A stretch of DNA of 64,000 nucleotides from Patescibacteria group bacterium (GTDB taxonomy: Bacteria; Patescibacteriota; Patescibacteriia; Patescibacteriales; XYC2-FULL-47-12), in the NCBI GenBank assembly GCA_041652935.1, contig JBAZGH010000001.1, forward strand, positions 7,393 through 71,392, written 5' to 3'. Positions 1 through 64,000 of the stretch are shown here, in pieces. Both the position numbers and the translations under genes were made by a program. Numbering within the stretch: the stretch's first letter is position 1; each line of letters opens with the position of its first letter. The notes below the pieces were generated by a model. The model did not search any database. It had not been told where the DNA came from and worked only from the letters and a program-made list of their open reading frames with translations.

Positions 1-192
1 TCGTTTATTTCATACTTTTGCTTTAAAAGTACTGCCATTTCTTGTCCGATATAGGCAAAGCGTCGTTGAAGTAAAAAACAAATTTTCATATTATTCATTA
101 AGTGTTCAAATTTATATAATTATTGTTAATTTATCATTAATTATGAGGAAGGTCAAGGAAAATAGGGCATTTTAGGGAATTATTGATACTCA

Positions 193-221
193 TTGACACC
201 TTTTGATACTTCTGTTAAAAT
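193..221 (+). promoter_or_regulatory. sigma-70-like promoter with -35 TTGACA (193-198), 17-nt spacer and -10 TAAAAT (216-221). It is flanked by a direct repeat TTGATACT (183-190 and 203-210).
   Basis: Read directly. The hexamers and spacing are near consensus. The ATG at 228 lies about 7 nt after the -10, which suggests a leaderless transcript. Confidence 0.5.
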
Positions 222-227
222 ATTAAC

Positions 228-476
228 ATGAATACAGAAATAAAACCAGACAATGTTTATACTACAGCCGAAACTCAAAAACTATTGAAAATAAGCAATA
301 GTACTATTAAACGCATGCTAAAAAAGGGGTTAATAAGAGCTAATAAAGTCGGCGGACAATATCGTATTTTAGGTAAAGAAATTTTGCGTCTACTTTCTCC
401 TGAAGTTGAAAAACAAGCAGTTAGATCTTATTTAAGATTAAAAGATAGGGTTGTGAATAAAATTAATAAATGGTAA
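228..476 (+). CDS. Small helix-turn-helix DNA-binding protein of the excisionase/MerR-like HTH_17 family
   Basis: 82 aa. The motif TTAETQKLLKISNSTIKRMLKKGLIRANKVGGQYRI matches the excisionase-family HTH pattern. Confidence 0.6.
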   Translation: MNTEIKPDNVYTTAETQKLLKISNSTIKRMLKKGLIRANKVGGQYRILGKEILRLLSPEVEKQAVRSYLRLKDRVVNKINKW

Positions 477-492
477 TAATTAAAAAATTAGT

Positions 493-1506
493 ATGTTTAA
501 GAAAAATTCAACTTTCATAATTGCCGAGGTCGGAATTAATCATAATGGCAATTTAAAAATTGCTAAAAAATTAATAACTGCTGCTAAAAAATGCGGCGCA
601 GACGCAGTAAAGTTTCAAAGCTTTAAAACCGAAGAATTAATCATAAAAGAATCAAAAAAAGCTGAGCACGTTAAAGGCAAGCAAAGTTTTTTTGAAATGA
701 TAAAAAGCTGGGAGCTTTCTGATAGTGATTATATAAAGTTGGCTGATTTTGCAAAAAAAGAAGGAATTATCTTTTTTGCTTCAATTTTTGGTAAACAATC
801 TTTAAATATAATGGAAAAAATTAAAGCGCCGCTTTATAAAATAGCATCTTGTGATTTAAATAATCATTATTTGTTAAAAAAAGTTGCTAAAACAAAAAAG
901 CCCATTATTATTTCAGTCGGCATGGGTGATATCAATGAAATAAACCAAGCAGTTAAGATTTTAGAAAAAAATAATAATGAATTAGGAATTTTGCATTGTG
1001 TTTCACTTTATCCGCCACAAGCGCAAGAATTGAATTTACAGCGTATCGCTTTATTAAAGAAAAAATTCCCCAAGCACATAGTTGGTTATTCTGACCATAC
1101 TTTAGATATTTTTACTCCAGCATCAACCATTCTCTTGGGAGCGGAAATCATTGAAAAGCATTTTACACTTGATAAGAATATGCCAGGTCCCGATCAGCCC
1201 AGTTCAGCCAATCCGGCAGAATTTAAGAAAATGGTTGAAGAAATCAGATTTTTAGAAAAGGCAATCAATCATCAGGAAAAAAAGATTACCCCATCAGCCC
1301 GAGAAAAAAAGATGAGTAAGGTTTTTAGGCGCAGTTTGGTTGCTGAAATTAATATTCCCAAAAATACAGTTATTACCGAGGCTATGTTGGGCGTTAAACG
1401 GCCGGGAACAGGCATTCCTTCTTCAGTGATGGATAAAGTAATAGGTAAAAAAGCAAAAATTAATTTAATAAAAAATGCGATGATAAAATACTCTAATTTA
1501 AAGTGA
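493..1506 (+). CDS. N-acetylneuraminate (nonulosonic acid) synthase of the NeuB/PseI/LegI family
   Basis: 337 aa. The N-terminus IAEVGINHNGNLKIAKKLI..GADAVKFQSF is a NeuB TIM-barrel signature. A C-terminal SAF-like region is present. Confidence 0.8.
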   Translation: MFKKNSTFIIAEVGINHNGNLKIAKKLITAAKKCGADAVKFQSFKTEELIIKESKKAEHVKGKQSFFEMIKSWELSDSDYIKLADFAKKEGIIFFASIFGKQSLNIMEKIKAPLYKIASCDLNNHYLLKKVAKTKKPIIISVGMGDINEINQAVKILEKNNNELGILHCVSLYPPQAQELNLQRIALLKKKFPKHIVGYSDHTLDIFTPASTILLGAEIIEKHFTLDKNMPGPDQPSSANPAEFKKMVEEIRFLEKAINHQEKKITPSAREKKMSKVFRRSLVAEINIPKNTVITEAMLGVKRPGTGIPSSVMDKVIGKKAKINLIKNAMIKYSNLK

Positions 1507-2480
1507 TGAAGAAGATAAATATTTTAGGTAAAATAAATAAAGATAATTATCAGGAATTCAACGATTCTGACTTTTTAGGTTATGAAGTTTATTTAAAATC
1601 TCAGGATGATTTTGAGCATTTACCGAAGATGACGCAACGATTAAATATTATATCAGTTCATCAGCCCAGCCGAAATTTTAATCTATGTTCAAATGATGAA
1701 GTTGGGAAAGAATCTTTTAATACAGTATTAAAAATGTTGGAATCACTTAACGCTGGCGGTTATCGAAAAATTGTAGTAGTTCATGGCGCTTTTTTCGATG
1801 AAGATGCTTCCAGTAAGCCAGATCATTTAAAAATTTTAGCAGAAAGAATAGATGAATTAGCGCAATTGTTTCCCAAGATTAAAATTACCCTAGAAAATGA
1901 TGTTTGGTTTTTTAATCAAAGTAAAAACAAGCGGGCATTATTAGTTGAAGCAGATGATTTTTTAGAATTAAAAAAATATTTAAAAACCAATCTTTATATT
2001 ACTTTAGATTTTGAACATATTTGGATATCGTCTGTCTTCAAAAATTTTATTGATAATAGCCCGCAATTTTATTTTGAAATTAAAAATTTAGCAGATTTAG
2101 ACAAACCAGAAGCAGCGGCTGTTAAAAAAGTATGGCTGGAATATTTGCAGAAAAATAAAAATAAAATGGATGATATGGCTTTAAAATTTTTAAAAGAATA
2201 TGAAAAATTAAAATCATCAATAATTAATTTTCATCTAAACGGTTCTAATATGCTTAAATATTGGTTTGATTCAAAAACATTTATTCCGCTTATAGGCGAG
2301 CATCTATGCATTAAAGATGTTGATGATATTTTAAATCACCAGCTTATTAAAAATAATATTAAAAATTTAACAGAACAAAGTGAAGCTAATTTAGTTTTAG
2401 AGATATGGCCTAGAAATACTAAACAATATGTTGTTGAATTAAAAAAATCAGGCCAGATAGCTAAAAAAATATATGCTTAA
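1503..2480 (+). CDS. Hypothetical protein, possibly a xylose-isomerase-like TIM-barrel sugar isomerase/epimerase
   Basis: 325 aa. Scattered His/Glu/Asp motifs (ISVHQP, LENDVWFF, DFEHIW, NFHLNGS, LEIWP) resemble the metal-binding residues of AP-endonuclease-2/xylose-isomerase-like barrels. Homology is weak. Confidence 0.3.
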   Translation: MMKKINILGKINKDNYQEFNDSDFLGYEVYLKSQDDFEHLPKMTQRLNIISVHQPSRNFNLCSNDEVGKESFNTVLKMLESLNAGGYRKIVVVHGAFFDEDASSKPDHLKILAERIDELAQLFPKIKITLENDVWFFNQSKNKRALLVEADDFLELKKYLKTNLYITLDFEHIWISSVFKNFIDNSPQFYFEIKNLADLDKPEAAAVKKVWLEYLQKNKNKMDDMALKFLKEYEKLKSSIINFHLNGSNMLKYWFDSKTFIPLIGEHLCIKDVDDILNHQLIKNNIKNLTEQSEANLVLEIWPRNTKQYVVELKKSGQIAKKIYA

Positions 2481-3114
2481 AAATAAAAAAAATATTATTA
2501 TTATCGGCGCGGGTGAAAATGGGGAAGTAGCTTTAAATTGTTTGCTGCAGTACAAAAAAGAATGGAAATTCATTGGTTTTTTAGATGATACTTTTAGCAA
2601 GAATAAAGAGCAAAAAATAATTGGAAAAGTAAATGATTATAAAAAGTATAAAAATAGTTATTTTTATATTGCAATCGGCGATAATTCGGCTCGCCGAAAG
2701 GTATTTGAAAGTTTAAAAAAAGCCAATTGTTTTTTTATTAATTTAATTCATCCCAAAGCTTTTATTGAAAAAAATGTTTGTTTGGGAGAAAGCGTTTTCG
2801 TAGGAGCAAACGTTTATGTTAATATTAAGTGCGCTATTGGCGATAATACTATTATAAACAACGGTTGTATTATTGAACATCATAATACCATCGGGCAACA
2901 TTGCCATTTAGCGCCCGGCGTAATTACCGGCGGAGGCGTGAAAATTAATAATAATGTTTTTATCGGACTAAACAGCGTAATTAGAGACCATGTTGAAATT
3001 AAAAATAATGTTTCTATTGGAATGGGATCTGTGATTACAAAAGACATTTCTTCAGGATTATTAGTTCATAATAATTTACGAATAAAAAGTAAAAAATATG
3101 GGCAAGGAAATTAA
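2473..3114 (+). CDS. Hexapeptide-repeat sugar O/N-acyltransferase (NeuD/PglD/PseH-like)
   Basis: 213 aa. The N-terminal Rossmann-like stretch IIIGAGENGEVALNCL is followed by left-handed beta-helix hexapeptide repeats (IG.N..I...C.I). Confidence 0.7.
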   Translation: MLKNKKNIIIIGAGENGEVALNCLLQYKKEWKFIGFLDDTFSKNKEQKIIGKVNDYKKYKNSYFYIAIGDNSARRKVFESLKKANCFFINLIHPKAFIEKNVCLGESVFVGANVYVNIKCAIGDNTIINNGCIIEHHNTIGQHCHLAPGVITGGGVKINNNVFIGLNSVIRDHVEIKNNVSIGMGSVITKDISSGLLVHNNLRIKSKKYGQGN

Positions 3115-3799
3115 AAAAGCAAAAAATATTTGTTTAATCCCGGCTCGAGGGGGGTCTAAAAGAATTCCTAAAAAAAATATTATTGATTTTTGCGGCAAGC
3201 CTTTAATAGCGCGCACAATTGAGGTTGCCATAAAATCAAAATTATTTAAAGAAATATATATTAGTTCTGATTCGGAAGAAATTTTAAAAATAGCTAGTCG
3301 TTATAAAGTCAAACAAATAAGACGACCAGTCAAACTCGCCAGCAGTAGTGCATTATTGGAAAATGTCACCCTGCATTTATTAAATAATATTTCGGATAAT
3401 TTTGATTATTTATGTCTGTTGATGCCCAATTGCCCCCTGCGCCTTTCGGAAGATATAAAAAAATCATATAAAAAATTAATAAAATCAAAAGCGAATTGTT
3501 TAATGAGCGTGGTTGATTATCATTGGTTAAATCCTTTCTGGGTCATGCAGGAAAAAAATAATCATCTAAAAATGCTTTTTGGCAATAAATATTTTGTTAA
3601 TAATTTTCAAAAATTGCCGCAAGATGTTTATTGCCCGACCGGCGTAGTACGCTGGGTCAAAATTAATAATTTTTTAAAAGAAAAAAAATATTATGGAAAA
3701 GATTTAATAAAATATGAAGTGCCTTTTGAAAGAGGGGTTGACATTGATACTTATCAGGATTTAGAGCTAGCTAAGAAGTTTTATAAAATATTAAAATAA
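3098..3799 (+). CDS. Acylneuraminate cytidylyltransferase (CMP-nonulosonic acid synthetase, NeuA/LegF-like)
   Basis: 233 aa. The N-terminal ICLIPARGGSKRIPKKNI is the CTP_transf_3 motif. Confidence 0.8.
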   Translation: MGKEIKKAKNICLIPARGGSKRIPKKNIIDFCGKPLIARTIEVAIKSKLFKEIYISSDSEEILKIASRYKVKQIRRPVKLASSSALLENVTLHLLNNISDNFDYLCLLMPNCPLRLSEDIKKSYKKLIKSKANCLMSVVDYHWLNPFWVMQEKNNHLKMLFGNKYFVNNFQKLPQDVYCPTGVVRWVKINNFLKEKKYYGKDLIKYEVPFERGVDIDTYQDLELAKKFYKILK

Positions 3800-3817
3800 T
3801 CCATTTAATTAAGAAGT

Positions 3818-4600
3818 ATGCCAAAAAAAATTAATGACGATAATTGGAAAATATGGGATGAATTTAATGTTTACGGTGATATTCTATATAAAAGAGCGAT
3901 TGGCAAAATAGAAGAGATGCAGTCAGCTAAAAGTATCTGTAAATTATTGCCGTCGTTTTATAAAAAGGGGATGAGTCTTTTGGATGTAGGGTGTGGAGCC
4001 GGGCATTATTTGCGGAGTTTGCAGTTAAGATTAGATAAAAATATAAAATATACGGGTGTTGACGCTACCAAGAATTATATTAAGTTGGCCAAAAAAGCAT
4101 TTGGTTCAAAAGCGAATTTTTTAACAGGCGACATTTTCAATTTGCCATTTAATGATAAAGCTTTTGATATTGTAATGTGTAATAATGTTATATTGCATTT
4201 ACCGCCGCCGCCGACAAAAGCAATTTCAGAATTAATTCGAGTAGCTAAAAAATATATAGTTATTCGTACTGTTATTGGTGAAAGAAATTATATAATTAAA
4301 GAGGTCAGAAATTTTAATGAAGGGGCAAAGCTTAAAGTTAAAGATGAAGATTTAATCGGCAAAAATGGATATCCGCTTTCTTATAATTTTTTTAATATGT
4401 ATACCACTGAATATTTAAAAGGTATCATTAATAGAATCGACAAAAATTTAGAGGTTAAGATTGTTTCTGATAATGAGTGGAAATCATTTAATAACAGAAA
4501 GATAGCCGGCGCTTTAGCTACTAAAGTTATTGACGGCAGGCAAGTTTCCGGAAATTTAATGCTTGACTGGAGATATATAATTGTAAAGAAAAAAATATAA
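3818..4600 (+). CDS. Class I SAM-dependent methyltransferase
   Basis: 260 aa. Motif I is LLDVGCGAGHY. Confidence 0.7.
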   Translation: MPKKINDDNWKIWDEFNVYGDILYKRAIGKIEEMQSAKSICKLLPSFYKKGMSLLDVGCGAGHYLRSLQLRLDKNIKYTGVDATKNYIKLAKKAFGSKANFLTGDIFNLPFNDKAFDIVMCNNVILHLPPPPTKAISELIRVAKKYIVIRTVIGERNYIIKEVRNFNEGAKLKVKDEDLIGKNGYPLSYNFFNMYTTEYLKGIINRIDKNLEVKIVSDNEWKSFNNRKIAGALATKVIDGRQVSGNLMLDWRYIIVKKKI

Positions 4601-4616
4601 AATTTATTTATCGTTT

Positions 4617-5747
4617 ATGAAGTTAAAAGAGTATCCCATAGCCAGACCGTTTATTGGCAAGAAAGAGGAGGGGTATGTTTTGGAAGTTTTACGCTCCGGT
4701 GTTTTAAGCATGGGAAAAAAGATTGAAGAATTTGAAAAATTATTTGCCAAGCATATTAGAACTAAATATGCCTGCGCGGTATCCAGTGGAACTGCTGGTC
4801 TTCATCTAATTATGATTGCAACGGATATTAAATCCGGAGATGAAGTAATTACCACTCCTTTTTCCTTTATAGCTTCAGCCAATTCTATTTTGTACGTTGG
4901 CGCTAAGCCGGTGTTTGTTGATATTAATCCTAATACATACAATATAGATGTTAATAAAATAGAAGAAAAAATTACCAAAAAAACTAAAGCTATTTTGGTG
5001 GTGCATATTTTTGGGCAAACAGCTGACATGAAGCCAATAAAAGCTATTGCCAAAAAATATAAGCTCAAAATTATTGAAGATGCCTGCGAGTCAATCAGCG
5101 CTTCTTATGATGGCCAACAGGCCGGAACCTTCGGCGAGTCAGCGGTATTTGCTTTTTATCCCAACAAGCAATTAACTACCGGAGAAGGCGGTATGATAGT
5201 TACAAATAAAAAGAAAATTTACGATTTATGCGTAAGCTTGCGCAACCAAGGGCGGGCAAAAAATATGCAATGGCTTGACCATGAATATTTAGGTTATAAT
5301 TATCGCATGGATGAAATGAGCGCGGCAGTAGGATTGGCTCAACTGGAAAAAATAAATTGGATGATTGCCGAACGTCGTAAAATCGCAAAATGGTATAATA
5401 AATATTTATCTTCTTATACTGATTTAGTACAGTTGCCGATAACCGCTAAGGGAAATAAACATAGCTGGTTCGTATATGTGATCAAATTAGTGCCAAAAAA
5501 TATTAATCGGAATAAAATTATAAATCAATTGAAACTTAAAAAAATTTATACTAAGCTCTATTTACCAGCAATTCATTTATTTGATTTTTATAGAAAGTTG
5601 CATGGTTATAAAAGGGGGGATTTTCCACAAACCGAAAAAGCCGCTGATGTATGCCTAGCCTTGCCTTTTTATATCGGCTTAAAGGAAAAAGATGTAAAAT
5701 ATATCGTTGATCAGTTATTAATCATTATAAAAAAATATGAAAAATAA
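4617..5747 (+). CDS. DegT/DnrJ/EryC1/StrS-family PLP-dependent sugar aminotransferase (PseC/LegC-like)
   Basis: 376 aa. It has the typical DegT layout, with AVSSGTAGLHL and a lysine-containing region. Confidence 0.8.
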   Translation: MKLKEYPIARPFIGKKEEGYVLEVLRSGVLSMGKKIEEFEKLFAKHIRTKYACAVSSGTAGLHLIMIATDIKSGDEVITTPFSFIASANSILYVGAKPVFVDINPNTYNIDVNKIEEKITKKTKAILVVHIFGQTADMKPIKAIAKKYKLKIIEDACESISASYDGQQAGTFGESAVFAFYPNKQLTTGEGGMIVTNKKKIYDLCVSLRNQGRAKNMQWLDHEYLGYNYRMDEMSAAVGLAQLEKINWMIAERRKIAKWYNKYLSSYTDLVQLPITAKGNKHSWFVYVIKLVPKNINRNKIINQLKLKKIYTKLYLPAIHLFDFYRKLHGYKRGDFPQTEKAADVCLALPFYIGLKEKDVKYIVDQLLIIIKKYEK

Positions 5748-6789
5748 ATTATTAAATGAATTTAAAGGTAAGCGAATTTTAGTGACTGGTGGAACAGGCT
5801 CTATCGGATCAACAATTGTTAAAGAGCTTTTAAAGTACCGACCGCGCCAAATTCGTATTTTTAGTCGTGATGAAACCAAGCAATTTGAATTAATGCATCA
5901 AATTAGTTCCTCAGTCCCAGTTAATTTTTTAATTGGTGATGTGCGGGATAAAGACCGTTTAAGCATGGCGATGGAAAATATTGATATTGTTTTTCACGCG
6001 GCAGCGCTTAAGCACGTAACGGCTTGCGAAAGAAATCCCTTCGAAGCGATGAAAACTAATGTTCAAGGGACGCAGAATATGATTGATTGCGCCTTTGCCA
6101 ATAAGGTTGATAAAGTGATCGTGATTTCCACTGATAAAGCAACCGACCCGGCTAATGTGATGGGGTGCACCAAACTTTTAGCTGAAAAAATGGTTTTAGC
6201 CAGCTTCTTTTATAAAGGGAACAAAAATACTAAAATTTGCTGTGTTCGGTTCGGCAATGTTTTAGGTTCTCGTGGTTCAGTAGTCCCTTTATTTATTAAT
6301 CAAATAAAACGTAATCAGCCAGTTACCATTACTGACCCCAACATGACCAGATTTTTCATGTCTATTGAACAAGCGGTTCAATTGGTATTTAAATCCGCTG
6401 TTATGACAAAAAATTGTGAAATTTTTGTATTAAAAATGCCGGTAATAGCCATTAAAGATCTAGCTAAAGCTGTTATTGAAATTTTTCAAGAAAAAAATAA
6501 AATTAAGTTAAATATCCCCATTAAAATTATTGGAAAAAGGGGAGGTGAACGGATTTACGAAAAGCTTTTAACCGCAGAGGAATCGTTGGGAGCGCTAGAG
6601 ACAGATGAGATGTTTATCGCTCTCCCAAGTTTAATAGATCCAAAACCGGGATATGAATTTTTAAAAGACAATTATTATCCTGGCGCCAAGAAAGCCAAAA
6701 TAGGGGAATACTTATCAAAAGATATTAAAAAAATGCCAATTAAAAAAATTAAGGAATTATTATTATCTAATAAAGATTTAGATTTTTAA
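5737..6789 (+). CDS. UDP-N-acetylglucosamine 4,6-dehydratase (PseB/CapD/LegB-like short-chain dehydratase)
   Basis: 350 aa. The N-terminal ILVTGGTGSIGS is an NAD(P)-binding motif, and the polysaccharide-dehydratase core is present. Confidence 0.8.
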   Translation: MKNKLLNEFKGKRILVTGGTGSIGSTIVKELLKYRPRQIRIFSRDETKQFELMHQISSSVPVNFLIGDVRDKDRLSMAMENIDIVFHAAALKHVTACERNPFEAMKTNVQGTQNMIDCAFANKVDKVIVISTDKATDPANVMGCTKLLAEKMVLASFFYKGNKNTKICCVRFGNVLGSRGSVVPLFINQIKRNQPVTITDPNMTRFFMSIEQAVQLVFKSAVMTKNCEIFVLKMPVIAIKDLAKAVIEIFQEKNKIKLNIPIKIIGKRGGERIYEKLLTAEESLGALETDEMFIALPSLIDPKPGYEFLKDNYYPGAKKAKIGEYLSKDIKKMPIKKIKELLLSNKDLDF

Positions 6790-6805
6790 AATATTAAAAA
6801 TTACT

Positions 6806-8599
6806 ATGTTTAGTATGTTCAAAAAATTATTTAATGCAGCCAAAATTTTTAAGCGCGCTTTCGGCCAACATAAGAAAGTTTTAGTGCTATTATTTTTCTT
6901 AAGTTTTTTAAACAGTATTTTAGAAGGAGTCGGAATTAGCGCCTTAATACCTTTCTTTTCTTTTATTGGGCATAATCAGTTTGGCAACACTGATTTAATT
7001 TCGCGATCAATAGAGAATTTTTTTATTTATTTACATATCCCATTTACTCTAAAATTTTTATTAATTTTTGTCTTATCCCTCTTTATATTGAAAGCAATTG
7101 TATTATTTTTTACTAATTTTATAGCTGCTTTAGTTACTACTAGTTATGAAAAAAATTTACGCAGCAATTTATTTAAGCTGACCCTATATGATTCATGGCC
7201 GCATTTAATCAAACAAAAAGTCGGGCATTTGGATCAATTGCTAGTTACTGACATAAACTGCAGCTCTAGTTTAATTTCCAGTATAGTTACCGGAGCGTTG
7301 ATGTTTACTAAATTAGTCGTCTATGTTTTAGTGGCTATAAATTTATCAATACCAATAACGCTTTTTGCTTTAATTTTAGGTCTGCTCACTTTTTTTATTT
7401 TTAAGCCGTTTTTTTATAAAAATCAAATTATGTCGCGTCGGGCATCTAATATGTATAAAGATTTAGCCCATTTTGTGAATGAGAATATAATTGGCATGAA
7501 AACCGTTAAATCAATGTTTGTGGAAAAATCAGTTATTGAGCGAGGGAAAAAATATTTTGAAGAACTTAGAAGTGTTAATCTTAAAGTAGCCGTCAGTCGG
7601 CATATTACCCACGCCTTAATGCAGCCGATTGGTTTTATTTTTATTATAGCGATATTCTCTTTTTCCTATAAAACTAATATTTTTAATTTTGCTTCTTTCG
7701 TTGTTATAGTATATGCTATTAATCAGATTTTTACTCAAATCCAGTCCGGTCAGGCGCATTTACATGGCATGATTTCATCAGCTCCATATCTAATGAATAT
7801 AATAAACTATCAAGAAATTGCTCGACAAAATATTGAAGAAGACAAAGGGAATAAAAAGTTTGTTTTTAATAATAATTTAGAACTCGCAGATGTTAATTTT
7901 AGTTACAATTCCAACCAAGAGACCTTAAGACATATAAATTTATTAATCAAAAAAGGAGATATGATTGGTTTAGTCGGCCATTCGGGTGCTGGCAAAACAA
8001 CAATGGTTGACTTGCTGTTGAGACTTTTTCAACCTGATAGTGGAAATATTTTGTTAGATGGAAGTAATATTAATGATTTTAGCTTAAGAGAATGGCGAAC
8101 AAATGTCGGCTATGTGTCTCAAGATATTTTTTTATTAAATGATACGATTGAAAATAATATTAAATTTTATAACAATAGTTTAACTAAAAAAGAAGTAGAA
8201 AAATTTGCTAAAATTGCTAATATTTTTGATTTTGTTTCAAGTTTGCCAGATAAATTTTCGGCAGTTATTGGTGAAAGAGGAATATTGTTGTCCGGAGGGC
8301 AAAGACAGCGCATTATTTTAGCTAGAATTCTAGCGAAAAATCCTAAAATTTTAATTTTAGATGAAGCAACCAGCGCTTTAGATAATGAATCAGAAATTCA
8401 GATTCAGAAAGCGATAGAAAATTTAAAGGGAAAAATTACAGTTTTAGCCATTGCTCATAGATTGACAACAGTTAAAAATTGCGATCGAATTATTGTTTTA
8501 AAAGATGGAGAAATAATTGAAAATGGAGAGCCGAAAGAATTACTCAATAACAAAAATTCTGCTTTTTATGAGATGTATAATATAAAAAATAATAGTTGA
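6806..8599 (+). CDS. ABC transporter with fused permease and ATPase (MsbA-like exporter)
   Basis: 597 aa. There is an N-terminal six-helix transmembrane domain. Walker A is GHSGAGKTT, the signature is LSGGQRQR and Walker B is ILILDEAT. Confidence 0.8.
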   Translation: MFSMFKKLFNAAKIFKRAFGQHKKVLVLLFFLSFLNSILEGVGISALIPFFSFIGHNQFGNTDLISRSIENFFIYLHIPFTLKFLLIFVLSLFILKAIVLFFTNFIAALVTTSYEKNLRSNLFKLTLYDSWPHLIKQKVGHLDQLLVTDINCSSSLISSIVTGALMFTKLVVYVLVAINLSIPITLFALILGLLTFFIFKPFFYKNQIMSRRASNMYKDLAHFVNENIIGMKTVKSMFVEKSVIERGKKYFEELRSVNLKVAVSRHITHALMQPIGFIFIIAIFSFSYKTNIFNFASFVVIVYAINQIFTQIQSGQAHLHGMISSAPYLMNIINYQEIARQNIEEDKGNKKFVFNNNLELADVNFSYNSNQETLRHINLLIKKGDMIGLVGHSGAGKTTMVDLLLRLFQPDSGNILLDGSNINDFSLREWRTNVGYVSQDIFLLNDTIENNIKFYNNSLTKKEVEKFAKIANIFDFVSSLPDKFSAVIGERGILLSGGQRQRIILARILAKNPKILILDEATSALDNESEIQIQKAIENLKGKITVLAIAHRLTTVKNCDRIIVLKDGEIIENGEPKELLNNKNSAFYEMYNIKNNS

Positions 8600-10044
8600 T
8601 TTATATGAAGATATTTGTAATTTGGCCATTTAAAGAATCGGAAATATCCATTTTATTTTCAGAACTAGAAAAAAATGGTCATGAAGTTGTGTATTGGGTG
8701 GGTCTTAAAGAGGGCGAGAAATATAAACCTACCGGAGCTGTTTTTCATGATCATAATGACGCCTGGGTTGGATTGCCGTCCAAAGAAGTGGATGCTTCTT
8801 CTTTTGTGCCGCCGGACGAGGAATTATTAAAAAAGCTTCATAAGACTGAGTCGTATCTTTTAACTATGATGAATAAGCGATATTATTATATGTCAGTAGA
8901 TGAACGTAAACATTTTTATTATAATATGTTGCAGTACTGGAAAGGTGTAATTGACAAATACAAACCTGATTTAATTATTTTTCCAACCATACCCCATACT
9001 GTCTATAATTATTTAATTTATGAATTAGCCATACTGTTTAATATTAAGACAGTCATGTTTGAGGATATCCAGGTAGGAGAAAGAATATTATTATATAATA
9101 TTTGGGAAGAGGGTTGTTTGGATTTGAAAAAAAAATTAATTATGAATAAAGATAAAATATTTTTATTAACAGATTTAAGTAGTGATTTACAAGAATATTT
9201 TAATTTACAGACTAAAGACGGAAGAGGCGATGCCACTCCTCCTTATATGTCGCATTATAAAAAGGTTTATACCGGCGTTAATTTTTTTAGGCATAAATTC
9301 AAGATTATTATTAATGCCATTAAAAATGGATCAATTTTAAAAAGAGTTTTAGATTTTATAGTCAAAATTAAAAAAAATCCACAAAAAGAATACAATAAAT
9401 TACAAATAAAGCCTGACTACAGCAAGAGCTTTGTTTATATTGCTCTTTGTTATCAACCTGAGCGCACTACTAGTCCACAAGGAGGAGTATTTGTGGATCA
9501 AATACTAATGATAGAAACACTATCTGCTGCGTTACCAGAGGGTTGGGTATTATATGTAAAAGAACATCCATCGCAAATGTGGCTTAATGGCTTGAACTAT
9601 TCTAGTTGTCGCTATGAAGGATATTACAAGAGGATTGCGCAGTTAAAAAATACTCATATTATTCCTGTGGAAACTAATTCATTTGAATTAATAAAAAAAT
9701 CTCAAGCAGTAGCGACAGTTACTGGGACAGTTGGCTGGGAAGCGGCTCTTCGGATGAAGCCAGCAATTATTTTCGGTTATGCGTGGTACCATGATTGTCC
9801 GGGAATATTTAGAGTTAATAGCGCCCAGACTTGCCGCCAAGTTTTTTCGGATATAACTAATGGATTTTCTATTAGAAAGCAAGATATTATAAATTACCTT
9901 AAGAGCATAGATAATGTTGCGGTCAATAGCCAAATAGATAGAATTTCAGGTTCGATATTACGGCCATCAAAATTATCGAATTCAGAAATGATGACTAATA
10001 TTACAAAAGCAATTATTAAAAATATAAAAAAAATTATTAATTAA
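8596..10044 (+). CDS. Putative GT-B-type transferase, either TagF/TagB-like CDP-alcohol phosphotransferase or sialyltransferase-like
   Basis: 482 aa. CYQPERT resembles the LYAPTWR motif and VKEHPSQ resembles the K-x-HP motif of TagF-family and GT-B sialyltransferases. The assignment rests on motifs only. Confidence 0.35.
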   Translation: MIYMKIFVIWPFKESEISILFSELEKNGHEVVYWVGLKEGEKYKPTGAVFHDHNDAWVGLPSKEVDASSFVPPDEELLKKLHKTESYLLTMMNKRYYYMSVDERKHFYYNMLQYWKGVIDKYKPDLIIFPTIPHTVYNYLIYELAILFNIKTVMFEDIQVGERILLYNIWEEGCLDLKKKLIMNKDKIFLLTDLSSDLQEYFNLQTKDGRGDATPPYMSHYKKVYTGVNFFRHKFKIIINAIKNGSILKRVLDFIVKIKKNPQKEYNKLQIKPDYSKSFVYIALCYQPERTTSPQGGVFVDQILMIETLSAALPEGWVLYVKEHPSQMWLNGLNYSSCRYEGYYKRIAQLKNTHIIPVETNSFELIKKSQAVATVTGTVGWEAALRMKPAIIFGYAWYHDCPGIFRVNSAQTCRQVFSDITNGFSIRKQDIINYLKSIDNVAVNSQIDRISGSILRPSKLSNSEMMTNITKAIIKNIKKIIN

Positions 10045-10052
10045 AATTTTAT

Positions 10053-11048
10053 ATGTTAGATTTTTTAAAAGATAAAACTATTTTAGTAACCGGAGGAACT
10101 GGCTCTTTTGGCAAAAATTTTGTTAAGTATTTATTAAAAAATTCTGAGGTAAAAAAAATTATTATTTTTAGTCGTGATGAATTAAAACAATCACAAATGC
10201 AGGCGGAATTAAATAGAGATGATATATTGCGTTTTTTTGTTGGTGATGTGCGTGATTTAGGGCGTTTACAAAGAGCGTTCCGTGGCGTGGATATTATCAT
10301 CCATGCCGCCGCGCTTAAACAAGTGCCGACTTTAGAATATAATCCATTTGAAGCTGTTAAAACAAATATTCTTGGAAGTCAAAATGTTATTGATGCCGCC
10401 ATAGATCAAAAAGTGGAAAAAGTAATATTAATATCCACAGATAAGGCGGCCCAGCCAGCTAATTTATATGGATCCACCAAGCATTGCGCGGAAAGGCTAT
10501 TCGTTAGTGGTAATTCTTATGCCAACAGACAAACTAAATTTTCCTGCGTGCGTTATGGCAACGTAATCGGTAGCCGCGGAAGTATTATTGAAACTTTATT
10601 AAAAAAGGCTTCGCAAGAAAAAATATCAATTACCGATGAGCGGATGACTAGATTTTGGATTACGCTTGAGCAGAGTTTTGAATTAGTAATATTTGCCTTA
10701 GCTAATATGGGGGGTGGAGAAATTTTTATTCCCAAAATACCAAGTATGAAATTAGTAGATATTTTTGACTCCATTGCGCCGAATGCGAGAAGAGAAATTA
10801 TTGGTATTCGACCGGGGGAAAAATTACATGAAGTTTTACTGACATTAGAAGAAGCCAGGCATGCGGTCGATTTTGGGGAGGTTTTTATTATTTTACCTGA
10901 ATATAATTTTTTTAATGTTGGCATGTTTGATAAATACTTTAAAACAGGAAAAGAATTAGATTTAAACTTTATTTATGCCAGTGACAATAATAATAATTGG
11001 TTGACTAAGGATGAATTAATAAAAATTATTAATAATCAATCTAAATGA
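10053..11048 (+). CDS. pseB: UDP-GlcNAc 4,6-dehydratase (PseB/FlaA1-type)
   Basis: 331 aa. ILVTGGTGSFGKNFVKYLL is the canonical PseB N-terminus. It is a paralogue of the 5737 gene. Confidence 0.8.
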   Translation: MLDFLKDKTILVTGGTGSFGKNFVKYLLKNSEVKKIIIFSRDELKQSQMQAELNRDDILRFFVGDVRDLGRLQRAFRGVDIIIHAAALKQVPTLEYNPFEAVKTNILGSQNVIDAAIDQKVEKVILISTDKAAQPANLYGSTKHCAERLFVSGNSYANRQTKFSCVRYGNVIGSRGSIIETLLKKASQEKISITDERMTRFWITLEQSFELVIFALANMGGGEIFIPKIPSMKLVDIFDSIAPNARREIIGIRPGEKLHEVLLTLEEARHAVDFGEVFIILPEYNFFNVGMFDKYFKTGKELDLNFIYASDNNNNWLTKDELIKIINNQSK

Positions 11049-12157
11049 TACCCTATGGACGCCAAAATTTAAATAAAGATGATATTGATTTAGTAGTTAA
11101 AGCATTAAAATCAGATTGGCTTACACAAGGCCCGAAAATTTTAGAATTTGAGAAAGCGCTAGCTAAATATTGCGGAGCTAAATACGCAGCAACTGTTTCT
11201 AGCGGGACAGCCGCACTACACCTAGCTTATTTAACAGCTGATTTTAAAAAGGGAGATGAAGTAATAACTACACCAAATACTTTTGTAGCTACATCAAATA
11301 TGCTGTTAGCCGTTCATGTTAAGCCGGTATTTTGTGATATTAGAGAAGATACTTATAATATTGATGAAAGTAAAATAGAAAAATTAATTACTAGTAAGAC
11401 AAAAGCGATTGTTCCAGTTCATTTTGCTGGACATTCTTGCGAGATGAGAAAAATAAAAAAAATTGCTAAAAAATATAATTTAATAATTATCGAGGACGCC
11501 TGTCATGCGTTAGGTGGAAAATATAAAAATATAAAAATTGGTAGTTGCAAATTTTCTGATATGGCGGTTTTTAGTTTTCATGCTGTAAAACCCATTACCA
11601 CGGGAGAGGGCGGAGCAATCTTAACTAATAACAAGAAATATTATGAAAAATTAATTTCTTTGCGCAGCCATGGAATTCATAAAGATAAAAATGGTAAAAA
11701 TATCATGACAGCGTTAGGATATAATTATCGAATTACCGATTTTCAAGCCGCCCTAGGTATAAATCAACTAAAAAAATTAGATTTTTTTATAAAAAAAAGA
11801 AAAGAAGTTGCGGCATGGTACAAAAAAGAATTAAGTGTATTAAAAGAAATTATTTTGCCGCAAGAAAAAAAAGATTGTTATAGCGGTTGGCATATTTATG
11901 TCATTAGAGTAAAAAATAAAAAAAATAAAGATGGCTTAATGAAATATTTAAGACAAAATGGCATAGGGGTTAATTTTCATTATCCGGCGGTTTACACCCA
12001 CCCCTATTACCAAAAAATAGGCTATCAAAATCTGCGTTTAAAATGCGTGGAAGAATATAACAATACCTGCGTCACCTTGCCTTGCCATACTCTATTGTCA
12101 AGAAAAGATATAGGGTACATAGGGGAATTAGTTAAAAATTATTTTAAAATTAAATAA
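11045..12157 (+). CDS. pseC: DegT-family aminotransferase (PseC-type UDP-4-amino-4,6-dideoxy-sugar aminotransferase)
   Basis: 370 aa. It is a paralogue of the 4617 gene and has the same DegT motifs. Confidence 0.8.
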   Translation: MIPYGRQNLNKDDIDLVVKALKSDWLTQGPKILEFEKALAKYCGAKYAATVSSGTAALHLAYLTADFKKGDEVITTPNTFVATSNMLLAVHVKPVFCDIREDTYNIDESKIEKLITSKTKAIVPVHFAGHSCEMRKIKKIAKKYNLIIIEDACHALGGKYKNIKIGSCKFSDMAVFSFHAVKPITTGEGGAILTNNKKYYEKLISLRSHGIHKDKNGKNIMTALGYNYRITDFQAALGINQLKKLDFFIKKRKEVAAWYKKELSVLKEIILPQEKKDCYSGWHIYVIRVKNKKNKDGLMKYLRQNGIGVNFHYPAVYTHPYYQKIGYQNLRLKCVEEYNNTCVTLPCHTLLSRKDIGYIGELVKNYFKIK

Positions 12158-12164
12158 ATTTATT

Positions 12165-13166
12165 ATGGATTATAATATTAAAAAAGAAATAAATCAATTT
12201 ATTTATAAATACCAAAAAGAAGATGTTAATGAGAAGTTGGGAAAAATTTTAGGGGATGATTTTAAAAAATATCGGAATGATTTTAATAAAACTCAGAATT
12301 ACCATGAAACAAAATTTATACCTGATTTTCCCATAACGATTTCATTAGAATTGGTCAATAGATGTAATTTGGATTGCATAATGTGTCTAGAAAATCAACA
12401 TACTCAGCCAAAATCACAACTAAGTTTAGATGATATAAAAAGGATTTTAGATGAAAGCCAGAAAAATAATATGCCATCTATTGAACTAGGACTAGGGTCG
12501 GAGGTGATGATGTATAAAGATATTCAGGAAGTAGTTATGCTTGTTAAAAAAGCTGGTATTTTAGATGTATTTTTTAGCACTAACGGCATATTATTAAATG
12601 ACGAAATAATTCGAGCAATTATTGATAATAAAATTACCCGAATAAAAATATCATTAGACGCCGCTACTGAAGAAACTTATAAAAAAATAAGGCGTAGAGC
12701 CCCCTCATTAAAAATAACTGAAGACAATATTAAAAAAATAATCGCTTGGAAAAAGAAGAAAAATAGTCCGATTCCTGTAATTCGCCTTAGTTTTATAATA
12801 ATGGATATTAATAAGCATGAAATAAAACAGTTTATAGATAAATGGAAAGACGAAGTTGATTATATAGATTTCCAAAAACTCATTGATTTTTCACATGTTG
12901 GTAAAACGGTGTTACTTGATGAAGTTAAACAAGAAGTAATTAAAGATTCTTTTTGCGCCTATCCTTTCTATAGCTTAAATATTTGGGCTAATGGAGATGT
13001 AAGCCCGTGTTGCACTTTTTATGGAAAGGACTTGATTATGGGGAATATTCATCAGCAAACCCTGAAAGAAATATGGAATAGTAAAAAAATGAAATTAATT
13101 CGTGAACAGCTTTATTCTAAAAAATTCAATCCAATTTGTCAAAAATGTTTATATTTTAGAGATTAA
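12165..13166 (+). CDS. Radical SAM protein with a C-terminal SPASM/twitch cysteine cluster
   Basis: 333 aa. CNLDCIMC is a CX3CX2C motif. The C-terminus carries C...CC...CQKC. Confidence 0.7.
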   Translation: MDYNIKKEINQFIYKYQKEDVNEKLGKILGDDFKKYRNDFNKTQNYHETKFIPDFPITISLELVNRCNLDCIMCLENQHTQPKSQLSLDDIKRILDESQKNNMPSIELGLGSEVMMYKDIQEVVMLVKKAGILDVFFSTNGILLNDEIIRAIIDNKITRIKISLDAATEETYKKIRRRAPSLKITEDNIKKIIAWKKKKNSPIPVIRLSFIIMDINKHEIKQFIDKWKDEVDYIDFQKLIDFSHVGKTVLLDEVKQEVIKDSFCAYPFYSLNIWANGDVSPCCTFYGKDLIMGNIHQQTLKEIWNSKKMKLIREQLYSKKFNPICQKCLYFRD

Positions 13167-13218
13167 AATTAATAGATGGTAGTTTTTAAACTAAAAATTT
13201 AATTGTAAAATAAGCACT

Positions 13219-14160
13219 ATGAATATATTAATAGTTGGTTTTGGCTCAATTGGACAAAGGCATTATAAAAATTTATTAATGCTGGGTTTTAAAGATATCT
13301 ATATTTACGACACCGATAGCGCAAAAATTAATAATAAAAATTTCAAAGTAATAAAGAAATTTGATAAAAAAAGTTTAGAAATATTTGACATAGCCTTTAT
13401 CTGTAACCCCAATAATAAGCACATTAATTCAGCGATTAAATGCGCGGAAGCAGGCTGTCATTTATTTATTGAAAAACCTCTTTCGCATACTTTGCAAGAT
13501 ATTGATAAACTACAAAAAATTTGTCAGAGTAAAAAACTAATAACTATGATTGGTTGTAATATGCGTTTTCATCCGTGTTTAAAATTTATCAAAAATTATT
13601 TAAATAAAAATAAATTGGGTAAAATATACAGCGTCCATCATGAATTCGGCCATTATTTGCCATATTGGCGAGTTGGGCAGGATTATCGTAAAAATTATGC
13701 CGTTAAAAAATCTACCGGTGGCGGAATTATTTTAGACGATATACACGAATTTGATTTATTATTTTGGTTTAACGATTTTAAAAAAATAAAAAATTCAAAA
13801 TTTATTTATAATAAATTAAGTAATCTAGAAATTAAAACAGAGGATTTCTGTTTAGCTGTTTTTCAATTTACTAATAAAATTATTGGCTCTGTACAATGTG
13901 ATTATTTACAACAAAATTATACTAGAAATTGTAAAATTATAGGCGTTAAGGGAAATTTAGAGTGGGACTTCAATGAAAATGTTGTTTGGTTAAAAAACAA
14001 ACAAAATGAGAAAAAATTATTTGCGGTTGATAATTTTAATTTTAATAAAGTTTATTTAGAAGAAATAAAATATTTTTTTAGTTGTATTTCTAAGAAAAAA
14101 GAAACTTTTAATGATACAAAAATTGCTTATGGAGTCTTGAAGTATTGTATAAATAGATAA
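13219..14160 (+). CDS. Gfo/Idh/MocA-family NAD(P)-dependent oxidoreductase
   Basis: 313 aa. The N-terminal ILIVGFGSIGQRH is a Rossmann motif, followed by an EKP motif. Confidence 0.7.
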   Translation: MNILIVGFGSIGQRHYKNLLMLGFKDIYIYDTDSAKINNKNFKVIKKFDKKSLEIFDIAFICNPNNKHINSAIKCAEAGCHLFIEKPLSHTLQDIDKLQKICQSKKLITMIGCNMRFHPCLKFIKNYLNKNKLGKIYSVHHEFGHYLPYWRVGQDYRKNYAVKKSTGGGIILDDIHEFDLLFWFNDFKKIKNSKFIYNKLSNLEIKTEDFCLAVFQFTNKIIGSVQCDYLQQNYTRNCKIIGVKGNLEWDFNENVVWLKNKQNEKKLFAVDNFNFNKVYLEEIKYFFSCISKKKETFNDTKIAYGVLKYCINR

Positions 14161-14163
14161 AAT

Positions 14164-14955
14164 ATGAAAAAAAATAAACAAAAAAACCTATGCATAATCC
14201 AAGCCCGTTATGGATCGACTCGTTTACCGGGCAAAGTTTTAAAGAAGGTTGATGGGCTTACTTTACTTGAATATGAAATAATTAGAGTTAAGCAGGCGAA
14301 AAAAATTGATAAAATTGTCATAGCAACCACTAAAAATAAATCCGACAAGAAAATTGAAGAATTATGCCAAAGAATAAAAATAGATTGTTTTTGCGGTTCA
14401 GAAAATGACGTATTAGATCGTTACTATCAATGTTCCTTGGAATACCCCGAATATAAAAATGTTATTCGGATTACTGGAGATTGTCCATTAATTGATCCGG
14501 TGATAATTGATAAAGTCATTAGTTTTTTTACCAAGAGAAAGCTTGATTATACTAGTAATATTGAGTTAGATACTTTTCCTGACGGTATGGATGTAGAAAT
14601 TTTTAAAAAAGACATTTTAATTGAAACTGCTAAAAGAGCTAAATTACCCTCAGAACGAGAACATGTTACTTATTATATCCGAAAAAATAAAAAATATAAA
14701 AAAGGAAATTTAACCGCGTGTAATAACTGGTCTCATTTTCGCTTAACAGTCGATGAACCAATTGATTTTGAGGTTATAAAATTTTTAATTAAAAATAGTA
14801 AAATTACTGATGGATACTTAGATTATATCTCGCTTTTAACTAAGAATCCAAAAGTAATGCTTAGTAATATTAATATTATTAGAAATGAGTGGAAATTAAA
14901 AGCTTTAAAAGAAGACGGAGAATTTAAAAAACAATATGCCAAAAAAATTCACTAA
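14164..14955 (+). CDS. CMP-sugar cytidylyltransferase (SpsF/PseF-like)
   Basis: 263 aa. CIIQARYGSTRLPGKVL is the SpsF/PseF-type motif. Confidence 0.75.
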   Translation: MKKNKQKNLCIIQARYGSTRLPGKVLKKVDGLTLLEYEIIRVKQAKKIDKIVIATTKNKSDKKIEELCQRIKIDCFCGSENDVLDRYYQCSLEYPEYKNVIRITGDCPLIDPVIIDKVISFFTKRKLDYTSNIELDTFPDGMDVEIFKKDILIETAKRAKLPSEREHVTYYIRKNKKYKKGNLTACNNWSHFRLTVDEPIDFEVIKFLIKNSKITDGYLDYISLLTKNPKVMLSNINIIRNEWKLKALKEDGEFKKQYAKKIH

Positions 14956-16225
14956 AAGTCAACAATTATTTAATAAAACTAGCAAAAGTATACCTCTTGC
15001 TTCGCAAACTTTTTCCAAAAGTTATTTGCAATATGTGAGAGGGCAGGCACCTTTATTTATCACACATGGCAGTGGTTCTCACGTTTGGGATGTTGACGGC
15101 AACAAATATGTGGATATGATAAACGGCTTATTGCCAGTAATTTTAGGATATCAATATAAAGCAGTTGATGATGCGATAAAAAATCAGCTAAATAAAGGAA
15201 TAATTTTTTCTCTGCCGTCCCCATTAGAATGTGAATTAGCTAGAATTTTGATTAAGCATATCCCTTGCGCTGAGATGGTCCGTTTTGGCAAAAACGGCTC
15301 CGATGTTACTTCTGGCGCAGTAAGGTTGGCACGGGCAATAACAGGTCGCAGTCATATTGCTTGTTGCGGTTATCATGGTTGGCATGATTGGTATATAGGG
15401 ACTACTGTTAGAAATTTAGGTGTGCCGAAAGAAACACAAAAATTGACCCATAGTTTTAAATATAATGATGTGGATTCTTTAAAAGAAGTTTTTAGAAAAA
15501 ATAAGAATAGAATTGCAGCTGTAATTATGGAACCGATGAACTATGTTGATTTACGGCCTGGATTTTTACAGCAGGTAAAGAAAATAACGCACGACAAAGG
15601 CGCCTTATTGATTTTTGATGAAATTATAACCGGTTTCAGGTATGATTTGGGGGGAGCGCAAAAATTATTCAGAATAACTCCAGATTTAGCAACTTTTGGG
15701 AAGGCAATGGCAAATGGCATGCCAATTGCCGCATTGGTCGGCAAAAAAAAATATATGAAACACGCTGAAGATATCTTTTACTCGTTTACTATGGGGGGCG
15801 AGGCATTATCTTTGGCAGCGGCAATAGCAACTATTAAAGAACTTGAACAGAAAAAAGTTATAAAGTATATTTGGAAACTTGGGAAATATTTGCAGGATAA
15901 TACCAATAATTTTTTGAAAGAAAATAAATTAGATGAGATTATAAAGGTGCGGGGAAAACCTTGTTGGCAGGTATTTATTATCAAGCCATCAGGAAAATTT
16001 AGCGATCTGGAAATAAAAAGCTACTTGCAGCAGGAAATACTACAGGCAGGATTTTTATGGTATGGACAGCATAATATGAGTTTCAGCCATACAAAAAAAG
16101 ATATGGACAGATTATTAGGAGTTTATAAAAAAGTATTTAAAAATTTAAAGGGGTTAATTGATAGTGGAAGATTAAGGGGGGAATTGAGAGGGCAACCGAT
16201 AACTAATATTTTTAAGGTTAGGTAA
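14936..16225 (+). CDS. Class-III PLP aminotransferase (glutamate-1-semialdehyde aminomutase-like)
   Basis: 429 aa. It has the AT-III fold motifs, including FDEIITGFR and a lysine region. Confidence 0.7.
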   Translation: MPKKFTKSQQLFNKTSKSIPLASQTFSKSYLQYVRGQAPLFITHGSGSHVWDVDGNKYVDMINGLLPVILGYQYKAVDDAIKNQLNKGIIFSLPSPLECELARILIKHIPCAEMVRFGKNGSDVTSGAVRLARAITGRSHIACCGYHGWHDWYIGTTVRNLGVPKETQKLTHSFKYNDVDSLKEVFRKNKNRIAAVIMEPMNYVDLRPGFLQQVKKITHDKGALLIFDEIITGFRYDLGGAQKLFRITPDLATFGKAMANGMPIAALVGKKKYMKHAEDIFYSFTMGGEALSLAAAIATIKELEQKKVIKYIWKLGKYLQDNTNNFLKENKLDEIIKVRGKPCWQVFIIKPSGKFSDLEIKSYLQQEILQAGFLWYGQHNMSFSHTKKDMDRLLGVYKKVFKNLKGLIDSGRLRGELRGQPITNIFKVR

Positions 16226-16226
16226 T

Positions 16227-16838
16227 ATGAATTCAACTAAGGTGTTATTTATTTTAGGTGGTGGATTAGTAAAAAAAGATAATAAATGGAGAACTACCAA
16301 TTTCAAGGAAGGAGATAAATTTGGCGCTTCAGGCGATAGGTTAAGGGTGGTGGCTGGAAGCTGTTTATATAAAAATAATTCAGAATATTTAATAATAACA
16401 TCAGGCGGCAAGGGGCAATATAAAAACGTTCCAAATTCTCTAACTGTAGCCGAGGTAATGAGACGAGAATTATTAGAGCTAGGCGTATTAGAGGAGACAA
16501 TAATAAAGGAAGAGGAATCTAGCAATACTTGGGAGCAATTACAACAGTTAAAAAAGATTATTCAAAAAGAAAATTTTATTAAAATAAAAATTCTTTCCAG
16601 TAGATATCATTTACCACGTGTGCGGGCGATGATTGAAGTTGATGGCAGATTAAATGAAATATTTAAAAAAGAAGTATTAGAATTAGTTTCTGCTGAAGAA
16701 ATTTTAATTAAACACAATGAAAATAAGTGGAAGAATTTTATTGAAAAAGCATATTCAAGCGAGGCTATGAAAAAAAGAATTACTTTAGAAAAACAGGGGA
16801 TTAAACAAATTAAAAACGGTACTTATAGTTTAAAATAA
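16227..16838 (+). CDS. DUF218 (YdcF/SanA/ElyC-like) domain protein
   Basis: 203 aa. The stretch ILGGG...ITSGGKG...SRYHLPR is typical of DUF218. Confidence 0.55.
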   Translation: MNSTKVLFILGGGLVKKDNKWRTTNFKEGDKFGASGDRLRVVAGSCLYKNNSEYLIITSGGKGQYKNVPNSLTVAEVMRRELLELGVLEETIIKEEESSNTWEQLQQLKKIIQKENFIKIKILSSRYHLPRVRAMIEVDGRLNEIFKKEVLELVSAEEILIKHNENKWKNFIEKAYSSEAMKKRITLEKQGIKQIKNGTYSLK

Positions 16839-16840
16839 TT

Positions 16841-17905
16841 ATGAAATATATTGAAATTAAAACTCCTAAAGGAAAAAGAAAAATTGGTCCAGGCCAGCCA
16901 GTATTTATAATCGCTGAAATGTCCGGTAATCACAACCAATCTTTTGCGCGCGCCAAGAAAATAATTGATGCCGCGGTTGACGCTGGAGTTGATGCAATAA
17001 AGCTGCAAACTTATACCGCCGATACAATGACGATAGATTGCGATAAAAAATATTTCCAAGTAAAAGTTAATGACGCGTGGAAAGGGCAAAGTTTATATCA
17101 ATTATATAAAAAAGCTTACACGCCATGGAAGTGGCAACCAAAATTAAAAAAATATGCGGAAAGTAAGGGTTTAGTTTGTTTTTCTACTCCTTTTGATGAA
17201 ACTGCAGTTGATTTTTTGGAAAAGATGAACGTACAACTTTATAAAATTGCCTCATTTGAAGTAGTTGATATTCCATTACTTAAAAAAATTGGAAAAACTA
17301 GAAAGCCAGTAATTATGTCACGTGGCATGGCTTCAATTGAAGAAATTAAGCTGGCGGTTAAGACGCTGAAAGATAATGGCGCGCCACATGTCGCAGTTCT
17401 CCATTGTGTAAGTTCATATCCAGCTAAATCGGAACAAATGAACTTAGCTACTATTCCAGATATTACTAAAAAGTTTAAAGTAATATCCGGTTTATCTGAT
17501 CATACCTTAGGAATCGTTGCATCCTTAATTTCCGTAGCTTTAGGCGCCTGCATCATTGAAAAACATTTTACTTTACGTAGGTCTGACGGAGGTCCAGACG
17601 CTAATTTTTCTTTAGAGCCGAATGAATTAAAAGAATTAGTTAAAAATGTGAGAGAATCAGAAAAAGCTATTGGTAAGCCAAATTATGTAATCAAAGGATC
17701 AGATGAGCAAAAAATGAGAAATTATCGAAGATCTCTCTTTGTTGTTAAGGAAATTAAGAAAGGAAATTTAATAACTTATGAAAATGTCAAATCAATTCGT
17801 CCTAGTTATGGACTGCCACCTAAGTATTTAGACAAAGTTATTAAGAAAAGAGCTAGCAAGGATTTAAGTATTGGCACCCCCTTATCTTTTAATTTAATAA
17901 AATAA
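16841..17905 (+). CDS. Pseudaminic/N-acetylneuraminic acid synthase family (NeuB/PseI-like)
   Basis: 354 aa. IIAEMSGNHNQSFARAKKIIDAAVDAGVDAIKLQTY is a NeuB signature. This is the second copy in the locus. Confidence 0.8.
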   Translation: MKYIEIKTPKGKRKIGPGQPVFIIAEMSGNHNQSFARAKKIIDAAVDAGVDAIKLQTYTADTMTIDCDKKYFQVKVNDAWKGQSLYQLYKKAYTPWKWQPKLKKYAESKGLVCFSTPFDETAVDFLEKMNVQLYKIASFEVVDIPLLKKIGKTRKPVIMSRGMASIEEIKLAVKTLKDNGAPHVAVLHCVSSYPAKSEQMNLATIPDITKKFKVISGLSDHTLGIVASLISVALGACIIEKHFTLRRSDGGPDANFSLEPNELKELVKNVRESEKAIGKPNYVIKGSDEQKMRNYRRSLFVVKEIKKGNLITYENVKSIRPSYGLPPKYLDKVIKKRASKDLSIGTPLSFNLIK

Positions 17906-17911
17906 AATTAA

Positions 17912-18700
17912 ATGTCAGAAAAAAAAGTAAAAAAAATTCATAATTTTTGGAATGAACGCGCCAAAGAGCATAAAACAAGTTATTTAGCTACAGTACCAGA
18001 TAAATTCTTAAAAGAATTAGAGATTAAAAATATTTTGAAATATATTCCTAAGAAAAAAATTAAAGTCGTTGATATTGGTTGTGGTAATGGATTTTCTACT
18101 ATTGCTTTTGCCAAAGAAAGACAAGCTGATTTTTTAGGAGTTGATTATTCAGAAAATATGATTGAGCAGGCTCAAAAAATATTACTTCAACGCAAAAAAA
18201 AAATCAAAGGAAAGGTACGATTTATATCGGGTAATATTTTAAATTTAAATTTTTTATCGCCAGCTACTCATGATATTGTATCAACCGATCGTTGTTTAAT
18301 AAATTTAGTCTCTTTATCAGATCAAAAAAAAGCAATTAAGGAAATATCAAGAGTATTAAAAAAGGGCGGTAAGTATATAATGTGCGAAGATACCAAGGAA
18401 GGATTAAGGAAACTTAATGAATTACGTATTTTGGCTGGTCTTGAAGCTATTCCTAATCATTGGCATAATTTATACTTAAATGAAAAAGAATTGCTACCAT
18501 ATATAGAAAGATATTTTAAAATTATTAAAATTGATAATTTTTCCAGCTTATATTATATTGCTTCCCGTATTTTCAATGCCGTATCAGCAATAGATATAAA
18601 AACCCCCAATTATTTAAGCGTTATTAATAAAACAGCTACTAAACTGCCTTCAATTGGAGATTATTCACCTTTAAAAATATTTTATTTAGAGAAAAAATAA
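17912..18700 (+). CDS. Class I SAM-dependent methyltransferase
   Basis: 262 aa. Motif I is VVDIGCGNGFST. Confidence 0.7.
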   Translation: MSEKKVKKIHNFWNERAKEHKTSYLATVPDKFLKELEIKNILKYIPKKKIKVVDIGCGNGFSTIAFAKERQADFLGVDYSENMIEQAQKILLQRKKKIKGKVRFISGNILNLNFLSPATHDIVSTDRCLINLVSLSDQKKAIKEISRVLKKGGKYIMCEDTKEGLRKLNELRILAGLEAIPNHWHNLYLNEKELLPYIERYFKIIKIDNFSSLYYIASRIFNAVSAIDIKTPNYLSVINKTATKLPSIGDYSPLKIFYLEKK

Positions 18701-18703
18701 TAC

Positions 18704-19375
18704 ATGAATTATGTTATTGCCAGTATAAAATCATGGAATGAAGATAATTATAAAATTTTTTTTGATAAGAGTAAAAATTTTTATTTGATAACTAATAAAA
18801 AAGATTTAACATTTGCTAAATTAAAAAAAATAAATCCTAAATATATTTTTATTCCACATTGGTCTTGGATAATACCGGAAAGTATCTGGAGTAATTTTAA
18901 TTGCGTAGTTTTTCATATGACTGATTTGCCATATGGGCGCGGTGGCACTCCCTTGCAAAATTTAATTTTGCGTGGTCATAAAACCACAAAAATATCAGCT
19001 ATTAAAGTTAACAGAGGGATTGACACGGGAAATATTTATTTGAAAGAAAGTTTAAGCTTAAATGGAAGCGCTGAAGAGATTTATCAACGTGCATCAAAGA
19101 TTATTTTTAATAAAATGATTCCTAAAATTATAAAAAATAATCCAATTCCAAAGAAACAATGCGGAAAAATTGTAAAATTTAATCGCAGAAAACCAGGACA
19201 AAGCGAGATTTCCTCAGGCATGAATTTAAAAAAAGTTTATGATCAAATTAGGATGTTGGATGCGGAAGATTACCCCAGAGCATATTTAAAGACTAAAAAA
19301 TTGAAATTTAATTTTTCTAAAGCTCAATTAAAAAATAAAAAATTAATTGCTAATGTTGAAATATATGAAGAATAA
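18704..19375 (+). CDS. Formyltransferase-family protein (sugar N-formyltransferase-like, Fmt N-domain)
   Basis: 223 aa. FHMTDLPYGRGGTPLQNLIL resembles the H-x-S-L-L-P-x-x-R-G catalytic motif of formyl transferases. Confidence 0.6.
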   Translation: MNYVIASIKSWNEDNYKIFFDKSKNFYLITNKKDLTFAKLKKINPKYIFIPHWSWIIPESIWSNFNCVVFHMTDLPYGRGGTPLQNLILRGHKTTKISAIKVNRGIDTGNIYLKESLSLNGSAEEIYQRASKIIFNKMIPKIIKNNPIPKKQCGKIVKFNRRKPGQSEISSGMNLKKVYDQIRMLDAEDYPRAYLKTKKLKFNFSKAQLKNKKLIANVEIYEE

Positions 19376-20042
19376 TATTTTAGTAATAGCTGCCCATCCT
19401 GATGACGAAATATTAGGCATAGGCGGTACAATTTTAAAGCATATTAAAAACGGTGATCAAGTTAGCATCTTAATCCTAGGGGATGGTGAAAGTTCAAGAA
19501 TGAGTGCGACTGCGGTTGATATTGCAAAAAGAAAAGAACAAGTTAAAGAAGTAGCTAAAAAATTAAAAATTAAAAATATTTTTATTGATGAATTACCTGA
19601 TAATAAATTTGATTCAGTAAGTTTGCTAGAAATAATTAAAAAAATAGAAACTATAATAAATAAGATAAAACCAAATATTATTTATACACATCATGCGCAT
19701 GATTTAAACATTGATCATTGTTTGACTTTTCAAGCAGTGTTAACTGTTTGTCGACCTCAGCCAGATTTTTTTGTGAAAAAAATATTAACCTTTGAAACTT
19801 TATCTTCAACCGAATGGCAAATTAAAAATGGACAAAATAATTTTTGTCCAAACGAATATGTTAATATTGAAAAATTTATTAATAAAAAAATTGAAATTTT
19901 AGAGATATACAAAGATGAATTGAGAGATTGCCCTCATCCTCGTTCGATTGAAGGTGTAAAAGTTTTAGCCAAATATAGAGGAATGGAAGTCGGTTATAAA
20001 TACGCTGAAGCTTTTCAAGTAATTAGAAACTTAAATGATTAA
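19347..20042 (+). CDS. PIG-L/LmbE-family N-acetylglucosaminyl deacetylase
   Basis: 231 aa. AAHPDDEILGIGGT is the LmbE zinc-site motif. Confidence 0.75.
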   Translation: MLMLKYMKNNILVIAAHPDDEILGIGGTILKHIKNGDQVSILILGDGESSRMSATAVDIAKRKEQVKEVAKKLKIKNIFIDELPDNKFDSVSLLEIIKKIETIINKIKPNIIYTHHAHDLNIDHCLTFQAVLTVCRPQPDFFVKKILTFETLSSTEWQIKNGQNNFCPNEYVNIEKFINKKIEILEIYKDELRDCPHPRSIEGVKVLAKYRGMEVGYKYAEAFQVIRNLND

Positions 20043-20050
20043 ACAATAAA

Positions 20051-21433
20051 TTACCCCCCGCTCGCATCCCGCCCCAACAACACAGTCCGAATAGTTTTGA
20101 GCATAATAACCAGGTCTAAAAATAAGGACCTGTTTTTTATATAGTATAAATCGTACTGCAGTTTTTTTACCGTGTCCTCTACCGTCGGAGAGTGGTATTC
20201 GCCGCAGACCTGGTCCCAACCGGAAATTCCCGGCTTAACCAGGGTGCGCTCGTTGTAAAAAGGAATTTGTTCTTGCAGTTGGCTTGCCAGATTAGGCCGC
20301 TCCGGACGGGGCCCGATTAAACTCATTTCACCTTTTAAAATATTTATCACTTGCGGTATTTCATCAATTCTAGTATTGCGTAAGAAGTAACCAAACTTAG
20401 TAATGCGGGCATCGTTAGGAACGGTTGGCCGCCCAGTATTTCCCTCCTCGCGCATTGTCCGGAATTTTATTAAGTTAATCGGCCTATTATTTTTTCCGGC
20501 CCGTTCTTGCCTATAAAATATTGTACCGCGGCTTTCTATTTTTATAATGGCTGCGATAATTGGCCAAAACGGCAGGGTGATTAGAAAAATAAAAAGGGCG
20601 ATAATTATATCATAGACCCTTTTTATTTTATCAAACCATGATTTTCCGCCCTCCTGCAGATTTTCTAAAAACCACATTTGGTTAATTGATTCTACTGGAA
20701 TTTTGCCGGTTATTTTTTCATAGAAGTTCGGCAGGCTGGAAAAATTTATTCCCAAGTGCAGGCAGTCAAATAAATTTGATCGGATTTCATTTGAGGTTTG
20801 GGCATCATCAGTCAAAATGACCGAGGAAATTTTATGTTCCAGCAGGTATTTTTTAATATTGGCAATGTCTTTATAATGTTTTACTTCATATAATCCCCGC
20901 TCATAGATATCGCCCTTATATAATACGAAAGATATCCTTAGCCCTAAATGCGGATTATCATTAAAATATTTTATCAATTCTTTTGTTTTTTCGTTATATC
21001 CGATAATCGCTATTTTATTTTTCGGCAAATAAGACTTCAGCGTTTTATTATAAATCTGCCGCCAGATTAAAAATAAAGCCGCGGTAATGACAATATCAAT
21101 CAAAAGATTCCTTTTCGGCGCGATGTTTAAATTAGGCATTAAATAGAAGAAAGCGGAGCCGAGCAGGAAGGAAAAAAACAAAGCCAGCGCGGTATGGGTA
21201 TAAAATTTAGCGTTATTAATCGCGATGGTAAGGTCGTATAAATTGCTGATATAAAAAATCAGCAGCCATAAAATAAAAACGGCTGTAAACGGGCCGATAT
21301 GGTCGGGCCATTGGCGCGGCATGGTTTCGTTCCCATATCTAACCAGCAGAGTTAAATACAATGAAACATATAGTATGCCGATATCGCCCAGCAGAAGAAG
21401 GTATTTTTTAAATTGGAGTGAGTAGTACTTCAT
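20051..21433 (-). CDS. Undecaprenyl-phosphate sugar phosphotransferase (WbaP/PglC-type initiating 'bacterial sugar transferase')
   Basis: 460 aa. The N-terminal half has multiple transmembrane segments. The C-terminal catalytic domain carries the hallmark SLIGPRPERP. GC looks higher than its neighbours. Confidence 0.8.
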   Translation of the reverse strand: MKYYSLQFKKYLLLLGDIGILYVSLYLTLLVRYGNETMPRQWPDHIGPFTAVFILWLLIFYISNLYDLTIAINNAKFYTHTALALFFSFLLGSAFFYLMPNLNIAPKRNLLIDIVITAALFLIWRQIYNKTLKSYLPKNKIAIIGYNEKTKELIKYFNDNPHLGLRISFVLYKGDIYERGLYEVKHYKDIANIKKYLLEHKISSVILTDDAQTSNEIRSNLFDCLHLGINFSSLPNFYEKITGKIPVESINQMWFLENLQEGGKSWFDKIKRVYDIIIALFIFLITLPFWPIIAAIIKIESRGTIFYRQERAGKNNRPINLIKFRTMREEGNTGRPTVPNDARITKFGYFLRNTRIDEIPQVINILKGEMSLIGPRPERPNLASQLQEQIPFYNERTLVKPGISGWDQVCGEYHSPTVEDTVKKLQYDLYYIKNRSLFLDLVIMLKTIRTVLLGRDASGG

Positions 21434-21626
21434 GGGTAGGATTATAGTATATTTTTAAGATAAAAGCAAGTTTAGTTTATCTGAGCGCCAAGAGTTTTTG
21501 GCGCTGGATTTATTTACATTTTTTATTTTTTATGTTATCATATTCGGAACGCTGCTTTAGTTTTAAAAAGCAGTTTTTAGATAGGTCTTTGTAAAAAAAC
21601 GAAAAAAACGAATAGGAGACGGTGCT

Positions 21627-23297
21627 ATGACAAAAAAAATGTTAGCAGAGCTGTTTGTCAGAGCTATCGACCCACAATTTGGAGAAGACAACATCTATCG
21701 GAATCCAGCCCAAATAACCATTTCCTTGGGACCGGTAATGATCGCGACTGTTGTCCAGGAGCGCGTAGCAGGTGTAGAAGCTGAAGTTGTGTCGGAAAAC
21801 AATTTCCGGCCATTTCTAAGAAAAGCTCCCTTGGACGGGAGGGGAATGCCCGACCATCTGGCTTTGCAAAAAGAGCGACCGGCAGAATTCATTTTTATCT
21901 CGGCGAGCATCAGCAACGCGGTCCCACGGGCGCTGGAACTCATCGGCATTTACCGCAACATGCCCGAGGAGCTAAGACCGAAATGGATTGTGGTCGGCGG
22001 CTGGCATGCCGGAGACAGCCCCAAGGAATTTCTGCTTGCCGGGGCCGATATCGTCGTCCATGGCGAAGGCGAGCCCGTCGTTAAGTCAATTATTGACGCG
22101 CTAAAAGGCGATTTGCCGCTGGAAAAAGTGCCTGGGATTTCCTATTGGTCGGCGGACGGGCAGATAAAAAGGAATCCGGTTTTTGACAAGCGCTATGAAG
22201 GGGAAGAGGGGTTTATTATCGTTCCGCCCGAAGAGATGGACCTTTTGCCTTACCCGAATTTCGGACTGGTGCGCTGGGCAAAAATAGAGATAATACCCAT
22301 AAGCAGAACAAGGGGTTGCGGCGGGAAGTGCCGTTTCTGCCGAGTTAAGGGAGAAGCGAGAGTTATTTCCCCAAAACGCCTTGCGGAACAGATAGAATCT
22401 CTGTGCAGCCAGGGGTATAGGCGATTTTTCCTAGTCGACGATCGCTCGGAAGAGGATATGGAAGGATTCATCGCTTGGTTGCAAGAAATAGTGAAATTGC
22501 GAAGGGAGAGGAAAATCCGGTGGATCTACATTACGGTCCAAAGCCGGTTATCCGCCGCCAATGACGAAGAACTGCTGCGGCTGATGCACGAGGCGGGAAT
22601 ACAGACAGTGGCAATCGGGGTTGAATCGGTTATTCCTGAAGAGTTGAGGGCCATGAAGAAGCCTATGAGCCAAGACCTTAATGAAATCGTCAGATTGATC
22701 AAGGTTTGGAAAAAACATGGCTTTTTCACGCATGCGATGCTCATCTTCGGCTATCCAATGCCATCCAAATCCAATCCGTTCCGCATGGATATTAAAGAGC
22801 GCGTCGCCAGATTCTGGTATTTTATCAAGGAGGCAAATCCGGACACGTTGCAGGTTTTAGCCTTAACGCCGATTCTGGGTACAGAGGACTGGCGAGATCT
22901 TGAAAGTCAAAACAGGATCTTCAGGGACTTGGGATGGCAGAATTGGGACGGCCTGCATGTGGTTTTCAGGCCGGATGAGCCCTTAACCGCCCCGCAGGTG
23001 CAGAGGGCTATTATTTATCTGCAGGACAGGTTTTATTCTTTTCTGTGGCTTAACATTCACGGAATTGCTTCTGTGGCGTTGAGAGCTTGCTATATCGGAT
23101 TGCTTGCGTTGGCTATGCCCTTTGTCTGGGCGCTTCTAATGCCTTTTAAGGGATTGGTTCCTAAATTAGCTTTTCGGCCCTGGCACAGGGTATGGCGCAA
23201 CACTATTCGCCGTCTTGGAGCCCAACTGATAGTTTTACGGGTTAAGGAAAAGCTTATTCCCTTCCTGCAAAAACTTGAAGAGCGTGAAGAACGTTAA
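21627..23297 (+). CDS. B12-binding-domain radical SAM protein with a C-terminal hydrophobic membrane anchor
   Basis: 556 aa. There is an N-terminal Rossmann-like B12-binding region. CGGKCRFC is a CX3CX2C motif. The C-terminal about 60 aa are hydrophobic. The gene is markedly GC-rich. Confidence 0.65.
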   Translation: MTKKMLAELFVRAIDPQFGEDNIYRNPAQITISLGPVMIATVVQERVAGVEAEVVSENNFRPFLRKAPLDGRGMPDHLALQKERPAEFIFISASISNAVPRALELIGIYRNMPEELRPKWIVVGGWHAGDSPKEFLLAGADIVVHGEGEPVVKSIIDALKGDLPLEKVPGISYWSADGQIKRNPVFDKRYEGEEGFIIVPPEEMDLLPYPNFGLVRWAKIEIIPISRTRGCGGKCRFCRVKGEARVISPKRLAEQIESLCSQGYRRFFLVDDRSEEDMEGFIAWLQEIVKLRRERKIRWIYITVQSRLSAANDEELLRLMHEAGIQTVAIGVESVIPEELRAMKKPMSQDLNEIVRLIKVWKKHGFFTHAMLIFGYPMPSKSNPFRMDIKERVARFWYFIKEANPDTLQVLALTPILGTEDWRDLESQNRIFRDLGWQNWDGLHVVFRPDEPLTAPQVQRAIIYLQDRFYSFLWLNIHGIASVALRACYIGLLALAMPFVWALLMPFKGLVPKLAFRPWHRVWRNTIRRLGAQLIVLRVKEKLIPFLQKLEEREER

Positions 23298-23308
23298 ATT
23301 TCTAATAA

Positions 23309-23345
23309 CCCCGTTTGAGTTAACACCTCAGCGGGTTTTTATTTT
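23309..23345 (+). terminator. Rho-independent terminator after the radical SAM gene
   Basis: An interrupted GC stem CCCG..TGAG / CTCA.CGGG is followed by TTTTTATTTT. Confidence 0.5.
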
Positions 23346-23383
23346 AAGTTGAATAACTATAAATAATCTGCTATATTAAATAC

Positions 23384-24403
23384 ATGAATAACGACAAAAA
23401 ATATGAATTTAACTGGCCGTTTTTCGGCAACCAGCACATCATCGATTTTTTACAGACCGGGATAAGCAATAACAGCCTGTCGCACTTTTATATTTTTTCC
23501 GGACCGCGGGATTTGGGGAAGTCAACGCTGGCTAATTTTTTTTCCCGTTCAATTTTGTGCGAAAATTTTAATGCCAAAAGAGGAAAACTGCCCTGTGGCG
23601 AATGCGTAAATTGCCGGCAGAAAAAGCACAGCGATATTACTGTGGTTGAAAAAGAAGCGGATAAAAAAAATATATCAATCGAGCAAATCAGGGAATTCAT
23701 AAAAATGATGAATATGGGTTCGTTTGGCAATTCCTATAAAATAGGAATTATCAGGGAAGCTGAAAATTTAAGCATTGAAGCGGCCAACGCGCTTTTAAAA
23801 ACACTGGAAGAACCAAAAAATAAAGTTTTAATAATAGCCCTTACTTCTTGGCTGGATAAATTGCCGCTGACGGTTAAATCCCGCGGCCAGACGCTTCTTT
23901 TTAAGCCCACAAGCCATGCCGGCATTTATGATTATTTAATAAAAGAGCATAAAGCGTCGCGCGACTTTGCCCTGAAACTTTCAAAAATATCAGTCGGCCG
24001 GCCGGCTTTGGCTGCCAAGTTGTTTCAGGAGGAAGAATTATTTAAACAGAGAAAACAAACCGCTGAATCGCTGATTAATGTTATAAGGGGGGATTTAAAT
24101 TTAAAATTTAAAGAAATAGATAGTTTATTGGGCGCGGGAAAAAATACTCAAGAGCAGAGGGAAAACGCCTTATTTATCTTAGAAATTTGGCAGACTATCG
24201 CCAGGGATCTTTTAATGATTCAGTCCGGATTGAGCGAATTTTCTATAAATGGATTTTCCTCTTCAGAATTAAATAGATTAAATTTAAACAGCCATGGTCT
24301 GATAATGCTGAATGACAATATTAAAAAAGGAAGGGGATATTTAGCCGCTAATGTTAATCCTAAATTAGTTTTGGAAAATATCTGCCTACAAATTACGAAT
24401 TAG
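23384..24403 (+). CDS. holB: DNA polymerase III delta' subunit
   Basis: 339 aa. FSGPRDLGKSTLANFF is an AAA+ Walker A-like motif. A C-x-x-C zinc module and a T.SW motif are present. Confidence 0.7.
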   Translation: MNNDKKYEFNWPFFGNQHIIDFLQTGISNNSLSHFYIFSGPRDLGKSTLANFFSRSILCENFNAKRGKLPCGECVNCRQKKHSDITVVEKEADKKNISIEQIREFIKMMNMGSFGNSYKIGIIREAENLSIEAANALLKTLEEPKNKVLIIALTSWLDKLPLTVKSRGQTLLFKPTSHAGIYDYLIKEHKASRDFALKLSKISVGRPALAAKLFQEEELFKQRKQTAESLINVIRGDLNLKFKEIDSLLGAGKNTQEQRENALFILEIWQTIARDLLMIQSGLSEFSINGFSSSELNRLNLNSHGLIMLNDNIKKGRGYLAANVNPKLVLENICLQITN

Positions 24404-24406
24404 TTT

Positions 24407-24483
24407 ATAAAGTTTAAAAGTTGAAAGTTAAAAAGTTCTTGTAAATAAAATACTTTTTAACTTTTAACTTTCTAACTTTTAAT
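24407..24483. repeat. Imperfect palindrome built from AAAGTTN and AACTTTN heptamers around a conserved loop TGTAAATAAAATACTTT (copy A of a family)
   Basis: Read directly. The left arm is aaagtttaaaagttgaaagttaaaaagt and the right arm is actttttaacttttaactttctaacttt. Confidence 0.7.
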
Positions 24484-24496
24484 TAATAATTATTAT

Positions 24497-25612
24497 ATGT
24501 TTAAACAACACAAAAAAGTTATATCACTTATTTTATTATTATTTGTCGCTTTGGGTTTGAGCGGCTGCAGCATTACCTTCGGGACTTCAAGCAATTCTTC
24601 AATGATTGACGGAGGGGTTTATAAGAGTTTTAACCGGGGTGTTGTTTGGAAGCAAAATTCCCTGGTCGCCTCAACCGGCAGCAAGGCAGTAAGTTTTAAT
24701 TCCGCCAACGTGGTCGCGTTAGCGATTGATCCGCAGGATGAGAACGCGATTTACGCCGGCACAGACAACGGTGGAATGCTTTATTCATACGACGGCGGAG
24801 CCAGCTGGAGCGTTGCCCGCGACTTAGGAAAAAGGTATGTGAAAGACATAAAAATAAGCCCGGTTGATAAATGCACAATTTATATTGCTTCCGAGAATAA
24901 AGTATTTAAGTCCGACGACTGCAGCCGGACATGGGATGATGTGTATTATGATAATAATACCGGCGTAATGATAAGAAGTTTAGCAATAGACCCCAGAAAT
25001 GAAAATATAATTTATGCCGGAACTTCGCGGGGAGATGTCATCACATCCTCAGATGCCGGAAAATCATGGAGCGCGCTGAAAAGATTCAGCGAAGATAAAT
25101 TATTCCGCGGCAAGAGCGAGATGAATATTATAAAAATTATTGTCAACCCAAAAAACAGTAATAATTTATGGATAGCCACCGAAGCCAACGGAGTCTTTAA
25201 AAGTATGGATAGGGGGGCGACTTGGCAGAGTTTTGAAGAAGAGTTTAAAGAAATTAACACTTCTAATTCAATATTAGTCAGTGATTTTGATCTTTTTGCC
25301 GGAGACGGGAAAACTATTATAGTTGCTACTAAAGCTGGATTATTAAGAAGTTTTGACGCCGGCGCGCATTGGCAGGTAGTTGATTTAGTCCCTCCATCAG
25401 ACAGCACCGCCATTAACGCGGTTAGGATGCATCCAACCGACGCCAGCATTATCTATTACGCTACAAACACCTCGTTTGGCAGCACAGACGACGGCGGGCA
25501 GGAATGGACCTCAAAGAAACTGCCAAGCACCCGGGCTGGCGCAGTTTTAATATCTGATCCAAGTGATTCTGACGTAGTTTATTTAGGAGTCAAATCAATA
25601 GTTCAGAAATAA
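24497..25612 (+). CDS. Lipoprotein with five BNR/Asp-box repeats (beta-propeller)
   Basis: 371 aa. The lipobox is LSGCS. Five S-x-D-x-G-x-x-W boxes are present: SYDGGASW, SSDAGKSW, SMDRGATW, SFDAGAHW, STDDGGQEW. Confidence 0.65.
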   Translation: MFKQHKKVISLILLLFVALGLSGCSITFGTSSNSSMIDGGVYKSFNRGVVWKQNSLVASTGSKAVSFNSANVVALAIDPQDENAIYAGTDNGGMLYSYDGGASWSVARDLGKRYVKDIKISPVDKCTIYIASENKVFKSDDCSRTWDDVYYDNNTGVMIRSLAIDPRNENIIYAGTSRGDVITSSDAGKSWSALKRFSEDKLFRGKSEMNIIKIIVNPKNSNNLWIATEANGVFKSMDRGATWQSFEEEFKEINTSNSILVSDFDLFAGDGKTIIVATKAGLLRSFDAGAHWQVVDLVPPSDSTAINAVRMHPTDASIIYYATNTSFGSTDDGGQEWTSKKLPSTRAGAVLISDPSDSDVVYLGVKSIVQK

Positions 25613-25630
25613 TTAAATAAATTTATAAAT

Positions 25631-26185
25631 ATGAACCAATACATTCAACAATATCAAGGAGAATTAACGCAGGCGATTGAGCATTTTAAAAAAGAAATTG
25701 CCAGCATCCGCACCGGGCGGGCAAACCCGGCCATATTGGACGCCGTACAAGTTGAATCTTACGGCGTTAAAGTCCCGTTACAGCAAGTGGGCAATATTTC
25801 AGTAGTTGACGCGCATTGCATGACCATAACTCCCTGGGATAAAAATATATTAAAAGAGGTTGAAAAAGGAATTGTAGAGGCAGACCTGGGAATTTCACCG
25901 GTTAACGAGGGTGATAAAATAAGAATTACTATTCCCCAGCCGACCGAAGAAGACCGCAAAAGCAGGGTAAAGAAACTAAATGAAAAATTGGAAGTTTCCC
26001 GCGTGCAAATAAGGCAAGCCAGAGATAAGATAAAAGACGCCATAGAAAAAGCGGAAGACGATAAAGATATTTCCGAGGATGATAAATTCAGGTTTTTGAA
26101 GGAAATGGAAGAAATAGTAAAGAACAACAATGATAAATTGCAAGAAATAAGAGACGGCAAGGAGAAGGAGATAATGACCATCTAA
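25631..26185 (+). CDS. frr: Ribosome recycling factor
   Basis: 184 aa. IASIRTGRANPAILD is the RRF signature. Confidence 0.85.
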   Translation: MNQYIQQYQGELTQAIEHFKKEIASIRTGRANPAILDAVQVESYGVKVPLQQVGNISVVDAHCMTITPWDKNILKEVEKGIVEADLGISPVNEGDKIRITIPQPTEEDRKSRVKKLNEKLEVSRVQIRQARDKIKDAIEKAEDDKDISEDDKFRFLKEMEEIVKNNNDKLQEIRDGKEKEIMTI

Positions 26186-26187
26186 GT

Positions 26188-26266
26188 TAGAAAGTTGAAA
26201 GTCAAAAGTTATAAAGTGCCTGTAAACAAAATACTTTCTAACTTTCAACTTTTAAACTTTTAACTT
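26188..26266. repeat. Copy B of the AAAGTT/AACTTT palindromic element, sharing the loop TGTAAACAAAATACTTT
   Basis: agaaagttgaaagtcaaaagtt ... actttctaactttcaacttttaaactttt. It is about 75% identical to copy A. Confidence 0.7.
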
Positions 26267-26271
26267 ACACT

Positions 26272-27420
26272 ATGTTCACAACAATTATTATATTTTTAGT
26301 TATTTTATCTATTCTAGTTTTTGCCCACGAACTGGGACATTTTTGGACTGCCAAGAAACTGGGCTTAACGCCCAAAGAGTTTGGCTTTGGTTTTCCTCCC
26401 AGAATTGGAGGGTTTTATAAAACTAAGCAAGGCAAATGGCGTTGGAAATGGGGGGGCGGTAAAATAGAAAATATAACGGGAACAATTTACTCAATAAATT
26501 ATCTGCCATTGGGAGGATTTGTTAATGTCGGCGAAGATGATGACATTGGAGGAGACGAAGAGTTAAAAAATGACCCAAAACATTTTAAAAACCAAAAGCC
26601 ATGGAAGCGAGGTGTGATTTTAACCGCCGGGGTGGTGATGAATTTAATACTGGCGGCCGTATTTTTTTCTATCGGCTATATGATTGGTTTGCCTAAAGTT
26701 GTGGATGAGGTTGGTCCGGGAGCGCGGTTTTCGGAAAAAAATATCCAAGTTGTCCAGATTCTTAGCAATACTCCGGCCGAGGAAGCGGGAGTTAAGGTGG
26801 GGGATATAATCATATCGATAAATGGGCAGGAATTTGCAAATTACAAAGATTTAAGCGATTTTGCCGCTTCTAAAAATAATGAACAGCTTGATTATAAAAT
26901 TAAGCGCGGCAAAGAAGAGCTGGATTTAATGATTGTTCCAGAGCCGATTTTTGAAAATGACAATATACCGGGAATTGGAATCGCGATTGCCGAAACCGGC
27001 TTAGTTAGTTATCCATGGTATCTGGCGATTTGGGAAGGTATAAAAACAACCATATTTTTAACCTGGTATATCATAGTTGCTTTTGCAGTTCTGATTAAAA
27101 GTTTAATAATGGGTCATGGAGCCGGGGTGGAAATAGCCGGACCGGTTGGAATCGCCAATATGACGGGGCAGATGGCGCAGCTGGGCTTTGTTTATATTCT
27201 GCAGTTTTCCGCTATTTTATCGATTAACCTGGCGATTATAAATTATTTGCCGTTTCCGGCGCTGGATGGCGGGCGGGTGTTATTTTTAATTATAGAAAAA
27301 TTCCGCGGCAAGCCGGTTTCGGAAAAAGTAGAAGCCTTTATGCATAATTTGGGCTTTATATTATTAATGCTCGCGGTTGCGGTTGTAACTCTTAGGGATG
27401 TGTTAAAATTGTTTAATTAA
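26272..27420 (+). CDS. rseP: RIP zinc metalloprotease (site-2 protease, RseP-like) with a PDZ domain
   Basis: 382 aa. It has HELGHF (HExxH), a PDZ domain in the middle and the C-terminal LDGG motif. Confidence 0.8.
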   Translation: MFTTIIIFLVILSILVFAHELGHFWTAKKLGLTPKEFGFGFPPRIGGFYKTKQGKWRWKWGGGKIENITGTIYSINYLPLGGFVNVGEDDDIGGDEELKNDPKHFKNQKPWKRGVILTAGVVMNLILAAVFFSIGYMIGLPKVVDEVGPGARFSEKNIQVVQILSNTPAEEAGVKVGDIIISINGQEFANYKDLSDFAASKNNEQLDYKIKRGKEELDLMIVPEPIFENDNIPGIGIAIAETGLVSYPWYLAIWEGIKTTIFLTWYIIVAFAVLIKSLIMGHGAGVEIAGPVGIANMTGQMAQLGFVYILQFSAILSINLAIINYLPFPALDGGRVLFLIIEKFRGKPVSEKVEAFMHNLGFILLMLAVAVVTLRDVLKLFN

Positions 27421-27424
27421 ATAA

Positions 27425-29077
27425 ATGATTAAAAAATTATTCACCTCTAAAATAAATTCAATTACTTCAGCAGCAATAATTGTCGCGGCGGCGTCGGTAG
27501 CCAGCCGCTTTTTAGGTATTTTCCGCGATAGGATTTTAGCCGGTGAATTCGGCGCCGGCGATACGCTTGATATCTATTATGCCGCTTTTCGCGTTCCTGA
27601 TTTAGTTTTTAATTTGCTTGTTTTAGGCGCGCTGTCAGCCGGTTTTATCCCGGTATTTGCCGGCTTATGCGAGAAAAAATCCGTTTTTAAATTTTTATGC
27701 CGCGGTAAAGAGAAGTGCGGCCAAGAGGCCTGGTATGTCGCCAACGCGGTAGTGAACTTAATCGGCATTTCTTTGATTATTATTTCAGCAATTTTAGTTA
27801 TTTTTACTCCCCAACTAATGCGTTTAATTACTCCAGGATTTGACGGGGAAAAGTTAAGCATGACAATAGCAATGACCCGCATTATGTTTTTATCTCCATT
27901 CTTTTTGGGTTTAAGTTCGGTTATGGGCGGAATTTTACAGTCATTTAAAAGATTTTTTGTCTATTCAGTCGCGCCGATAATGTATAATATCGGGATTATA
28001 ATCGGCGCTTTGTATTTTGTTCCGATTTGGGGAATTTACGGCTTGGCCTATGGAGTCGTTTTCGGCGCCCTGCTGCATTTTTTAATTCAGGTTCCGACTG
28101 CTTTCCATCTTGGCTACCGTTGGCAGCCGGTGCTTAATTTAAAAAATAAAAATGTCAGGGAAATAATAAAGATGATGGTTCCCCGGACAATGAGTTTGGC
28201 GATTTCCCAGATAAATTTAGTTGTAATTACTATTATCGCCTCTACTCTAGCGGCCGGCAGTTTGGCGATTTTTAATTTTGCCAATAATTTACAGTCATTT
28301 CCCATAGGCATATTCGGCATTTCTTTCGCGATAGCGGCTTTTCCAACCCTATCGTCTTTAGCGGATAGAAAGGAAGAACTAATCCGCAATTTTTCCAAAG
28401 TATTGCGCCAAATTATTTTTTTCATTCTGCCGGCAACAGTTTTCATACTGACTTTGCGCGTGCAAATTATCCGCGTTGTTCTCGGAAGCGGCCAGTTTGA
28501 CTGGGAAGACACTATTTTAACCATGGATACTTTGACTTTTTTTAGTTTAAGTTTATTCGCGCAAGCAACCATCCCGCTTTTAATCCGCATGTTTTACGCC
28601 CAGAAAGACAGCAAGACTCCATTCATTGTCGGCTTAATTTCAGCCATAGCTAATATATTTTTAAGTTTGTGGCTTGCCTCCCGCATGGGCATAGCCGGTT
28701 TGGCGCTGGCTTTTTCCATCGCCATGATAATAAATTTTGCCCTGCTTTGGCTTTTATTAAAAGCAAGGTTGGGCGAATTGGATGAAGTAAATATACTCTA
28801 CTCAACTTTAAAAATTTCTTTAGCCAGTATTTGCGCAGGTCTGGGCGTACAGGCCATGAAATTAATCGTCGGCTCTTCTGCGGTTATTGACATGACCCGT
28901 TTTTGGGGTATATTTACCCAAAGTGCTGTTGCTGGAATTTTCGGCTTGTTTATTTTTATTCTGCTTTGCTGGATGCTGCATGTGGAAGAGCTTTATAATT
29001 TTGTCCGCAGCATCCGCGCCAGAGCCAAGCGGGAAAAAGTTGAAACCGAGGGGCATGGCGAAGCGCGAGGCATTTAA
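27425..29077 (+). CDS. murJ: Lipid II flippase MurJ (MviN family)
   Basis: 550 aa with about 14 transmembrane helices. The N-terminal SRFLGIFRDRILAGEFGAG is typical of MurJ. Confidence 0.8.
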   Translation: MIKKLFTSKINSITSAAIIVAAASVASRFLGIFRDRILAGEFGAGDTLDIYYAAFRVPDLVFNLLVLGALSAGFIPVFAGLCEKKSVFKFLCRGKEKCGQEAWYVANAVVNLIGISLIIISAILVIFTPQLMRLITPGFDGEKLSMTIAMTRIMFLSPFFLGLSSVMGGILQSFKRFFVYSVAPIMYNIGIIIGALYFVPIWGIYGLAYGVVFGALLHFLIQVPTAFHLGYRWQPVLNLKNKNVREIIKMMVPRTMSLAISQINLVVITIIASTLAAGSLAIFNFANNLQSFPIGIFGISFAIAAFPTLSSLADRKEELIRNFSKVLRQIIFFILPATVFILTLRVQIIRVVLGSGQFDWEDTILTMDTLTFFSLSLFAQATIPLLIRMFYAQKDSKTPFIVGLISAIANIFLSLWLASRMGIAGLALAFSIAMIINFALLWLLLKARLGELDEVNILYSTLKISLASICAGLGVQAMKLIVGSSAVIDMTRFWGIFTQSAVAGIFGLFIFILLCWMLHVEELYNFVRSIRARAKREKVETEGHGEARGI

Positions 29078-29107
29078 CACTTAATAAATAACAATTAATA
29101 TTTAATT

Positions 29108-29416
29108 ATGAACAAAATTAATAATTTCCACAAAACAACCATCTTTACTTTTACGCTCGCTTTATTATTTATTTTTTCCGCTATTTTAGTGCAGATAAAA
29201 GGGCAAAGCGAGTTGAGTATGAATTGCAGTTATCTTGACCCCATCACCATAGATATTTTTGCTTTTATATTCGCCCTATTTTTAGTTATTGAAGGAATGT
29301 ATAAAATATATCAGGATAAAGATGCGGCATTGACGAAACAAATGACGAGGAGCATTAGAGTTTCCGTTGGCATGGCTATTTTAACTCTCCATATTCTGCA
29401 GTTTTTTTATAAGTAG
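29108..29416 (+). CDS. Small hypothetical membrane protein
   Basis: 102 aa with three predicted transmembrane segments. No recognisable family. Confidence 0.35.
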   Translation: MNKINNFHKTTIFTFTLALLFIFSAILVQIKGQSELSMNCSYLDPITIDIFAFIFALFLVIEGMYKIYQDKDAALTKQMTRSIRVSVGMAILTLHILQFFYK

Positions 29417-29467
29417 CAGCGGAATCTGTAAATAAAAAACGTAAATTATTAATATATAATTTATTTT

Positions 29468-31348
29468 ATGAATCACATACGTAACTTCTGTATAATCGCG
29501 CACATAGATCACGGCAAGTCCACATTGGCAGACAGGATGCTTGAAATAACGGGAACGGTGGAAAAAAGGAAAATGAAAGAGCAATTGCTGGACAGGATGG
29601 ACTTGGAAAGAGAGCGGGGGATAACCATTAAACTGCAGCCCGTTAATATGGAGTACGAAGGATACCATTTGAATTTAATCGATACTCCCGGGCACGTGGA
29701 TTTTTCCTATGAAGTTTCAAGAAGTTTAGCGGCTGTTGAGGGCGCTGTTTTGTTAGTGGACGCAACTCAAGGAATACAGGCGCAGACGCTGGCGAACCTT
29801 TATTTAGCGCTTGACCAAAATTTAGAGATAGTACCGGTTGTAAATAAAATTGATTTGCCCGCGGCGGATGTAAAAGGAACAAAAGAAAGCATTGTTAAAT
29901 TGCTTGGATGCAAACAAGAAGAAATTTTAGAGGCCAGCGGAAAGACCGGCGCAGGAGTGAAGGAAATTTTACAGGCAGTTATTGATTGTGTGCCGCCGCC
30001 CAAGACAACCGCGGAAAATAAATTGCGCGCTTTAATTTTTGACTCTGTTTACGACGAATATAAGGGCGTAGTCGCCTATGTCCGGCTGGTTGACGGAGAA
30101 GTTAAGAAAGGGGATGAGATAAAAATGGTTACGACTAAATATGAAAGCGACGCCCTTGATGTCGGCGTCTTCAAGCCGGATTATAAATCGACCGGAGAGC
30201 TGAGAACAGGAGAAATCGGCTATATTGTGACTGGCCTTAAATCAGTTGAAGAGTGCAAAGTCGGAGATACCATAACATTATCGAACGCTTTAATAGCGTC
30301 CCCCTCCTTAAGCGAGGGGACAGGGGTGGTGATGAAAAATAAAAATCACACCCCCCCAACCCCCCCCTCGTCCAAGGGGGGGCGCGTTCGCGCAATGGTT
30401 GTCGCACTTCCCGGCTATAAAGAAGTAAAGCCGATGGTTTTTGCGGGGATATTCTGCAAAGAGGGAAATGAGTATGAAGAGCTGCGCGAGGGCATTGGAA
30501 AATTAAAATTAACTGATTCAGCCCTGGTTTATGAACCGGAGCATTCACAGGCGCTGGGCTTCGGGTTCCGATGCGGATTTTTAGGCCTGCTTCACCTGGA
30601 AATATTCCAAGAGCGCTTGCGCCGGGAGTATGGCTTGGGGCTGGTAGTTACAACGCCTTCAGTTGCTTATCAGCTTAAAAAAACCGGCGGGGAAGAGATG
30701 ATAGTGCGCTCGGCCCTGGATATGCCTGACCCCGCGCATATCGCTTCCATAAAAGAGCCGTGGGTAACCTTAGATGTAATTTCCCCCAAAGATTATATGG
30801 GAGGAATTATGTCTTTAGTGCAGGAAAAGCGGGGAACATATAAAAATACTGAGTACATTGACGATAACCGAGTAATTTTGCATTACGAAATGCCGATGTC
30901 GACTATCCTAACTGATTTTTATGACAAAGTAAAAAGCGCAACATCTGGTTACGCTTCTATTAATTATGAATTTTTAGATTACCGGAATTGCGAGGTGCAG
31001 CGATTGGACATTTTAGTCGCAGAAGAGCAGGTTGAATCTTTGGCAACTATTGTTTATAAGGACGAGGCGTTTAAGCGCGGCAAAGAAATTGTGAACTCGC
31101 TGAAAAATACATTGCCGCGCCAGCAGTTTGTTTTAAAAATACAGGCAGCTATTGGCGGTAAAGTAATCGCGGCTGAAAGAGTGTCCGCCTTGCGGAAAGA
31201 TGTAACTGCTAAATTATACGGCGGCGATGTTTCCCGCAAGCGCAAACTTTTAGAAAAGCAGAAAAAAGGGAAGAAGAAAATGATGTCTATGGGCAAGGGC
31301 AAGGTTGATATTCCGCCGGAGGCGTTCCTTGCGGTGTTAAAGAAATAA
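29468..31348 (+). CDS. lepA: Elongation factor 4 (LepA), carrying a roughly 34-aa in-frame insertion
   Basis: 626 aa. The G-domain motif NFCIIAHIDHGKSTLADR and the LepA C-terminal domain are present. The insertion lies between TITLSNA and ALPGYKEVKP. Confidence 0.85.
   Translation: MNHIRNFCIIAHIDHGKSTLADRMLEITGTVEKRKMKEQLLDRMDLERERGITIKLQPVNMEYEGYHLNLIDTPGHVDFSYEVSRSLAAVEGAVLLVDATQGIQAQTLANLYLALDQNLEIVPVVNKIDLPAADVKGTKESIVKLLGCKQEEILEASGKTGAGVKEILQAVIDCVPPPKTTAENKLRALIFDSVYDEYKGVVAYVRLVDGEVKKGDEIKMVTTKYESDALDVGVFKPDYKSTGELRTGEIGYIVTGLKSVEECKVGDTITLSNALIASPSLSEGTGVVMKNKNHTPPTPPSSKGGRVRAMVVALPGYKEVKPMVFAGIFCKEGNEYEELREGIGKLKLTDSALVYEPEHSQALGFGFRCGFLGLLHLEIFQERLRREYGLGLVVTTPSVAYQLKKTGGEEMIVRSALDMPDPAHIASIKEPWVTLDVISPKDYMGGIMSLVQEKRGTYKNTEYIDDNRVILHYEMPMSTILTDFYDKVKSATSGYASINYEFLDYRNCEVQRLDILVAEEQVESLATIVYKDEAFKRGKEIVNSLKNTLPRQQFVLKIQAAIGGKVIAAERVSALRKDVTAKLYGGDVSRKRKLLEKQKKGKKKMMSMGKGKVDIPPEAFLAVLKK
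30296..30398. mobile_element. GC-rich palindromic miniature element inserted in frame within lepA
   Basis: Hairpin 1 is GTCCCCCTC-CTTAAGC-GAGGGGAC. AGGGGTGGTG and CACACCCCCC are complementary. Hairpin 2 is CCCCCCC-TCGTCCAA-GGGGGGG. The element is about 60-70% GC in an AT-rich gene and resembles the element at 42711-42872. Confidence 0.55.
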
Positions 31349-31468
31349 CACAACACGTATTACATAACGCAAACATATGAAAAGAAAAACAATTAAAAAA
31401 GTTATCGGCACCAGCATAATAATCATAATGATTATCGCTATGCTGTTATTTACTTTAATGCCGTTGTT

Positions 31469-31509
31469 TTATTAAAAAATAAAAAGCCGTTTCCAATTCT
31501 GAAAACGGC
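31469..31509 (-). terminator. Rho-independent terminator for the minus-strand small gene
   Basis: On the minus strand the stem GCCGTTT / AAACGGC is followed by TTTTTATTTTTT. Confidence 0.6.
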
Positions 31510-31513
31510 AGTG

Positions 31514-31708
31514 TCATCTAGAACTCCAAAGATAATAGACCGTAATAAAACAGAGAGCGGCCAGGAACCATCTCACCACCTTATAGATTAGAAATCCGAC
31601 TGTATCCCGTATTTCTCGTCTATAAAAATAATCTTCGCCCGCTCCGATAACAATAAATCCAACGACGAATAAGATAAAGCCTAGTATAGTTTTCATTGCG
31701 GGGTCCAT
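31514..31708 (-). CDS. Small two-helix membrane protein
   Basis: 64 aa. A strong SD AGGAGG lies 8 nt upstream, and its own terminator follows. Confidence 0.5.
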   Translation of the reverse strand: MDPAMKTILGFILFVVGFIVIGAGEDYFYRREIRDTVGFLIYKVVRWFLAALCFITVYYLWSSR

Positions 31709-31761
31709 TTCCGCCTCCTTTTTTGAAATAGATGTAAAGATATTAGCATTATTTTAAAGTT

Positions 31762-33573
31762 TTGTCAATTTTTATGGATAAAAAGTGGATTATAAAGGAA
31801 AAACAGGAATACACTAAAAACAATCCGGGATTGCACCCGGTTATTTTTCGATTACTGGCAAATCGCGGTTTTAGCGTTGATGAAATAGAGAAATTTTTAA
31901 AGCTGGATTACAAGGAAAATTTACATGATCCATTCTTATTTAAAAATATGAAAGCAGCGGTAGAATTGATTTTTAAGCACATGAAGAATGGAAGCAGAAT
32001 TATAATATACGGAGATTATGACGCTGACGGTGTTACAGCCACGGCGGTTATGCAGAAGACATTGGAATTTTTAGGATGCAAGAATTTAGATATTTACATT
32101 CCCCACCGCGAAAGCGAGGGATACGGCATAAATAAAAGCGCGGTAGAGGAAATTGCCAAAAGCGGCGCTAGTTTAATTATCACAGTTGATACCGGCATTA
32201 GAAGCATCGGCGAGGTTGCGCTAGCTAAAGAAAAGGGAATGGACGTTGTTTTAACCGACCATCATGAATGCGGCGAACAGGTTCCCGATTGCTTGATTAT
32301 TAATCCAAAAGTTAACGGCGAAAAATATCCATTCAGGGATTTGGCCGGAGTTGGCGTGGCGTTTAAAGTGTCGCAGGCGTTGTTGTACGCACGCGAAAAC
32401 CATGCGCAACATAACGCAAAACAACGCGAAAAAGAGGGATTTGAAAAGTGGCTATTGGATTTAGTAGCCATAGGCACCATTGCTGATTTAATGCCATTAG
32501 TTAATGAGAATAGAGTTTTGGTGAATTATGGATTAGTCGTATTGAATAAGACGCAGAGAATCGGCATTAAAAAATTAATGGAAACCGCGCAAAGCGATAC
32601 TGATAAAAATGGAAATAAGCGGGAAGTTGACGCTTGGCAAATTGGTTATCAATTAGCCCCTCGCTTAAATGCGGCTGGTCGGCTTGGGCGCGCAAATACG
32701 GCCTACGAATTACTTATTACTGAAGATAAACAAGAAGCAACAGAAATAGCCCATAAATTAGACAATACGAATAAAGAACGCCAAAATATTACACAAGAAA
32801 TTTTTGAGCAGGCAGAGCAAGAGATTAATAAGAAAAACAAAATTTTATTTGCTGTTTATAATGGAGAGCAAAAGAACGCCTGGTCTTCAGGAGTGATGGG
32901 TTTGGTGGCTGGAAAATTAACAGAAAAATATTACCGGCCATCGTTGGCGATTACAAGCAAAATTGGCAATGATGGGTTGGAAATTGTCGGGAGCGCCAGA
33001 AGTATTGCTGAATTTAACATTACATCCATGCTGGAGGAATGCGGTGAATTATTATCGCATTACGGCGGGCACAAACAGGCGGCCGGATTCACCATAAAGC
33101 CGGGAAAATTAGATGAGTTTTTAGCCAAAGCAAAAAAAATTACTGAACATGAATTAAAAGATGTTGAATTAATCCCCGCCCTAGAAATTGATTTAGAGAT
33201 AAATTTTAATGACGTGTCTGAAGATTTATATGAAGCATTGCAAAAATTAAGGCCCTTCGGAGTTAAAAATGCCCAACCAAAATTTGTTAGCAAAAATTTA
33301 AAAGTGATAAATGCAGTTAAGATGGGGAATGAACAACAACATCTCAAGTTACAAGTTACAAGTTACAAGTCACAAAAATTAAGCGCAGTTGGTTTTAGCG
33401 TATTGGAAGAATGGAAAAAAATAAAAATTGGAGACGAAATTGATTTAGTGTATTATATAGATATGAACGAATGGAACGGGAGGAGGGAAGTTCAGTTGAA
33501 GATTATAGACCTAAAAAATAATTCAAATATTCAAATGAATTCAAATACCTCAAATACAAATAATTCGAATTAA
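31762..33573 (+). CDS. recJ: Single-stranded-DNA-specific exonuclease RecJ
   Basis: 603 aa. DHH motifs (IIIYGDYDADGVTA, DHH) and DHHA1 are present. The C-terminal tail is N/S-rich low-complexity sequence encoded by TTCAAAT repeats. Confidence 0.8.
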   Translation: MSIFMDKKWIIKEKQEYTKNNPGLHPVIFRLLANRGFSVDEIEKFLKLDYKENLHDPFLFKNMKAAVELIFKHMKNGSRIIIYGDYDADGVTATAVMQKTLEFLGCKNLDIYIPHRESEGYGINKSAVEEIAKSGASLIITVDTGIRSIGEVALAKEKGMDVVLTDHHECGEQVPDCLIINPKVNGEKYPFRDLAGVGVAFKVSQALLYARENHAQHNAKQREKEGFEKWLLDLVAIGTIADLMPLVNENRVLVNYGLVVLNKTQRIGIKKLMETAQSDTDKNGNKREVDAWQIGYQLAPRLNAAGRLGRANTAYELLITEDKQEATEIAHKLDNTNKERQNITQEIFEQAEQEINKKNKILFAVYNGEQKNAWSSGVMGLVAGKLTEKYYRPSLAITSKIGNDGLEIVGSARSIAEFNITSMLEECGELLSHYGGHKQAAGFTIKPGKLDEFLAKAKKITEHELKDVELIPALEIDLEINFNDVSEDLYEALQKLRPFGVKNAQPKFVSKNLKVINAVKMGNEQQHLKLQVTSYKSQKLSAVGFSVLEEWKKIKIGDEIDLVYYIDMNEWNGRREVQLKIIDLKNNSNIQMNSNTSNTNNSN

Positions 33574-33576
33574 TTT

Positions 33577-33975
33577 ATGCAAGATAAAGTGGTTCATAGA
33601 GAATTATCATATAAAATTACAGGTTTATTATTTAAAGTTCATACTGAGTTGGGGCATTATCGCAATGAAAAACAGTACGCTGATTATTTTGAAAAATTAT
33701 TGCAATTATATAATATTGAATATGTTAGAGAATATAGATTTTTAGATCAACAATATGGAAAGGAACAAGTAAGATGTGTTGCGGATTTCATTATTAATGA
33801 TAAGGTGCTTTTAGAGTTTAAATCTAGAAATTTTTTAACTAAAGACGATTATTACCAGGTTAGAAGATATTTAATAACTCTGAATTTACAATTAGGTATT
33901 TTGATAAATTTTAAACAATATAGGCTATCACCAAAACGTATTTTAAATAGTGATTTTTTGAGAAATAAATTTTAA
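33577..33975 (+). CDS. GxxExxY-family protein (PD-(D/E)XK-like)
   Basis: 132 aa. The G..E..Y pattern appears in ELGHYRNEKQYADY, with a D..E.K-like core. Confidence 0.5.
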   Translation: MQDKVVHRELSYKITGLLFKVHTELGHYRNEKQYADYFEKLLQLYNIEYVREYRFLDQQYGKEQVRCVADFIINDKVLLEFKSRNFLTKDDYYQVRRYLITLNLQLGILINFKQYRLSPKRILNSDFLRNKF

Positions 33976-34037
33976 TTTAATTTTTTATTTGAATTATTTG
34001 ATTTGAATAATTTGAATTTAAGTTCGTAATTCGAATT

Positions 34038-34445
34038 ATGAGTTATGCGAAATTAACAATCTACACCGACGGCGGAGCGCGCAACAATCCGGGCCCGGCA
34101 GGCATAGGGTGCGTTTTTTATGATGACAAAAAAAATATAGTTAAGGAAATTTCCGAATACATCGGCGAGGCGACAAATAACCAAGCAGAATACAAAGCTT
34201 GTTTGCGGGCGATGGAAGAAGCAAAAAAATTCGGAGCCGAGGAGTTGGATTTTTATTTGGATAGCGAATTAGTAGTTAAACAGCTCAAGCGCGAGTATAA
34301 GGTAAAAAATAAAGAGCTGGCGCCGTTGTTTATGAAGATTTATAATTTATCCCAGCAGTTTAAAAAGGTAACATTTAAGCATGTGCGGCGCGAGTTCAAT
34401 AGGGAAGCGGATAGATTGGTAAATGAGGCGATTGATAATAGATAA
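34038..34445 (+). CDS. rnhA: Ribonuclease HI
   Basis: 135 aa. IYTDGGARNNPGPAGIG and TNNQAEY are RNase H catalytic motifs. Confidence 0.85.
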   Translation: MSYAKLTIYTDGGARNNPGPAGIGCVFYDDKKNIVKEISEYIGEATNNQAEYKACLRAMEEAKKFGAEELDFYLDSELVVKQLKREYKVKNKELAPLFMKIYNLSQQFKKVTFKHVRREFNREADRLVNEAIDNR

Positions 34446-34470
34446 CCATGAAAATAATTCAACCATTATT

Positions 34471-34527
34471 TAACGATAATTGTACAATAATTAATTATCG
34501 TTAAATTATTGTACAATTATCGTTAAA
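34471..34527. promoter_or_regulatory. Composite perfect palindrome TTAACGATAATTGTACAATAAT / ATTATTGTACAATTATCGTTAA, with an additional direct repeat AATTATCGTTAA
   Basis: Read directly. The arms are 22 bp and perfect, separated by 13 bp. The element lies between rnhA and the ftsB-like gene. Confidence 0.6.
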
Positions 34528-34544
34528 TATTTTATAATAAACCC

Positions 34545-34985
34545 ATGCGCCAGAGGTTTGCTCAACAAGATAATATTTTTAAACGGACAATTTTAAACTC
34601 CAAATTTTTTACTTTGGTTGTTATTGTAATTATAGTATTAATTTCCCAGCCGCTGATAAAAAAGATAAACCAACGGCGCGATTTAAACAGGGAGATTAGC
34701 GCGTTGGAGCAAGAGGTGGATCGAATTGAAAATAAGAATGACGATTTGCGCGGGTTGATAGATTATTTAGACAGCGACGGCTTTACTGAAAAAGAGGCGC
34801 GATTAAATCTTGATTTGCGCAAGCCGGGCGAGAAAGTTGCCATAATAAAAGGAACTGAAAATAATTTTTCAGAACAGGAAGAAGTAAAGACTATTTTTAA
34901 TGTGCCCGGCCTGGATAAAGAGCAGCCGGAATCGCCAAAAAATAACTTGAAAAAATGGCGGGATTATTTTTTTGCCGTCAGATAG
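34545..34985 (+). CDS. Septum formation initiator (FtsB/DivIC-like)
   Basis: 146 aa. It has an N-terminal transmembrane segment and a coiled coil. ARLNLDLRKPGEKV matches the FtsB C-terminal motif. Confidence 0.6.
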   Translation: MRQRFAQQDNIFKRTILNSKFFTLVVIVIIVLISQPLIKKINQRRDLNREISALEQEVDRIENKNDDLRGLIDYLDSDGFTEKEARLNLDLRKPGEKVAIIKGTENNFSEQEEVKTIFNVPGLDKEQPESPKNNLKKWRDYFFAVR

Positions 34986-35026
34986 CTTATTTACATATAA
35001 ATTAAGGAACCAATAAATTTAACCGA

Positions 35027-36580
35027 ATGCCCAAATATATTGACGGGGTAAAAAAAGTTAACGCAAAAAAGGTTAAAGAAGACAATCCACTGCCAATTTT
35101 CTCAAATAAAAATAAGAATGTAGAAAAATCAGCCAGCGGAATTTTTTATGTTGCCGCTAAAAGCGCCGAGAAGAAGCAAGACATAAAAAAGCCGGGCAGT
35201 TACGCGAAGCCGGAGGAAAAATCAGCTGAAAGCAAAGTAGAAGAAAATAATTTATTTAAAAATATTTTTGGCAAAGCGGAATTCATGGGCGGAAAAAAAA
35301 TTAATTTAAAAAACAAATTTTTTAAGATTAGCGAAATGGCGGAAAAGAGAATGGCTAGGCAAAGGGATAAAATTGAATTGAAAAATAAAGAATTAGCCGC
35401 AAGAAAAGAACAAAAAACAGGGGAGGAAAAAGCGCGGTTGGAAAAGATAGCGGCTGAAAAAAAAGCCAGGGAAGAAAAGCATTTAAAAATGCAAAAAGAA
35501 AACAAAAGGCAAAAAAATGAAATTAAAAAAAGGAAGGGAATGGCGAAAAAAGCCAAGGCAAAGCTAAGAGCGGAAAAATTTGCTTTAAAGTTAGAAAGGA
35601 AAGAAGAATGGAAGAAGAAGGCGGAAGAAACAAAAAAGAAGAAAAAGAAAGCAATAAAAATAATTATTTTAAAAATAAAACAACAGTCAAGAAAACTGTT
35701 AATGTCGCTGGCTGTCGGCGCTATAATTACAATAGCGGTTCTTGCGGGGCTGTCTTATTCGGTTTATCAACATCCCGTTACTAATGATTTGAACCAGGTA
35801 CTAATAAGGAAGCTGCCGTTCCCGGCGATTTTTGTGAATTACCGCATGGTAAGGTATTCGCAATATTTTGACGATTTGCGCTTATTAGGAGATTATTATT
35901 TAACAGAAGCAGAGTCTAGCTTGCCCGAAGGAAAAACTTTAGGGAAAAATAAAGATCAACTAGTGCTGGAAAAAATTATAGAAAAAAGATTATTGGAAAA
36001 CTTAGCGAATAAATATAATGTAAAAGTTGGAGAGAATGAAGTTAATGAATATTTTAATAAATTATCCGCCGCGGAAGGCGAAGAGAATTTTACAGATAAG
36101 ATTTATAACCAATATGGCTTAACTAAGAAGCTTTTTAATGAAAAAATAATCTATTATTTTGTTTTGAAAGATAAAATAAAAGAATATTTCATTAAAGATG
36201 AAAAAGCGCATCAAGGAGCAAATTTAAGAATTAAGAAAGTAGAGGAATTGTTAAAAAAGAATCCGGATGATTTTGGAAAATTAGCCGAGAAATACAGTGA
36301 AGATGTCCACGCTTTAAATGGCGGGGATATTGGATATATAAAATATGGCAGCATGGAAGAGAATTTGAAACAATCTATTACCGGTCTTAATATGGGCGAT
36401 ACAAGTGAAATTATAAAAGAAGAGGACGAGTATTACATATTAAAAGTACGCGACATAAAAGAGGGCCGGGACGGCCAGGATGTTTGGCTGGAAAAAATAA
36501 CTATTTTTACCAACTATACTTTTGATAAGTATTTAGAGGATTTAAGAAATGAAGCTAAGATTTGGAATTTAATTAAATGA
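35027..36580 (+). CDS. Lys/Glu-rich coiled-coil protein with a C-terminal PpiC-type (parvulin) peptidyl-prolyl isomerase domain
   Basis: 517 aa. The C-terminal HALNGGDIGYI...GDTSEIIKEEDEYYILKV is a rotamase domain. A mid-protein transmembrane segment is present. Confidence 0.65.
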   Translation: MPKYIDGVKKVNAKKVKEDNPLPIFSNKNKNVEKSASGIFYVAAKSAEKKQDIKKPGSYAKPEEKSAESKVEENNLFKNIFGKAEFMGGKKINLKNKFFKISEMAEKRMARQRDKIELKNKELAARKEQKTGEEKARLEKIAAEKKAREEKHLKMQKENKRQKNEIKKRKGMAKKAKAKLRAEKFALKLERKEEWKKKAEETKKKKKKAIKIIILKIKQQSRKLLMSLAVGAIITIAVLAGLSYSVYQHPVTNDLNQVLIRKLPFPAIFVNYRMVRYSQYFDDLRLLGDYYLTEAESSLPEGKTLGKNKDQLVLEKIIEKRLLENLANKYNVKVGENEVNEYFNKLSAAEGEENFTDKIYNQYGLTKKLFNEKIIYYFVLKDKIKEYFIKDEKAHQGANLRIKKVEELLKKNPDDFGKLAEKYSEDVHALNGGDIGYIKYGSMEENLKQSITGLNMGDTSEIIKEEDEYYILKVRDIKEGRDGQDVWLEKITIFTNYTFDKYLEDLRNEAKIWNLIK

Positions 36581-36609
36581 GCTGAAGTGGGGTTAAATTT
36601 TATTTTTTG

Positions 36610-36682
36610 AGCCACCTGTCGGGTTTGAACCGACGACCTACGGTTTACGATACCGCCGCTCTGCCAACTGAGCTAAGGTGGC
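36610..36682 (-). tRNA. tRNA-Thr (anticodon CGU)
   Basis: Folded by hand into a cloverleaf: acceptor GCCACCT/AGGTGGC, anticodon loop AUCGUAA, T-loop TTCAAAC. Confidence 0.8.
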
Positions 36683-36764
36683 CTTTCTTGGAGCAGGTAA
36701 CGGGAACCCGCCCACGTCCCGAATTTTCGGGACTACAGTGGGTAAGTTGAACCCACGATTTCTG

Positions 36765-36835
36765 AGCGGGATACGAGAATCGAACTCGCGTCTCCTGCTT
36801 GGGAAGCAGATGTACTACCATTGTACTAATCCCGC
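36765..36835 (-). tRNA. tRNA-Gly (anticodon CCC)
   Basis: Folded by hand into a cloverleaf: acceptor GCGGGAT/ATCCCGC, anticodon loop UUCCCAA, T-loop TTCGATT. Confidence 0.8.
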
Positions 36836-36889
36836 AAATAAACTATTCAACTAAAGTGGCTAAGCAACTAGTTAACTAATTCATATACT

Positions 36890-38491
36890 ATGCCAAAAAA
36901 TCGATTAAATCAAGTTGCAAAAATAACAATACTGACAATAATAGCCAGTTTTTTTATATTATTCAATAATGCCCGGGCGCAAGCGGATGAAAAAGAAGTT
37001 TTGCAAACAAAACAATATTTTATTAATTTAGATAAAGCGACTATAGCTAGGGGCTACACGGTAGCTGCCTATGAAAACCAGATAAAATTATCTTTAATAC
37101 CGGGAATATTGAATGAATCAACCGGCGTGGATGTTTGGGAATTGCACGAGCCCTTAAATGAGCCATGGCAGTTTAATAGGATAAGCGAAGTTTATCAGTT
37201 TGAATTCCGCAATAAAGCCGCCTACGACAACGAGAAACCATTTATTATCCAGCTAAAATATAATAGCGAGGACAATAATTTAAAGCAGGTTTACTATTTT
37301 GATAAAAACTATAATTCTTGGCGGCCGCTACCGACGCAAGATTATTTTGGCGAACAAATGGCTCGAGCTTATATCCATTTGCCATTTGCCAGAGTGGCGG
37401 TTTTTTCCAATCCGGACGTAATGGCTGTCGGTAATGCCAGTTGGTACGTTTATAAAAATGGGGATTTTGCGGCCTCGCCTGATTTTCCCAAAGGTTCAAT
37501 TTTAAAAGTAACTAATTTGGAGAATAATAAAACCATTGAGGTGGAAATAAACGATTGGGGTCCTGATAGGGCTATCCATCCCGACCGAGTAATTGATTTA
37601 GATAAACTGGCTTTTAAAAAAATAGCTAGTTTAGGAGATGGAATCGTAAGAGTTGGCGTTGAGCCGATTTACATACCGGAAGAAAACGGAAGTGTGCTTG
37701 GAATAAAAATAGACAGGATTAATGAAAATTTAGATATTAATTCCAAGGCTTTTATAGTCCAGGATATAAATTCGGGCGAGGTTATAATCGCCGGCAACGC
37801 GACTACAACTTTGCCCTTGGCCAGCTTGACTAAAATAGTAACCGCCAGCGTTTTTTTAGACACTAATCCTGATTTTAACAAAGTAATAACATATTCAGTC
37901 AAGGATGAAGAAAACAATTGGCCGTATTTGGAAAATAAATATGAATCAATGCGTCTGCAGATAGAGGACGGCGACCAGTTTACCGTTAAAGATGCATTTT
38001 TTTCCACACTGGTTAAATCAACTAATAATACGGCTGAAACTTTAGCGCGGATAAGCGGAATTCCGCGTGAAGATTTTATTAAGAAAATGAACGAAAAAGT
38101 CCATGAATGGGGCGCAACCAGCACTGTTTTTGTTGAGCCGTCCGGGCTGTCGCCGGAGAATGTGTCAACTGTCTCGGATTATGCTATAATAAGTAAAAAT
38201 GCGCTTAAGCATCCAAAGCTTCTTGAAGCAACTACTTTAAAGCGGTACGAATTTACAACCCTGAAGGATAAAAAGAAAGTTATACAAAGCAATACTAATG
38301 AGTTGCTTTATGACAGTTTTTATGTAACTGGGGGGAAGACAGGATATATAGATGAGGTGGGATATTGTTTGATGACTAAAATAAAAACAGGTAACTCTGA
38401 AATAATCGGAGTTTTATTAGGGGCTGATACCCGCGAACAAAGTTTTAATGAAATGAGGGATTTACTTAAGTATGCAAGTCGTAAAAAGTAA
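36890..38491 (+). CDS. Fusion protein: RlpA-like double-psi beta-barrel domain plus serine-type D-Ala-D-Ala carboxypeptidase (peptidase S11, PBP5/6-like)
   Basis: 533 aa. SWYVYKNGDFAASPDF...VEINDWGPD is an RlpA/DPBB domain. LASLTKIV is the SxxK motif and the KTG motif is KTGYIDEVG. Confidence 0.7.
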   Translation: MPKNRLNQVAKITILTIIASFFILFNNARAQADEKEVLQTKQYFINLDKATIARGYTVAAYENQIKLSLIPGILNESTGVDVWELHEPLNEPWQFNRISEVYQFEFRNKAAYDNEKPFIIQLKYNSEDNNLKQVYYFDKNYNSWRPLPTQDYFGEQMARAYIHLPFARVAVFSNPDVMAVGNASWYVYKNGDFAASPDFPKGSILKVTNLENNKTIEVEINDWGPDRAIHPDRVIDLDKLAFKKIASLGDGIVRVGVEPIYIPEENGSVLGIKIDRINENLDINSKAFIVQDINSGEVIIAGNATTTLPLASLTKIVTASVFLDTNPDFNKVITYSVKDEENNWPYLENKYESMRLQIEDGDQFTVKDAFFSTLVKSTNNTAETLARISGIPREDFIKKMNEKVHEWGATSTVFVEPSGLSPENVSTVSDYAIISKNALKHPKLLEATTLKRYEFTTLKDKKKVIQSNTNELLYDSFYVTGGKTGYIDEVGYCLMTKIKTGNSEIIGVLLGADTREQSFNEMRDLLKYASRKK

Positions 38492-38647
38492 CACGAAACT
38501 GCGAAAATATGCGAATATAACGAAAAAAAATTTTCACGAAAAATTTTTGTGGCATTCGCATTAATCTATAGAAATTTTAATCCGTATAATGAATTCGTGT
38601 TAATGGTTCGTTAACCTTTTTAAATAGCGCTAAGATAATTAAACATT

Positions 38648-39328
38648 ATGATAAGTTTTGAAAACGTCAGCAAGCATTACCCACCCAGCACAAAGGCGCT
38701 GGATGGCTTTAGCTTGGAAATTAAGCCGGGGGAATTCGTATCCATAGTCGGCCAGTCGGGAACCGGAAAAACCACTATGGTAAAATTATTAATCGGAGAA
38801 GAAAGGGCTACCAAAGGAAGAATCGCCATAGGCGATTGGGATATTACCAGAATCAAGCAGCGCGAGGTGCCTTATTTGCGCCGCCAAATAGGAGTTATTT
38901 TCCAGGATTTTAAATTGTTGCCGCAAAAAACCCTATTGGAAAATGTTGCGTTTGCCATGCAAGTTTGCGGGCATCCGCCAAGCGAAATAAGCGCTAAGGT
39001 GCCGCAAATTTTAAAATTAGTCGGGCTCGAGAGAAAGGGGCACCGCTATCCCCATGAAGTTTCCGGCGGAGAGCAGCAGCGGGTCGTTATCGCCCGTTCG
39101 CTGATACACCATCCGAAAATATTATTGGCTGATGAGCCGACTGGAAATTTAGATTCAATTAACGCGGCTGATATTATAAATTTACTGGAAAAAATAAATA
39201 AATTCGGCACTACGGTTATTTTAGTCACCCATAACAAAGAAATAGTAAACAGCTTGCGCCGCCGGGTAGTTACAATAGATGGCGGCCGAGTTATAAGTGA
39301 TCAAAAAGTAGGGAAGTATATCCTTTAA
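38648..39328 (+). CDS. ftsE: Cell division ATP-binding protein FtsE
   Basis: 226 aa. Walker A is GQSGTGKTT and the signature is VSGGEQQR. Confidence 0.8.
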   Translation: MISFENVSKHYPPSTKALDGFSLEIKPGEFVSIVGQSGTGKTTMVKLLIGEERATKGRIAIGDWDITRIKQREVPYLRRQIGVIFQDFKLLPQKTLLENVAFAMQVCGHPPSEISAKVPQILKLVGLERKGHRYPHEVSGGEQQRVVIARSLIHHPKILLADEPTGNLDSINAADIINLLEKINKFGTTVILVTHNKEIVNSLRRRVVTIDGGRVISDQKVGKYIL

Positions 39329-39467
39329 AAAATAATTCAAATCTATAAATTATATGCAAATACTACAATTAAATTATTTGCATCCATTTGTATACATATA
39401 AATTCGTGCAACATATTTGAATTAACGGTTTGACCTCCATGTAAATAAGTATAACTTAATTTGAACT

Positions 39468-40385
39468 ATGATTTTAATATCATTATCAAGAATTTTAAAA
39501 TTTGCCGTCCAGGACTTTATCCGCAATTTTTGGATTTCCATTGTGACGGTTACTATTTTAATTTTGTCCTTGTTTTCAATAAATTTTTTAATTGTAGCCG
39601 GAGTTATCAGCGAAGCCGCTATTAAAACTGTTGAACAGAAAATTGATTTAAGTTTGTATTTATCTCCAGCAGCGGCCGAGGAAGACATTAGCGCGCTAAA
39701 GAAGGAATTGGAAAATTTAGACGGAGTTGCCGAGGTTGAATACATATCAAAAACGCAGGCGCTGGAAGCTTTCCAGCAGAAGCATAAAGACAATGCCGAA
39801 GTGCAGGATGCATTAAGGGAAATAGGGGATAATCCGCTGAACCCAAGTTTTGTTGTGCAGGCAAAACTTTTATCTGATTATGAGGCAATAATTAATTCGC
39901 TTGATAAATTAAGCAAGCACACGATAATAGAAAGCAGGAATTTTGACAACCATAAAATTCTGCTAGAGAGCATGAGCAATATTACCGTTAAAACCAGGCA
40001 GGCGGGGATGCTTATCAGTTTTATTTTTGTAGTAATTACCATACTAGTCGTTTTTAACGCCATTAGAATCGCCATCTATACCCATAAAAAAGAAATTAGG
40101 ATAATGAAACTGGTTGGGGCAAGCGATTGGTTTATACGCGCCCCATTTTTGGTTGAGGGCATAATATATGCTTTTATCGGAGTTATTTGCATAATTGCAT
40201 TGTTTTACCCATTTATCCATCTGTTGCAGCCGTATTTAACTACTTTCTTTAACGCCAACGATTTAAATTTATTGGATTATTTTAATAGTAATTTTATCTT
40301 AATTTTTGGCTCTCAATTTTTAGTTGCTGGATTAATTAATATAATCGCCAGCTTATGGGCGATGAGAAATCATTTAAGAGTTTAA
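39468..40385 (+). CDS. ftsX: Cell division permease FtsX
   Basis: 305 aa. It has a transmembrane segment, a periplasmic domain and three transmembrane helices. It follows ftsE. Confidence 0.75.
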   Translation: MILISLSRILKFAVQDFIRNFWISIVTVTILILSLFSINFLIVAGVISEAAIKTVEQKIDLSLYLSPAAAEEDISALKKELENLDGVAEVEYISKTQALEAFQQKHKDNAEVQDALREIGDNPLNPSFVVQAKLLSDYEAIINSLDKLSKHTIIESRNFDNHKILLESMSNITVKTRQAGMLISFIFVVITILVVFNAIRIAIYTHKKEIRIMKLVGASDWFIRAPFLVEGIIYAFIGVICIIALFYPFIHLLQPYLTTFFNANDLNLLDYFNSNFILIFGSQFLVAGLINIIASLWAMRNHLRV

Positions 40386-40402
40386 TAATAAAATATTATT
40401 TT

Positions 40403-41383
40403 ATGAAATACGATTTAGTTTCAATTGGAGGCGCGGTAGAAGATATAACTTTTTATCCTGATAACGCTATTTTAGTTGATAATAAGCAGGATATCCTAAG
40501 GCAGAAACTGCTTGCTTTTGAATATGGGGCAAAGATAAGGGTTAAAGAGGCGCATTCAACCTTCGGCGGCGGCGCGGCTAATGTTTCAGTTTCAGCCAGA
40601 AGTTTAGGGCTTAAGTCCGCCTGCGTTTGCGCGGTCGGAGATGATTATCGGGGAAAATCAATAATAAAAAATTTAAAAGAGAAGAAAGTTGATGTTAAAT
40701 TTATCCAAAGAATAAAAGGCGATATGAGCGGTTTTTCTTTTTTATTAGTTGGTCCGGGAAATGAACACGTAATTTTTTCCCATCGGGCGGCTAATTCAAA
40801 AATGGAAGTTTCTAATAATATTTTAAAAAAAATCAACAGCCGATGGCTTTACATAACATCACTGTCTGGAGAATGGCATCCGATTCTAAATAATATATTC
40901 AAGCACCACAACCGGTTTAAAATCGCCTGGAATCCCGGCTACATCCAGCTGACCGAAGGCATCGGTTTAATGAAAAAGTTTTTAAAATATACCGAAGTCA
41001 TAAATTTAAACGAAGATGAGGCAATTGAATTCGTGGCGTCCTGCCGCAAAGCCATGAAGGGGCGGGACCAAAGCCGGAAATTTTTAAGCAACGTTAAGAA
41101 TTTATTGGAAGTGATAAAAAGCTATGGGCCGAGTATTGTAATGATAACTAGGGGGAGAAAGGGAGCGGATGCTTATGACGGAAAAAATTTCTATCACATA
41201 AATATAAAAAAAGAAGCCAGGCGGGTTGATACTACTGGAGTCGGAGACGCTTTTGGCTCAGCTTTTGTGTCCGGGCTGGAAATTTATGGGGAAGACATAG
41301 AAAGAGCGATGGATCTTGGAATAAGAAATTCCGCCTCGGTTATAGCGGAAAAGGGGGCGCAGAATGGATTGTTAAAGTTGTAA
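40403..41383 (+). CDS. PfkB-family carbohydrate/ribokinase-like kinase
   Basis: MKYDLVSIGGAVEDI matches the N-terminal GG motif, and DTTGVGDAF the C-terminal motif. The start is moved from 40355 to 40403 to avoid overlap with ftsX. Confidence 0.65.
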   Translation: MKYDLVSIGGAVEDITFYPDNAILVDNKQDILRQKLLAFEYGAKIRVKEAHSTFGGGAANVSVSARSLGLKSACVCAVGDDYRGKSIIKNLKEKKVDVKFIQRIKGDMSGFSFLLVGPGNEHVIFSHRAANSKMEVSNNILKKINSRWLYITSLSGEWHPILNNIFKHHNRFKIAWNPGYIQLTEGIGLMKKFLKYTEVINLNEDEAIEFVASCRKAMKGRDQSRKFLSNVKNLLEVIKSYGPSIVMITRGRKGADAYDGKNFYHINIKKEARRVDTTGVGDAFGSAFVSGLEIYGEDIERAMDLGIRNSASVIAEKGAQNGLLKL

Positions 41384-41385
41384 AT

Positions 41386-41955
41386 ATGAAAATAAAAATA
41401 GAAGTATCAGGGAGGCATATTCATTTATCAAGCAATGATTTAAATAAGTTATTTGGCAGTGATTATGAATTACAAAAATTGCGTGATTTATCACAGCCAG
41501 GAGAATTTGCCTGTGAAGAAAAAGTTTTATTGCGTAACGGCAATAATGAAATAGCGGTTAGAATTATTGGTCCGGCGCGAGGCATTACTCAAATTGAAAT
41601 TTCGCAAAAAGACGCTGCAGAATTAAATATAAATCCACCCCGCAGAATGTCGGGGGATTTACGCGGCAGCGCGGGTATAAAAATTATTGGACCAAAAGAT
41701 GGGGTTGATTTAATAAAGGGCGTAATTTTATCCCAAAGGCATATTCATTTAGATAAGGGATCAGCTAAAAAATTAAATTTAAGTGATAACCAAAAAGTTG
41801 ATGTGCGAGTTGATAATCAAAAAAGTTATGTATTTAAGGATGTTTTAGTGCGGGTGGGAGAAAAATATAAGCCAGCCCTGCATATTGATACCGATGATGC
41901 CGTAGAAGCTGATATAAAAAGAGGAGAAGTAACGGGGGGCACAATATTGCAATAA
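41386..41955 (+). CDS. PduL-type phosphate acyltransferase (phosphotransacetylase-like)
   Basis: 189 aa. Two PduL repeats each carry an RHIHL motif (VSGRHIHLS and SQRHIHLD). Confidence 0.55.
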   Translation: MKIKIEVSGRHIHLSSNDLNKLFGSDYELQKLRDLSQPGEFACEEKVLLRNGNNEIAVRIIGPARGITQIEISQKDAAELNINPPRRMSGDLRGSAGIKIIGPKDGVDLIKGVILSQRHIHLDKGSAKKLNLSDNQKVDVRVDNQKSYVFKDVLVRVGEKYKPALHIDTDDAVEADIKRGEVTGGTILQ

Positions 41956-41987
41956 TCAATTTTTTATGTTAAATTATATTACTAATT

Positions 41988-42014
41988 AAGCTGGTTTATT
42001 TACCAGCTTTTTTA
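41988..42014 (+). terminator. Rho-independent terminator
   Basis: The stem AAGCTGGT/ACCAGCTT with loop TTATTT is followed by TTTTT. Confidence 0.7.
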
Positions 42015-42038
42015 CTCCTACAAACCTACAAATACAAC

Positions 42039-42710
42039 ATGACTGTTTATATAATAATTCCAACATATAATGAAGAGAAAAGCATCAGAGCGGTTATTAA
42101 AGACATAAAAAATAGTTTCAATGAAGCCAGGATTATTATCGTTGATGATGCATCTGATGACCAGACGGTTGCCTTTGCACAAAATTTACCTATTGCCATA
42201 ATTTTACAACACGCTGTAAACAGGGGGCAGGGAGCGGCTTTAAAAACCGGTACCGAATGCGCTATAATAGAGGGAGCGGATATTATTGTACATTTTGACG
42301 CTGACGGGCAGTTTTTGGCTGATGAAATTAAAGATATGACAGCGCCCATAGTTAATGGGCAAGCAGATATTGTTTTTGGCTCGCGTTTCCTAGATAAAAA
42401 ATCAAGCATGCCATGGTTGAAAAAAAATATAATAATGCCCTTAGCGCGCTTAATTAATAAAATATTTTTTAATGTTCAATTATCTGATCCGCAGGCCGGC
42501 TTCCGCGCTTTTTCGCGAGAAGCTTATAAAAAAATAGAATGGCAACAGGATAGGATGGCGCACTGTTCGGAAATTATGCGCAATGCTTTCAAAAATAAAT
42601 TACGAATAAAAGAAGTTCCAATAACTGTGATCTATAAAGATTTCGGCCAAAAATTTTCCGGAGGATTTAGAATTTTAAAAGATATGTTTATTGGGAGGTT
42701 TACACGATAA
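42039..42710 (+). CDS. Family 2 glycosyltransferase (polyprenyl-phosphate sugar synthase-like)
   Basis: 223 aa. It has VYIIIPTYNEEKSI and a D.D motif. Confidence 0.75.
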   Translation: MTVYIIIPTYNEEKSIRAVIKDIKNSFNEARIIIVDDASDDQTVAFAQNLPIAIILQHAVNRGQGAALKTGTECAIIEGADIIVHFDADGQFLADEIKDMTAPIVNGQADIVFGSRFLDKKSSMPWLKKNIIMPLARLINKIFFNVQLSDPQAGFRAFSREAYKKIEWQQDRMAHCSEIMRNAFKNKLRIKEVPITVIYKDFGQKFSGGFRILKDMFIGRFTR

Positions 42711-42872
42711 CGCCCTCACCCCTAACCCCTCTCCCAAAGGGAGAGGGGGAAAATGTCAATTTAACTTTATTTATAATTTTATTAAATAATATAAAATAAA
42801 TAAACTCCAAAATTATTTCTGTTATGACGAGAGGGAACTCCCTCTCCTCGTGGGAGAGGGTTGGGGTGAGGG
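42711..42872. mobile_element. MITE-like element of 162 bp with imperfect GC-rich terminal inverted repeats and an AT-rich core
   Basis: The left end CCCTCACCCCTAACCCCTCTCCC-AAA-GGGAGAGGGGG and the right end CCCTCTCC-TCGTG-GGAGAGGG-TTGGGGTGAGGG are reverse complements of each other. Each contains a local hairpin. Confidence 0.6.
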
Positions 42873-42877
42873 AATAT

Positions 42878-43213
42878 ATGTTCACTCAACAAATCATCGG
42901 TCTGATAATTATCGCTTATTTTTTAATCAGACTTTACTTACAGAAAAAACAAAAACAAATTAACGCTAATGAATTTTATTTTTGGTTAATTTTTTGGATA
43001 ATAGCCGGAGCGGCTGTTTTGCTTTTAAAGCAGATTGATTTGTTGGTTCGTAATTTAGGATTTACCGCTTCCGGAATTGACGTATTATTATATTTAGCGG
43101 TGGTCACGCTATTTTATTTTGTATTCCGCTTGCGCATTCGAATGGCGAGAATAGAACATAATATTACAAGGGTTGTGAGGGAAATGGCTATTAAAAACAA
43201 GAATTATGAATAA
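42878..43213 (+). CDS. Small membrane protein (DUF2304-like) located between two GT2 genes
   Basis: The ORF track starts at 42824, inside the repeat. An internal ATG at 42878 (MFTQQIIGL...) gives a 111-aa protein with three transmembrane segments. Confidence 0.5.
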   Translation: MFTQQIIGLIIIAYFLIRLYLQKKQKQINANEFYFWLIFWIIAGAAVLLLKQIDLLVRNLGFTASGIDVLLYLAVVTLFYFVFRLRIRMARIEHNITRVVREMAIKNKNYE

Positions 43214-43219
43214 GGAATT

Positions 43220-44281
43220 ATGAATCAGGCATTGAAAATAGGAATAATAATTGTTAACTATAAGGATTATGCCCAGCGGTTCTTATATGATTGCATAGAG
43301 ACCTTACGCAAACAGGAAGGAGAAAATTTAGATTGTCAATTATATATAATTGACAATTCTTCATCTGAAGAAACAAGAGAATATTTAAAAAAACAGGCGC
43401 CGGAGGCAAAGATTATTCCGCGCTCGGACGGAAATTATAGCGCGGCTAATGGGGCGGGAATTGAACAAGCGGGGCAGAATGGCTGTGAATATTTTGTTAT
43501 AGTCAATATGGATGTTGTTTTTAATAAAAATTGGCTAAGTGAATTAGTAAAAGCAGTTAACAGCGATGAACAAGTTGGGATAGCACAATCAAAAGTGATG
43601 CTATGGCCGGAAAAAGATAAAATAAATAGCGTTGGCAATGTTATTAATTTTTTAGGATTTGGGTTTACTCAAGGATATAGAGAAAAAAATAAAGAAATTG
43701 AAGAAATTGAAGAAATTAAGGGTTATGCATCTGGCTGTTCAATGATAATTAAGCTAGAGGTGATAGAGAAAATAGGTAATTATGACTCAGAGTATTATAT
43801 GTATCATGATGATGTAGAATTGGGCTGGCGGACTAAATTAGCTGGTTACAAAATTGTTTTAGCGCCAAAATCAGTTGTTTATCATAAATATGAATTTAGT
43901 CGCTCAGTTCGTATGCTGTACTATATGGAGCGTAACCGCTATATAGCTATTCTCTCTTTTTATAAATTGCCAACAATTTTATTAGTTTTGCCACCGTTAG
44001 TTATTATGGATTTAGGCATGTTGGCCTATTCAATAATTAACGGCTGGTTTGGCACAAAATTAAAAGTTTATTTATATTTTTTACAGCCAAAAAATTGGCA
44101 GCATATTTTTCAGGTGCGTCAGCAAGTTAAAAAATTTCGACAAGTTTCTGATCGTGTTATAATTAAAAATATTGCCGGTATAATTGATCATCAGGAAATA
44201 ATGAATCCAGTGTTGAAATATATAGTTAATCCAGTATTTAATTTATATTGGAAATTTATAAGGGTGTTTATTGTTTGGTAA
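43220..44281 (+). CDS. Family 2 glycosyltransferase
   Basis: 353 aa. It has IGIIIVNYKD, a DXD-like motif (HDDVE) and a C-terminal transmembrane region. Confidence 0.75.
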   Translation: MNQALKIGIIIVNYKDYAQRFLYDCIETLRKQEGENLDCQLYIIDNSSSEETREYLKKQAPEAKIIPRSDGNYSAANGAGIEQAGQNGCEYFVIVNMDVVFNKNWLSELVKAVNSDEQVGIAQSKVMLWPEKDKINSVGNVINFLGFGFTQGYREKNKEIEEIEEIKGYASGCSMIIKLEVIEKIGNYDSEYYMYHDDVELGWRTKLAGYKIVLAPKSVVYHKYEFSRSVRMLYYMERNRYIAILSFYKLPTILLVLPPLVIMDLGMLAYSIINGWFGTKLKVYLYFLQPKNWQHIFQVRQQVKKFRQVSDRVIIKNIAGIIDHQEIMNPVLKYIVNPVFNLYWKFIRVFIVW

Positions 44282-44284
44282 ATC

Positions 44285-44393
44285 ATCATTTGTCATTCTG
44301 AGCGAAGCGAAGAATCTGTTTGCGTGAATAAGAAAATATTATAAATCCTTCGTCGTTTCGCTAACACTCCACTTCTCAGGATGACAAAAAGAG
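44285..44393. repeat. Imperfect inverted repeat of about 110 nt (TTTGTCATTCTGAGCGAAGCGAAG ... CTTCGTCGTTTCGC..CTCAGGATGACAAA) that embeds the start codon of the next gene
   Basis: Read directly. It shares the GTCATT(C/T)TGAG motif with the hairpin at 63772-63810. Confidence 0.5.
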
Positions 44394-44809
44394 ACATTAT
44401 GCTTAAATTTTTAAAACTATTATTAATATTTTCCTGGATGCTGATGATATTTATTAGTTCGCATATTTCTGCTCCGCCGGAAGATTTAACATATCAAAAA
44501 AAACTAATTGATTATACTTATGATAAAAGCATGCACTTGATTTTATACGGCATGCTGGCTTGGCTAATTGTTTATTTTTTGCGCGAGTTTAAAATAAAAT
44601 ACCGCTATATTTTCTATATCGCGGTTATTACAGCTTATTTATATGGTATTACCGACGAATGGCATCAAAGTTTTGTGCCGGGCAGGGGAGTGAGCTATTG
44701 GGATCTTGTTTTTAATGTTATCGGCGCAATGTTCGGCTTTATTGTTTATCGCCTATGGCACGTAGTTAAATATAAGCGTGGTTGGCATGCTAAGCATTTA
44801 CATGAATGA
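44381..44809 (+). CDS. VanZ-like family membrane protein
   Basis: 142 aa. YDKSMHLILYGMLAWL and ITDEWHQSFVPGRGVSYWDLVFNVIGA match the conserved VanZ motifs. Confidence 0.55.
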   Translation: MTKRDIMLKFLKLLLIFSWMLMIFISSHISAPPEDLTYQKKLIDYTYDKSMHLILYGMLAWLIVYFLREFKIKYRYIFYIAVITAYLYGITDEWHQSFVPGRGVSYWDLVFNVIGAMFGFIVYRLWHVVKYKRGWHAKHLHE

Positions 44810-44894
44810 AATTTTTTTGAGATTTTGTCAATATGTGGCTAAAAATAGTCAATATGATATACTAAAAATGACTATAATTTTAAATTAATTTTTT

Positions 44895-45938
44895 ATGAAT
44901 ATAGAACAATATTTCAAAATAGCCATTGAAAAAGGAGCGGCTGACCTGCATTTGGTCGGCGGGTCGGTTTCAACATTAAGAATAGGCGAACAATTAATTC
45001 CCATTAGCGAGGAACCGTTAGACAATAAAGAACTTCAGGGGGCGGCTTTGGGGTTATTAGATGAAAATCAAAAAAATCATTTTTTAGAAAAAAAAGAGTT
45101 GGATTTCGGCAAAGAAATTTTAGGCCAGCGCTTCAGGATAAATTTGCATTTTCAGGAAAGTAAAATTGGTTTAACGGCCAGAGTAATAGCAAAAAAGATT
45201 CCGGCCCCGGATAAGCTTGGTTTTACAGACATATTATACGGCCTAACGCATTTGCGCGACGGGCTTATTTTAGTTGTGGGGACTTCCGGTAGCGGAAAAA
45301 GCTCGACTTTAGCGGCTATGATAGATATTATAAACACCGAGCGCAAGGCGCACATTATAACAATTGAAGACCCGATTGAATATATGTTCCGGGAAAAGCA
45401 GAGCATTATTGAGCAGCGGGAGCTGGGAGTAGACACGAAATCTTTTGCTGACGCTTTAAAATCAGCTTTGCGGCAGGACCCGAATGTTATTATGGTGGGT
45501 GAAATGCGGGATCAGGAAACAATCGCCGGCGCTTTAACAGCGGCCGAAACAGGACATTTGGTTATATCCACCCTACACACCTCAAACGCTCCGGAAACAA
45601 TCCAGCGCATAGTTGACTCTTATCCGGCTGATAAAAGAAACCAAATTTTAAATCAGCTGGCATCTAATTTGCGGGCGGTTATTGCTCAAGAATTACTACC
45701 AACCAAAGAAGGCGGGCGAGTGGCGGTTCGTGAAATAATGATAAATAATTCCGCAATTGCCAATTTAATAAAAAATAATGATATGGCGCAGATATTATCC
45801 GCTATCCAGACCGGCGGGGGAGACGGCATGACAACCATGAACCAGTCAATTGATAAGTTATTAGCCGCTGGTATTATTGACCAAAAGGTAGCTGAAAACA
45901 GAAAAAGGGATTTAGAGACAAAGTCAGTTTACTATTAA
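44895..45938 (+). CDS. pilT: Type IV pilus retraction ATPase PilT
   Basis: 347 aa. Walker A is GTSGSGKSS, followed by Asp-box and His-box motifs. The length is typical of PilT. Confidence 0.75.
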   Translation: MNIEQYFKIAIEKGAADLHLVGGSVSTLRIGEQLIPISEEPLDNKELQGAALGLLDENQKNHFLEKKELDFGKEILGQRFRINLHFQESKIGLTARVIAKKIPAPDKLGFTDILYGLTHLRDGLILVVGTSGSGKSSTLAAMIDIINTERKAHIITIEDPIEYMFREKQSIIEQRELGVDTKSFADALKSALRQDPNVIMVGEMRDQETIAGALTAAETGHLVISTLHTSNAPETIQRIVDSYPADKRNQILNQLASNLRAVIAQELLPTKEGGRVAVREIMINNSAIANLIKNNDMAQILSAIQTGGGDGMTTMNQSIDKLLAAGIIDQKVAENRKRDLETKSVYY

Positions 45939-46040
45939 AAATATAATGCAAATCCTCAAATTTATTCAAATGCTTCAAATGATTTTTATGCGAATATTAT
46001 ATTTGTGGCTATTTGGGGCATTTGCATTTAATTTGTAGAT

Positions 46041-46391
46041 TTGAATTATATTATGCAAATAGAAAAATGGGAAAACATCAAAGGAATGATAAAAGACCAG
46101 TTTGAAGTTGAAGACGAGGGCAAGGAGGAATTGGAGGACGCTCCGAATAGTACCATGGAATTTATTATTTTTAATGGGCCGCTAGGCAAAATAAAGCTGG
46201 AATACATCGTTAAACCGGTGGTGCTGGATAAAAAAACAATCGGTTCTCGTCGAATCGGTTCGGAAACCACAGTGGAGTATATTTACAGCGATGATGAATT
46301 TTCCAATACTTTCAAAGCTTATAAATGGGATGATGACCGAGATGATTGGGTGGAAATGGAAAGGGAGAGGGCAAGCGCGTTTATGGCGTAA
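46041..46391 (+). CDS. Hypothetical acidic protein
   Basis: 116 aa. No recognisable family. Confidence 0.35.
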   Translation: MNYIMQIEKWENIKGMIKDQFEVEDEGKEELEDAPNSTMEFIIFNGPLGKIKLEYIVKPVVLDKKTIGSRRIGSETTVEYIYSDDEFSNTFKAYKWDDDRDDWVEMERERASAFMA

Positions 46392-46441
46392 TTCATAAAA
46401 AATTAAACAGAAATTTAACAATAATTAAACAATAATTTTTT

Positions 46442-46885
46442 ATGAGAGCAGTAGTACAAAGGGTAAAAGAATCCAGAGCTAAAATAGACGAGGAAATTAT
46501 TGGAGAAATTAATCAAGGGTTGCTAGTCCTGTTAGCAGTCCATAAAGACGACACGGAAAAAGATATAGTGTGGATGGCGAAAAAGATAGCGCAGTTGCGG
46601 ATATTTGGTGATGAAGATTGTAAAATGAATAAATCCGTAAAAGACACTGGCGGAGAGATTCTTATTGTTTCACAGTTTACATTATACGGCGACTGTGGAA
46701 GAGGAAATAGGCCAAGTTTCATTACCAGCGCCCGGCCGGAAAAGGCAAAAGAGTTTTATGAAAAATTTTTGGAACAAATCCGTTCTGCCGGCATCAAAGT
46801 TGCCACCGGAAAATTTCAGGAACATATGGAATTGGAATTAATAAATGACGGACCGACCACGATAATTATTGACAGCCATCAGTAG
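46442..46885 (+). CDS. dtd: D-aminoacyl-tRNA deacylase
   Basis: 147 aa. It has MRAVVQRV...GLLVLL...SQFTLYGD...GNRPSF. Confidence 0.85.
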
Positions 46886-46908
46886 AGACGTGGCACTGCC
46901 ACGTCTCT
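46884..46908 (+). terminator. Perfect 10-bp stem-loop overlapping the dtd stop codon. No T-tract follows.
   Basis: AGAGACGTGG-cactg-CCACGTCTCT. Confidence 0.35.
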
Positions 46909-46946
46909 GTAGTTAGATAATATAATAAAAAAGACACCAAATTTTT

Positions 46947-47384
46947 ATGTTTAAAGTCGGAGCATTTGCTATTATTTTTGACAAAGATGGGAAGGTGCTA
47001 TTATGCCACCGTCTCGATTACGATCTATGGAATTTGCCCGGAGGCGGTCTGAATGATAAAGAATCTCCGTGGGAGGCGGTAATTAGGGAAACAAAAGAAG
47101 AGACAGGGCTGGATGTTGAAATTGAAAAGTTAGTTGGTATTTATAGCAAGAATAACAAAAATGACATAGTTTTTTCTTTTAAGTGCAAAGTTATCGGGGG
47201 AGAAATCGCATTATCGGATGAGGCGGATGAAATTGAATATTTTGATATTAACAGTCTGCCTAAAAATACAGTCCCCAAACAGGTTGTTAGAATAAAAGAT
47301 GCCTTTGCGGATAAAAAAGAAGTAATTCTAAAAATACAGGGCGGACCGGAGGCCATTGAATTAGTAAAGCAAGGAAAATTATAA
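46947..47384 (+). CDS. NUDIX hydrolase
   Basis: 145 aa. The Nudix box is GGGLNDKESPWEAVIRETKEETG. Confidence 0.8.
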   Translation: MFKVGAFAIIFDKDGKVLLCHRLDYDLWNLPGGGLNDKESPWEAVIRETKEETGLDVEIEKLVGIYSKNNKNDIVFSFKCKVIGGEIALSDEADEIEYFDINSLPKNTVPKQVVRIKDAFADKKEVILKIQGGPEAIELVKQGKL

Positions 47385-47464
47385 TTTAATTCATTAAGGA
47401 GGATAAAAAGTTGCGGGTTGCAGGTCTTAGAACCTAAGTCTTACAACTTACAACCTATAAACGT

Positions 47465-48214
47465 ATGGACATTTTATCAATCGCTATCGCAGTCATTATT
47501 ATTGCGATTATCGTTTTGCGCCAGGTTAACCAGTACGAGCGGGGTGTTATGTTTACTTTGGGAAAATTTACCGGCGTTGCCGAGCCGGGCTGGCGCGTTG
47601 TTATACCTATTTTTCAGTTTATGAAAAAAGTAGATATGCGCGTTAAGGCGGTTGACGTGCCGGACCAAAAAGCAATCACTCGCGACAATATTTCCGTAAC
47701 TGTTAACGCGGTAATTTATTATAAAGTAGCTGATGCATCAAAAGCGGTAATCGCTGTGGAAGATTTCCGTTACGCAATTTCACAATTGGCGCAGACTACG
47801 ATGCGCAATATTGTCGGCGAGATTAGTTTGGATGAGTTATTGGCGGAAAGGGAAAAAACATCAGAACGCATCCGCGATATTGTTGATAAAGTTTCCGACG
47901 CCTGGGGCATTAAAGTGGAAAACGTGGAATTGAAAGATGTCAGCTTGCCGGCGGACATGGAGCGCACGATTGCCAAACAGGCCGAGGCTGAACGGGAAAA
48001 AAGAGCGGTTATAATTAAAGCCGAAGGCGAGGTGGCGGCGGCGGAAAATATGGCAAAAGCAGCCGGTATTTTATCAGGATCAACGGGCGCCCTGCATTTG
48101 CGCACCCTGCAATCAATTAATGACTTAAGCTCCGATCAATCTAACACGGTAATTTTCGCTTTACCGGTAGAAATACTGCGCGCGTTTGAATCATTCACTA
48201 AGAAAAATACTTAA
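47465..48214 (+). CDS. SPFH/band-7 (stomatin/prohibitin-like) membrane protein
   Basis: 249 aa. It has an N-terminal transmembrane segment, an SPFH core and the EAEREK coiled coil. Confidence 0.75.
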   Translation: MDILSIAIAVIIIAIIVLRQVNQYERGVMFTLGKFTGVAEPGWRVVIPIFQFMKKVDMRVKAVDVPDQKAITRDNISVTVNAVIYYKVADASKAVIAVEDFRYAISQLAQTTMRNIVGEISLDELLAEREKTSERIRDIVDKVSDAWGIKVENVELKDVSLPADMERTIAKQAEAEREKRAVIIKAEGEVAAAENMAKAAGILSGSTGALHLRTLQSINDLSSDQSNTVIFALPVEILRAFESFTKKNT

Positions 48215-48223
48215 ATAAAATTT

Positions 48224-48616
48224 ATGCTTAATAAAAAAGGAGGAACAATTTTTTATCTGCTTTTTATAATCGCAGCCATTTTAATTGTTGGTTTGATAAT
48301 TTTTTATTATAGCCAAAAAGACGATGTCGGTGATAATATGGCGGAAACGCAAGTTGATTTAACCCAGTTAGCTGAAAATTACAAGAACAAGGTCAAAGAT
48401 ATTATGCCGGCGTATAAAGAGGCGATAGAGGGTATTAATCAGGAAAAATTAGAAGAACTGCGCGTCCAGTTGCTCTCATTGAAAATGCCGTCAGAATTCA
48501 AAGATTTGCACGTTGAACTTATTTTGCTTTTGGACAAGCTAGAGCAAAATTATTCATCCGAAGAAGCGCAAAAAAAGTTAGAAGAAATAATATCCCAATA
48601 TAATTGGCTTAAATAA
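48224..48616 (+). CDS. Hypothetical membrane-anchored protein
   Basis: 130 aa with an N-terminal transmembrane segment. Confidence 0.35.
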   Translation: MLNKKGGTIFYLLFIIAAILIVGLIIFYYSQKDDVGDNMAETQVDLTQLAENYKNKVKDIMPAYKEAIEGINQEKLEELRVQLLSLKMPSEFKDLHVELILLLDKLEQNYSSEEAQKKLEEIISQYNWLK

Positions 48617-48626
48617 ACGCAGCAAT

Positions 48627-49385
48627 ATGCTTAACCGCCACACACCATTAATTATCTCGATTATATTATTTTTCGGCTGGGAAATAATTGTTTTTTTTCC
48701 AAAAAATTTTTTAATTGCCGCAGCGGTTGTTATAATTTTGCCAACCATTTTATTATTAAGATTAAATAAATTTAATTTTAAGAGCGGTGATTTTTGGCTG
48801 CTGGCATCTCCCTGCCTGTTTTTAATATTATCGGCCAGTTTGTTTTTTCTTTTTCTTAACTATCCAGCGGTAAAGCATTCTGTGATTATAATTTTAACCG
48901 TAATCAGTTATTATTTCATATCTTATCTTTATTATTTTTTATGCCGGATAACAAAGTACACACCCCTTAGCTTGGAAAGCTCTTCCTCTTATTTTAATAT
49001 AATCAGTTTTTTATTTCTAAGCACCTCTTTCTATGGCTTTATAAATTTACTGAATTTAAAGATGTGGTACTTGGCGGTAATTTTAACAGCGGCGGTTTTT
49101 ATCTTAACTTACCAGTTTTTTTGGATTAATAAGGTCGGCGAGCGTAATAATTTATTAATTTCAACATTAGTTTCCATTTTGATGGCTGAATTTTTTTGGT
49201 CAATTTCCTTTCTGCCGATTTCCCACTTTATCAGCGGTCTGTCCCTTGCTATAATATACTATGTGTTAATAAATATACTGCTTTTGCATTTTTTAGAAAA
49301 ATTTGATAAAAAGACTGTAATAAAGTATTTTATCATCGGGCTATCCTGCATTTTTATTATATTATTGTCAGCTCGCTGGCTATAG
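48627..49385 (+). CDS. Hypothetical polytopic membrane protein
   Basis: 252 aa with 6-7 hydrophobic helices. Confidence 0.4.
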   Translation: MLNRHTPLIISIILFFGWEIIVFFPKNFLIAAAVVIILPTILLLRLNKFNFKSGDFWLLASPCLFLILSASLFFLFLNYPAVKHSVIIILTVISYYFISYLYYFLCRITKYTPLSLESSSSYFNIISFLFLSTSFYGFINLLNLKMWYLAVILTAAVFILTYQFFWINKVGERNNLLISTLVSILMAEFFWSISFLPISHFISGLSLAIIYYVLINILLLHFLEKFDKKTVIKYFIIGLSCIFIILLSARWL

Positions 49386-49426
49386 TTCAAAATCTTTATA
49401 CGTACTAAATACTACGTCAAACCATT

Positions 49427-49565
49427 AATTCGAATGCTTTGTACGGATTTATGCGGACACAGATGAATGCGAATGCTGCGAATTCAGTACAAACATTATT
49501 TTATTAATATTTGAGGCATTCGCATTCATCTGGGTCGTTTGAGATAAGTACAACGAATTCGAATT
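49427..49565. repeat. Nested inverted repeat. The inner 17-bp perfect inverted repeat is CAGATGAATGCGAATGC (49460-49476) / GCATTCGCATTCATCTG (49516-49532). The outer arms are AATTCGAATGCTTTGTAC / GTACAACGAATTCGAATT.
   Basis: Read directly. The core is AT-rich. Confidence 0.65.
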
Positions 49566-49610
49566 AAGGGATTGTAGAACATTTTAGTCCGCACTAATAA
49601 ACTTCTATAT

Positions 49611-50723
49611 ATGTCTAGAAATTACAAAATTACAATTTTAATAATAACAATAATAGTAAGCTTGGCAGGCGGCGTGATAGGCGGAATTATCTTCCGTTCC
49701 TATTTAATTAACTCTTCTTTCGGGATACCTCTCTGGGGAGATATTAATTTAAGCGATAATTATCAGCAAGGACAAATTGTTATCAGCCAGCCGAAAAAAG
49801 TGATTGTCGAGCAAAATGACAGGATTGCCGAAGTCGCTTCCGGAGCAATAAGGAATAAAGTAAGTTTTTACATAAAAAAACAGCCGGTTTTAAGCAACCA
49901 AGGCGGCGTTTTTAATATTAAAGAGTATTATCTTCCTGGAGATAAGGCGGGGGAGGGGTTAGTGCTTACGAATGACGGATGGGCGGTAACAGCGGTAAAA
50001 GTCAGCAAGCCCTTAAGTTATATCGCGGTTGACAGTGAAAAAGATATTATCGCCATAGAGCGGAGTTATTTTGACGAAGTAAGCGGATATTATTTCGTTA
50101 AATTAAACGCCTCTGATTTATCGGTAGCTCAGTTTACGGAGCCGGAAAGCATGAGGATAGGCCAGTTGGCAGTTGCTTTTTCAGAGGGGGGGATAAAAAC
50201 AGCTTATATTGAAAAAATAAATTATTATCCTGATTACAACTTGGTAAAATCAAGTGAAAATGATTTTAGTTATCTTAAAATAAGCGAAGAAAATTTAGCG
50301 TTGGGCGATATTTGTTTCGGCCTTGACGGCTCCGCGGTCGGCTTATACGCAAAAGAAGAGGCATTAATGCCCATAAATTATTTTAAGAAATTATTGCCCA
50401 ATTTATTAAATAAGGGTGAAATAACACGTTCTTATTTGGGAATAAATTATATTTTATTAGACGAATTAACGGGAGAAGAAAAATTAAGCGGTGCAATAAT
50501 TGCCAAAGATTCTATAGGAGTTTCCATAGAAAAGAAAAGCCCGGCAGAAGCTGCCGGATTGCTTGAGGGAGATATAATTTTGGAGATTGAAGGCAGAAAA
50601 ATCAGCGAAACAAATAATTTAAGCGATATAATACTGGGATATAAAACGGGAGAAGAAATTGAGATAAAAATTGAGCGCAGGGGAGAAGAGCGGCAAATTA
50701 AGGTGGTTTTAGGGGGGCAATAG
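49611..50723 (+). CDS. Membrane-anchored PDZ-domain protein (HtrA-like, with no visible catalytic serine motif)
   Basis: 370 aa. It has an N-terminal transmembrane segment and a C-terminal PDZ domain (GAIIAKDSIGVSIEKKSPAEAAGLLEGDIILEI). No GDSGGP motif is present. Confidence 0.5.
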   Translation: MSRNYKITILIITIIVSLAGGVIGGIIFRSYLINSSFGIPLWGDINLSDNYQQGQIVISQPKKVIVEQNDRIAEVASGAIRNKVSFYIKKQPVLSNQGGVFNIKEYYLPGDKAGEGLVLTNDGWAVTAVKVSKPLSYIAVDSEKDIIAIERSYFDEVSGYYFVKLNASDLSVAQFTEPESMRIGQLAVAFSEGGIKTAYIEKINYYPDYNLVKSSENDFSYLKISEENLALGDICFGLDGSAVGLYAKEEALMPINYFKKLLPNLLNKGEITRSYLGINYILLDELTGEEKLSGAIIAKDSIGVSIEKKSPAEAAGLLEGDIILEIEGRKISETNNLSDIILGYKTGEEIEIKIERRGEERQIKVVLGGQ

Positions 50724-50808
50724 GCGGTATAAGTAATTTTGCATAAACAGCGAGATATTTACTCTCGTTTTTTTATTACTTAAATTATGTTATAATATAC
50801 ACAAGATT

Positions 50809-52002
50809 ATGAAAATAAAAACAATTAAAAATATTAAGAATTTGCGAGGCAAAAGAGTTCTTGTTCGTTGTGATTTTAATGTTGCAATCAAAGACCATAA
50901 AATAATTGACGATTTTAAAATTATCCAAACTTTGCCCACTATTAGATATTTAACAAATAAGGGAGCGAAAGTTATTATTATTACTCATTTAGGCAGGCCT
51001 ACGACAAGCAACAAGCCACAAGCAACAAGTAATCAAAAATATACCATCAAACCGATTATAATTCGGTTGAATAAACTTTTAGGAAAAAAAGTTAAATATT
51101 TAGAAAATTTTTTAGATGACGGTGCTAAAGATGCGGTTAATGATTTAAAAAACGGGCAAATATTAATGTTGGAAAATATTAGGTTTTATCAAGGAGAAAA
51201 GAAAAATGACAAAAAATTCGGCAAAGAATTAGCCGGCTTGGCTGATATTTATGTAAATGACGCGTTGGCGGTTTCACATCGGGCGCACGCTTCAGTCAGC
51301 GCCATCCAAAATTTTTTGCCGTCTTACTCCGGATTATTGCTGGAAAAAGAAATATTGAATTTAAATAAAATTATCCATCCGCAAAAGCCGTTGGCGGTAA
51401 TTATGGGAGGCGCTAAAATAGAAACCAAGGTGCCGGTCATAAAAAAACTCGCGAAAAAAGCCAGTGTAATTTTTATCGGCGGAATGATAAGCTATGATTT
51501 TTTAGCAGCTTTGAAATTAAGTACCGGCAAATACAAAGTTAACGTAAAAAATAAAAAGCTGGCAAGAAAGTTATTGGGCAAAAAAATAATTTTGCCGATA
51601 GATTTTGTGGCCAGTAGTTCTAAAAATGGGCGGGGAAAAATACGGGTTGTGGCTGCCGATGAAATTCCTAAAAATAGCTGGCAACTAGACATCGGGCCGG
51701 AAACAATCCGTTTTTATTCTCAGCATCTTAAACAGGCAAAAACGATAATCTGGAACGGGCCAATGGGCATGTTTGAAAATGATAAATTTAAAAACGGAAC
51801 ATTATCTATTGCCCGGGTAGTTGCTTCCGTGTCGCAAGGCAGGGCTTTTGGCATTGCCGGCGGAGGAGAAACCGTTGTTGCTTTAAAAAAAACAAAAATG
51901 CTTGAGCATGTTGACTGGGTATCAACCGGAGGCGGAGCAATGCTGGCGTATCTGGCTGGAGAGAAGATGCCGGGACTAACTAAGTTAAAAGTTGGAAAGT
52001 AA
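50809..52002 (+). CDS. pgk: Phosphoglycerate kinase
   Basis: 397 aa. It has VLVRCDFNV, HLGRP and GGGA motifs. Confidence 0.85.
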   Translation: MKIKTIKNIKNLRGKRVLVRCDFNVAIKDHKIIDDFKIIQTLPTIRYLTNKGAKVIIITHLGRPTTSNKPQATSNQKYTIKPIIIRLNKLLGKKVKYLENFLDDGAKDAVNDLKNGQILMLENIRFYQGEKKNDKKFGKELAGLADIYVNDALAVSHRAHASVSAIQNFLPSYSGLLLEKEILNLNKIIHPQKPLAVIMGGAKIETKVPVIKKLAKKASVIFIGGMISYDFLAALKLSTGKYKVNVKNKKLARKLLGKKIILPIDFVASSSKNGRGKIRVVAADEIPKNSWQLDIGPETIRFYSQHLKQAKTIIWNGPMGMFENDKFKNGTLSIARVVASVSQGRAFGIAGGGETVVALKKTKMLEHVDWVSTGGGAMLAYLAGEKMPGLTKLKVGK

Positions 52003-52098
52003 AAAATAGAAAGTGCGATGAACGACGAACAAAATTGAGAAATTGGAAGCTAGAAAATTAATAAAAAATATCTAAATTATAAATTTAATTAAAAAAAT

Positions 52099-52863
52099 AT
52101 GCAGAAGCAAAATAATCAAATTTTATTAATTTTAGCCGGCATTTTGACTTTAGTAATTGTAATTTGGATTGGGGTTTTGACGCGCAATAGTCTGAAAGAA
52201 TACCGCTATATAGGGCAGAGCGCCGAGCAGAAGCATTCTATTTATATGAACGGCGAGGGAAAAATTACCGCCGTGCCTGATATCGCTAAAATCCAGCTTG
52301 GCCATTCGGTAGAAAAAAAGAAAGTGGCTGACGCGCAGAAAGAAAATACGGAAAAAATGAACGCGGTTATAAAGAAATTAAAAGAAGAGTTTGATATAGA
52401 GGCTAAAGATATCCAAACCGCCAATTACAATATTTACCCGCAGTATAATTGGACCGACGGGCGGCAAGTGTTGGGCGGATATGAGGTTTCCCAGAATATA
52501 AGCGTAAAAATAAGGGACTTGAATAATATCAGTGATATTTTAGATATGGCCGGGGCAGAAGGATTGAACCAAGTCGGCGGATTAAGTTTTGAGGTTGACG
52601 ATCCGCAGGAACTAAAACAGCAGGCGCGAGAGCTTGCTATACAGCATGCCAAAGAAAAAGCAGAGAGCCTGGCTAAAGTCGCCGGCGTAAAGCTTGGCAA
52701 CATAATCAGTTTTTCTGAATATTCAACCGAACCTCAGTACAGCACTAATAACTTTTTAGCCAAAGAAGCGTACGGCCTGGGCGGAGCTGACAGTTCCCCC
52801 GATGTGGAGGTTGGCAGTACGGAAGTTATCGTAACGGCAACAGTGGAATATGAGATATATTAG
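52099..52863 (+). CDS. SIMPL-domain (DUF541/YggE-like) protein
   Basis: 254 aa. It has an N-terminal transmembrane segment and SIMPL-domain features. Confidence 0.55.
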   Translation: MQKQNNQILLILAGILTLVIVIWIGVLTRNSLKEYRYIGQSAEQKHSIYMNGEGKITAVPDIAKIQLGHSVEKKKVADAQKENTEKMNAVIKKLKEEFDIEAKDIQTANYNIYPQYNWTDGRQVLGGYEVSQNISVKIRDLNNISDILDMAGAEGLNQVGGLSFEVDDPQELKQQARELAIQHAKEKAESLAKVAGVKLGNIISFSEYSTEPQYSTNNFLAKEAYGLGGADSSPDVEVGSTEVIVTATVEYEIY

Positions 52864-52952
52864 TAAAAAGTTGAAAGTTATAAAATTAAAAGCCTGCCTG
52901 TTGGCAGACGGGCTAATATACAAATATAAAATATATAAATAAAGGAGGACAT

Positions 52953-54223
52953 ATGCTTAAAATTAGAAATATAACAGCTCGTGAAATTTTAGATTCTCGG
53001 GGAAATCCGACCGTGGAGGCGCAAGTGGAGCTTGAAAACGGAATTAAAGCCAAAGCATCAGTACCGTCAGGCGCATCCACTGGCGACCACGAAGCGCATG
53101 AATTGCGCGACGGCGATAAAGATCGCTATAGCGGGTTGGGCGTGCTTAAGGCTGTAAAAAATGTAGAAAGTAAAATTGCGCCGGAATTACGGGGAACTGA
53201 TTGTACCAAGCAGGAAAAAATTGATCAAACAATGATTAAGCTGGACGGCACTAAAAATAAAAAGAAATTGGGCGCGAATGCTATTTTGGCAGTATCACTA
53301 GCCTGTGCGCGAGCTGCATCTGTATCTGAAAAGCAGGAATTATATGAATACATTCGTCAATCTTACAACTCACAACTTACAACCTACAATTTACCTGTGC
53401 CGAGTTTTAATATATTTAACGGCGGCAAGCATGCTGATACGAATTTGGATTTTCAGGAATTTATGGTTATTCAATGGCAAAAAATTATAAGAAGGGGCAG
53501 TTTGCCGAACAGATTAAAATGGGAGCTGAAATATTCCATGAATTGGGAAAAGTTTTGCTTGAATCGGGGTTTGATACTGACGTTGGCAGTGAAGGCGGAT
53601 ACGCGCCCGATATTTATTCTTCCGTGCAGGCGATGGAATTTATTATGGCGGCCGGAGTTAGAACCGGCTACCAAATAGGGAAAGATTTCGGGCTGGGGAT
53701 TGACGTCGGTTCTTCCGAACTTTATGACTTGCGGACAAAAAAATATATTTTTAAGCTAGATCAGGCCATTTTCGCCAATTCCACCCTAGTTGATTTATAC
53801 CACGAATGGCTGAAAAAATTTAATGTTATCTCAATTGAGGATGGTCTGGCCCAGGATGACTGGGAAGGATGGGAGGAACTTACCAGAATGCTAAAAAAAG
53901 AAGTAATGATAGTGGGTGATGATTTGTTTGTCACAAATATTGAGCGCTTAAAAAAGGGGATAAAGAAAAAAGTTGCCAATACGATTTTAATAAAGCCCAA
54001 TCAGGTCGGAACTTTGACCGAAACCATAGAATGTGTTAAATTAGCAAAAAAGAATAAATATAAAATATTTGTTTCGCACCGCAGCGGAGAGACAACGGAT
54101 GATTTTATTGCCGACTTGGCGGTAGCGGTTGGGGCTGATTATGTTAAATTCGGGTCGCTAAGCAGGGGAGAGAGAGTTTGCAAATACAATAGATTAATGG
54201 AGATTGAAAATTTAGTTAATTAG
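52953..54223 (+). pseudogene. eno: Enolase, with the reading frame broken by a -1 shift near 53466-53476
   Basis: ORF 52953-53678 matches the enolase N-terminal half up to [11 protein letters not shown] 53474-54223, in another frame, continues with [15 protein letters not shown] through the C-terminal SHRSGETTDDFIADLAVA. Confidence 0.7.
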
Positions 54224-54231
54224 TTACACAA

Positions 54232-55821
54232 ATGAAAAATTTTAATAATATCAAAACTAAACCGCTTATTCTTATTATTCTTGATGGTTGGGGCATCGCT
54301 CCGCCAAACAAAGGCAACGCGGTAACCTTAGGAAAAACTCCGACTATGGATAAGCTTGCGAAAAATTATCCGTACACTGAATTATTCGCGCACGGGAAAA
54401 ATGTCGGCCTGCCCAGCTACCAGGACGGAAACAGCGAGGCCGGGCATATGAATATCGGCGCCGGGAGAATCGTCAACCAGGATGTTATTAAAATAAGCAA
54501 AAGCATTAAAGATAAAACTTTTTTTAAGAATGCTGCTTTCTTGCAAGCGATAAAACATGCTAAAGATAATCGATCCCACCTTCATTTAATGGGTCTGCTT
54601 TCAAACGGAATGAGCGCGCACAGCGATCCATTCCACATTGAAGCTCTTTTAAAATTGGCGCGCGAGCATGGGATAAAAAATACTTATTTGCATCTATTTA
54701 CCGACGGTCGGGACTCTCCCCAGCATGCCGCCCTAAAATTAGTGCAGGATTTAGAAAGAAAGCTTTTGCCCAATGAGTATATCGCTACCGTAATGGGCCG
54801 TTATTATGGCATGGACCGTAAGAAAAATTGGAAAGTTACCCAGCAGGCTTATGATGTGTTAACTTGCAAAAAATGCCGTTGGCACAGCTCAAAAGATACT
54901 GCCAGTGCGATTACGCAAAGCTATAACCGCAATAATACGGATGAATTTTTAGAACCGTATGTTATTTTGCGGAAAAATAAAATATTGCCTCGCATAGAAA
55001 ATAATGACAGTATTATTTTTTTTAATTTGCGTTCTGACCGCGCCCGCCAAATAGCAAAGGCTTTTACTCAAGATGATTTTGAGATTAAAAATAAGGGTTC
55101 ATTTAAACGGAAGGAAAAGTTAAAACATTTATGTTTTGTAGCGATGACGGATTTCGGGCCTGACCTAGAATCTATTTTAACGGCTTTTCCCAGTACTGAC
55201 ATGGAAAATACTCTGCCGATGCAATTAAAAGATTGCAGGCAAATTTATATGGCGGAGACGGAAAAATACGCCCATGTAACTTATTTTTTTAACGGCGGTT
55301 ATGCCGATCCGGTGGCGGGAGAGCAAAGGATCCACGTGCCGTCTCCAGACGTAAAATCATATGACCAAAAACCGGAAATGAGTTCGCGGGAGCTGACTGA
55401 TAATATTTTAAAATTTATAAAAAATAAAAATTTTGATTTTCTTACAGTAAATTATGCCTGTCCCGATATGATAGGCCACACAGGAAATTTAGGGGCCGGA
55501 ATCTTGGCAGTTGAAGCCGTTGATAATTATCTTAGTAAAATTATAGCTGAAGCTGAAAAAAATAGAATTAGAATCATAATTACCGCCGACCACGGGAATA
55601 TTGAAGAAATGATCAAGCTTGATACCGGCGAGGTTAACACTGAACACACAACCAATAAAGTGCCGTTTATTTTCTTTGACAATGAGTTCAAAAAAGCAGA
55701 ATTAAGCCAAAAGGGAATTTTAGGCGATATTGCTCCATTTATATTAATGCTGTTGCAAAAGGAAAAACCGAAGACAATGAATAGGGGGATAATGATAAAC
55801 AAAAAGAAATGGAAGCTTTAA
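54232..55821 (+). CDS. gpmI: 2,3-bisphosphoglycerate-independent phosphoglycerate mutase
   Basis: 529 aa. DGWG, NSEAGH, TDGRDS, TADHGN and EHTTN are all present. Confidence 0.8.
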   Translation: MKNFNNIKTKPLILIILDGWGIAPPNKGNAVTLGKTPTMDKLAKNYPYTELFAHGKNVGLPSYQDGNSEAGHMNIGAGRIVNQDVIKISKSIKDKTFFKNAAFLQAIKHAKDNRSHLHLMGLLSNGMSAHSDPFHIEALLKLAREHGIKNTYLHLFTDGRDSPQHAALKLVQDLERKLLPNEYIATVMGRYYGMDRKKNWKVTQQAYDVLTCKKCRWHSSKDTASAITQSYNRNNTDEFLEPYVILRKNKILPRIENNDSIIFFNLRSDRARQIAKAFTQDDFEIKNKGSFKRKEKLKHLCFVAMTDFGPDLESILTAFPSTDMENTLPMQLKDCRQIYMAETEKYAHVTYFFNGGYADPVAGEQRIHVPSPDVKSYDQKPEMSSRELTDNILKFIKNKNFDFLTVNYACPDMIGHTGNLGAGILAVEAVDNYLSKIIAEAEKNRIRIIITADHGNIEEMIKLDTGEVNTEHTTNKVPFIFFDNEFKKAELSQKGILGDIAPFILMLLQKEKPKTMNRGIMINKKKWKL

Positions 55822-57395
55822 TGACAAATAATAAATTAACGGTTTTATGCATCATTGACGGCTGGGGTGTTGCCGCGCCTTACAACGGCAATGCAGTTAC
55901 TGAAGCTGATTTGCCCAATATAAATAAGATAATTTCCCAATATCCGGTTACAACCCTAGAAGCCGGCGGGGAAGCGGTGGGGCTGGAAGAAGGATTGGCC
56001 GGCAATAGCCGCCAGGGCCATTTTGTTATTGGAACCGGGCAAAGAGCCGACTCTGATTTACTTAGGATAAACAACGCAATCAGGGATAAAACTTTTTTTA
56101 AAAATAAAATTTTGAAAGAAGCGGTTAGACACGCCGAGAAAAACAATTCAAGCATACACATATTAGGATTAGTTTCCGAAGATAAAATTCACTCATCCTT
56201 TAGCCACTTGTTGTCCTTGATGGATTTTTTTAAAAAACGTAAAGAGCAGAAAATTTATTTAGACCTTATTATTTCAGAAGAAGAGTCATCTCTGAATTTA
56301 TTAAGGGAAATCCAGCAAAAGGCGGATAAATATGAGAATATCGAGATAGCAACGATTTCCGGAAGTTTTTACGCAATGGATGGATATGGCAATTGGGACC
56401 GTACTATTAAATTTTATCAGGCGCTGGCGGAGGGGGAGTGTAAAAATAAATTTGACAGCATTTCAAAGGCCGTTGAATTTTATAATAATAATAAAAAAAT
56501 TGCCGCCAGCGGGATTATTCCGACAGTTTTAATAAAAAATAGCCGTCCAGTCGCCACAGTTAAAGAAAAAGACGTTTTAATATTCTTCAATTTTAACCCC
56601 AGAGGAATGGGGCAGATAGTTCAAGCATTTTCTCTGCCCAGCCTAGCTAAGTTCCCGGAGCGCAAAAAATATTTTCCTGATTTATTTATCGCCTGCATGA
56701 CAGAGTATGAAAAGTATCTGCCGGTTAAAGTTATTTTTGATCATCCGGAAATTAACGCCACTTTAAATAAAATTTTAGCGGAAAACAGCAAAAAACAGCT
56801 ATTTATAACCGAAACCGAAAAATATCCTTATTTAAATTATTTTTTTAATGGATTCCAGTATTTTTTTAATGGGGGCGATAATCGGATATTGATTTCGGCC
56901 GAGCCGACAAAGGATGTTTATGGCAGCCAGGAAATATCAGCCGAAAAGATTACCGCCGTAGCGATAAAAGAAATAAAAAAAGGCGCCTATGATTTTATCG
57001 CCCTTAATTATGGAAGCGCCGATATTTTAGCAGATTCCGGCAAACTGGAAGCCGTTATTGCCGGATTGAAAGCAATAGATAAAAATATAGGAAATCTGCG
57101 AAAAGTGGTTTTGTCTGTCGGCGGAACGCTTATCATAACATCAAGCCATGGAAATTGCGAAGAGATGGTAAGCCGCCACAGTGAAGAGATGAATGAAAAA
57201 AATACAAACAACCCAGTTCCTTTTATACTTGCAAACAATAACTTGGAGGGGATTAGCTTGAATAAAGCGGACGCCGCCGGCATTGATTTAAGCGATTTAA
57301 AACCAACAGGAAGCTTACTTGATATTGCTCCGACTATTTTAAAAATTATGGGGATTAAAAAGCCGGATGAAATGGAGGGAAAAAGTTTACTTTAG
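55809..57395 (+). CDS. Divergent iPGM paralogue, likely catalytically impaired
   Basis: 528 aa. DGWG and NSRQGH are kept. The TDGRD position reads SEEES, ADHGN reads SSHGN, and the downstream H reads N (NTNNPVPF). Confidence 0.65.
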   Translation: MEALMTNNKLTVLCIIDGWGVAAPYNGNAVTEADLPNINKIISQYPVTTLEAGGEAVGLEEGLAGNSRQGHFVIGTGQRADSDLLRINNAIRDKTFFKNKILKEAVRHAEKNNSSIHILGLVSEDKIHSSFSHLLSLMDFFKKRKEQKIYLDLIISEEESSLNLLREIQQKADKYENIEIATISGSFYAMDGYGNWDRTIKFYQALAEGECKNKFDSISKAVEFYNNNKKIAASGIIPTVLIKNSRPVATVKEKDVLIFFNFNPRGMGQIVQAFSLPSLAKFPERKKYFPDLFIACMTEYEKYLPVKVIFDHPEINATLNKILAENSKKQLFITETEKYPYLNYFFNGFQYFFNGGDNRILISAEPTKDVYGSQEISAEKITAVAIKEIKKGAYDFIALNYGSADILADSGKLEAVIAGLKAIDKNIGNLRKVVLSVGGTLIITSSHGNCEEMVSRHSEEMNEKNTNNPVPFILANNNLEGISLNKADAAGIDLSDLKPTGSLLDIAPTILKIMGIKKPDEMEGKSLL

Positions 57396-57823
57396 AAAAA
57401 ATAATATCCAATTGCGCTGACAGCGATTCCTATAAGGCACCCCGTTAAAACCTGCAATGGAGTATGCCCTATTTTTTCCAATAATTTGGGATAATGCTCT
57501 TCCAATACTTTATCATCCTTTAAATCTTTTACCAAGATATTTAAAATTTTTCCATGCTGGCCGAGATAACGCCTCAAACCGATCGCGTCTCGAATGACCA
57601 CAACGGCAAAAATAAAAGATAAGGCGAAAACAGGAGAGCCCCACCCTTCAATTAGGACGATGATTAAAGCCAGAGATGACACTGCCGCGGAGTGCGAAGA
57701 GGGCATCCCCGAATAGGCTAATAAATTTTTAAAATTAAATTTTAGCTTGTTGCTTGAAACAAAAAATTTGATAATTTGGGCGACAGCGCCGGCAATAATC
57801 GGCAATAAGATAATTTTTATCAT
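57392..57823 (-). CDS. Divergent PAP2 / DUF212 membrane phosphatase-like protein
   Basis: 143 aa. SGMPSSHSA and the RD motif are present. Confidence 0.55.
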   Translation of the reverse strand: MIKIILLPIIAGAVAQIIKFFVSSNKLKFNFKNLLAYSGMPSSHSAAVSSLALIIVLIEGWGSPVFALSFIFAVVVIRDAIGLRRYLGQHGKILNILVKDLKDDKVLEEHYPKLLEKIGHTPLQVLTGCLIGIAVSAIGYYFF

Positions 57824-57845
57824 ATTATTAAATTAAAATTACTAT

Positions 57846-58658
57846 ATGTTAGAGCATTATTTTTCCGTTGTTATTTTATCAATCATTCAGGGAATTACTG
57901 AGTTTGTGCCGATATCCTCATCCGGCCATTTAATTATTTTACACAACATTTTGCCTGAACTAAAAATAAATGAATTGGCTTTTGATGTTTTTTTACATGC
58001 CGGTACGTTATTAGCCGTTATAGTATTTTTTTGGCCCGATTTGGTCAAAATTTTTATTAATTGGTTAAAAAATTCTTTAAAAATGAATTTTAGAGCATCA
58101 GAGGCAAAGCTAGGATGGCTTTTGATTATTGCCACCATTCCAGCCGGTTTATTCGGCTATTTTTTTGAAGATTTAATTGAAAATTTTTTAAGATCTAATT
58201 TAGTTGTAGCCGCAATGCTAATTATAGTGGGCCTGCTGTTTTTATTGGCAGAGCATTATTTTAAGCGGCAGCAAATGATAACACAATTAAATTGGAAAAA
58301 CGCTTTATTCATTGGAATTGCCCAGGCAATCGCTTTAATTCCGGGAACCTCGCGTTCAGGCATTACTATTATAGCAGGCATGGCCTCTAAATTAAAGAGG
58401 GAAGAGGCAGTGAGATTTTCATTCCTAATATCAGTGCCTGTTATACTGGGGGCGACAATAAAAAAAATCCCGGCTATTTCAGCCGCGATTTTTGACGGAA
58501 ATTTATTAAATTTTTCAATGAGCGCTGTTATTAGTTTTGTCACTGCATATTTTATTATTAAATATTTATTAATTTATGTAAAAAATCATTCACTGAATAT
58601 TTTTGCTTATTATCGTTTTTTTCTGGCGGCTGTAATTATTCTTTTATACTTTATTTAA
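57846..58658 (+). CDS. uppP: Undecaprenyl-diphosphatase
   Basis: 270 aa. It has ITEFVPISSSGHL and SRSG.T. Confidence 0.8.
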   Translation: MLEHYFSVVILSIIQGITEFVPISSSGHLIILHNILPELKINELAFDVFLHAGTLLAVIVFFWPDLVKIFINWLKNSLKMNFRASEAKLGWLLIIATIPAGLFGYFFEDLIENFLRSNLVVAAMLIIVGLLFLLAEHYFKRQQMITQLNWKNALFIGIAQAIALIPGTSRSGITIIAGMASKLKREEAVRFSFLISVPVILGATIKKIPAISAAIFDGNLLNFSMSAVISFVTAYFIIKYLLIYVKNHSLNIFAYYRFFLAAVIILLYFI

Positions 58659-59507
58659 TAATTTAAGCTTTTTGCCGAAGTTGTTTATATAGTTAATATA
58701 GAAATAAAACAGGACTGCAGTGCACATCGCTAATATATATATTGACATCAATTTAATTATAATTAAAAAATAGCTCACAACCGATTTCATATCCGGCGTT
58801 TTAAATAAAGCGCCGGATTTATTTTCGTAATTTTCAATATCCAGCATTTTAGCATTATAAGCCATAGGATTATTTTTTGAATTTATATTATTTAAATAAT
58901 ACTCCGATAAATCAGAAGCTATAAAATAGGGGGAGCTGTTTTGTGATTTTAAAAAAGATTGATCAGTATTAGTATTGAGAACTAATTGTTCCGAGGATAT
59001 TTTCGGCGCGCCAAAAAGTTCTACCGCTATTATGGTTTCCTCGCCAAACCATTCTCCGCTTAAAACAGCAACACCCGCTTCTTGGTAATTTTCATGCAAT
59101 ACATTTTTTCTATGCGAAGGGGACGCCAGCCAAGCGTTGAACATGGGTTCGCTTTCAGTGAAATTAACCGCCAGATTTTCACCGACGATTGAATATTCAT
59201 ATCCCTCCTCTTTTATCCAGTCGGAAAATTTTTTATCGGAAAAATTATGGGAAAAATTTTGCTGGCTGATAATAGCGCTGGCTTTCGCTATGGCCGCTTT
59301 AGTTAATGATTCATTTTCAACTAATTCATTAAGCCCATATTTAACTCTTTCCAAATTCGTTAATTCCATTATTTTTTCAGCCGTAACTTCAGAGGCCAGG
59401 GCGTTGCCGGCGATTAAATTTGAGAATAAAAAAATCCCTATTATCCACAGTAATAGAGAATTTCTAAAATTAAAAAATATATAGTTCCCCCTCTTTTTTG
59501 TTTTCAT
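58644..59507 (-). CDS. CAP/SCP (YkwD-like) domain protein with an N-terminal signal/transmembrane segment and a C-terminal transmembrane segment
   Basis: 287 aa. The CAP motifs are LTNLERVKYGLNEL, GENLA and HRKNVL. Confidence 0.6.
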   Translation of the reverse strand: MKTKKRGNYIFFNFRNSLLLWIIGIFLFSNLIAGNALASEVTAEKIMELTNLERVKYGLNELVENESLTKAAIAKASAIISQQNFSHNFSDKKFSDWIKEEGYEYSIVGENLAVNFTESEPMFNAWLASPSHRKNVLHENYQEAGVAVLSGEWFGEETIIAVELFGAPKISSEQLVLNTNTDQSFLKSQNSSPYFIASDLSEYYLNNINSKNNPMAYNAKMLDIENYENKSGALFKTPDMKSVVSYFLIIIKLMSIYILAMCTAVLFYFYINYINNFGKKLKLLNKV

Positions 59508-60134
59508 TTTTGTTTTTTATACCTTTGTTTTTGCTTATACCTTTGTTTTTGCTTGTTCGCCTATTTTGGGCGGAGTAAAAGATTATTTTTGATCTTTCAC
59601 TATATATATTATATCATAGTTTGCGGTAAAAATCAAGAGGCGTTTTAGTTGTAAGTTATAAGTCTTAAGTTCTAAAGTTCTAAGCTTCAAAATTTTTAGA
59701 GTCCTAACTGGAACTATATAGTTTTAAGTTCTAGAGTTCTAATTTATATAGTTTTAGAGTTGCAAAGCTCTAGGTTATGGGCATGACAAATATTTACTTG
59801 TTGAGATCTTTTTTTATACGGTAAATAAAATTTTTTAATTTAATAATATTATAAATAAATTTTAAATTTTAATTAGTATCTGCCGGCAAAAAAATTTAAA
59901 TATATAATTTTATATTGATAATATTATTTAAAAATTAAAAATTAGATATTATTTAAAAATTAAAAAATTATAAAATTTAAAATTTTAACCATAGAACCAA
60001 TTAGCCCAAGTTATTTTAAGGTAAAAATTACATAAATTTTTTCAACTTGCAACACGGTACGATTAGTGCTATTGTAACATAATATTATAAATCAAACTTT
60101 ACGACTTTTGACTTTTAAACTTTGCAACTAAAGT
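59508..60134. repeat. AT-rich intergenic region of 627 bp packed with short tandem and inverted repeats
   Basis: TACCTTTGTTTTTGCT occurs twice in tandem (59517-59548). There are AAGTTCTAA arrays, a doubled ATTATTTAAAAATTAAAAA, and an ACTTTTGACTTTTAAACTTT arm immediately before the manC ATG. Confidence 0.6.
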
Positions 60135-61208
60135 ATGAAAATAGTTATTCTCGCCGGAGGATCCGGCAGCCGGCTTTGGCCGGTTTCTAGAAAAAATAAT
60201 CCAAAACAGGTGCAGCCGTTTTTAGACGACGATACTATGCTGCAAAAAACTTATAAGCGCCTGCGCCGCGGGTTCAATGTTGATGATATTTTTATTGCCA
60301 CAGCCGAAAGTTATATTGCGATTACCAAAAAACAGCTTCCGGAGCTTCCGCAAAAAAATATTATTAGCGAACCTTATAAGCGGGACACAGCGGCGGCCAT
60401 CGGGCTGGCGGCCATCTTTTTTTATTTCCGCAACCCGAACGAAATAATCATTACCGTGCACGCTGATCATTACATAGACGATGAAGAAGAATATATAAAA
60501 ACTTTAAAGTTGGCCGGGAAGCTAGCGGAAATTAATCCAGGAAGGGGAGTCTTGATAGGAGTAAGGCCGGCTTATCCTGAAACCGGTTTCGGCTACATAA
60601 AAATAAACGGACAATTTTTTTCCTTAAATGATAGAAAAATATTTACAGTAGAAGAATTTATTGAAAAGCCCAATTCGGAAAAAGCAAAAAATTATATCAG
60701 CAAATGGGAGTACCTTTGGAACCCCGGTTATTTTATTTGGCGGGTTGACACCCTGCTCGCTCAGTACAAAAAACATCTGCCGGAAATGTATAAAAGTTTA
60801 GTTGAGATTAATCGCGCGCTGGAAACTAAAAATGAGAAAAAAGTAATAGATAGCGAATTTAAAAAAATAACGCCAAAGGCGTTTGATTACGGCATACTGG
60901 AAAAGGCGGATAACTTATTGGTCGTGCCGACCGATTTCGTTTTTACTGACATTGGAAACTGGCGGACGGCTAAAAGAGTTTTAAGCGGCAATAAAAAAAA
61001 TGCCATAAAAGGCAAGGTTATTGAATTAGACAGTTCTAATAATTTAATTTATAATTTTACCAATAGGCCGTTAACCTGCGCCGGCTTAAAAGATATGATA
61101 ATAGTTGCGGTTGAGGACGCTACCTTGGTTTGCCACCAAGACAGCGCTCAGGATGTTAAAAAAATAGTGGAAAAATTAAAAGAGGCGGGGCTGGAAAAAT
61201 ATTTATAA
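60135..61208 (+). CDS. Mannose-1-phosphate guanylyltransferase-like nucleotidyltransferase
   Basis: 357 aa. ILAGGSGSRLWP is the NTP-transferase motif. No C-terminal isomerase domain is present. Confidence 0.7.
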   Translation: MKIVILAGGSGSRLWPVSRKNNPKQVQPFLDDDTMLQKTYKRLRRGFNVDDIFIATAESYIAITKKQLPELPQKNIISEPYKRDTAAAIGLAAIFFYFRNPNEIIITVHADHYIDDEEEYIKTLKLAGKLAEINPGRGVLIGVRPAYPETGFGYIKINGQFFSLNDRKIFTVEEFIEKPNSEKAKNYISKWEYLWNPGYFIWRVDTLLAQYKKHLPEMYKSLVEINRALETKNEKKVIDSEFKKITPKAFDYGILEKADNLLVVPTDFVFTDIGNWRTAKRVLSGNKKNAIKGKVIELDSSNNLIYNFTNRPLTCAGLKDMIIVAVEDATLVCHQDSAQDVKKIVEKLKEAGLEKYL

Positions 61209-61213
61209 ATTTT

Positions 61214-62257
61214 ATGCTACGAAAGTTAACTACAACATTAGGAATAATTATTTCTTTAATTATACTAGTCGGCGCGACTATGTATATTTCTTTTTGGCGG
61301 GCGGTTAATTCACCGGTTCAAGATGAAAGCGAACAGATTATTTTTAGTGTTGAAGAAGGAAATAAAACGCGTGAAATAAGCAATAAATTAAAAGAAGAGG
61401 GAATAATAAGCAGCCCTTTTTATTTTGATTGGTATGCCGCTTTTAGGGATATAGATACTAAAATACAGGCCGGCGAATATGCGCTAGATAAAAATATGAA
61501 TATTAAAGAAATAGCGGCTATTTTATCTGTTGGAAATTCGCAGAGTAGAGAAAAAACCATAAAGATTATTGAGGGATGGGATATTAATAATATTGCTCAA
61601 TATCTGGAAGAACAACATGGATTTAGCGCCAAAGAATTCATTAAATTAACAGAGCCGGGAGAAGGAACATGTTTTTCCCGCGATATATGCCAATTTTCCA
61701 ATATAGAATCAATACCAGCGGGAAAAAGTTTAGAGGGCTATCTATTTCCGGATACATATCGCATATTCTCTGATGCCACCACAGAAGATGTTATCGCAAA
61801 AATGTTAAGCAATTTTGGAACTAAAATCAGCGGCCAAATGCTGGCCGACATAGAGAATCAGGGCAAAAATTTATACCAGATAATAACCATGGCCTCCTTA
61901 GTAGAAAAAGAAGTGAGAAAAACAGAGGACATGAAAATTGTTTCCGGAATTTTTTGGAATAGGATAAAGCGAGGGCAGCCGCTTGAATCATGCGCCACCC
62001 TAGCTTATGTTTTAGGCGAGAATAAGTCACAGTACAGCATAGAGGATACGAAAGTTGATTCGCCATATAATACTTATAAAAATTACGGTTTGCCGCCAGG
62101 ACCAATAGCAAATCCCGGGCTTAACGCGATTAACGCCGCTATTTATCCGGCCGAAACTGATTATTTGTATTTTTTAAATGAGCTGGGGAGCGGAAAAACC
62201 CATTTTGCCGAAACTTTTGAGGAGCACGCTAGAAATAAAGCGCTTTATTTAAAATAG
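61214..62257 (+). CDS. mltG: Endolytic murein transglycosylase MltG (YceG-like)
   Basis: 347 aa. An N-terminal transmembrane segment is present and the YceG core is recognisable. Confidence 0.7.
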   Translation: MLRKLTTTLGIIISLIILVGATMYISFWRAVNSPVQDESEQIIFSVEEGNKTREISNKLKEEGIISSPFYFDWYAAFRDIDTKIQAGEYALDKNMNIKEIAAILSVGNSQSREKTIKIIEGWDINNIAQYLEEQHGFSAKEFIKLTEPGEGTCFSRDICQFSNIESIPAGKSLEGYLFPDTYRIFSDATTEDVIAKMLSNFGTKISGQMLADIENQGKNLYQIITMASLVEKEVRKTEDMKIVSGIFWNRIKRGQPLESCATLAYVLGENKSQYSIEDTKVDSPYNTYKNYGLPPGPIANPGLNAINAAIYPAETDYLYFLNELGSGKTHFAETFEEHARNKALYLK

Positions 62258-62324
62258 TCATTAAAGACATAAGTCGTAAGTCATAATAACCTTACGGCTT
62301 GGGGCTTATGGCTTACGATTTAAC

Positions 62325-63002
62325 ATGACTTACATAATTTCATTAGGTGGTTCTTTAATCGCGCCGAAAAAAGGAATTGACTGGAAATTTTTAAAAAAAA
62401 TTCGGACATTAATAATGGAGCGAATTCAGCAAGGAAATAGATTCATCATTATAGCCGGCGGAGGAACTACCTGCCGCGATTACATCGACGCAGCCAGCAG
62501 AGTGATTAATATTGCCGATGAAGATAAAGATTGGCTCGGTATACATGCCTCCCGCTTGAATGCCCATTTATTGCGCACTATCTTTTTTGATATTGCCCAT
62601 CCGGTCATTATTGATAATCCAGCTAAGAAAATAAAAACAAACTGCCCCCTAATCATAGGAGCCGGCTGGCGCCCGGGTAACTCTACCGACTATGTAGCGG
62701 TCTATTTGGCAAAAACATACAAAGTTAAAACAGTCATTAATTTATCAAACATAGACTACGCCTATGATAAGGACCCTAATAAATACAAAGACGCTGAAAA
62801 AATTAAAGATATAAAATGGGCTGATTTCAGAGGGATAATAGGCAATAAATGGATTCCGGGCTTAAACACACCCTTTGACCCGATTGCCTCTAGATTAGCC
62901 GAAGAGCTGAAATTGCGGGTAATTATTATGAACGGAAAAAAGTTAAAAAATTTAGAAAATTGTTTGAATAATAACAAATTTCAAGGAACAGTTATTAAAT
63001 AA
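62325..63002 (+). CDS. Amino-acid-kinase-family protein, most similar to archaeal-type UMP kinase
   Basis: 225 aa. LGGSLI, AGGGTTCRDYIDAA, RPGNSTDYVA and YDKDP are present. The length and motifs fit short PyrH proteins. Confidence 0.5.
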   Translation: MTYIISLGGSLIAPKKGIDWKFLKKIRTLIMERIQQGNRFIIIAGGGTTCRDYIDAASRVINIADEDKDWLGIHASRLNAHLLRTIFFDIAHPVIIDNPAKKIKTNCPLIIGAGWRPGNSTDYVAVYLAKTYKVKTVINLSNIDYAYDKDPNKYKDAEKIKDIKWADFRGIIGNKWIPGLNTPFDPIASRLAEELKLRVIIMNGKKLKNLENCLNNNKFQGTVIK

Positions 63003-63059
63003 TTTGACATATTTTACAGTTGTGTTATTATATTGACAATTAAATAATAACCGTAGAAA

Positions 63060-63197
63060 ACAAGGGATTTTATTGGGAAAATCTTGAAAATCTTGTCGAG
63101 GTGCATATCGCATAATGTAGAACGCATAAAGCGTAACATTATGCGGATATTTTCTGCGGTTAAAAACGGCAGTTTTTTATTTTTTTAAATACAATAT
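63060..63197 (+). promoter_or_regulatory. Structured leader upstream of rplJ (L10-leader-like)
   Basis: The inverted repeat is CGCATAATGT / ACATTATGCG, with an inner ACGCATAAAGCGT. CTGCGGTTAAAAACGGCAG followed by TTTTTTATTTTTTT gives an attenuator-like terminator. Confidence 0.45.
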
Positions 63198-63722
63198 ATG
63201 GCTATAAATAAGCAAAAAAAACAGGAAATAGTAAAAGAATTACGAGAAAAGATTGGTAGAGCCAAATCAGTTGTGTTTACTAAGTTTTTTGGGGTTGGCG
63301 CGAATGAAATCAATGATTTGCGAGGTAAGATAAAAGACAGCGGCAGCGAATACATGGTTGCTAAAAAAACTTTAGTTGATGTAGCTTTTGCCGACCAAAA
63401 AATTGAAGGATTGAAGGTTAGGGACATAGAGGGCGAGGTTGCGGCTGTTTTTGGCTATGAAGATGAAGTTGCGCCGGCAAAAATTATTGATGAATTTAAA
63501 AAGAGCCATGAAAGCGTAGAGTTAATGGGTGGAGTTTTAGAAAATAAGTTTATTGATGCCGCGCAGGTTCAGGCGCTGGCCAAGATGCCTTCTAAACCGG
63601 AACTATACGCGAAAATTGTCGGCTCTATCAAAGCCCCCATTTCCGGATTTGTTAATGTATTGTCCGGGAATTTAAGAGGGTTGGTAACCGTGTTGAAGGC
63701 GATTGAAGAAAAAAAACAATAA
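63198..63722 (+). CDS. rplJ: 50S ribosomal protein L10
   Basis: 174 aa. The L10 N-terminal signature is recognisable. Confidence 0.85.
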   Translation: MAINKQKKQEIVKELREKIGRAKSVVFTKFFGVGANEINDLRGKIKDSGSEYMVAKKTLVDVAFADQKIEGLKVRDIEGEVAAVFGYEDEVAPAKIIDEFKKSHESVELMGGVLENKFIDAAQVQALAKMPSKPELYAKIVGSIKAPISGFVNVLSGNLRGLVTVLKAIEEKKQ

Positions 63723-63823
63723 TTAAATAGAAATTAATCAATAATTTAACAATAATTAATTAATAAATAAACATTTTGTCATTTTGAGGAGCGCCTGCCC
63801 GCAAAATGATAAATAGAAAAAAT

Positions 63824-64000
63824 ATGACAGACGAACAAAAAAACAATGCTCCAGTAGAAGCTGCGGCAGAAGAAAAAAAGGATGTAGTAGTTCCTGAAAA
63901 ATTCAAATCTCTAGTTGGGGAGATTGAAAAAATGTCAGTTTTAGATTTAGCTGAATTAGTTAAAATTTTAGAGGAAAAATTCGGCGTATCAGCTGCCGCT
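63824..64000 (+). CDS. rplL: 50S ribosomal protein L7/L12 (N-terminal part; truncated by the window end)
   Basis: The translation is MTDEQKNNAPVEAAAEEKK...FKSLVGEIEKMSVLDLAELVKILEEKFGV. No stop codon appears before position 64000. Confidence 0.8.
   Translation, partial: MTDEQKNNAPVEAAAEEKKDVVVPEKFKSLVGEIEKMSVLDLAELVKILEEKFGVSAAA

Follow-up and report, generated by a model that had tools for sequence, protein, structure and literature searches.

The first part (positions 1–23300) of a 64,000-nucleotide stretch of DNA, here called the window, from a Falkowbacteria-like, ultra-small member of the Patescibacteria (CPR) forms one arm of a surface-glycan locus with a fixed place in the chromosome and a variable content. 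An initial annotation had read this region as a compositional mosaic, in which a horizontally exchanged surface-polysaccharide island with an excisionase-type gene at its edge abuts a GC-rich two-gene block. The mosaic stands in part: an AT-rich block and a radical SAM outlier are present, but the two-gene block dissolves and the helix-turn-helix (HTH) gene is not at an edge. Likewise, our analysis upholds an exchangeable glycan block and, as plausible, a separate arrival of the radical SAM gene, but not a mobile island, an excisionase or a foreign sugar transferase. With a probability of about 65%, the whole is best explained as a swappable glycan locus at a fixed position, with an HTH_17 regulator, an AT-rich gene pool within the lineage and a separate radical SAM insertion.

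A single operon of 21 genes (228–20042) encodes two CMP-nonulosonic-acid pathways, an ABC exporter, a Capsule_synth-type protein whose transferase activity is putative, and tailoring enzymes (Table 1); all island genes carry sugar-, transport- or tailoring-type domains in Pfam. Module B is predicted to be a bona fide PseB/PseC/PseI pseudaminic-acid route, and all three of these proteins clear their NCBIfam equivalog cut-offs. In module A, NeuD alone exceeds its NCBIfam cut-off, and the synthase, dehydratase, aminotransferase and cytidylyltransferase all score under the Pse, Leg and Neu equivalog cut-offs. Every source-named member of the NeuB1 clade (at least 59% identity) comes from Patescibacteria, with the next matches at 48%, and we predict module A to be a Patescibacteria-specific NeuB-family nonulosonic-acid route. 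A divergent Capsule_synth-type gene begins in bases 1–89, and the glycan locus therefore continues to the left of the window, leaving the HTH gene inside it. The peptide encoded there matches the N termini of HTH-divergent genes in six related loci (tblastn, 62–69% identity; L113, L093, L091, L104, L128 and L141), PF05159 is present in the divergent open reading frames of L141 and L128, and the divergent gene recurs in the sister locus L172.

Table 1 Features of the glycan arm and its junction with the backbone
Feature	Position	Strand	Basis or remark
Divergent gene start, 29 codons, MKICFLLQRRFAYIGQEMAVLLKQKYEIN	1–89	−	N terminus of Capsule_synth (PF05159) family protein of ~500 aa; extends past window edge
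Three TTGAYAC direct repeats, 10-nt period	183–189, 193–199, 203–209	+	Proposed HTH_17 operator
Sigma-70-type promoter, TTGACA-17-TAAAAT, extended −10 TG	193–221	+	11/12 consensus matches
HTH_17 protein, 82 aa	228–476	+	BldC/Xis-like winged helix plus C-terminal helix; first gene of glycan operon
Module A, second nonulosonic-acid pathway	493–6789	+	Pfam, NCBIfam
NeuB-family synthase (NeuB1)	493–1506	+	Pfam
Xylose-isomerase-like TIM barrel	1503–2480	+	Pfam
NeuD/PglB-family acetyltransferase	2473–3114	+	Pfam; NeuD passes NCBIfam cut-off
CMP-sugar synthetase	3098–3799	+	Pfam
Methyltransferase	3818–4600	+	Pfam
DegT aminotransferase	4617–5747	+	Pfam
4,6-dehydratase	5737–6789	+	Pfam
MsbA/PglK-like ABC exporter	6806–8599	+	Pfam, NCBIfam
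Capsule_synth-family protein, putative CMP-ulosonic-acid transferase	8596–10044	+	Pfam, NCBIfam
Module B, pseudaminic-acid-type pathway with tailoring genes	10053–20042	+	Pfam
PseB	10053–11048	+	Pfam; NCBIfam score 449, cut-off 408
PseC	11045–12157	+	Pfam; NCBIfam score 460, cut-off 424
Radical SAM/SPASM	12165–13166	+	Pfam
GFO/IDH/MocA oxidoreductase	13219–14160	+	Pfam
Cytidylyltransferase	14164–14955	+	Pfam
Class III aminotransferase	14936–16225	+	Pfam
DUF218	16227–16838	+	Pfam
PseI	16841–17905	+	Pfam; NCBIfam score 482, cut-off 340
Methyltransferase	17912–18700	+	Pfam
Formyltransferase	18704–19375	+	Pfam
PIG-L deacetylase	19347–20042	+	Pfam
Polyprenyl-phosphate sugar transferase (Bac_transf; N-terminal membrane/CoA_binding_3 region)	20051–21433	−	Pfam; convergent with operon, 8-bp gap
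AT-rich divergent intergenic region	21434–21626	.	Promoter-like site for radical SAM gene, 21513–21541 (TTTACA-17-TATCAT, TG), and AGGAGA ribosome-binding site; putative function
B12-binding radical SAM protein, 556 aa	21627–23297	+	Pfam; CX3CX2C motif in ...RGCGGKCRFCRV...; hydrophobic Trp/Arg-rich C terminus
Spacer: imperfect hairpin then T-run (~23310–23345), promoter-like site for holB (23349–23377)	23298–23383	+	Sequence reading, promoter scan; hairpin spotted by eye, no call from scanner
Backbone start: holB (DNA polymerase III delta′), BNR-repeat protein, ribosome recycling factor (RRF), M50 protease	23384–27420	+	Pfam; syntenic anchor (~25 relatives)

On its right, the locus is anchored beside the M50–RRF–BNR–holB genes and the polyprenyl-phosphate sugar transferase, a site that Falkowbacteria-like genomes conserve. 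In about 25 relatives these backbone genes stand head-to-head with the transferase, with variable glycan genes beyond it; the holB–transferase gap measures 83–540 bp in 17 of them and is widened by an insert of 1–4 kb in eight. The transferase had been taken for a GC-rich half of the two-gene block, but its GC of 0.392 (z = 0.3), GC3 of 0.447 (z = 1.0) and synonymous z of 3.4 (backbone maximum 4.5) are those of the backbone, and its best matches are from Falkowbacteria metagenome-assembled genomes (75, 68 and 67% identity), where holB is always its neighbour. A foreign origin is thus not supported; the transferase belongs to the vertically inherited backbone.

Relatives share the leader gene and the transferase but carry different cassettes behind the one and beside the other. 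The ABC exporter and Capsule_synth genes directly follow the HTH gene in most related loci, and the order continues with PseB, PseC and onward in L141, L158, L116, L122 and L123. The module B gene set follows the HTH gene in L141, L158, L116 and L136 and adjoins the sugar transferase in L008, L010 and L012 (60–77% identity), and module A comes after the HTH gene in L128 (51–70%) and in the sister strain (L171/L172; 87–94%). In L020 that position is taken by GDP-mannose dehydratase, fucose synthase, Wzm–Wzt and GT10 genes, and in L014 by Wzm–Wzt. The sister island is colinear with that of the window at 87–91% nucleotide identity, but its third-codon-position identity drops from 0.72–0.885 to 0.60–0.62 at the ABC/Capsule_synth junction (~8.7 kb), marking it as a recombination mosaic. 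We propose that homologous recombination swaps cassettes within the glycan gene pool of the Patescibacteria. Outside the sister strain, island proteins find best matches of at most 77%. Recent import of the island from outside the lineage is not supported, the nearest relatives of its genes being other Patescibacteria. Matches this distant (62% at best for the radical SAM protein) point to no donor for either unit and fix neither the timing nor the direction of transfer.

A mosaic of this kind could also be an assembly or binning chimera of DNA with different GC: the source is a metagenome-assembled genome, and GC changes abruptly at ~20.0, ~21.6 and ~23.3 kb. All of these steps coincide with gene boundaries, however, and dozens of unrelated assemblies share the backbone–transferase–glycan layout. 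A Logan contig from an independent assembly (L170; 11,063 bp) furthermore matches 15669–26731 without a mismatch, across both junctions, which makes a chimera very unlikely.

The AT-richness of the 228–20042 cluster is borne out by GC, GC3, synonymous codon and dinucleotide statistics. Regional GC is 0.305, compared with 0.373 in 23298–64000; per gene, the 21 island genes have a GC of 0.303 ± 0.029 and a GC3 of 0.239, against 0.379 ± 0.042 and 0.382 for 42 backbone genes (Mann–Whitney P = 3.7 × 10−8 for GC and 3.7 × 10−9 for GC3). In each of the 21 island genes, codons ending in G or C are rarer than expected from its amino acids under backbone codon usage (synonymous z −2.7 to −7.0). By dinucleotides, the island stands at a Karlin distance of 64–68 from the backbone, whose two halves are only 16 apart. 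The shift in tetranucleotide z-score correlation is only modest (0.66–0.76 versus 0.80).

These values might arise with no transfer at all, if an old resident operon under weak codon selection had drifted at synonymous sites towards an AT-rich equilibrium and also used amino acids with AT-rich codons. Backbone intergenic DNA (GC 0.268) is more AT-rich than the island, and four-fold-site GC is 0.50 in the backbone versus 0.335 in the island, which therefore lies nearer the presumed neutral level. Backbone envelope genes (GT2 at 43220 and UppP at 57846) are likewise low in GC3, GC3 at the glycan arm is depressed by 0.08 to 0.22 in L008, L010, L012, L023 and L035, and the sister island retains its low GC at 9–13% nucleotide divergence. 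Given this retention and the still more AT-rich intergenic DNA, drift in place could explain much of the AT-richness. Yet the gene content of the site is wholly different between relatives, the divergence step in the sister island indicates recombination, the dinucleotide signature differs fourfold, and relatives differ in how far GC falls at the glycan arm (+0.03 to −0.12), the depression being missing or reversed in L117 (+0.026), L097 (−0.012) and L007 (+0.017). As a full account the absence of transfer is unlikely, and weak codon selection is better seen as a contributing cause that accounts for composition and not for cassette variation. Since the island genes have their nearest relatives in other Patescibacteria and related loci often share the GC depression, AT-richness belongs at least in part to this gene pool and gene class. 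Within a locus of swappable cassettes, it would reflect the glycan gene pool, probably with weaker selection for GC-ending codons, and not a recent integrase-mediated import.

The B12-binding radical SAM gene, also annotated as GC-rich, is a genuine outlier (GC 0.500, GC3 0.558, by-gene z about +2.9), with a synonymous z of +6.8 that lies above all 42 backbone genes. GC3 exceeds the expected 0.429, and amino-acid composition supplies about half of the GC excess (expected GC 0.448 versus 0.382). The gene is missing from the holB/transferase site in most relatives, and here it breaks an adjacency that they keep. Its family is small (~46 clusters; best match 62%), with patchy phyletic distribution and no conserved genomic context, and in a neighbour-joining tree its subclade adjoins Hydrogenedentes sequences and others from a 62%-GC host. 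Acquisition of this gene separately, most likely from a GC-richer genome, is the likely reading; the second acquisition from a GC-rich donor, first proposed for both genes, is thus plausible for the radical SAM gene alone, given the broken adjacency, synonymous excess and patchy family. It would be an insertion of one gene, equipped with a promoter and a terminator-like hairpin of its own, in a place where inserts accumulate among relatives.

High GC could instead be intrinsic to the family, through amino-acid composition and gene-specific codon preference, and so be uninformative about horizontal origin. Composition alone raises expected GC to 0.448, all three sequenced members of the subclade stand 9–12 GC points above their hosts with gene GC tracking host GC, and many relatives (L007, L009/L035, L015, L018, L019 and L128) have B12 radical SAM genes in or next to the glycan locus. 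On the other side, GC across the family is host-like in GC-rich hosts (L087 and L089) and raised in four low-GC hosts. Homologues in L088 and L007 have host-like GC3, so there is no family-wide codon rule, and the synonymous excess over every backbone gene, the absence at this site in most relatives and the patchy contexts and distribution all speak against an intrinsic cause, which we regard as possible but doubtful. In L007, the closest relative by transferase, a 34%-identical radical SAM gene of the same family with host-like GC sits beside the transferase; an old association, with replacement of the allele and no fresh insertion, is therefore possible. The protein matches no NCBIfam equivalog, its nearest solved structure is MgmA (9CCB, E = 7.5 × 10−9), and it may be a cobalamin-dependent methylase-type enzyme acting in a glycan or lipid-carrier pathway.

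The HTH gene matches PF12728 (HTH_17) in Pfam and the TIGR01764 'excise' domain in NCBIfam, its homologues are labelled excisionase at JGI, and the family assignment of the initial annotation is to that extent sound. An integrative element with its partner integrase beyond the window would fit these names, the atypical GC and a left flank that lies outside view, as well as a fold that recalls known excision factors. The window holds no integrase, no flanking direct repeats and no tRNA near the island, however; its tRNAs lie at 36.6–36.8 kb only. No integrase domain occurs among the HTH-neighbouring genes scanned against Pfam in L141, L128, L020 and L014, the left neighbour of the HTH gene is another glycan gene, and relatives with different cargo use the same chromosomal site. 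Homologues of the protein form 2,444 clusters and occur in more than 316 metagenome loci at 72–87% identity (70–94% at this locus); 36 of 82 alignment columns are invariant, which places it among the best-conserved proteins of the locus. Across hundreds of loci (72–94% identity) it invariably opens a glycan operon, often immediately behind the backbone sugar transferase, and the operons that it heads are otherwise unrelated; a glycan gene follows it in 9 of 10 further loci. A mobile element is accordingly very improbable. We also reject an excisionase identity for this gene, a lineage-wide conserved glycan-operon leader with no mobile-element genes among its annotated neighbours in relatives.

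While the compositional mosaic is ordinary, the analysis also yielded a regulator module of greater interest. The near-consensus promoter ascribed to the HTH gene is present, and the operon would be transcribed from it. The HTH_17 ATG lies 6 nt downstream of the −10 element, a spacing that is the basis for proposing a probably leaderless mRNA, or one with a very short leader. Because three phased TTGAYAC repeats overlap its own promoter, the second forming the −35 element and the third lying in the spacer, the protein is probably a regulator of the glycan operon. The triple array occurs once in the window, with none expected from shuffles, and the lack of a second copy also speaks against a mobile element. 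In the 120 nt preceding HTH_17 genes, double repeats number 98, at 65 of 87 genes, compared with 19 occurrences elsewhere in 2.16 Mb, mostly farther upstream of a same-strand HTH_17 gene. Binding over the −35 element and spacer would control the operon, and the divergent Capsule_synth gene may be under the same control. In Foldseek searches, the AlphaFold model (pLDDT 81.7) finds its best PDB folds in BldC (6AMA and 6AMK), at E-values that are weak (3 × 10−3) because the domain is small, and the fold also resembles Pukovnik Xis and RdfS. BldC binds direct repeats as head-to-tail oligomers (PMC5859096), and the HTH_17 protein may occupy the TTGAYAC repeats in the same head-to-tail manner.

The base composition of the window changes in steps that fall on gene boundaries. 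In 1-kb windows the first 20 kb has a GC content of 0.26–0.37 and the remainder mostly 0.35–0.47, with a peak of 0.51 at 22–23 kb; the glycan operon as a whole (228–20042, the island) stands at 0.305 against 0.373 for 23298–64000. Mean GC and GC3 are 0.303 and 0.239 for the 21 island genes and 0.379 and 0.382 for the 42 backbone genes right of 23.3 kb (Mann–Whitney, p = 3.7e-8 for GC and 3.7e-9 for GC3). When the GC3 of each gene was predicted from the amino acids of its product, with codons used as in the backbone, all 21 island genes fell below the prediction (synonymous z −2.7 to −7.0). About 3 points of the 7.7-point GC deficit come from amino-acid composition and the rest from synonymous choice. 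Island and backbone are separated by a dinucleotide signature distance of 64–68, compared with 16 between the two halves of the backbone, and tetranucleotide z-score correlation separates the two weakly (0.66–0.76 versus 0.80). The mosaic proposed in the initial annotation, with the glycan cluster as its lowest-GC part, is therefore real. An assembly chimera had been raised as the alternative. However, an independent Logan contig of 11,063 bp (L170) is identical to window positions 15669–26731 and runs across both junctions, making a chimera very unlikely, and we rejected it. The same annotation had joined the sugar transferase to the neighbouring radical SAM gene as a GC-rich two-gene block, a grouping that dissolves on calculation: the transferase has a GC of 0.392 (z 0.3) and a GC3 of 0.447 (z 1.0), is not an outlier and belongs to the backbone, seeming GC-rich only by contrast with the adjoining island.

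Backbone intergenic DNA has a GC of 0.268, and four-fold degenerate sites stand at 0.50 in the backbone and 0.335 in the island, so that the island lies nearer the presumed mutational equilibrium than the backbone genes do, a plausible contributing cause other than transfer. Among the related loci fetched for comparison (L-numbers), glycan-gene GC3 is also depressed, by 0.08 to 0.22, in five that are Falkowbacteria-like (L008, L010, L012, L023 and L035); in other relatives the depression of GC is small or reversed. A paired comparison of GC between glycan and backbone genes in every locus fetched, a set that combines unrelated organisms with estimates from single genes, showed no significant difference (n = 16, p = 0.12). 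Consistent depression is confined to Falkowbacteria-like loci with several genes, and we claim no universal rule. Within the backbone, a phosphotransacylase, a GT2 glycosyltransferase and UppP/BacA have significant synonymous GC deficits of their own (z −3.1 to −4.6), which hints that envelope or accessory genes of this genome are generally AT-shifted. The lowest-GC gene of the window (GC 0.243, GC3 0.165) encodes a 132-aa PD-(D/E)XK nuclease-family protein (PF13366) and makes up an AT-rich islet of its own, flanked by recJ and the genes that follow; its homologues lie within the glycan operons of L161 (66%) and L111 (43%). Separately, a 627-bp stretch with a GC of 0.22 carries no genes and no Rfam match, and two forward-strand ORFs overlap by about 200 nt, which may reflect a mis-called start or a frameshift.

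The island genes all lie on the forward strand and are packed or overlapping, indicating a single operon (Table). PseB, PseC and PseI of module B pass their NCBIfam equivalog cut-offs, with 449 bits (cut-off 408), 460 (424) and 482 (340), respectively, whereas the module A enzymes, except the NeuD-family acetyltransferase, score below every Pse, Leg or Neu cut-off that they matched. On the strength of this difference, the operon is predicted to make two different nine-carbon acidic sugars, one of them of pseudaminic type, with the means for export and attachment. NCBIfam searches of the operon gave no match to the PseH acetyltransferase or PseG hydrolase; the PseF model scores 27 bits against the module B cytidylyltransferase and 162 (cut-off 206) against that of module A. 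Non-orthologous replacement of the missing Pse steps is possible. The gene classes of a surface-polysaccharide locus are present, comprising the initiating phosphoglycosyl transferase (Bac_transf), two NeuB/CMP-synthetase pathways, a Capsule_synth protein and an ABC exporter. A full-text literature search pairing names of Patescibacteria groups with nonulosonic or pseudaminic acid found no paper devoted to the topic. The operon and the sugar transferase converge with their ends 8 bp apart (20043–20132 region), and each transcript has one terminator-like hairpin, found only inside the coding region of the opposite gene.

Features of the window, in window coordinates
Feature	Position	Strand	Content or basis
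TTGAYAC repeats (three)	183–189, 193–199, 203–209		Same orientation, 10-nt period, upstream of HTH gene
Promoter TTGACA-17-TAAAAT	193–221	+	11/12 match; repeat 2 forms the −35 and repeat 3 is within the 17-nt spacer
HTH gene	228–476	+	82-aa HTH_17 protein, first gene of operon
Module A	493–6789	+	NeuB-family synthase, xylose-isomerase-like TIM barrel, NeuD-family acetyltransferase, CMP-sugar synthetase, methyltransferase, DegT aminotransferase, 4,6-dehydratase (Pfam/NCBIfam)
Export and transfer	6806–10044	+	MsbA/PglK-like ABC exporter, Capsule_synth protein (Pfam/NCBIfam)
Module B	10053–20042	+	PseB, PseC, radical SAM/SPASM, GFO oxidoreductase, cytidylyltransferase, class III aminotransferase, DUF218, PseI, methyltransferase, formyltransferase, PIG-L deacetylase (Pfam/NCBIfam)
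Terminator-like hairpin	20111–20132	+	
Terminator-like hairpin	19850–19829	−	
Sugar transferase	20051–21433	−	Bac_transf
B12-type radical SAM gene	21627–23297	+	Between transferase and holB
PD-(D/E)XK nuclease-family gene	33577–33975		PF13366
tRNAs	36609–36835		
PTAC phosphotransacylase	41386–41955		
GT2 glycosyltransferase	43220–44281		
Overlapping ORFs	52953–53678, 53474–54223	+	
UppP/BacA	57846–58658		
Gene-free stretch	59508–60134		After minus-strand CAP-domain gene

Comparison with relatives reveals a fixed chromosomal site with variable cargo. The sugar transferase has its closest relatives in Candidatus Falkowbacteria MAGs (75, 68 and 67%) and in other Patescibacteria, and in about 25 relatives' genomes the genes for M50 protease, RRF, BNR protein and holB stand head-to-head with it, in most cases across a holB–transferase gap of 83–540 bp. 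Beyond the transferase the glycan genes vary from genome to genome. Module B genes occur in L008, L010 and L012 at 48–75% and module A-like genes in L017 and L023, with unrelated sets elsewhere; across relatives the cargo at the site consists of nonulosonic-acid cassettes, GDP-mannose/fucose genes with Wzm–Wzt, or GT1-led sets. A sister island (L171/L172) is colinear with that of the window at 87–91% nucleotide identity, with a GC of 0.29–0.31 and the same left neighbour. Identity between the two is 0.86–0.94 up to about 8.7 kb and about 0.78 thereafter, third-position identity dropping from 0.72–0.885 in module A and the ABC exporter to 0.60–0.62 in Capsule_synth and PseB; this step marks a recombination breakpoint at a gene junction. 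All named members of the NeuB1 clade (at least 59%) are Patescibacteria (Harrisonbacteria, Parcubacteria and Doudnabacteria), the next matches standing at 48%, and the gene pool is therefore in-lineage. For the island as a whole we found no donor closer than the sister strain.

These observations bear on the proposal that the island was horizontally exchanged. Exchange within the lineage is supported by the cassette variation, the breakpoint against the sister island and the NeuB1 clade; a recent integrase-mediated import is not. An integrative island, ICE or prophage-type element should carry an integrase, an attachment site and a mobile-linked excisionase, and we found none of these. Neither a tyrosine nor a serine recombinase is present among the 21 island genes and both flanking genes, whose domains are those of glycan, transport or other enzyme proteins, and Pfam and NCBIfam give no transposase among the island genes. 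Recombinases were likewise absent from ten compositional-outlier genes elsewhere in the window and from the Pfam-scanned neighbours in L141, L128, L020 and L014. Searches of the window for tRNAs, Rfam families and repeats yielded no att-like feature: tRNAs occur at one place only (Table), no meaningful direct repeats surround 19.9–23.5 kb, and the repeat motif at 183–209 has no second copy in the window. The integrase, tRNA attachment site and direct repeats anticipated in the initial annotation are thus missing from the window, and across relatives the excisionase-type gene is tied to the host backbone transferase and to glycan operons instead of a mobile element. On the evidence of the window and the related loci, we therefore rejected the mobile-element explanation. 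Weighing recombination and cassette variation, a plausible contribution other than transfer and the lack of import signs, we take the AT-richness to belong to a glycan gene pool that recombines and is under weak codon selection.

The B12-type radical SAM gene is the one strongly GC-rich gene of the original two-gene block, with a GC of 0.500, a GC3 of 0.558 and a synonymous z of +6.8 against a backbone maximum of 4.5, about half of its GC excess coming from amino-acid composition. Its radical SAM core (PF04055, 55.8 bits) carries the CX3CX2C motif as CGGKCRFC, and the B12-binding domain PF02310 scores 30.7 bits, just under the cut-off of 32.1, precomputed Pfam assignments listing PF02310 in nearly all homologues. 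No NCBIfam equivalog applies, all matches being at most 76 bits against cut-offs of 251–750, which leaves the protein outside the characterised subfamilies (BchE, HpnR/J, PhpK, MgmA and others); the closest solved structure is the B12-dependent methylase MgmA (9CCB, E = 7.5e-9). The family is small, with about 46 clusters and a best match of 62%. Where a source organism is named, it belongs to Moranbacteria, Parcubacteria, Hydrogenedentes or Acidimicrobiia/Actinobacteria, and the genes found next to family members elsewhere have nothing in common. In GC-rich hosts the gene matches its host (0.593 versus 0.624 and 0.677 versus 0.687), and in one low-GC host it is nearly host-like (0.395 versus 0.375). 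By contrast, in four low-GC hosts including that of the window it lies 6–12 points above the host, with a GC3 excess of 0.08–0.18. In a rough neighbour-joining tree, the window subclade falls beside sequences from Hydrogenedentes and from one 62%-GC genome, apart from the Moranbacteria clade. The gene interrupts the holB–transferase adjacency kept in most relatives; a promoter-like site precedes it, a hairpin followed by a T-run lies behind it, and no target-site repeats flank it.

B12-type radical SAM genes beside the transferase in other relatives raise the alternative that the gene is ancestral at this site. At the position and in the orientation of the window gene, between holB and the transferase, L009 (1123–3117) and L035 (7827–9824) encode another B12-type radical SAM protein, 665 aa long and rich in Trp and Arg at its C-terminus, and L007 carries a member of the window's own family in tandem with the transferase. 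The L009 and L035 proteins are 80% identical to each other but only about 26% identical to that of the window, the L007 protein is only 34% identical to it, and the L007 and L035 genes are host-like in GC; on these grounds we rejected ancestry. Other inserts at the same spot include a Fic protein (L011) and large surface proteins (L023, L031, L033 and L034). The radical SAM genes of L007, L009 and L035 reflect recurrent association or an insert hotspot rather than orthology. The recurrence of B12-type radical SAM genes in and beside these glycan loci suggests a functional tie to glycan or lipid-carrier modification. For the window gene itself, we favour an acquisition of its own, with a GC-richer genome as the source; of the second GC-rich acquisition first proposed, this half survives, and the transferase drops out of it as backbone.

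Taken together, the mosaic is the ordinary signature of a cassette-variable surface-glycan locus with one inserted accessory gene. Familiar in kind, it adds little in itself. Patescibacteria are tiny, mostly uncultured and thought to live attached to other cells, and the locus shows them diversifying their surface as pathogens do, through a fixed site, exchangeable cassettes and nine-carbon acidic sugars of the sialic-acid family.

Less ordinary is a by-product of the analysis, the leader protein with its phased repeats, which is conserved over very many Patescibacteria loci ahead of unrelated glycan cassettes. More than 316 loci in a metagenome scan encode it at 72–87% identity across all 82 residues. 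A protein database holds 2,444 clusters, and among the best 120 of these the proteins are about 82 aa long and 76–94% identical, those clusters with a named organism being from Patescibacteria. Across 35 aligned sequences 36 of the 82 columns are invariant, and in loci that also show backbone genes the leader is the best conserved protein, at 70–79% versus 37–60% for RRF, holB, BNR, M50 and the transferase. In the loci examined its gene is the first of same-strand glycan operons of varying content: GDP-mannose dehydratase, fucose synthase, Wzm–Wzt, FkbM methyltransferase and GT10 in L020, Wzm–Wzt with an acetyltransferase in L014, ABC–Capsule_synth–PseB–PseC and onward in many, and the module A cassette in L128. 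Of ten more loci sampled, nine have a gene for a GDP-mannose dehydratase, epimerase, Wzm or GT1/GT4 immediately after the leader. The leader gene directly follows the backbone transferase in five loci (L014, L020, L021, L097 and L117) and lies a few hundred bases to several kilobases downstream of it in three (L166, L102 and L163); the window and L161 show the other orientation, with operon and transferase convergent. In L098 (2277–5175), and also in L099, a Fic-domain gene directly follows the HTH_17 gene and precedes a partial second HTH_17 copy (3781–3909), an arrangement that looks like an insertion duplicating part of the leader gene.

The leader had been described as an excisionase-family gene with a near-consensus promoter at the island boundary. 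The promoter (11/12) and the domain family stand, the protein matching HTH_17 and the TIGR01764 'excise' domain. The boundary does not: bases 1–89 are the start of a divergent gene whose N-terminus is 62–69% identical to the N-termini of Capsule_synth genes of about 500 aa, so that the glycan locus extends past the left end of the window with the HTH gene inside it. These Capsule_synth genes are likewise divergent from the HTH gene in L141, L128, L091, L104 and L113, followed by glycosyltransferases, radical SAM genes and a flippase. Nor is the gene the excisionase of a mobile element, a candidate role that we rejected because it has a syntenic place in the chromosome, is strongly conserved throughout a phylum-level group and leads glycan operons. 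The 'excisionase' label on this 82-aa protein is routine and invites mobile-element misreadings.

The AlphaFold model of the leader protein (pLDDT 81.7) has the order strand–helix–helix–hairpin–helix, a winged helix followed by a 24-residue C-terminal helix (58–81), and its best fold matches in the PDB are the Streptomyces BldC–DNA complexes 6AMA and 6AMK (TM 0.77–0.84 on BldC, r.m.s.d. 1.2–1.7 Å, 24–25% identity), followed by RacA, GlnR/TnrA, Pukovnik Xis and RdfS. The small size of the domain keeps the E-values of these fold matches weak, none being better than 3e-3. Single-sequence phmmer and profile searches of PDB sequences returned neither BldC nor any other match, the Pfam HTH_17 class being all that the protein shares with BldC. 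The start codon of the HTH gene lies 6 nt past the −10 element, so spaced that the mRNA is likely to be leaderless. The motif is specific to HTH_17 genes: in the 120 nt ahead of them the double repeat was counted 98 times, before 65 of 87 genes, against 19 copies elsewhere in 2.16 Mb, most of these 150–400 nt upstream of HTH_17 genes. The consensus over all three repeats reads tTGAyACCTATTGACACCTtTTGAcAC. The same three-repeat promoter architecture precedes HTH_17 genes in L014, L020, L021 and L090–L169, with the start codon usually 17–19 nt past repeat 3 and, in some loci, 44–57 nt. The HTH protein would bind the three TTGAYAC repeats and thereby control its own operon. Far more speculative, and in our judgement improbable, is that the protein and its phased repeats constitute a Patescibacteria-wide 'adaptor' module ahead of any glycan cassette, an Xis-like filament serving as anchor or hotspot for cassette exchange or operon inversion; inversion enters because tandem and convergent orientations relative to the transferase both exist. 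If true, surface regulation and diversification would be coupled in these episymbiotic bacteria. A conserved HTH protein paired with a precise DNA motif offers a testable handle on surface-glycan regulation in an uncultured phylum, and its sequence is a marker for finding such loci in metagenomes.

The locus as a whole most resembles the O-antigen and capsule clusters of Enterobacteria such as Salmonella and E. coli rfb, which share with it a fixed site, conserved flanks, swapped content and recombination mosaics, genes for sugar-nucleotide synthesis, transfer and export, and a GC content below that of the genome, in segments. Salmonella rfb genes have a GC of 28–45% in a genome of 51–52%, classically read as horizontal origin, and the AT-richness of the island is the same long-known phenomenon (PMC3715488). 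In contrast to rfb, the cargo here comprises two nonulosonic-acid pathways with an MsbA/PglK-type exporter, and the operon is headed by a BldC-like protein with phased repeats instead of JUMPstart/ops with RfaH. Unlike Enterobacteria, the patescibacterial host presumably has no outer membrane or LPS. The pseudaminic and legionaminic acid islands of Campylobacter and Helicobacter share the PseB, PseC and PseI equivalogs, CMP-sugar synthetases, methyltransferase and formyl or acyl tailoring genes, two nonulosonic-acid pathways side by side and a hypervariable locus. The island here differs from them in having no flagellin, Maf transferases or recognisable PseG or PseH, in its additional radical SAM/SPASM, GFO oxidoreductase, class III aminotransferase, DUF218 and PIG-L genes, in export by an ABC transporter, and in a second pathway below all Pse, Leg and Neu equivalog cut-offs matched. 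The B12-type radical SAM protein shares with class B enzymes (MgmA 9CCB, OxsB, HpnR/HpnJ and BchE) a radical SAM core carrying CX3CX2C, preceded by a candidate B12-binding domain at the N-terminus, but its C-terminus, hydrophobic and rich in Trp and Arg, is distinctive.

Phage and ICE excisionases (lambda Xis, Pukovnik Xis 4J2N and RdfS 8DGL) share with the HTH protein the winged-helix fold class and the TIGR01764 match, and Xis proteins also bind phased direct repeats; however, neither the window nor the annotated related loci contain a partner integrase, att sites or mobile-element genes. BldC of Streptomyces, the founder of a family of small MerR-like regulators, is the closer counterpart. 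Both are small MerR-like winged helices with no effector domain. On the DNA side, BldC assembles cooperatively into multimers arranged head-to-tail on direct repeats, and its homologues often bear the mistaken label of a recombination protein, excisionase or resolvase-like (PMC5859096); the likeness here is in cis and lies in three same-orientation repeats one helical turn apart in the HTH gene's own promoter. The two differ in that the HTH model carries the long C-terminal helix, absent from BldC in a family characterized by having no coiled-coil dimerisation helix, and in that the repeat unit is TTGAYAC where that of BldC is AATT-N4-C. The HTH protein is also tied to one type of operon, whereas BldC is a pleiotropic developmental regulator.

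Follow-up and report, generated by a model that had tools for sequence, protein, structure and literature searches.

A Patescibacteria (CPR) bacterium with a tiny genome carries two different gene sets for sialic-acid-like nine-carbon surface sugars in one 20-kb operon, which raises the question of whether these lead to two products or to one. Within the 64-kb window, by which we mean the whole stretch of DNA analysed, 21 co-directional genes are tightly packed between positions 228 and 20042, either overlapping or no more than 52 nt apart (features lie on the + strand unless stated otherwise). The operon opens with a gene for an 82-aa HTH_17/excisionase-type DNA-binding protein (228..476; TIGR01764 35.9 bits, cut-off 28.8), a putative regulator of the locus, whose orthologues (71-80% identity) come first or nearly first in the + strand gene run of six related loci (L006, L007, L091, L092, L096 and L098). 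Directly 5′ of it is the best-scoring promoter match (193..221), a sigma-70-like TTGACA-17-TAAAAT with TG that scores 11/12; promoter-like totals overall are at chance level, thus this match is notable for its position and score only.

All genes named in the preliminary description of this DNA were found at their positions, and its central claim of two diverged core sets, each with a dehydratase, an aminotransferase, a synthase and a cytidylyltransferase, was borne out. In BLASTP comparisons of module A with module B, the dehydratases share 45% identity (E 4e-79), the DegT aminotransferases 42.5% (1e-92) and the NeuB synthases 40% (4e-66), while the two CTP_transf_3 cytidylyltransferases, CTase_A and CTase_B, are barely alignable. 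The paralogues are indeed not recent copies, and both peptides cited as examples, ILVTGGTGSIGS and ILVTGGTGSFGK, were found. Both NeuB copies are nonulosonate synthases, with NeuB and SAF domains and strong matches to NeuB and PseI models only; since the sets are also not near-identical, neither a misassigned synthase nor a recent duplication undermines the two-set description. Yet calling them two full sets was an overstatement. A search across the 64-kb window found no homologue of PseG, PseH, NeuC/LegG or a GNAT, so that neither module has PseG or LegG/NeuC and module B is also without PseH/GNAT. The preliminary description was silent on this absence, as it was on three genes: the TIM-barrel ORF at 1503-2480, the ABC exporter at 6806-8599 and the Capsule_synth-type transferase at 8596-10044.

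Judged by the NCBIfam equivalog cut-offs, the core of module B is of genuine pseudaminic-acid type. PseB (10053..11048; TIGR03589 449.1 bits, cut-off 407.75), the PseC aminotransferase (11045..12157; TIGR03588 460 bits, cut-off 423.5) and the PseI pseudaminic acid synthase (16841..17905; TIGR03586 481.8 bits, cut-off 340.25) all lie above them, and among PDB matches PseI scores 281 bits with 8h2c PseI against at most 181 with NeuB or SpsE. The candidate CMP-Pse synthetase is the SpsF-like CTase_B (14164..14955; Pfam CTP_transf_3 101.6 bits; top PDB match 6oew "cytidylyltransferase", 135 bits), whose substrate is uncertain because it is not a PseF orthologue (27 bits with the PseF model) and because related loci hold two SpsF-like genes. 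Around this core lies a tailoring set. A putative sugar-tailoring radical SAM/SPASM enzyme (12165..13166) comes next after PseC in module B-type loci, with orthologues in L096 and L098 (58-63% identity) and in L088 (83%). It is followed by a GFO/IDH/MocA NAD(P) oxidoreductase (13219..14160), best matched by the UDP-GlcNAc 3-dehydrogenase type, with an orthologue in L097 (58% identity). The class III (GSA-aminomutase-like) aminotransferase (14936..16225) is characteristic of module B-type loci in Patescibacteria; the 120 matches listed span many CPR lineages, none below 67% identity, and in L098 it is fused to a GNAT. A DUF218 protein (16227..16838; Pfam 65.9 bits) is encoded directly 5′ of PseI; it precedes the synthase likewise in L097 and L098, with two genes between in L096, whereas the synthase behind it in L002 is a second NeuB of another type than PseI. 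Downstream of PseI lie a class I SAM methyltransferase, MTase_B (17912..18700), a short formyltransferase-like protein (18704..19375; Formyl_trans_C_2 74.5 bits, Formyl_trans_N 29.1 bits) and, overlapping the gene of the latter, a PIG-L/LmbE-type metal-dependent de-N-acetylase (19347..20042; Pfam 98.5 bits) with both AHPDDE and HxDH motifs. The formyltransferase-like protein, which has an orthologue beside PIG-L in L098 (66% identity), may take the place of PseH as an N-formyl (N-acyl) transferase. Where module B stands alone, in L096 and L098, the locus includes a GNAT and a GT-B-like gene, neither of which has a counterpart in the window. In the form found here, module B may depend on module A for nucleotide removal and N-acylation.

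Module A fits none of Pse, Leg and Neu by the same cut-offs, and the earlier Pse or Leg assignment was not upheld, as its core enzymes all fall below them. NeuB_A (493..1506; Pfam NeuB and SAF) scores 354 bits with TIGR03569 (cut-off 399.65) and 268 bits with TIGR03586, and so leans nearer to NeuB/LegI than to PseI, while its PDB scores are near-equal (NmNeuB 197, SpsE 185, PseI 183). Some 29 homologues share 59% identity or more, the named ones all from Patescibacteria-group MAGs or an unclassified "bacterium", and the next-best full-length matches reach only about 48%; on the sequences now available, the clade is dominated by Patescibacteria and so far almost exclusive to them. The PglD/NeuD-type hexapeptide N-acetyltransferase (2473..3114) exceeds the NeuD/PglB/VioB model TIGR03570 (195.6 bits, cut-off 160.8), and an identical protein on L099 carries a recorded PglD_N domain. 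CTase_A (3098..3799), a NeuA/PseF-family CMP-nonulosonate synthetase with CTP_transf_3, reaches 162 bits with the PseF model (cut-off 205.7) and has CMP-Neu5Ac synthetases (NeuA) as top PDB matches (79 bits). The class I SAM methyltransferase MTase_A (3818..4600) is conserved alongside NeuB_A, the TIM-barrel protein and CTase_A, with orthologues in L007, L091 and L092 (61-66% identity) and L088 (93%). DegT_A (4617..5747), a putative sugar C4 aminotransferase, scores 331 bits with the PseC model (cut-off 423.5) and 285 bits with the LegC model (cut-off 420), and its top PDB match is perosamine synthetase. DH_A (5737..6789; Polysacc_synt_2; PseB model 316 bits, cut-off 407.75) is a UDP-GlcNAc 4,6-dehydratase of the Met type (STDK...NVMGCTK), with TDKxnMx3K in contrast to TDKxnYx3K of PseB; such fingerprint classes are tabulated in PMC8987622. 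Its PDB scores are 296 for Pen 6bwc, about 250 for FnlA/CapE, 234 for FlaA1 and 192 for PglF.

The step between nucleotide sugar and NeuB is probably performed, in place of PseG/LegG, by the product of ORF 1503-2480, a putative endonuclease-IV-like TIM-barrel metalloenzyme. The protein is rare, with 60 representatives among 1.84 billion. Across 34 diverse members H53, H94, E131, D169, H172, H244 and E300 are invariant, E266 occurs in 33 and H267 in 30. The invariant positions are reminiscent of the endonuclease IV metal site, and hhalign pairs five of them with E. coli Nfo (E 2.7e-4; H94/H109, E131/E145, D169/D179, H172/H182, E300/E261). The gene lies directly 3′ of NeuB_A in 8 distinct loci; in P0253 and P0254 it forms a fusion with NeuB, in P0261 with PIG-L. 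Because of this adjacency and fusion and the metal site, we propose that the enzyme would strip the nucleotide from the sugar that feeds NeuB_A, and possibly act as 2-epimerase. Moreover, a compact cluster (L101/L102) combines a Met-type dehydratase, a Hexapep-DegT fusion, TIM-PIG-L, a formyltransferase, NeuB, a cytidylyltransferase and Capsule_synth, and holds no PseG or NeuC; as the sugar there is 6-deoxy, a 9-phosphate intermediate is impossible in that cluster.

Between the modules lie an MsbA/PglK/HepA-like ABC exporter with permease fused to ATPase (6806..8599), with orthologues of 49-95% identity in L002, L006, L007, L088 and L096, and a Capsule_synth (KpsC/KpsS-like) protein (8596..10044; PF05159 40.2 bits, cut-off 20), a proposed CMP-nonulosonate-dependent glycosyltransferase with a weak PDB match to KpsC (E 0.1) and a homologue in almost every related locus. 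Convergent with the operon, a polyprenyl-phosphate glycosylphosphotransferase (20051..21433, - strand; TIGR03025 368.9 bits, cut-off 295.55; Pfam Bac_transf 205.8 bits) likely initiates a lipid-linked glycan. Beyond it, a B12-binding radical SAM enzyme (21627..23297) is possibly a glycan C-methylase; its domain class recurs beside L004, L006 and L007, and it shares only 23-24% identity with those of L007, L091 and L092.

The preliminary description left open two products or one elaborated sugar. Two CMP-nonulosonate products are favoured because each module stands alone in other Patescibacteria, type A in L006, L007, L091 and L092 and type B in L096 and L098; L088 shows the same fusion of both as the window. 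In addition, L002 and L004 pair NeuB_A with still other NeuB types, which suggests free combination of modules. Our preferred reading, to which we give a probability of roughly 60%, is one surface-glycan operon uniting two separately evolved CMP-5,7-diamino-3,5,7,9-tetradeoxy-nonulosonic acid pathways, with export and transfer genes in common. Module B would yield a pseudaminic-acid derivative: PseB and PseC would convert UDP-GlcNAc to UDP-4-amino-4,6-dideoxy-L-AltNAc, PseI would condense the freed sugar with PEP, and CTase_B would form the CMP sugar. The PIG-L/formyltransferase pair, the methyltransferase, the radical SAM enzyme, the GFO oxidoreductase and the class III aminotransferase would tailor N-acyl groups or the backbone. 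Module A would make a second nonulosonate, legionaminic-like being somewhat more likely. Here DH_A and DegT_A would act before the PglD-type enzyme, which would acetylate the C4 amine of the UDP-amino sugar; the TIM metalloenzyme would remove UDP, possibly with C2 epimerisation, NeuB_A and CTase_A would finish the CMP sugar and MTase_A would methylate. The TIM enzyme and the PglD-type or formyl transferase would probably serve module B as well. Finally, Capsule_synth would pass the CMP sugars to an acceptor presumably started by the neighbouring phosphoglycosyltransferase, and export would fall to the ABC transporter. Observed directly are the genes present, their families, the divergence of the two sets and the recurring architecture; the catalytic roles of the TIM, DUF218, class III aminotransferase, formyltransferase-like and Capsule_synth proteins, the enzymes common to both modules, the products and the acceptor are inferred. 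Against this reading we count the single transferase for two proposed donors, the uncertain substrate of CTase_B, the possibility that module B is incomplete and inactive here, the entirely in silico analysis and the metagenome-assembled source.

Perhaps module A is itself composite, DH_A, DegT_A and the acetyltransferase making a bacillosamine-like UDP-diacetamido-trideoxyhexose while NeuB_A, the TIM enzyme and CTase_A follow an animal-like three-step route, in which sugar-6-phosphate and PEP give a nonulosonate-9-phosphate that TIM dephosphorylates before CMP activation, to a sialic-acid- or KDN-like sugar that is not 9-deoxy. In fact, L007, L091 and L092 hold NeuB_A, TIM, cytidylyltransferase and methyltransferase with no dehydratase or aminotransferase within 10 kb, which is compatible with other TIM roles and speaks against our preferred reading, as does the TIM slot of L002, occupied by a non-homologous protein with only a sub-threshold PP2C-phosphatase match. 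The TIM active site looks phosphoesterase-like, and a NeuB-phosphatase fusion in L. interrogans was interpreted as a sign of an animal-like pathway (PMC3438082). Even so, we hold this division of module A to be unlikely: in the window as in L002, L004, L006 and L088, the genes for the acyltransferase, DegT_A and DH_A are intermixed with those for NeuB_A and CTase_A, TIM stays with DH_A-type and DegT_A-type genes at 28-54% identity (L101/L102, L100, L103), and no kinase or sugar-6-phosphate epimerase was found in these loci.

Rather improbable, too, is that both modules cooperate on a single elaborated nonulosonate or disaccharide unit, in which case the second synthase and cytidylyltransferase would be redundant or would use an intermediate as substrate. 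The missing PseG and PseH equivalents of module B, which its stand-alone versions have, and the single Capsule_synth gene in a single operon would fit such cooperation, as would the joint occurrence of TIM, PIG-L and formyltransferase with one NeuB in L101/L102, though here they lie at opposite operon ends. Yet two synthases and two cytidylyltransferases are each a pathway end, and to our knowledge no route takes one sugar through two synthases; the separate occurrence of both modules and the L002 and L004 pairings also argue against it. The same gaps, with the GNAT and GT-B-like genes lacking, could make module B a decaying or silent remnant that finishes no sugar, module A alone being functional. 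This we consider very doubtful, as all 11 of its ORFs are intact and closely spaced and share 42-72% identity with orthologues elsewhere, the PseB and PIG-L catalytic motifs are intact, and the part of it that L088 covers (PseB, PseC and the start of the radical SAM gene) is kept there. That contig, independent, metagenomic and from another sample (about 80-95% amino acid identity), keeps the order module A, ABC, Capsule_synth, PseB, PseC, radical SAM, therefore the junction is not an assembly artefact. A recent duplication or a chimeric contig from two organisms' loci, for which the metagenome source and the lower GC of the operon (30.5% against 37.9% in the rest of the window) could be invoked, is already contradicted and has hardly any probability left: paralogue identity is too low (40-45%), GC is uniform over module A, middle genes and module B (31.4, 30.4 and 30.1%), L088 spans the junction, and module B is linked with the housekeeping genes holB and frr on one Logan contig, L001.

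A locus with several such pathways has a confirmed precedent in Leptospira. What is new is the host lineage, together with the non-canonical steps proposed here.

The 21 open reading frames between positions 228 and 20042 of the window, a chromosomal segment of a Patescibacteria (candidate phyla radiation, CPR) metagenome-assembled genome, all lie on the + strand and either overlap or are separated by gaps of at most 52 nt, and past 23 kb the gene content is housekeeping (holB, frr, rseP, murJ, lepA, recJ, ftsEX, pgk and others). The region's strongest sigma-70-like match (193-221, + strand) lies directly 5′ of the operon's first gene; overall, the promoter and terminator scans returned matches at chance frequency. 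The left boundary of the operon is set only by its helix-turn-helix (HTH) gene and this promoter-like site, the upstream flank being known from a 3.9-kb contig only. The operon has a GC content of 30.5% versus 37.9% for the rest of the window (20051-64000), evenly distributed over module A (493-6789; 31.4%), the middle genes (30.4%) and module B (10053-20042; 30.1%), and such a low GC in both modules alike is typical of variable surface-glycan islands. The HTH gene (228-476, + strand) encodes an 82-aa HTH_17/excisionase-like protein, 71-80% identical across loci, which is probably a dedicated regulator. This protein was also found at or near the start of a + strand gene run in related loci (L006:2450-2701, L007:8721-8969, L096:715-963 and L098:1899-2147), where it is more conserved than most enzymes of these operons.

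Between the two modules lie an ABC exporter resembling MsbA, PglK and HepA (6806-8599, + strand) and a Capsule_synth protein related to KpsC/KpsS (8596-10044, + strand), while a polyprenyl-phosphate glycosylphosphotransferase gene (20051-21433, - strand) converges with the operon end. The same gene order across the junction of modules A and B is present on L088, an independent contig that comes from a different sample and shows amino-acid identities of about 80-95%, so the two-module arrangement is not an assembly chimera.

The preliminary description presented this region as two diverged full sets of genes for the synthesis of pseudaminic (Pse) or legionaminic (Leg) type nonulosonic acids. 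NCBIfam and Pfam scans agree with its gene list for both modules, and BLASTP bears out the divergence of the paralogues: the dehydratases are 45%, the DegT aminotransferases 42.5% and the NeuB synthases 40% identical and the two cytidylyltransferases barely align, so that a recent duplication is ruled out. Both synthases are of the nonulosonate type, with NeuB and SAF domains (PF03102 and PF08666), and neither is a KDO8P or DAHP synthase. The wording "full sets" is inaccurate by the canonical definition, since profile scans of the operon ORFs and most other ORFs of at least 100 aa, and tblastn, found no homologue of PseG, PseH/GNAT or NeuC/LegG in the window. Enzymes were placed by NCBIfam equivalog scores and PDB bit scores; in the profile-HMM placement PseB, PseC and PseI of module B pass the equivalog cut-offs, whereas the synthase, aminotransferase and dehydratase of module A fall below theirs. 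Several nonulosonate pathways in one locus are already known, so the headline of two modules is not new in kind. Overlooked in that description were the ABC exporter, the Capsule_synth protein, the convergent glycosylphosphotransferase, a 325-aa ORF at 1503-2480 and the missing PseG, PseH and NeuC.

Module B has a pseudaminic core. PseB scores 449.1 bits against TIGR03589 (cut-off 407.75) and carries the [ST]DKxnYx3K motif, PseC scores 460 bits against TIGR03588 (cut-off 423.5) and PseI 481.8 bits against TIGR03586 (cut-off 340.25). The best PDB match of PseI is the pseudaminic acid synthase 8h2c, with 281 bits versus at most 181 for others, and its DAHP-synthase matches do not exceed 30 bits. 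Neither cytidylyltransferase reaches the PseF model (cut-off 205.7; 27 bits for module B, 162 bits for module A), and both belong to the wider CTP_transf_3 family; the module B enzyme, whose best PDB match is 6oew ("cytidylyltransferase"), is presumably SpsF-like, the label that it also received in the preliminary description. Compared with the canonical CMP-Pse pathway (PseB, PseC, PseH, PseG, PseI and PseF), module B shares PseB, PseC and PseI but lacks PseH and PseG, has the SpsF-like cytidylyltransferase rather than PseF, and adds a radical SAM/SPASM protein, a GFO/IDH/MocA protein, a class III aminotransferase, a DUF218 protein, a short formyltransferase-like protein and a PIG-L deacetylase; a methyltransferase is encoded as well.

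In the route that we propose for module B, PseB and PseC would act first, followed by N-acylation, for which, as no GNAT is present, the formyltransferase-like protein or the PglD-type enzyme of module A would be the candidates. Since no PseG is present either, the product of ORF 1503-2480, a TIM-barrel protein encoded in module A, would be the candidate for nucleotide removal, and PseI and then the SpsF-like cytidylyltransferase would finish the CMP sugar. The overlap of the formyltransferase and PIG-L genes suggests that N-acetyl is exchanged for N-formyl; the related loci L098 and L101 have this pair as well. The GFO protein together with the class III aminotransferase would fit an oxidise-then-aminate step. 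Searching the literature for class III aminotransferases in Pse clusters yielded no useful lead.

Module A is a lineage-typical pathway that is neither canonical Pse nor canonical Leg. Its synthase (493-1506) hits only NeuB and PseI models, with 354.3 bits for the NeuB/LegI model TIGR03569 (below the cut-off of 399.65) and 268 bits for the PseI model, and its PDB scores are near equal for NmNeuB (197 bits), SpsE (185 bits) and PseI (183 bits). It belongs to a clade of about 29 members at 59% identity or more, the next full-length relatives being about 48% identical, and the named members come from Harrisonbacteria, Doudnabacteria, Parcubacteria and Patescibacteria-group genomes. The SDH and EKH histidines, which we take to correspond to the metal ligands of NmNeuB, and the RPG motif are invariant in the clade. 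A profile scan of genome contigs with the clade alignment picked up generic NeuB motifs, the relatives retrieved being 34-46% identical and from many phyla (L008-L087). The DegT aminotransferase lies below the cut-off of both the LegC model TIGR04181 (285 bits, cut-off 420) and the PseC model, which gives the higher score (331 bits), and the dehydratase, a Polysacc_synt_2 protein, reaches 75 bits for the LegB model TIGR04180 against a cut-off of 475. The dehydratase motif STDK...NVMGCTK corresponds to the TDKxnMx3K fingerprint, whereas PseB of module B has the Yx3K form; the former is the fingerprint of the C5-retaining PglF/WbpM class and the latter that of inverting enzymes (PMC8987622). Its PDB scores are 296 bits for Pen of B. 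thuringiensis, about 250 for FnlA/CapE, 234 for FlaA1 and 192 for PglF. The acetyltransferase (2473-3114) is of the LegH/PglD hexapeptide type, with 195.6 bits for TIGR03570 (NeuD/PglB/VioB; cut-off 160.8), and the closest solved relatives of the cytidylyltransferase (3098-3799) are CMP-Neu5Ac synthetases.

The UDP-dependent Leg/bacillosamine route consists of a PglF/WbpM-type dehydratase, PglE/LegC, PglD/LegH, LegG, LegI and LegF, and the sps locus of B. subtilis reportedly encodes a Leg pathway. Module A shares with this route the Mx3K fingerprint, the PglD/NeuD-type acetyltransferase, a synthase leaning towards NeuB/LegI and a NeuA-like cytidylyltransferase; yet its dehydratase, aminotransferase and synthase stay below the LegB, LegC and NeuB/LegI cut-offs, the PDB scores of the dehydratase favour Pen, FnlA and CapE over PglF, and it has no LegG/NeuC, whose place is held by the TIM-barrel protein. 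Because of the PglD-type acetyltransferase and the NeuB/LegI-leaning synthase, a legionaminic-like (D-series) product appears somewhat more likely. The predicted order would be dehydratase, DegT aminotransferase, acetyltransferase, TIM-barrel protein, synthase and cytidylyltransferase, with methylation by the module A methyltransferase.

The absence of the canonical middle steps was inspected by NCBIfam or Pfam scans of the operon ORFs and most other window ORFs of at least 100 aa, and by tblastn against the window. For PseH, neither TIGR03585 nor any GNAT matched among the ORFs scanned, and all GNATs from CPR loci gave E > 0.1 in tblastn against the window. For PseG, the same ORFs gave no match to TIGR03590, Glyco_tran_28_C or another GT-B family, and the GT-B-like proteins of L096 and L098 gave E values of 0.79 or worse against the window. 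For LegG/NeuC, no Epimerase_2 match was obtained in the window scans, and tblastn of the window with the genuine NeuC of locus L004 (TIGR03568, 321 bits) found nothing. WbuX-like proteins from related CPR loci likewise gave E > 0.1 in tblastn against the window. The DUF218 protein was considered as the sole substitute of PseG and rejected, since L096 and L098 retain DUF218 beside a GT-B-like gene.

The TIM-barrel gene lies directly 3′ of the module A synthase gene and belongs to a rare family. A word-indexed search gave only 11 homologues, the named ones all from Patescibacteria metagenome-assembled genomes, and an exhaustive HMM search of 1.84 billion representatives gave 60 matches at E ≤ 1e-3, 18 of them at ≤ 1e-30; a metagenome scan with the family alignment returned 8 loci. 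The AF2 model is confident (pLDDT 87.5), has a xylose-isomerase-like TIM-barrel fold and finds E. coli endonuclease IV (Nfo) as its top Foldseek match (E 2e-10). Seven residues are invariant in 34 diverse members (H53, H94, E131, D169, H172, H244 and E300), and E266 and H267 are conserved in 33 and 30 of the 34. The trinuclear metal site of endonuclease IV comprises nine residues (H69, H109, E145, D179, H182, H216, D229, H231 and E261). When the 34-sequence alignment was compared by hhalign with the Nfo sequence, which is identical to 1qtw, a match at E 2.7e-4 over 254 columns was obtained, in which five of the nine ligands are paired (H94/H109, E131/E145, D169/D179, H172/H182 and E300/E261). 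The other four (H53, H244, E266 and H267) are paired by eye only, through NFHLNG versus GMHLND and GEH versus DRH, as hhalign aligns this stretch differently. An earlier 11-sequence profile gave no significant match to Nfo (probability 0.2), and a PDB sequence search with the family profile gave no match. The fold is shared with endonuclease IV, and so is the conserved order H, H, E, D-x-x-H, H, (D/E)-H, E at the strand ends; however, identity is only 12-21%, about 45 residues of the TIM-barrel protein form a helical insertion, and its family is tiny and tied to NeuB rather than to DNA repair.

The constant company of NeuB, either adjoining or fused, argues for a sugar rather than a DNA substrate, presumably a nucleotide sugar or a sugar phosphate. 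Fusions to NeuB-SAF were seen in P0253 (L100:482-2629; 715 aa) and P0254 (L103:10001-12196; 731 aa), and a fusion to a PIG-L deacetylase in P0261 (L101:3324-5012; 562 aa). L101 and L102 hold a compact cluster of the TIM-PIG-L protein, a Met-type dehydratase, a Hexapep-DegT fusion, a formyltransferase, a NeuB, a cytidylyltransferase gene of the module A type and a Capsule_synth gene, in which no PseG or NeuC was found, and the TIM gene keeps similar company in L100 and L103. Further genes of L103 (GCA_964343575.1) code for S_layer_C, Wzx flippase and Capsule_synth proteins and for a Hexapep-DegT fusion, so that the TIM family may reach beyond Patescibacteria.

The sugar of the L101/L102 cluster and of the similar clusters in L100 and L103 is 6-deoxy, which makes a 6- or 9-phosphate impossible in them and leaves nucleotide removal as the most economical role of the TIM-barrel protein. 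It may, tentatively, remove the nucleotide from a UDP sugar, possibly with 2-epimerisation. The main alternative is a nonulosonate-9-phosphate phosphatase in an animal-like route, which is supported by the NeuB-phosphatase fusion of Leptospira (PMC3438082), the weak PP2C-like protein that takes the TIM slot in L002, and those loci with no dehydratase or aminotransferase nearby. The boldest reading, with a probability of roughly 40%, is that the TIM-barrel protein represents a new family of endonuclease IV-like metallo-phosphoesterases that would replace PseG, LegG or NeuC on UDP-2,4-diacetamido-2,4,6-trideoxyhexoses and serve both pathways here; the Pse pathway would then have lost its own hydrolase, and the TIM-barrel protein would feed NeuB. 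The L002 slot protein (L002:11018-11872), encoded in a Harrisonbacteria-like locus between the synthase and cytidylyltransferase genes of the module A type, has 284 aa and matches the PP2C phosphatase model below threshold (E 1e-4; 22.4 bits, gathering score 24). Comparison shows that it is unrelated to the TIM family, of which it had been considered a divergent member, and it may fill the same place as a second phosphoesterase of non-homologous origin.

Both modules of the window were found independently in other loci. The core of module A (HTH_17, synthase, TIM-barrel protein and cytidylyltransferase, often with the methyltransferase) is found again in eight separate loci of Patescibacteria. 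In the window, L088, L004, L006 and L002 the DegT aminotransferase, the dehydratase and an N-acyltransferase are interleaved with this core, the type of N-acyltransferase varying among these loci (PglD-like, formyltransferase, short hexapeptide or GNAT); L007, L091 and L092 have no such aminotransferase or full-length dehydratase within 10 kb. Loci of the module B type are common across Patescibacteria: among the matches listed, every one of the 120 class III aminotransferase homologues reaches at least 67% identity, their sources being Gribaldo-, Wildermuth-, Falkow-, Yanofsky-, Buchanan- and Paceibacteria. L096 and L098 share the sub-block of PseB, PseC and radical SAM, and the class III aminotransferase and DUF218 genes lie upstream of the synthase in L096, L097 and L098, that of L097 not being of the PseI type. 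L098 also has the formyltransferase and PIG-L, and L096 and L098 carry a GNAT, a WbuX/HisH/HisF-like amidotransferase set and a GT-B-like gene with weak MGDG_synth and Epimerase_2 matches, all three of which are absent from the window. In L098 (7807-9621, P0180) the class III aminotransferase bears an N-terminal GNAT acetyltransferase fusion (604 aa). The module A-type synthase is partnered by a DUF218-linked NeuB in L002 and by a NeuB with the genuine NeuC in L004; this pairing with differing synthases makes the combining of nonulosonate modules a recurring theme in the group.

As for transfer and export, the CMP sugars would be transferred by the Capsule_synth protein, while a lipid-linked glycan would be started by the phosphoglycosyltransferase and leave the cell through the ABC transporter. 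The Capsule_synth protein scores 40.2 bits for PF05159 (cut-off 20), the match being limited to residues 304-411 in its C-terminal third, and matches KpsC structures in the PDB only weakly (E 0.1). KpsC and KpsS use a CMP-activated ulosonic acid donor. From its family and its co-occurrence with NeuB loci we infer that the Capsule_synth protein would use a CMP-ulosonate donor as well, although it is very distant from these beta-Kdo transferases and its donor would be a nonulosonate, not Kdo. In L006, a module A-type locus, a 302-aa protein (15862-16770) has a borderline alpha-2,8-polysialyltransferase match (PF07388, 23.0 bits, gathering 23.3).

Some further genes of the window are worth recording. 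A B12-binding radical SAM enzyme is encoded at 21627-23297, and such enzymes, which may be C-methylases, recur beside Patescibacteria nonulosonate loci (L004, L006 and L007), those of L007, L091 and L092 being only 23-24% identical to the window gene. The gene for enolase, the source of the PEP required by both NeuB enzymes, appears frameshifted (52953-54223): ORF 52953-53678 holds its 5′ portion and then runs out of frame, the remainder lying in ORF 53474-54223 (frame open from 53438), with the switch at or near an A6 run; either an indel of the assembly or a genuine frameshift may be the cause. Beside pgk and enolase lie tandem overlapping paralogues of cofactor-independent phosphoglycerate mutase (54232-55821 and 55809-57395; iPGM_N and Metalloenzyme domains). 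At 41386-41955 and 42039-44281, a PduL-type phosphate propanoyltransferase adjoins a ribokinase-like gene, and further on lies a second small glycan group with a PpgS/AglJ-like polyprenyl-phosphate sugar synthase, a DUF2304 protein and a GT2; the trio of GT2, DUF2304 and neighbours is repeated in L103.

Among known loci with several pathways, the flagellin glycosylation locus of Campylobacter jejuni and C. coli encodes PseBCHGIF next to LegBCHGIF/Ptm, along with tailoring genes such as those for methyltransferases and amidotransferases; its NeuB, aminotransferase, dehydratase and cytidylyltransferase paralogues are diverged. The window resembles it in its adjoining pathways, diverged paralogues and additional tailoring genes. 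Campylobacter has canonical PseG, PseH and LegG and GDP-linked Leg precursors, and its Maf proteins transfer the sugars onto flagellin, whereas the window has no PseG, PseH, LegG or flagellin context but a KpsC/S-like transferase, an ABC exporter and a phosphoglycosyltransferase. The nonulosonate cluster of L. interrogans, with several aminotransferases, synthases and CMP-nonulosonate synthetases, makes several nonulosonates with biochemical support, and there too a synthase is fused to a phosphoesterase-type domain (PMC3438082). However, its legionaminic pathway is complete, the PCR targets including neuC (PMC3438082), which is absent from the window. Its phosphatase is C-terminal on the synthase, the reverse of the TIM-NeuB order, and L. 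interrogans belongs to another phylum and has a large genome. The present locus is distinct from these known loci in its host lineage, in the absence of PseG, PseH and LegG, and in the proteins that accompany its synthases: a rare NeuB-linked TIM family and, as conserved partners of PseI, the class III aminotransferase and DUF218. Full-text literature searches turned up no publication in which nonulosonic or pseudaminic acids are connected with Patescibacteria (the candidate phyla radiation), and a large published NeuB phylogeny does not mention Patescibacteria; the nonulosonate surface chemistry of CPR bacteria thus appears undescribed.

Nonulosonic acids shape the recognition of cells by hosts, phages and partner cells, and CPR bacteria, with tiny genomes of about 1 Mb, are thought to live attached to other cells. 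Despite this genome type, about 20 kb are given here to two nonulosonate sugars. The locus supplies a concrete candidate enzyme that may carry out the PseG/LegG/NeuC step without being homologous to any of the three, and it draws attention to DUF218 and the class III aminotransferase, which are conserved alongside PseI. Once confirmed, they could offer new enzymes for the chemo-enzymatic synthesis of rare nonulosonates and markers for predicting CPR surface glycans from metagenomes. Should the reading of the TIM-barrel protein as a replacement hydrolase hold, ultra-small CPR bacteria would cover their surface with two sialic-acid-like sugars whose pathway is in part non-homologous.

Follow-up and report, generated by a model that had tools for sequence, protein, structure and literature searches.

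A KpsS1-related putative CMP-nonulosonate glycosyltransferase paired with an ABC half-transporter in Patescibacteria

Between two nonulosonate (NulO) biosynthesis modules of a patescibacterial contig, we find an ABC half-transporter gene directly followed by a gene for a 479-aa protein, whose closest characterised relative is, judging by sequence, KpsS1. This protein probably transfers NulO from a CMP-activated donor to a lipid-linked acceptor at the inner membrane face, in a process coupled to ABC export. It is best read as a cytoplasmic, peripherally membrane-associated member of the ulosonic-acid transferase superfamily (PF05159; CAZy GT107/GT118/GT99/GT140). As far as its sequences tell, the CPR transferase family diverges from, but belongs to, an already known kind of enzyme, here in an unstudied group. 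The comparisons thus support the original prediction, which had named the protein (then read with 482 aa) as the best candidate for the transferase that uses the CMP-nonulosonate, i.e., its nearest characterised relative is an established CMP-pseudaminic-acid transferase and the HP motif is conserved. The features discussed below are listed by their position in the window, i.e., the whole stretch of 64,000 nucleotides that was analysed.

193-221, + strand: sigma-70-like promoter candidate, TTGACA-17-TAAAAT with TG (best score in 1-20000, 11/12)
228-476, + strand: HTH_17 DNA-binding protein of 82 aa at the operon head (PF12728, E 9e-12)
493-6789, + strand: NulO biosynthesis module 1 (Pfam)
6806-8599, + strand: ABCB/type IV-fold half-transporter (TMD and NBD), 597 aa (PF00664 and PF00005)
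8605-10044, + strand: KpsS1-like (PF05159 superfamily) putative CMP-nonulosonate glycosyltransferase, 479 aa, ATG start
8992-8997, + strand: P130-H131 at the end of a beta-strand in the N-terminal domain (invariant in alignment A1)
9118-9402, + strand: helical insert between the two Rossmann-like domains, aa 172-266 (AlphaFold2 secondary structure)
9454-9462, + strand: Q284-P285-E286 motif after the first strand of the C-terminal domain (invariant, 87/87 homologues)
9559-9570, + strand: K319-E320-H321-P322, the HP (CMP-binding/leaving-group) motif (conservation in A1, 82/87, alignment with KpsC and KpsS1)
10053-20042, + strand: NulO biosynthesis module 2, pseudaminic-acid-like (Pfam and NCBIfam)
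20051-21433, - strand: polyprenyl-phosphate glycosylphosphotransferase (Bac_transf, 460 aa; TIGR03025 with 369 bits, cut-off 295; PF02397)

Both open reading frames of the pair lie where they had been placed originally, i.e., between two sugar modules, and the flanks are indeed NulO modules: according to Pfam, each holds a NeuB synthase, a CTP_transf_3 cytidylyltransferase, a Polysacc_synt_2 dehydratase and a DegT aminotransferase. The transferase frame was first read from a TTG at 8596 (8596-10044, + strand, 482 aa), which adds 3 aa to the 100% identical database protein P0001 that begins at the ATG at 8605 (MKIF...). We number residues according to the 479-aa version. Its ATG follows 5 nt beyond the ABC stop codon (TGA, 8597-8599), while the ABC database gene call has 594 aa with an N-terminus shortened by 3 aa. 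The cluster combines two NulO pathways with one transferase and no other glycosyltransferase, and no second PF05159 paralogue was found in the window.

PF05159 (Capsule_synth) is the sole Pfam match of the 479-aa protein (40.2 bits, E 3.6e-10), covering aa 301-408 only. All 31 of 31 family members exceed the gathering threshold of 20 bits (best E 5e-13), such that the Capsule_synth family, which had been named beforehand as a possible relative, does match. The TagF family (PF04464), GT52 and GT38, to which the protein had been likened as well, gave no match in any of the 31 members even at E<=10. A TagF, GT52 or GT38 relationship is thereby ruled out, and with PF05159 alone matching, the family models of the bacterial sialyltransferases, including GT80, are unmatched. 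The family's proteins are all annotated as 'hypothetical protein' or 'capsular polysaccharide biosynthesis protein'.

As a short motif in a single sequence is no evidence on its own, we judge the motifs by their conservation, using alignment A1 (31 homologues, 44-67% identity) as well as the homologous loci. The predicted K-x-HP motif (VKEHPSQ) is conserved in homologues, i.e., K319, E320 and H321 are invariant in A1, P322 is kept in 30/31, and KEHP is found in 82/87 loci, with a few family members being without the His. Of the second predicted motif, Y-x-P-x-R (CYQPERT), the string is present while its conservation did not hold: only P285 is invariant, Y283 and R287 vary, and it is QPE that is conserved. 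E286 is a candidate catalytic carboxylate, and H131 of P130-H131 a candidate general base. A conserved D/E-D/E-G motif was sought in A1 and not found, though HP is present.

KpsS1 from A. baumannii KL2, the subject of Walklett et al. 2024, is reportedly a retaining Pse5Ac7Ac alpha-2,6 transferase and, to our knowledge, the first Pse transferase shown in vitro. It is described in PMC12887879 as a characterised retaining Pse transferase of GT118, with the YE residue Glu132 proposed as its general base. As comparator we took the A. baumannii 480-aa protein at L091:11254-12696, which we read as KpsS1 because it follows psaA-F-like genes and has the Y131-E132 motif given for KpsS1 (PMC12887879). 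BLASTP against this protein yields 28% identity over 211 aa (E 5e-18), and a full-length hhalign comparison covers 440 columns with a probability of 98.8%. When the window family is compared with the KpsS1 family profile against profile, the probability is 99.9% (E 7e-32, 348 columns). This is also reflected in the model scores, i.e., the window protein reaches 92 bits with the KpsS1-family HMM versus 40 bits with PF05159. Overall identity to KpsS1 is about 20%, and the first ~100 residues are without confident alignment.

Beside the nearly equal length (480 aa vs 479 aa), both proteins share the architecture of an N-terminal Rossmann domain, a helical insert with PxYM and a C-terminal Rossmann domain. 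Invariant in both families are P-E, K..H, the Glu of G(W/Y)EA and the PxYM in the insert. Within the candidate active-site motifs, single residues differ: opposite Q284-P285-E286 the KpsS1 family has an invariant H301-P302-E303 (Q vs H as first residue), and opposite K319-E320-H321 KpsS1 has K336-D337-H338 (KEHP vs KDHx, E for D). In contrast, Glu132 of KpsS1 is not kept in the window protein, where it aligns with F126-P127, a position that is variable in the CPR family; P130-H131 lies 4 residues downstream. The KpsS1 gene, too, adjoins a Pse-type module, and a NulO transferase function has previously been ascribed to PF05159 genes next to NulO modules (PMC4487303).

The AlphaFold2 model of the transferase (pLDDT 90.8, pTM 0.89) consists of two Rossmann-like halves and the helical insert, and every one of the 50 Foldseek matches listed (probability 1.00) has a GT-B fold, which is in accordance with the GT-B fold expected for it. 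Among these 50, WbbB GT99 shows the best TM-scores, whereas the top matches are UDP-GlcNAc 2-epimerases including NeuC (E 1e-9 to 1e-7) with low TM-scores of 0.24-0.33. The helices of the insert are amphipathic (hydrophobic moments 0.55-0.65), its part aa 213-266 has a mean net charge of +11 (range +6 to +14) over 31 homologues, and its PxY(M) motif is common to the KpsS1 family. The protein is predicted to be soluble and has no transmembrane segment, which together with the basic amphipathic insert fits a peripheral membrane enzyme. The insert would then be a membrane or lipid-acceptor binding element.

The ABC protein combines ABC_membrane (PF00664) and ABC_tran (PF00005) with intact Walker A, signature, Walker B and H-loop. 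Its nearest solved half-transporters are Sav1866 and MsbA, with P-glycoprotein also among the best matches. With regard to the predicted 'MsbA-like ABC exporter', the fold class is thus retained, while equivalence to MsbA, HepA or PglK is not, since the scores stay far below the NCBIfam equivalog cut-offs (341 vs 602, 336 vs 725 and 240 vs 1000, respectively). No substrate-specific signature was found in its sequence, which is of generic ABCB type and below all NCBIfam equivalog cut-offs. We propose that it is the exporter or flippase of the NulO glycan.

The transferase family is large, comprising 2,665 clusters (50% identity) at E<=1e-30. We also find 373 relatives in GTDB species genomes, and about 70 of the best 80 of these are labelled CPR/Patescibacteria, the remainder of the 80 'bacterium' or 'Gammaproteobacteria'. 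The predicted pairing of exporter and transferase holds across CPR genomes: in 54/81 loci the gene directly preceding the transferase, on the same strand and with a gap of a few bases, is an ABC gene, although the transferase homologues in the compared loci are only 36-67% identical to the window protein. When restricted to the 54 loci of at least 15 kb, an ABC gene is present in 50 and a NeuB or CMP-synthase gene in 46, while 8 show no NeuB or cytidylyltransferase gene within 10 kb. An Epimerase_2 gene stands alongside the transferase in 20/54 loci, including 16/38 NeuB-positive ones. In CPR locus L005 the pair is followed by a TagD-like gene and a genuine Glyphos_transf gene, and the latter (TagF-like) encodes a separate protein. 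Finally, a distant relative (P0267, locus L088) joins a Wzt-type ABC ATPase and the transferase domain in one polypeptide within a NulO cluster, which suggests that terminal sugar addition is coupled to export.

The HTH_17 protein at the operon head is a probable regulator; a homologue precedes the ABC gene directly in L003-L006, and one turns up in 13/54 of the long loci (at least 15 kb). Scanning the operon for promoters and terminators gave results at chance level overall, such that the promoter candidate is supported solely by its position. Module 1 comprises NeuB, an AP_endonuc_2 TIM barrel, a PglD-like acetyltransferase, a CTP_transf_3 cytidylyltransferase, a methyltransferase, a DegT aminotransferase and a Polysacc_synt_2 dehydratase, its enzymes being only 34-41% identical to A. 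baumannii Pse enzymes. Module 2 starts with PseB-like and PseC-like enzymes, a radical SAM/SPASM protein, a GFO_IDH oxidoreductase, CTP_transf_3 and a class-III aminotransferase, followed by DUF218, a PseI-like NeuB, a methyltransferase, a formyltransferase and a PIG-L deacetylase. Its identity to A. baumannii PsaA, PsaB and PsaF is 51%, 44% and 49%, respectively. The Bac_transf protein behind it is a candidate initiator of the lipid-linked acceptor, with a weak link to the transferase given that a homologue occurs near the latter in only 4/54 loci. Further downstream, a MurJ/MOP-family gene is located at 27425-29077.

Given these observations, we picture the following mechanism. The donor, a CMP-activated NulO that the flanking modules make and in the simplest case the Pse-like sugar of module 2, would be bound in the C-terminal Rossmann-like domain. 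By homology, His321 of KEHP may assist the departure of CMP while Glu286 of QPE may act as catalytic carboxylate, and the sugar would be moved onto a lipid-linked glycan at the inner membrane face. The translationally coupled upstream ABCB-type half-transporter would then flip or export the product to the CPR cell surface. Several observations speak against this picture: the low overall identity to KpsS1, the loss of its Glu132 and of the QXXXD Asp, the loci that have neither NeuB nor a cytidylyltransferase gene, the members lacking the His, the 2-epimerases at the top of the Foldseek matches, the single transferase beside two NulO pathways, and the generic sequence of the exporter. A wider reading is possible, though we hold it as rather doubtful: the family may form a new CAZy-level family sister to GT118, in which the QPE Glu and the P130-H131 His replace the Asp nucleophile and the Glu base, and which together with its dedicated ABCB-type exporter and the HTH_17 regulator makes up an ABC-transporter-dependent pathway, spanning the Patescibacteria, by which these ultrasmall episymbionts are coated with sialic-acid-like sugars. 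Contact between transferase and transporter, with NulO addition gating export, might hold as well, as the Wzt fusion suggests.

We consider it rather unlikely that the ABC protein exports lipids or drugs, has nothing to do with the transferase and is adjacent to it through operon packing only, with the NulO glycan leaving otherwise, e.g., by a MurJ/Wzx-type flippase. Its generic ABCB sequence with P-glycoprotein, Sav1866 and MsbA as best matches would allow for this, as would the MurJ/MOP-family gene and the Wzx/Wzy pathway in which KpsS1 itself operates (PMC4487303). However, adjacency on the same strand persists among such diverged homologues, the independent fusion to a different ABC type (Wzt) in L088 implies the same functional link, and the window cluster is without a Wzx or Wzy gene according to Pfam. 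The constant partner being an ABC exporter rather than a biosynthetic gene also argues against the idea that the 479-aa protein stands in for PseG or NeuC/LegG, supplying the nucleotide-sugar hydrolase or hydrolysing 2-epimerase that the NulO pathways lack. In favour of this idea, PseG is itself a GT-B-fold hydrolase, no PseG or Epimerase_2 homologue was found in either module or the whole 64 kb, and the 2-epimerases top the Foldseek matches. Nevertheless, homology leads to the CMP-ulosonate transferases KpsS1 and KpsC and not to Epimerase_2 or GT28, a single copy serves two pathways, and in P0267 the domain is fused to a Wzt ATPase. Given the KpsS1 homology and the co-occurrence with Epimerase_2 (20/54 loci), we judge such a substitute to be very unlikely.

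Two further assignments concern the transferred group. PF05159 membership, a match of the A1 profile to the KpsC crystal structures (E 4.7e-7) and the fact that KpsS/KpsC and WbbB likewise operate in ABC-transporter-dependent pathways (PMC10148158, PMC12887879) would fit a beta-Kdo transferase of KpsS/KpsC or WbbB type, which adds a Kdo primer or cap to an ABC-exported polymer while the NulO genes serve another enzyme. This is highly improbable, i.e., the defining QXXXD Asp nucleophile of GT107, GT99 and GT140 is absent with T/S/N/A/V at its position in 87/87 homologues, the cytidylyltransferases of the cluster sit with NeuB-type nonulosonate synthases while no cluster gene matches the Kdo-8-phosphate synthase family in Pfam, and the KpsS1-family model fits the protein better than the general PF05159 one does. 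A TagF/TagB-like CDP-glycerol or polyol-phosphate transferase for a teichoic-acid-like polymer destined for ABC export is hardly credible given the lack of any PF04464 match and the strong homology to KpsS1. It would draw on the GT-B fold common to the TagF family and HP-motif sialyltransferases, on the term TagB-like for the T. forsythia NulO transferases (PMC5420450) and on L005, where the TagF-like gene is, however, a separate protein.

If the 479-aa protein is a CMP-NulO transferase, the CPR family adds thousands of sequences to the candidates for this activity, and we know of only a handful of bacterial sialic-acid-like sugar transferases that are characterised. Owing to its distinct active-site signature (QPE/KEHP, no QXXXD, no YE), it lends itself to mechanistic dissection and to making NulO glycosides by chemo-enzymatic synthesis. 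The genomes of Patescibacteria are small and the cells live attached to their hosts; our results indicate that many of these bacteria devote a 20-kb operon to NulO surface glycans. In the papers searched, we found none that ties CPR bacteria to nonulosonic acids. Such glycans could bear on host attachment, phage resistance and immune evasion, and the conserved transferase-exporter pair offers a genetic handle in the few cultivable CPR lineages.

Among known systems, KpsC/KpsS (GT107) and the N-terminal module of WbbB (GT99) share the Pfam family PF05159 or the same modified GT-B fold with the window protein, whose family membership is also borne out by the A1 profile's match to the KpsC structures. 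They are retaining beta-Kdo transferases with CMP-ulosonate donors and lipid-linked acceptors at the inner membrane face (PMC10148158, PMC12887879). KEHP aligns with KVHP of KpsC, i.e., HP is found in the equivalent place, and the Gln after the first strand of the C-terminal domain is common to both (Q156 in KpsC, Q284 in the window protein). In contrast, KpsC D160 of QXXXD aligns with T288, with low local confidence and consistent spacing. QPE takes the place that QXXXD has in the Kdo transferases. Since this Asp is replaced (Thr288), the chemistry is not simply transferable from the Kdo enzymes. The expected donor also differs (a 9-carbon NulO vs Kdo), and the similarity to KpsC/KpsS/WbbB is detectable in the C-terminal domain only.

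The Tannerella forsythia proteins Tanf_01245 and TFUB4_00887 are genetically implicated as transferases of Pse/Leg derivatives for the O-glycan, placing the terminal NulO on a lipid-linked glycan (PMC5420450). Like the window protein, these enzymes (NCBIfam 'BFO_1060 family glycosyltransferase') are of GT-B type with an HP motif, and the BFO_1060 model matches the window protein weakly around the HP region (E 2.4e-4, 20 bits vs a cut-off of 200 bits). They were described as TagB-like with DXD and D/E-D/E-G motifs (PMC5420450), neither of which was identified in the window protein.

With regard to the exporter, PglK of C. jejuni and MsbA show the same domain organisation and fold class with intact NBD motifs. 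Encoded in a glycan biosynthesis cluster, the window exporter thus resembles these type IV-fold flippases of lipid-linked glycans, but its scores of 240-340 bits, compared with cut-offs of 600-1000, show that it is no orthologue, and it forms a conserved gene pair with a specific transferase while PglK and MsbA do not. Wzt-type ABC ATPases recognise the capped terminus of the glycan through a carbohydrate-binding module at their C-terminus; in P0267, the transferase domain takes this C-terminal position of the Wzt-like ATPase, whereas the window system has a separate ABCB-type transporter. Finally, KpsS1 belongs to the Wzx/Wzy capsule pathway of a diderm, while its window relative would be coupled to an ABCB-type exporter in CPR bacteria.

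The first 20 kb of the window (1-20042) form a single plus-strand operon of about 20 genes, in which an ABC exporter gene and the transferase candidate are flanked by two gene sets for nonulosonic acid (NulO) biosynthesis, i.e.,

228-476, + strand, small HTH_17 gene (domain match)
493-6789, + strand, NulO module 1: NeuB, AP_endonuc_2 TIM barrel, PglD-like acetyltransferase, CTP_transf_3 cytidylyltransferase, methyltransferase, DegT, Polysacc_synt_2 dehydratase
6806-8599, + strand, ABC gene (597 aa)
8605 (479 aa) or 8596 (482 aa) to 10044, + strand, transferase candidate gene
10053-20042, + strand, NulO module 2: PseB-like, PseC-like, radical SAM/SPASM, GFO_IDH, CTP_transf_3, class-III aminotransferase, DUF218, NeuB, methyltransferase, formyltransferase, PIG-L
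20051-21433, convergent to the operon, polyprenyl-phosphate glycosylphosphotransferase gene

The operon's best promoter-like site (193-221) is found just 5' of the HTH_17 gene. The G+C content of the operon, 0.27-0.33, is unusually low compared to 0.35-0.46 in 20043-64000, which points to acquisition by horizontal transfer or to compositional constraints of another kind. The remaining window genes are housekeeping genes (RRF, RseP, MurJ, LepA, RecJ, PGK, iPGM and others). Among them, 54232-55821 and 55809-57395 encode two paralogues of cofactor-independent phosphoglycerate mutase (iPGM_N + Metalloenzyme) in tandem, with overlap between the two genes. Located 3 kb past the NulO cluster, 24497-25612 encodes a BNR/Asp-box beta-propeller protein (matches to Sortilin-Vps10 and PSII_BNR, BNR_2 below threshold).

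Both ORFs of the original prediction (6806-8599 and 8596-10044) are present, and the second carries both motif strings quoted for it. The transferase gene likely starts at the ATG at 8605, 5 nt past the ABC stop codon, a spacing that is consistent with translational coupling. A database protein 100% identical to the product (P0001) is annotated as 'MAG: hypothetical protein WC323_00075 [Patescibacteria group bacterium]', placing the source among the uncultured Patescibacteria (CPR). The sole Pfam match of the window protein is PF05159 (Capsule_synth; 40 bits vs. a cut-off of 20), restricted to aa 301-408, and PF05159 is likewise the only Pfam match in all 31 aligned homologues. The proposed relation to TagF (PF04464) and to sialyltransferase families was not borne out, i.e., the HMM search of the 31 homologues gave no match even at E≤10; with its defining PF04464 feature missing, we rejected a TagF-like reading. 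The predicted GT-B-type architecture finds support in a confident AlphaFold2 model (31-sequence alignment input; pLDDT 90.8, pTM 0.89), in which a helical insert of about 95 aa (172-266) separates two Rossmann-like halves (about aa 1-165 and 275-440) and a helix closes the C-terminus. Furthermore, the profile of the family, i.e., the window protein and its chiefly CPR (Patescibacteria) homologues, matches KpsC crystal structures (E 4.7e-7). The net charge of the insert, about +11, is conserved, and its helices are amphipathic, with no transmembrane segment, which would fit a peripheral membrane enzyme acting on a lipid-linked acceptor.

Judged by sequence, the closest CHARACTERISED relative of the window protein is KpsS1. 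PMC12887879 describes KpsS1 as a retaining Pse5Ac7Ac transferase and founder of CAZy GT118, and attributes to it a 'YE motif, Glu132'. By tblastn against plasmid-labelled records, we found an A. baumannii chromosome locus (L091) with a 480-aa ORF (11254-12696), preceded by homologues of PseB, PseC, PseF, PseG, PseH and PseI plus a 410-aa ORF without Pfam match, and followed by an EpsG/Wzy-like gene. Since this gene order is the KL2-type arrangement and Y131-E132 is present, we take the 480-aa ORF as KpsS1. The window protein shares 28% identity with it over 211 aa (BLASTP, E 5e-18), and the CPR family aligns with it over 440 columns (hhalign, probability 98.8%). Profile-profile comparison with a 27-sequence KpsS1-family alignment raises this to 99.9% (E 7e-32, 348 columns). 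The KpsS1-family HMM scores 92 bits on the window protein, well over the 40 bits of the generic PF05159 model.

Residues invariant among the 31 aligned proteins include Q284-P285-E286, K319-E320-H321, E379, F390-G391 and W394 as well as E82 and P130-H131 of the N-terminal domain; P322 is kept in 30/31. Over the 87 loci used for motif counts, QPE is found in 87 and KEHP in 82, such that the predicted HP motif is indeed conserved, while the predicted 'YxPxR' turns out to be a misparse of the invariant QPE. Among distant members that keep QPE, the HP motif is changed to KENR in P0185 and to KEHG in P0255; the latter (Rickettsiales, 1037 aa; locus L090) has about 500 extra C-terminal residues, and a second PF05159 gene comes next downstream. 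The invariant residues of the KpsS1 family (H301-P302-E303, K336, H338, E388) align with those of the CPR family, and a PxYM in the insert is common to both. A QXXXD motif, with Asp as double-displacement nucleophile, together with HP defines the Kdo transferases of GT99, GT107 and GT140 (PMC10148158, PMC12887879). Of this motif, the Gln corresponds to Q284, whereas Thr288 stands at the place of the Asp in the window protein, a position that is never acidic in the 87 loci, i.e., the defining feature of a Kdo transferase fails and we discarded that reading. E286 is the obvious candidate for the catalytic carboxylate. The putative KpsS1 base Glu132 aligns with the variable F126-P127, and the invariant His131, four residues past this site, may be its replacement.

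The 597-aa protein combines ABC_membrane and ABC_tran domains with all NBD motifs. Among solved half-transporters, Sav1866 and MsbA come closest to it. It scores far under the NCBIfam cut-offs for MsbA, HepA and PglK; the label 'MsbA-like' thus holds for the fold only. The predicted exporter-transferase pairing recurs widely: of the 81 loci that extend far enough upstream, 54 have an ABC homologue (35-55% identical, gaps mostly of a few bases) as the next gene upstream in the same orientation, and most of the remaining loci have it at another place. Among the 54 loci of at least 15 kb, 50 contain an ABC homologue somewhere, 46 a NeuB or CMP-synthase gene, and 44 each PseB-like and DegT genes. 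A scan of GTDB species genomes gave 373 relatives; about 70 of the best 80 are titled CPR/Patescibacteria (Falkow-, Magasanik-, Giovannoni-, Portnoy-, Kaiser-, Harrison-, Taylor-, Komeilibacteria, Paceibacterota and others), and the remainder bear no title beyond 'bacterium' or 'uncultured Gammaproteobacteria'. The wider family comprises 2,665 50%-identity clusters at E≤1e-30 and 6,969 at E≤1e-10.

In several loci (L005, L007) the pair directly follows GT4 gene arrays, an order that, by analogy with O-antigen systems, resembles a polymer pathway dependent on an ABC transporter. The HTH_17 gene is the immediate 5' neighbour of the ABC gene in several other CPR loci (L003, L005, L006); in the window the two are separated by module 1, an arrangement resembling the insertion of a second sugar cassette into an HTH_17-ABC-transferase core. 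P0267 (821 aa; locus L088, 10001-12466) fuses a Wzt/TagH-type ABC ATPase (aa 76-207) to a full-length transferase-family domain (aa 324-814), which is located as the glycan-binding module is in some Wzt proteins; an ABC-2 permease gene comes just before, within a legionaminic-acid-type cluster with WecA-like and Wzy_C O-antigen-ligase genes. A Rickettsiales MAG and a Rhizobium plasmid likewise have homologues, annotated 'hypothetical protein', within NulO clusters that include ABC transporters. The plasmid (Rhizobium sp. WL3, NZ_CP042825.1; L092, 10298-16147) carries a row of four 'hypothetical proteins' (each about 450-510 aa), one 30% identical to the window protein; the surrounding NulO cluster also has ABC genes of the Wzm/Wzt type and acetamidino-forming WbuZ/HisH genes.

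Module 2 is pseudaminic-acid-like by sequence, sharing 51%, 44% and 49% identity with PsaA, PsaB and PsaF of A. baumannii; the enzymes of module 1 are more distant from the Psa enzymes. Module 2 contains unusual tailoring genes (within 12165-13166, 14936-16225 and 18704-20042), i.e., radical SAM/SPASM, a class-III aminotransferase resembling glutamate-1-semialdehyde aminomutase, and a formyltransferase paired with a PIG-L deacetylase, and a B12-binding radical SAM gene (21627-23297) comes after the cluster. The NulO product probably bears extensive modifications and could be new.

Neither module encodes a homologue of PseG (GT28-like) or NeuC/LegG (Epimerase_2), and tblastn with both against the whole 64-kb window found none; locus L003 has the same gap. 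DUF218 (16227-16838), the AP_endonuc_2 TIM barrel (1503-2480) and PIG-L (19347-20042) are candidates for nucleotide removal before NeuB condensation. The gap also gives rise to the main rival explanation, namely that the window protein is itself the nucleotide-sugar hydrolase replacing PseG/NeuC. We disfavour it, given the homology to KpsS1, the co-occurrence of Epimerase_2 with the transferase in 20/54 loci, the exporter pairing and the ABC ATPase fusion. An exporter unrelated to the transferase would in turn be difficult to square with a gene order that is kept among homologues only 36-67% identical to the window protein; the functional link between the two comes from gene context.

We propose that the window protein acts as a NulO transferase, in which CMP-NulO supplied by the flanking modules would bind in the C-terminal domain, with His321 at the phosphate and Glu286 at the anomeric centre. 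On the cytoplasmic side of the membrane, the NulO would be added to a lipid-linked glycan, possibly one primed by the neighbouring phosphoglycosyltransferase, and the product then translocated by the ABC dimer. In that glycan the NulO may be a primer as with KpsS, a terminal cap as with WbbB, or a unit of the polymer. Our literature search found no paper connecting CPR bacteria and nonulosonic acids. PF05159 genes adjoining NulO modules have been termed NulO transferases since 2014-15 (PMC4487303), i.e., the kind is already known, with KpsS1 as a characterised example. The new element is a large family, represented in our searches mainly by CPR genomes, that is about 20% identical to KpsS1, with a distinct signature in the active site and a fixed partner in the ABCB-type exporter.
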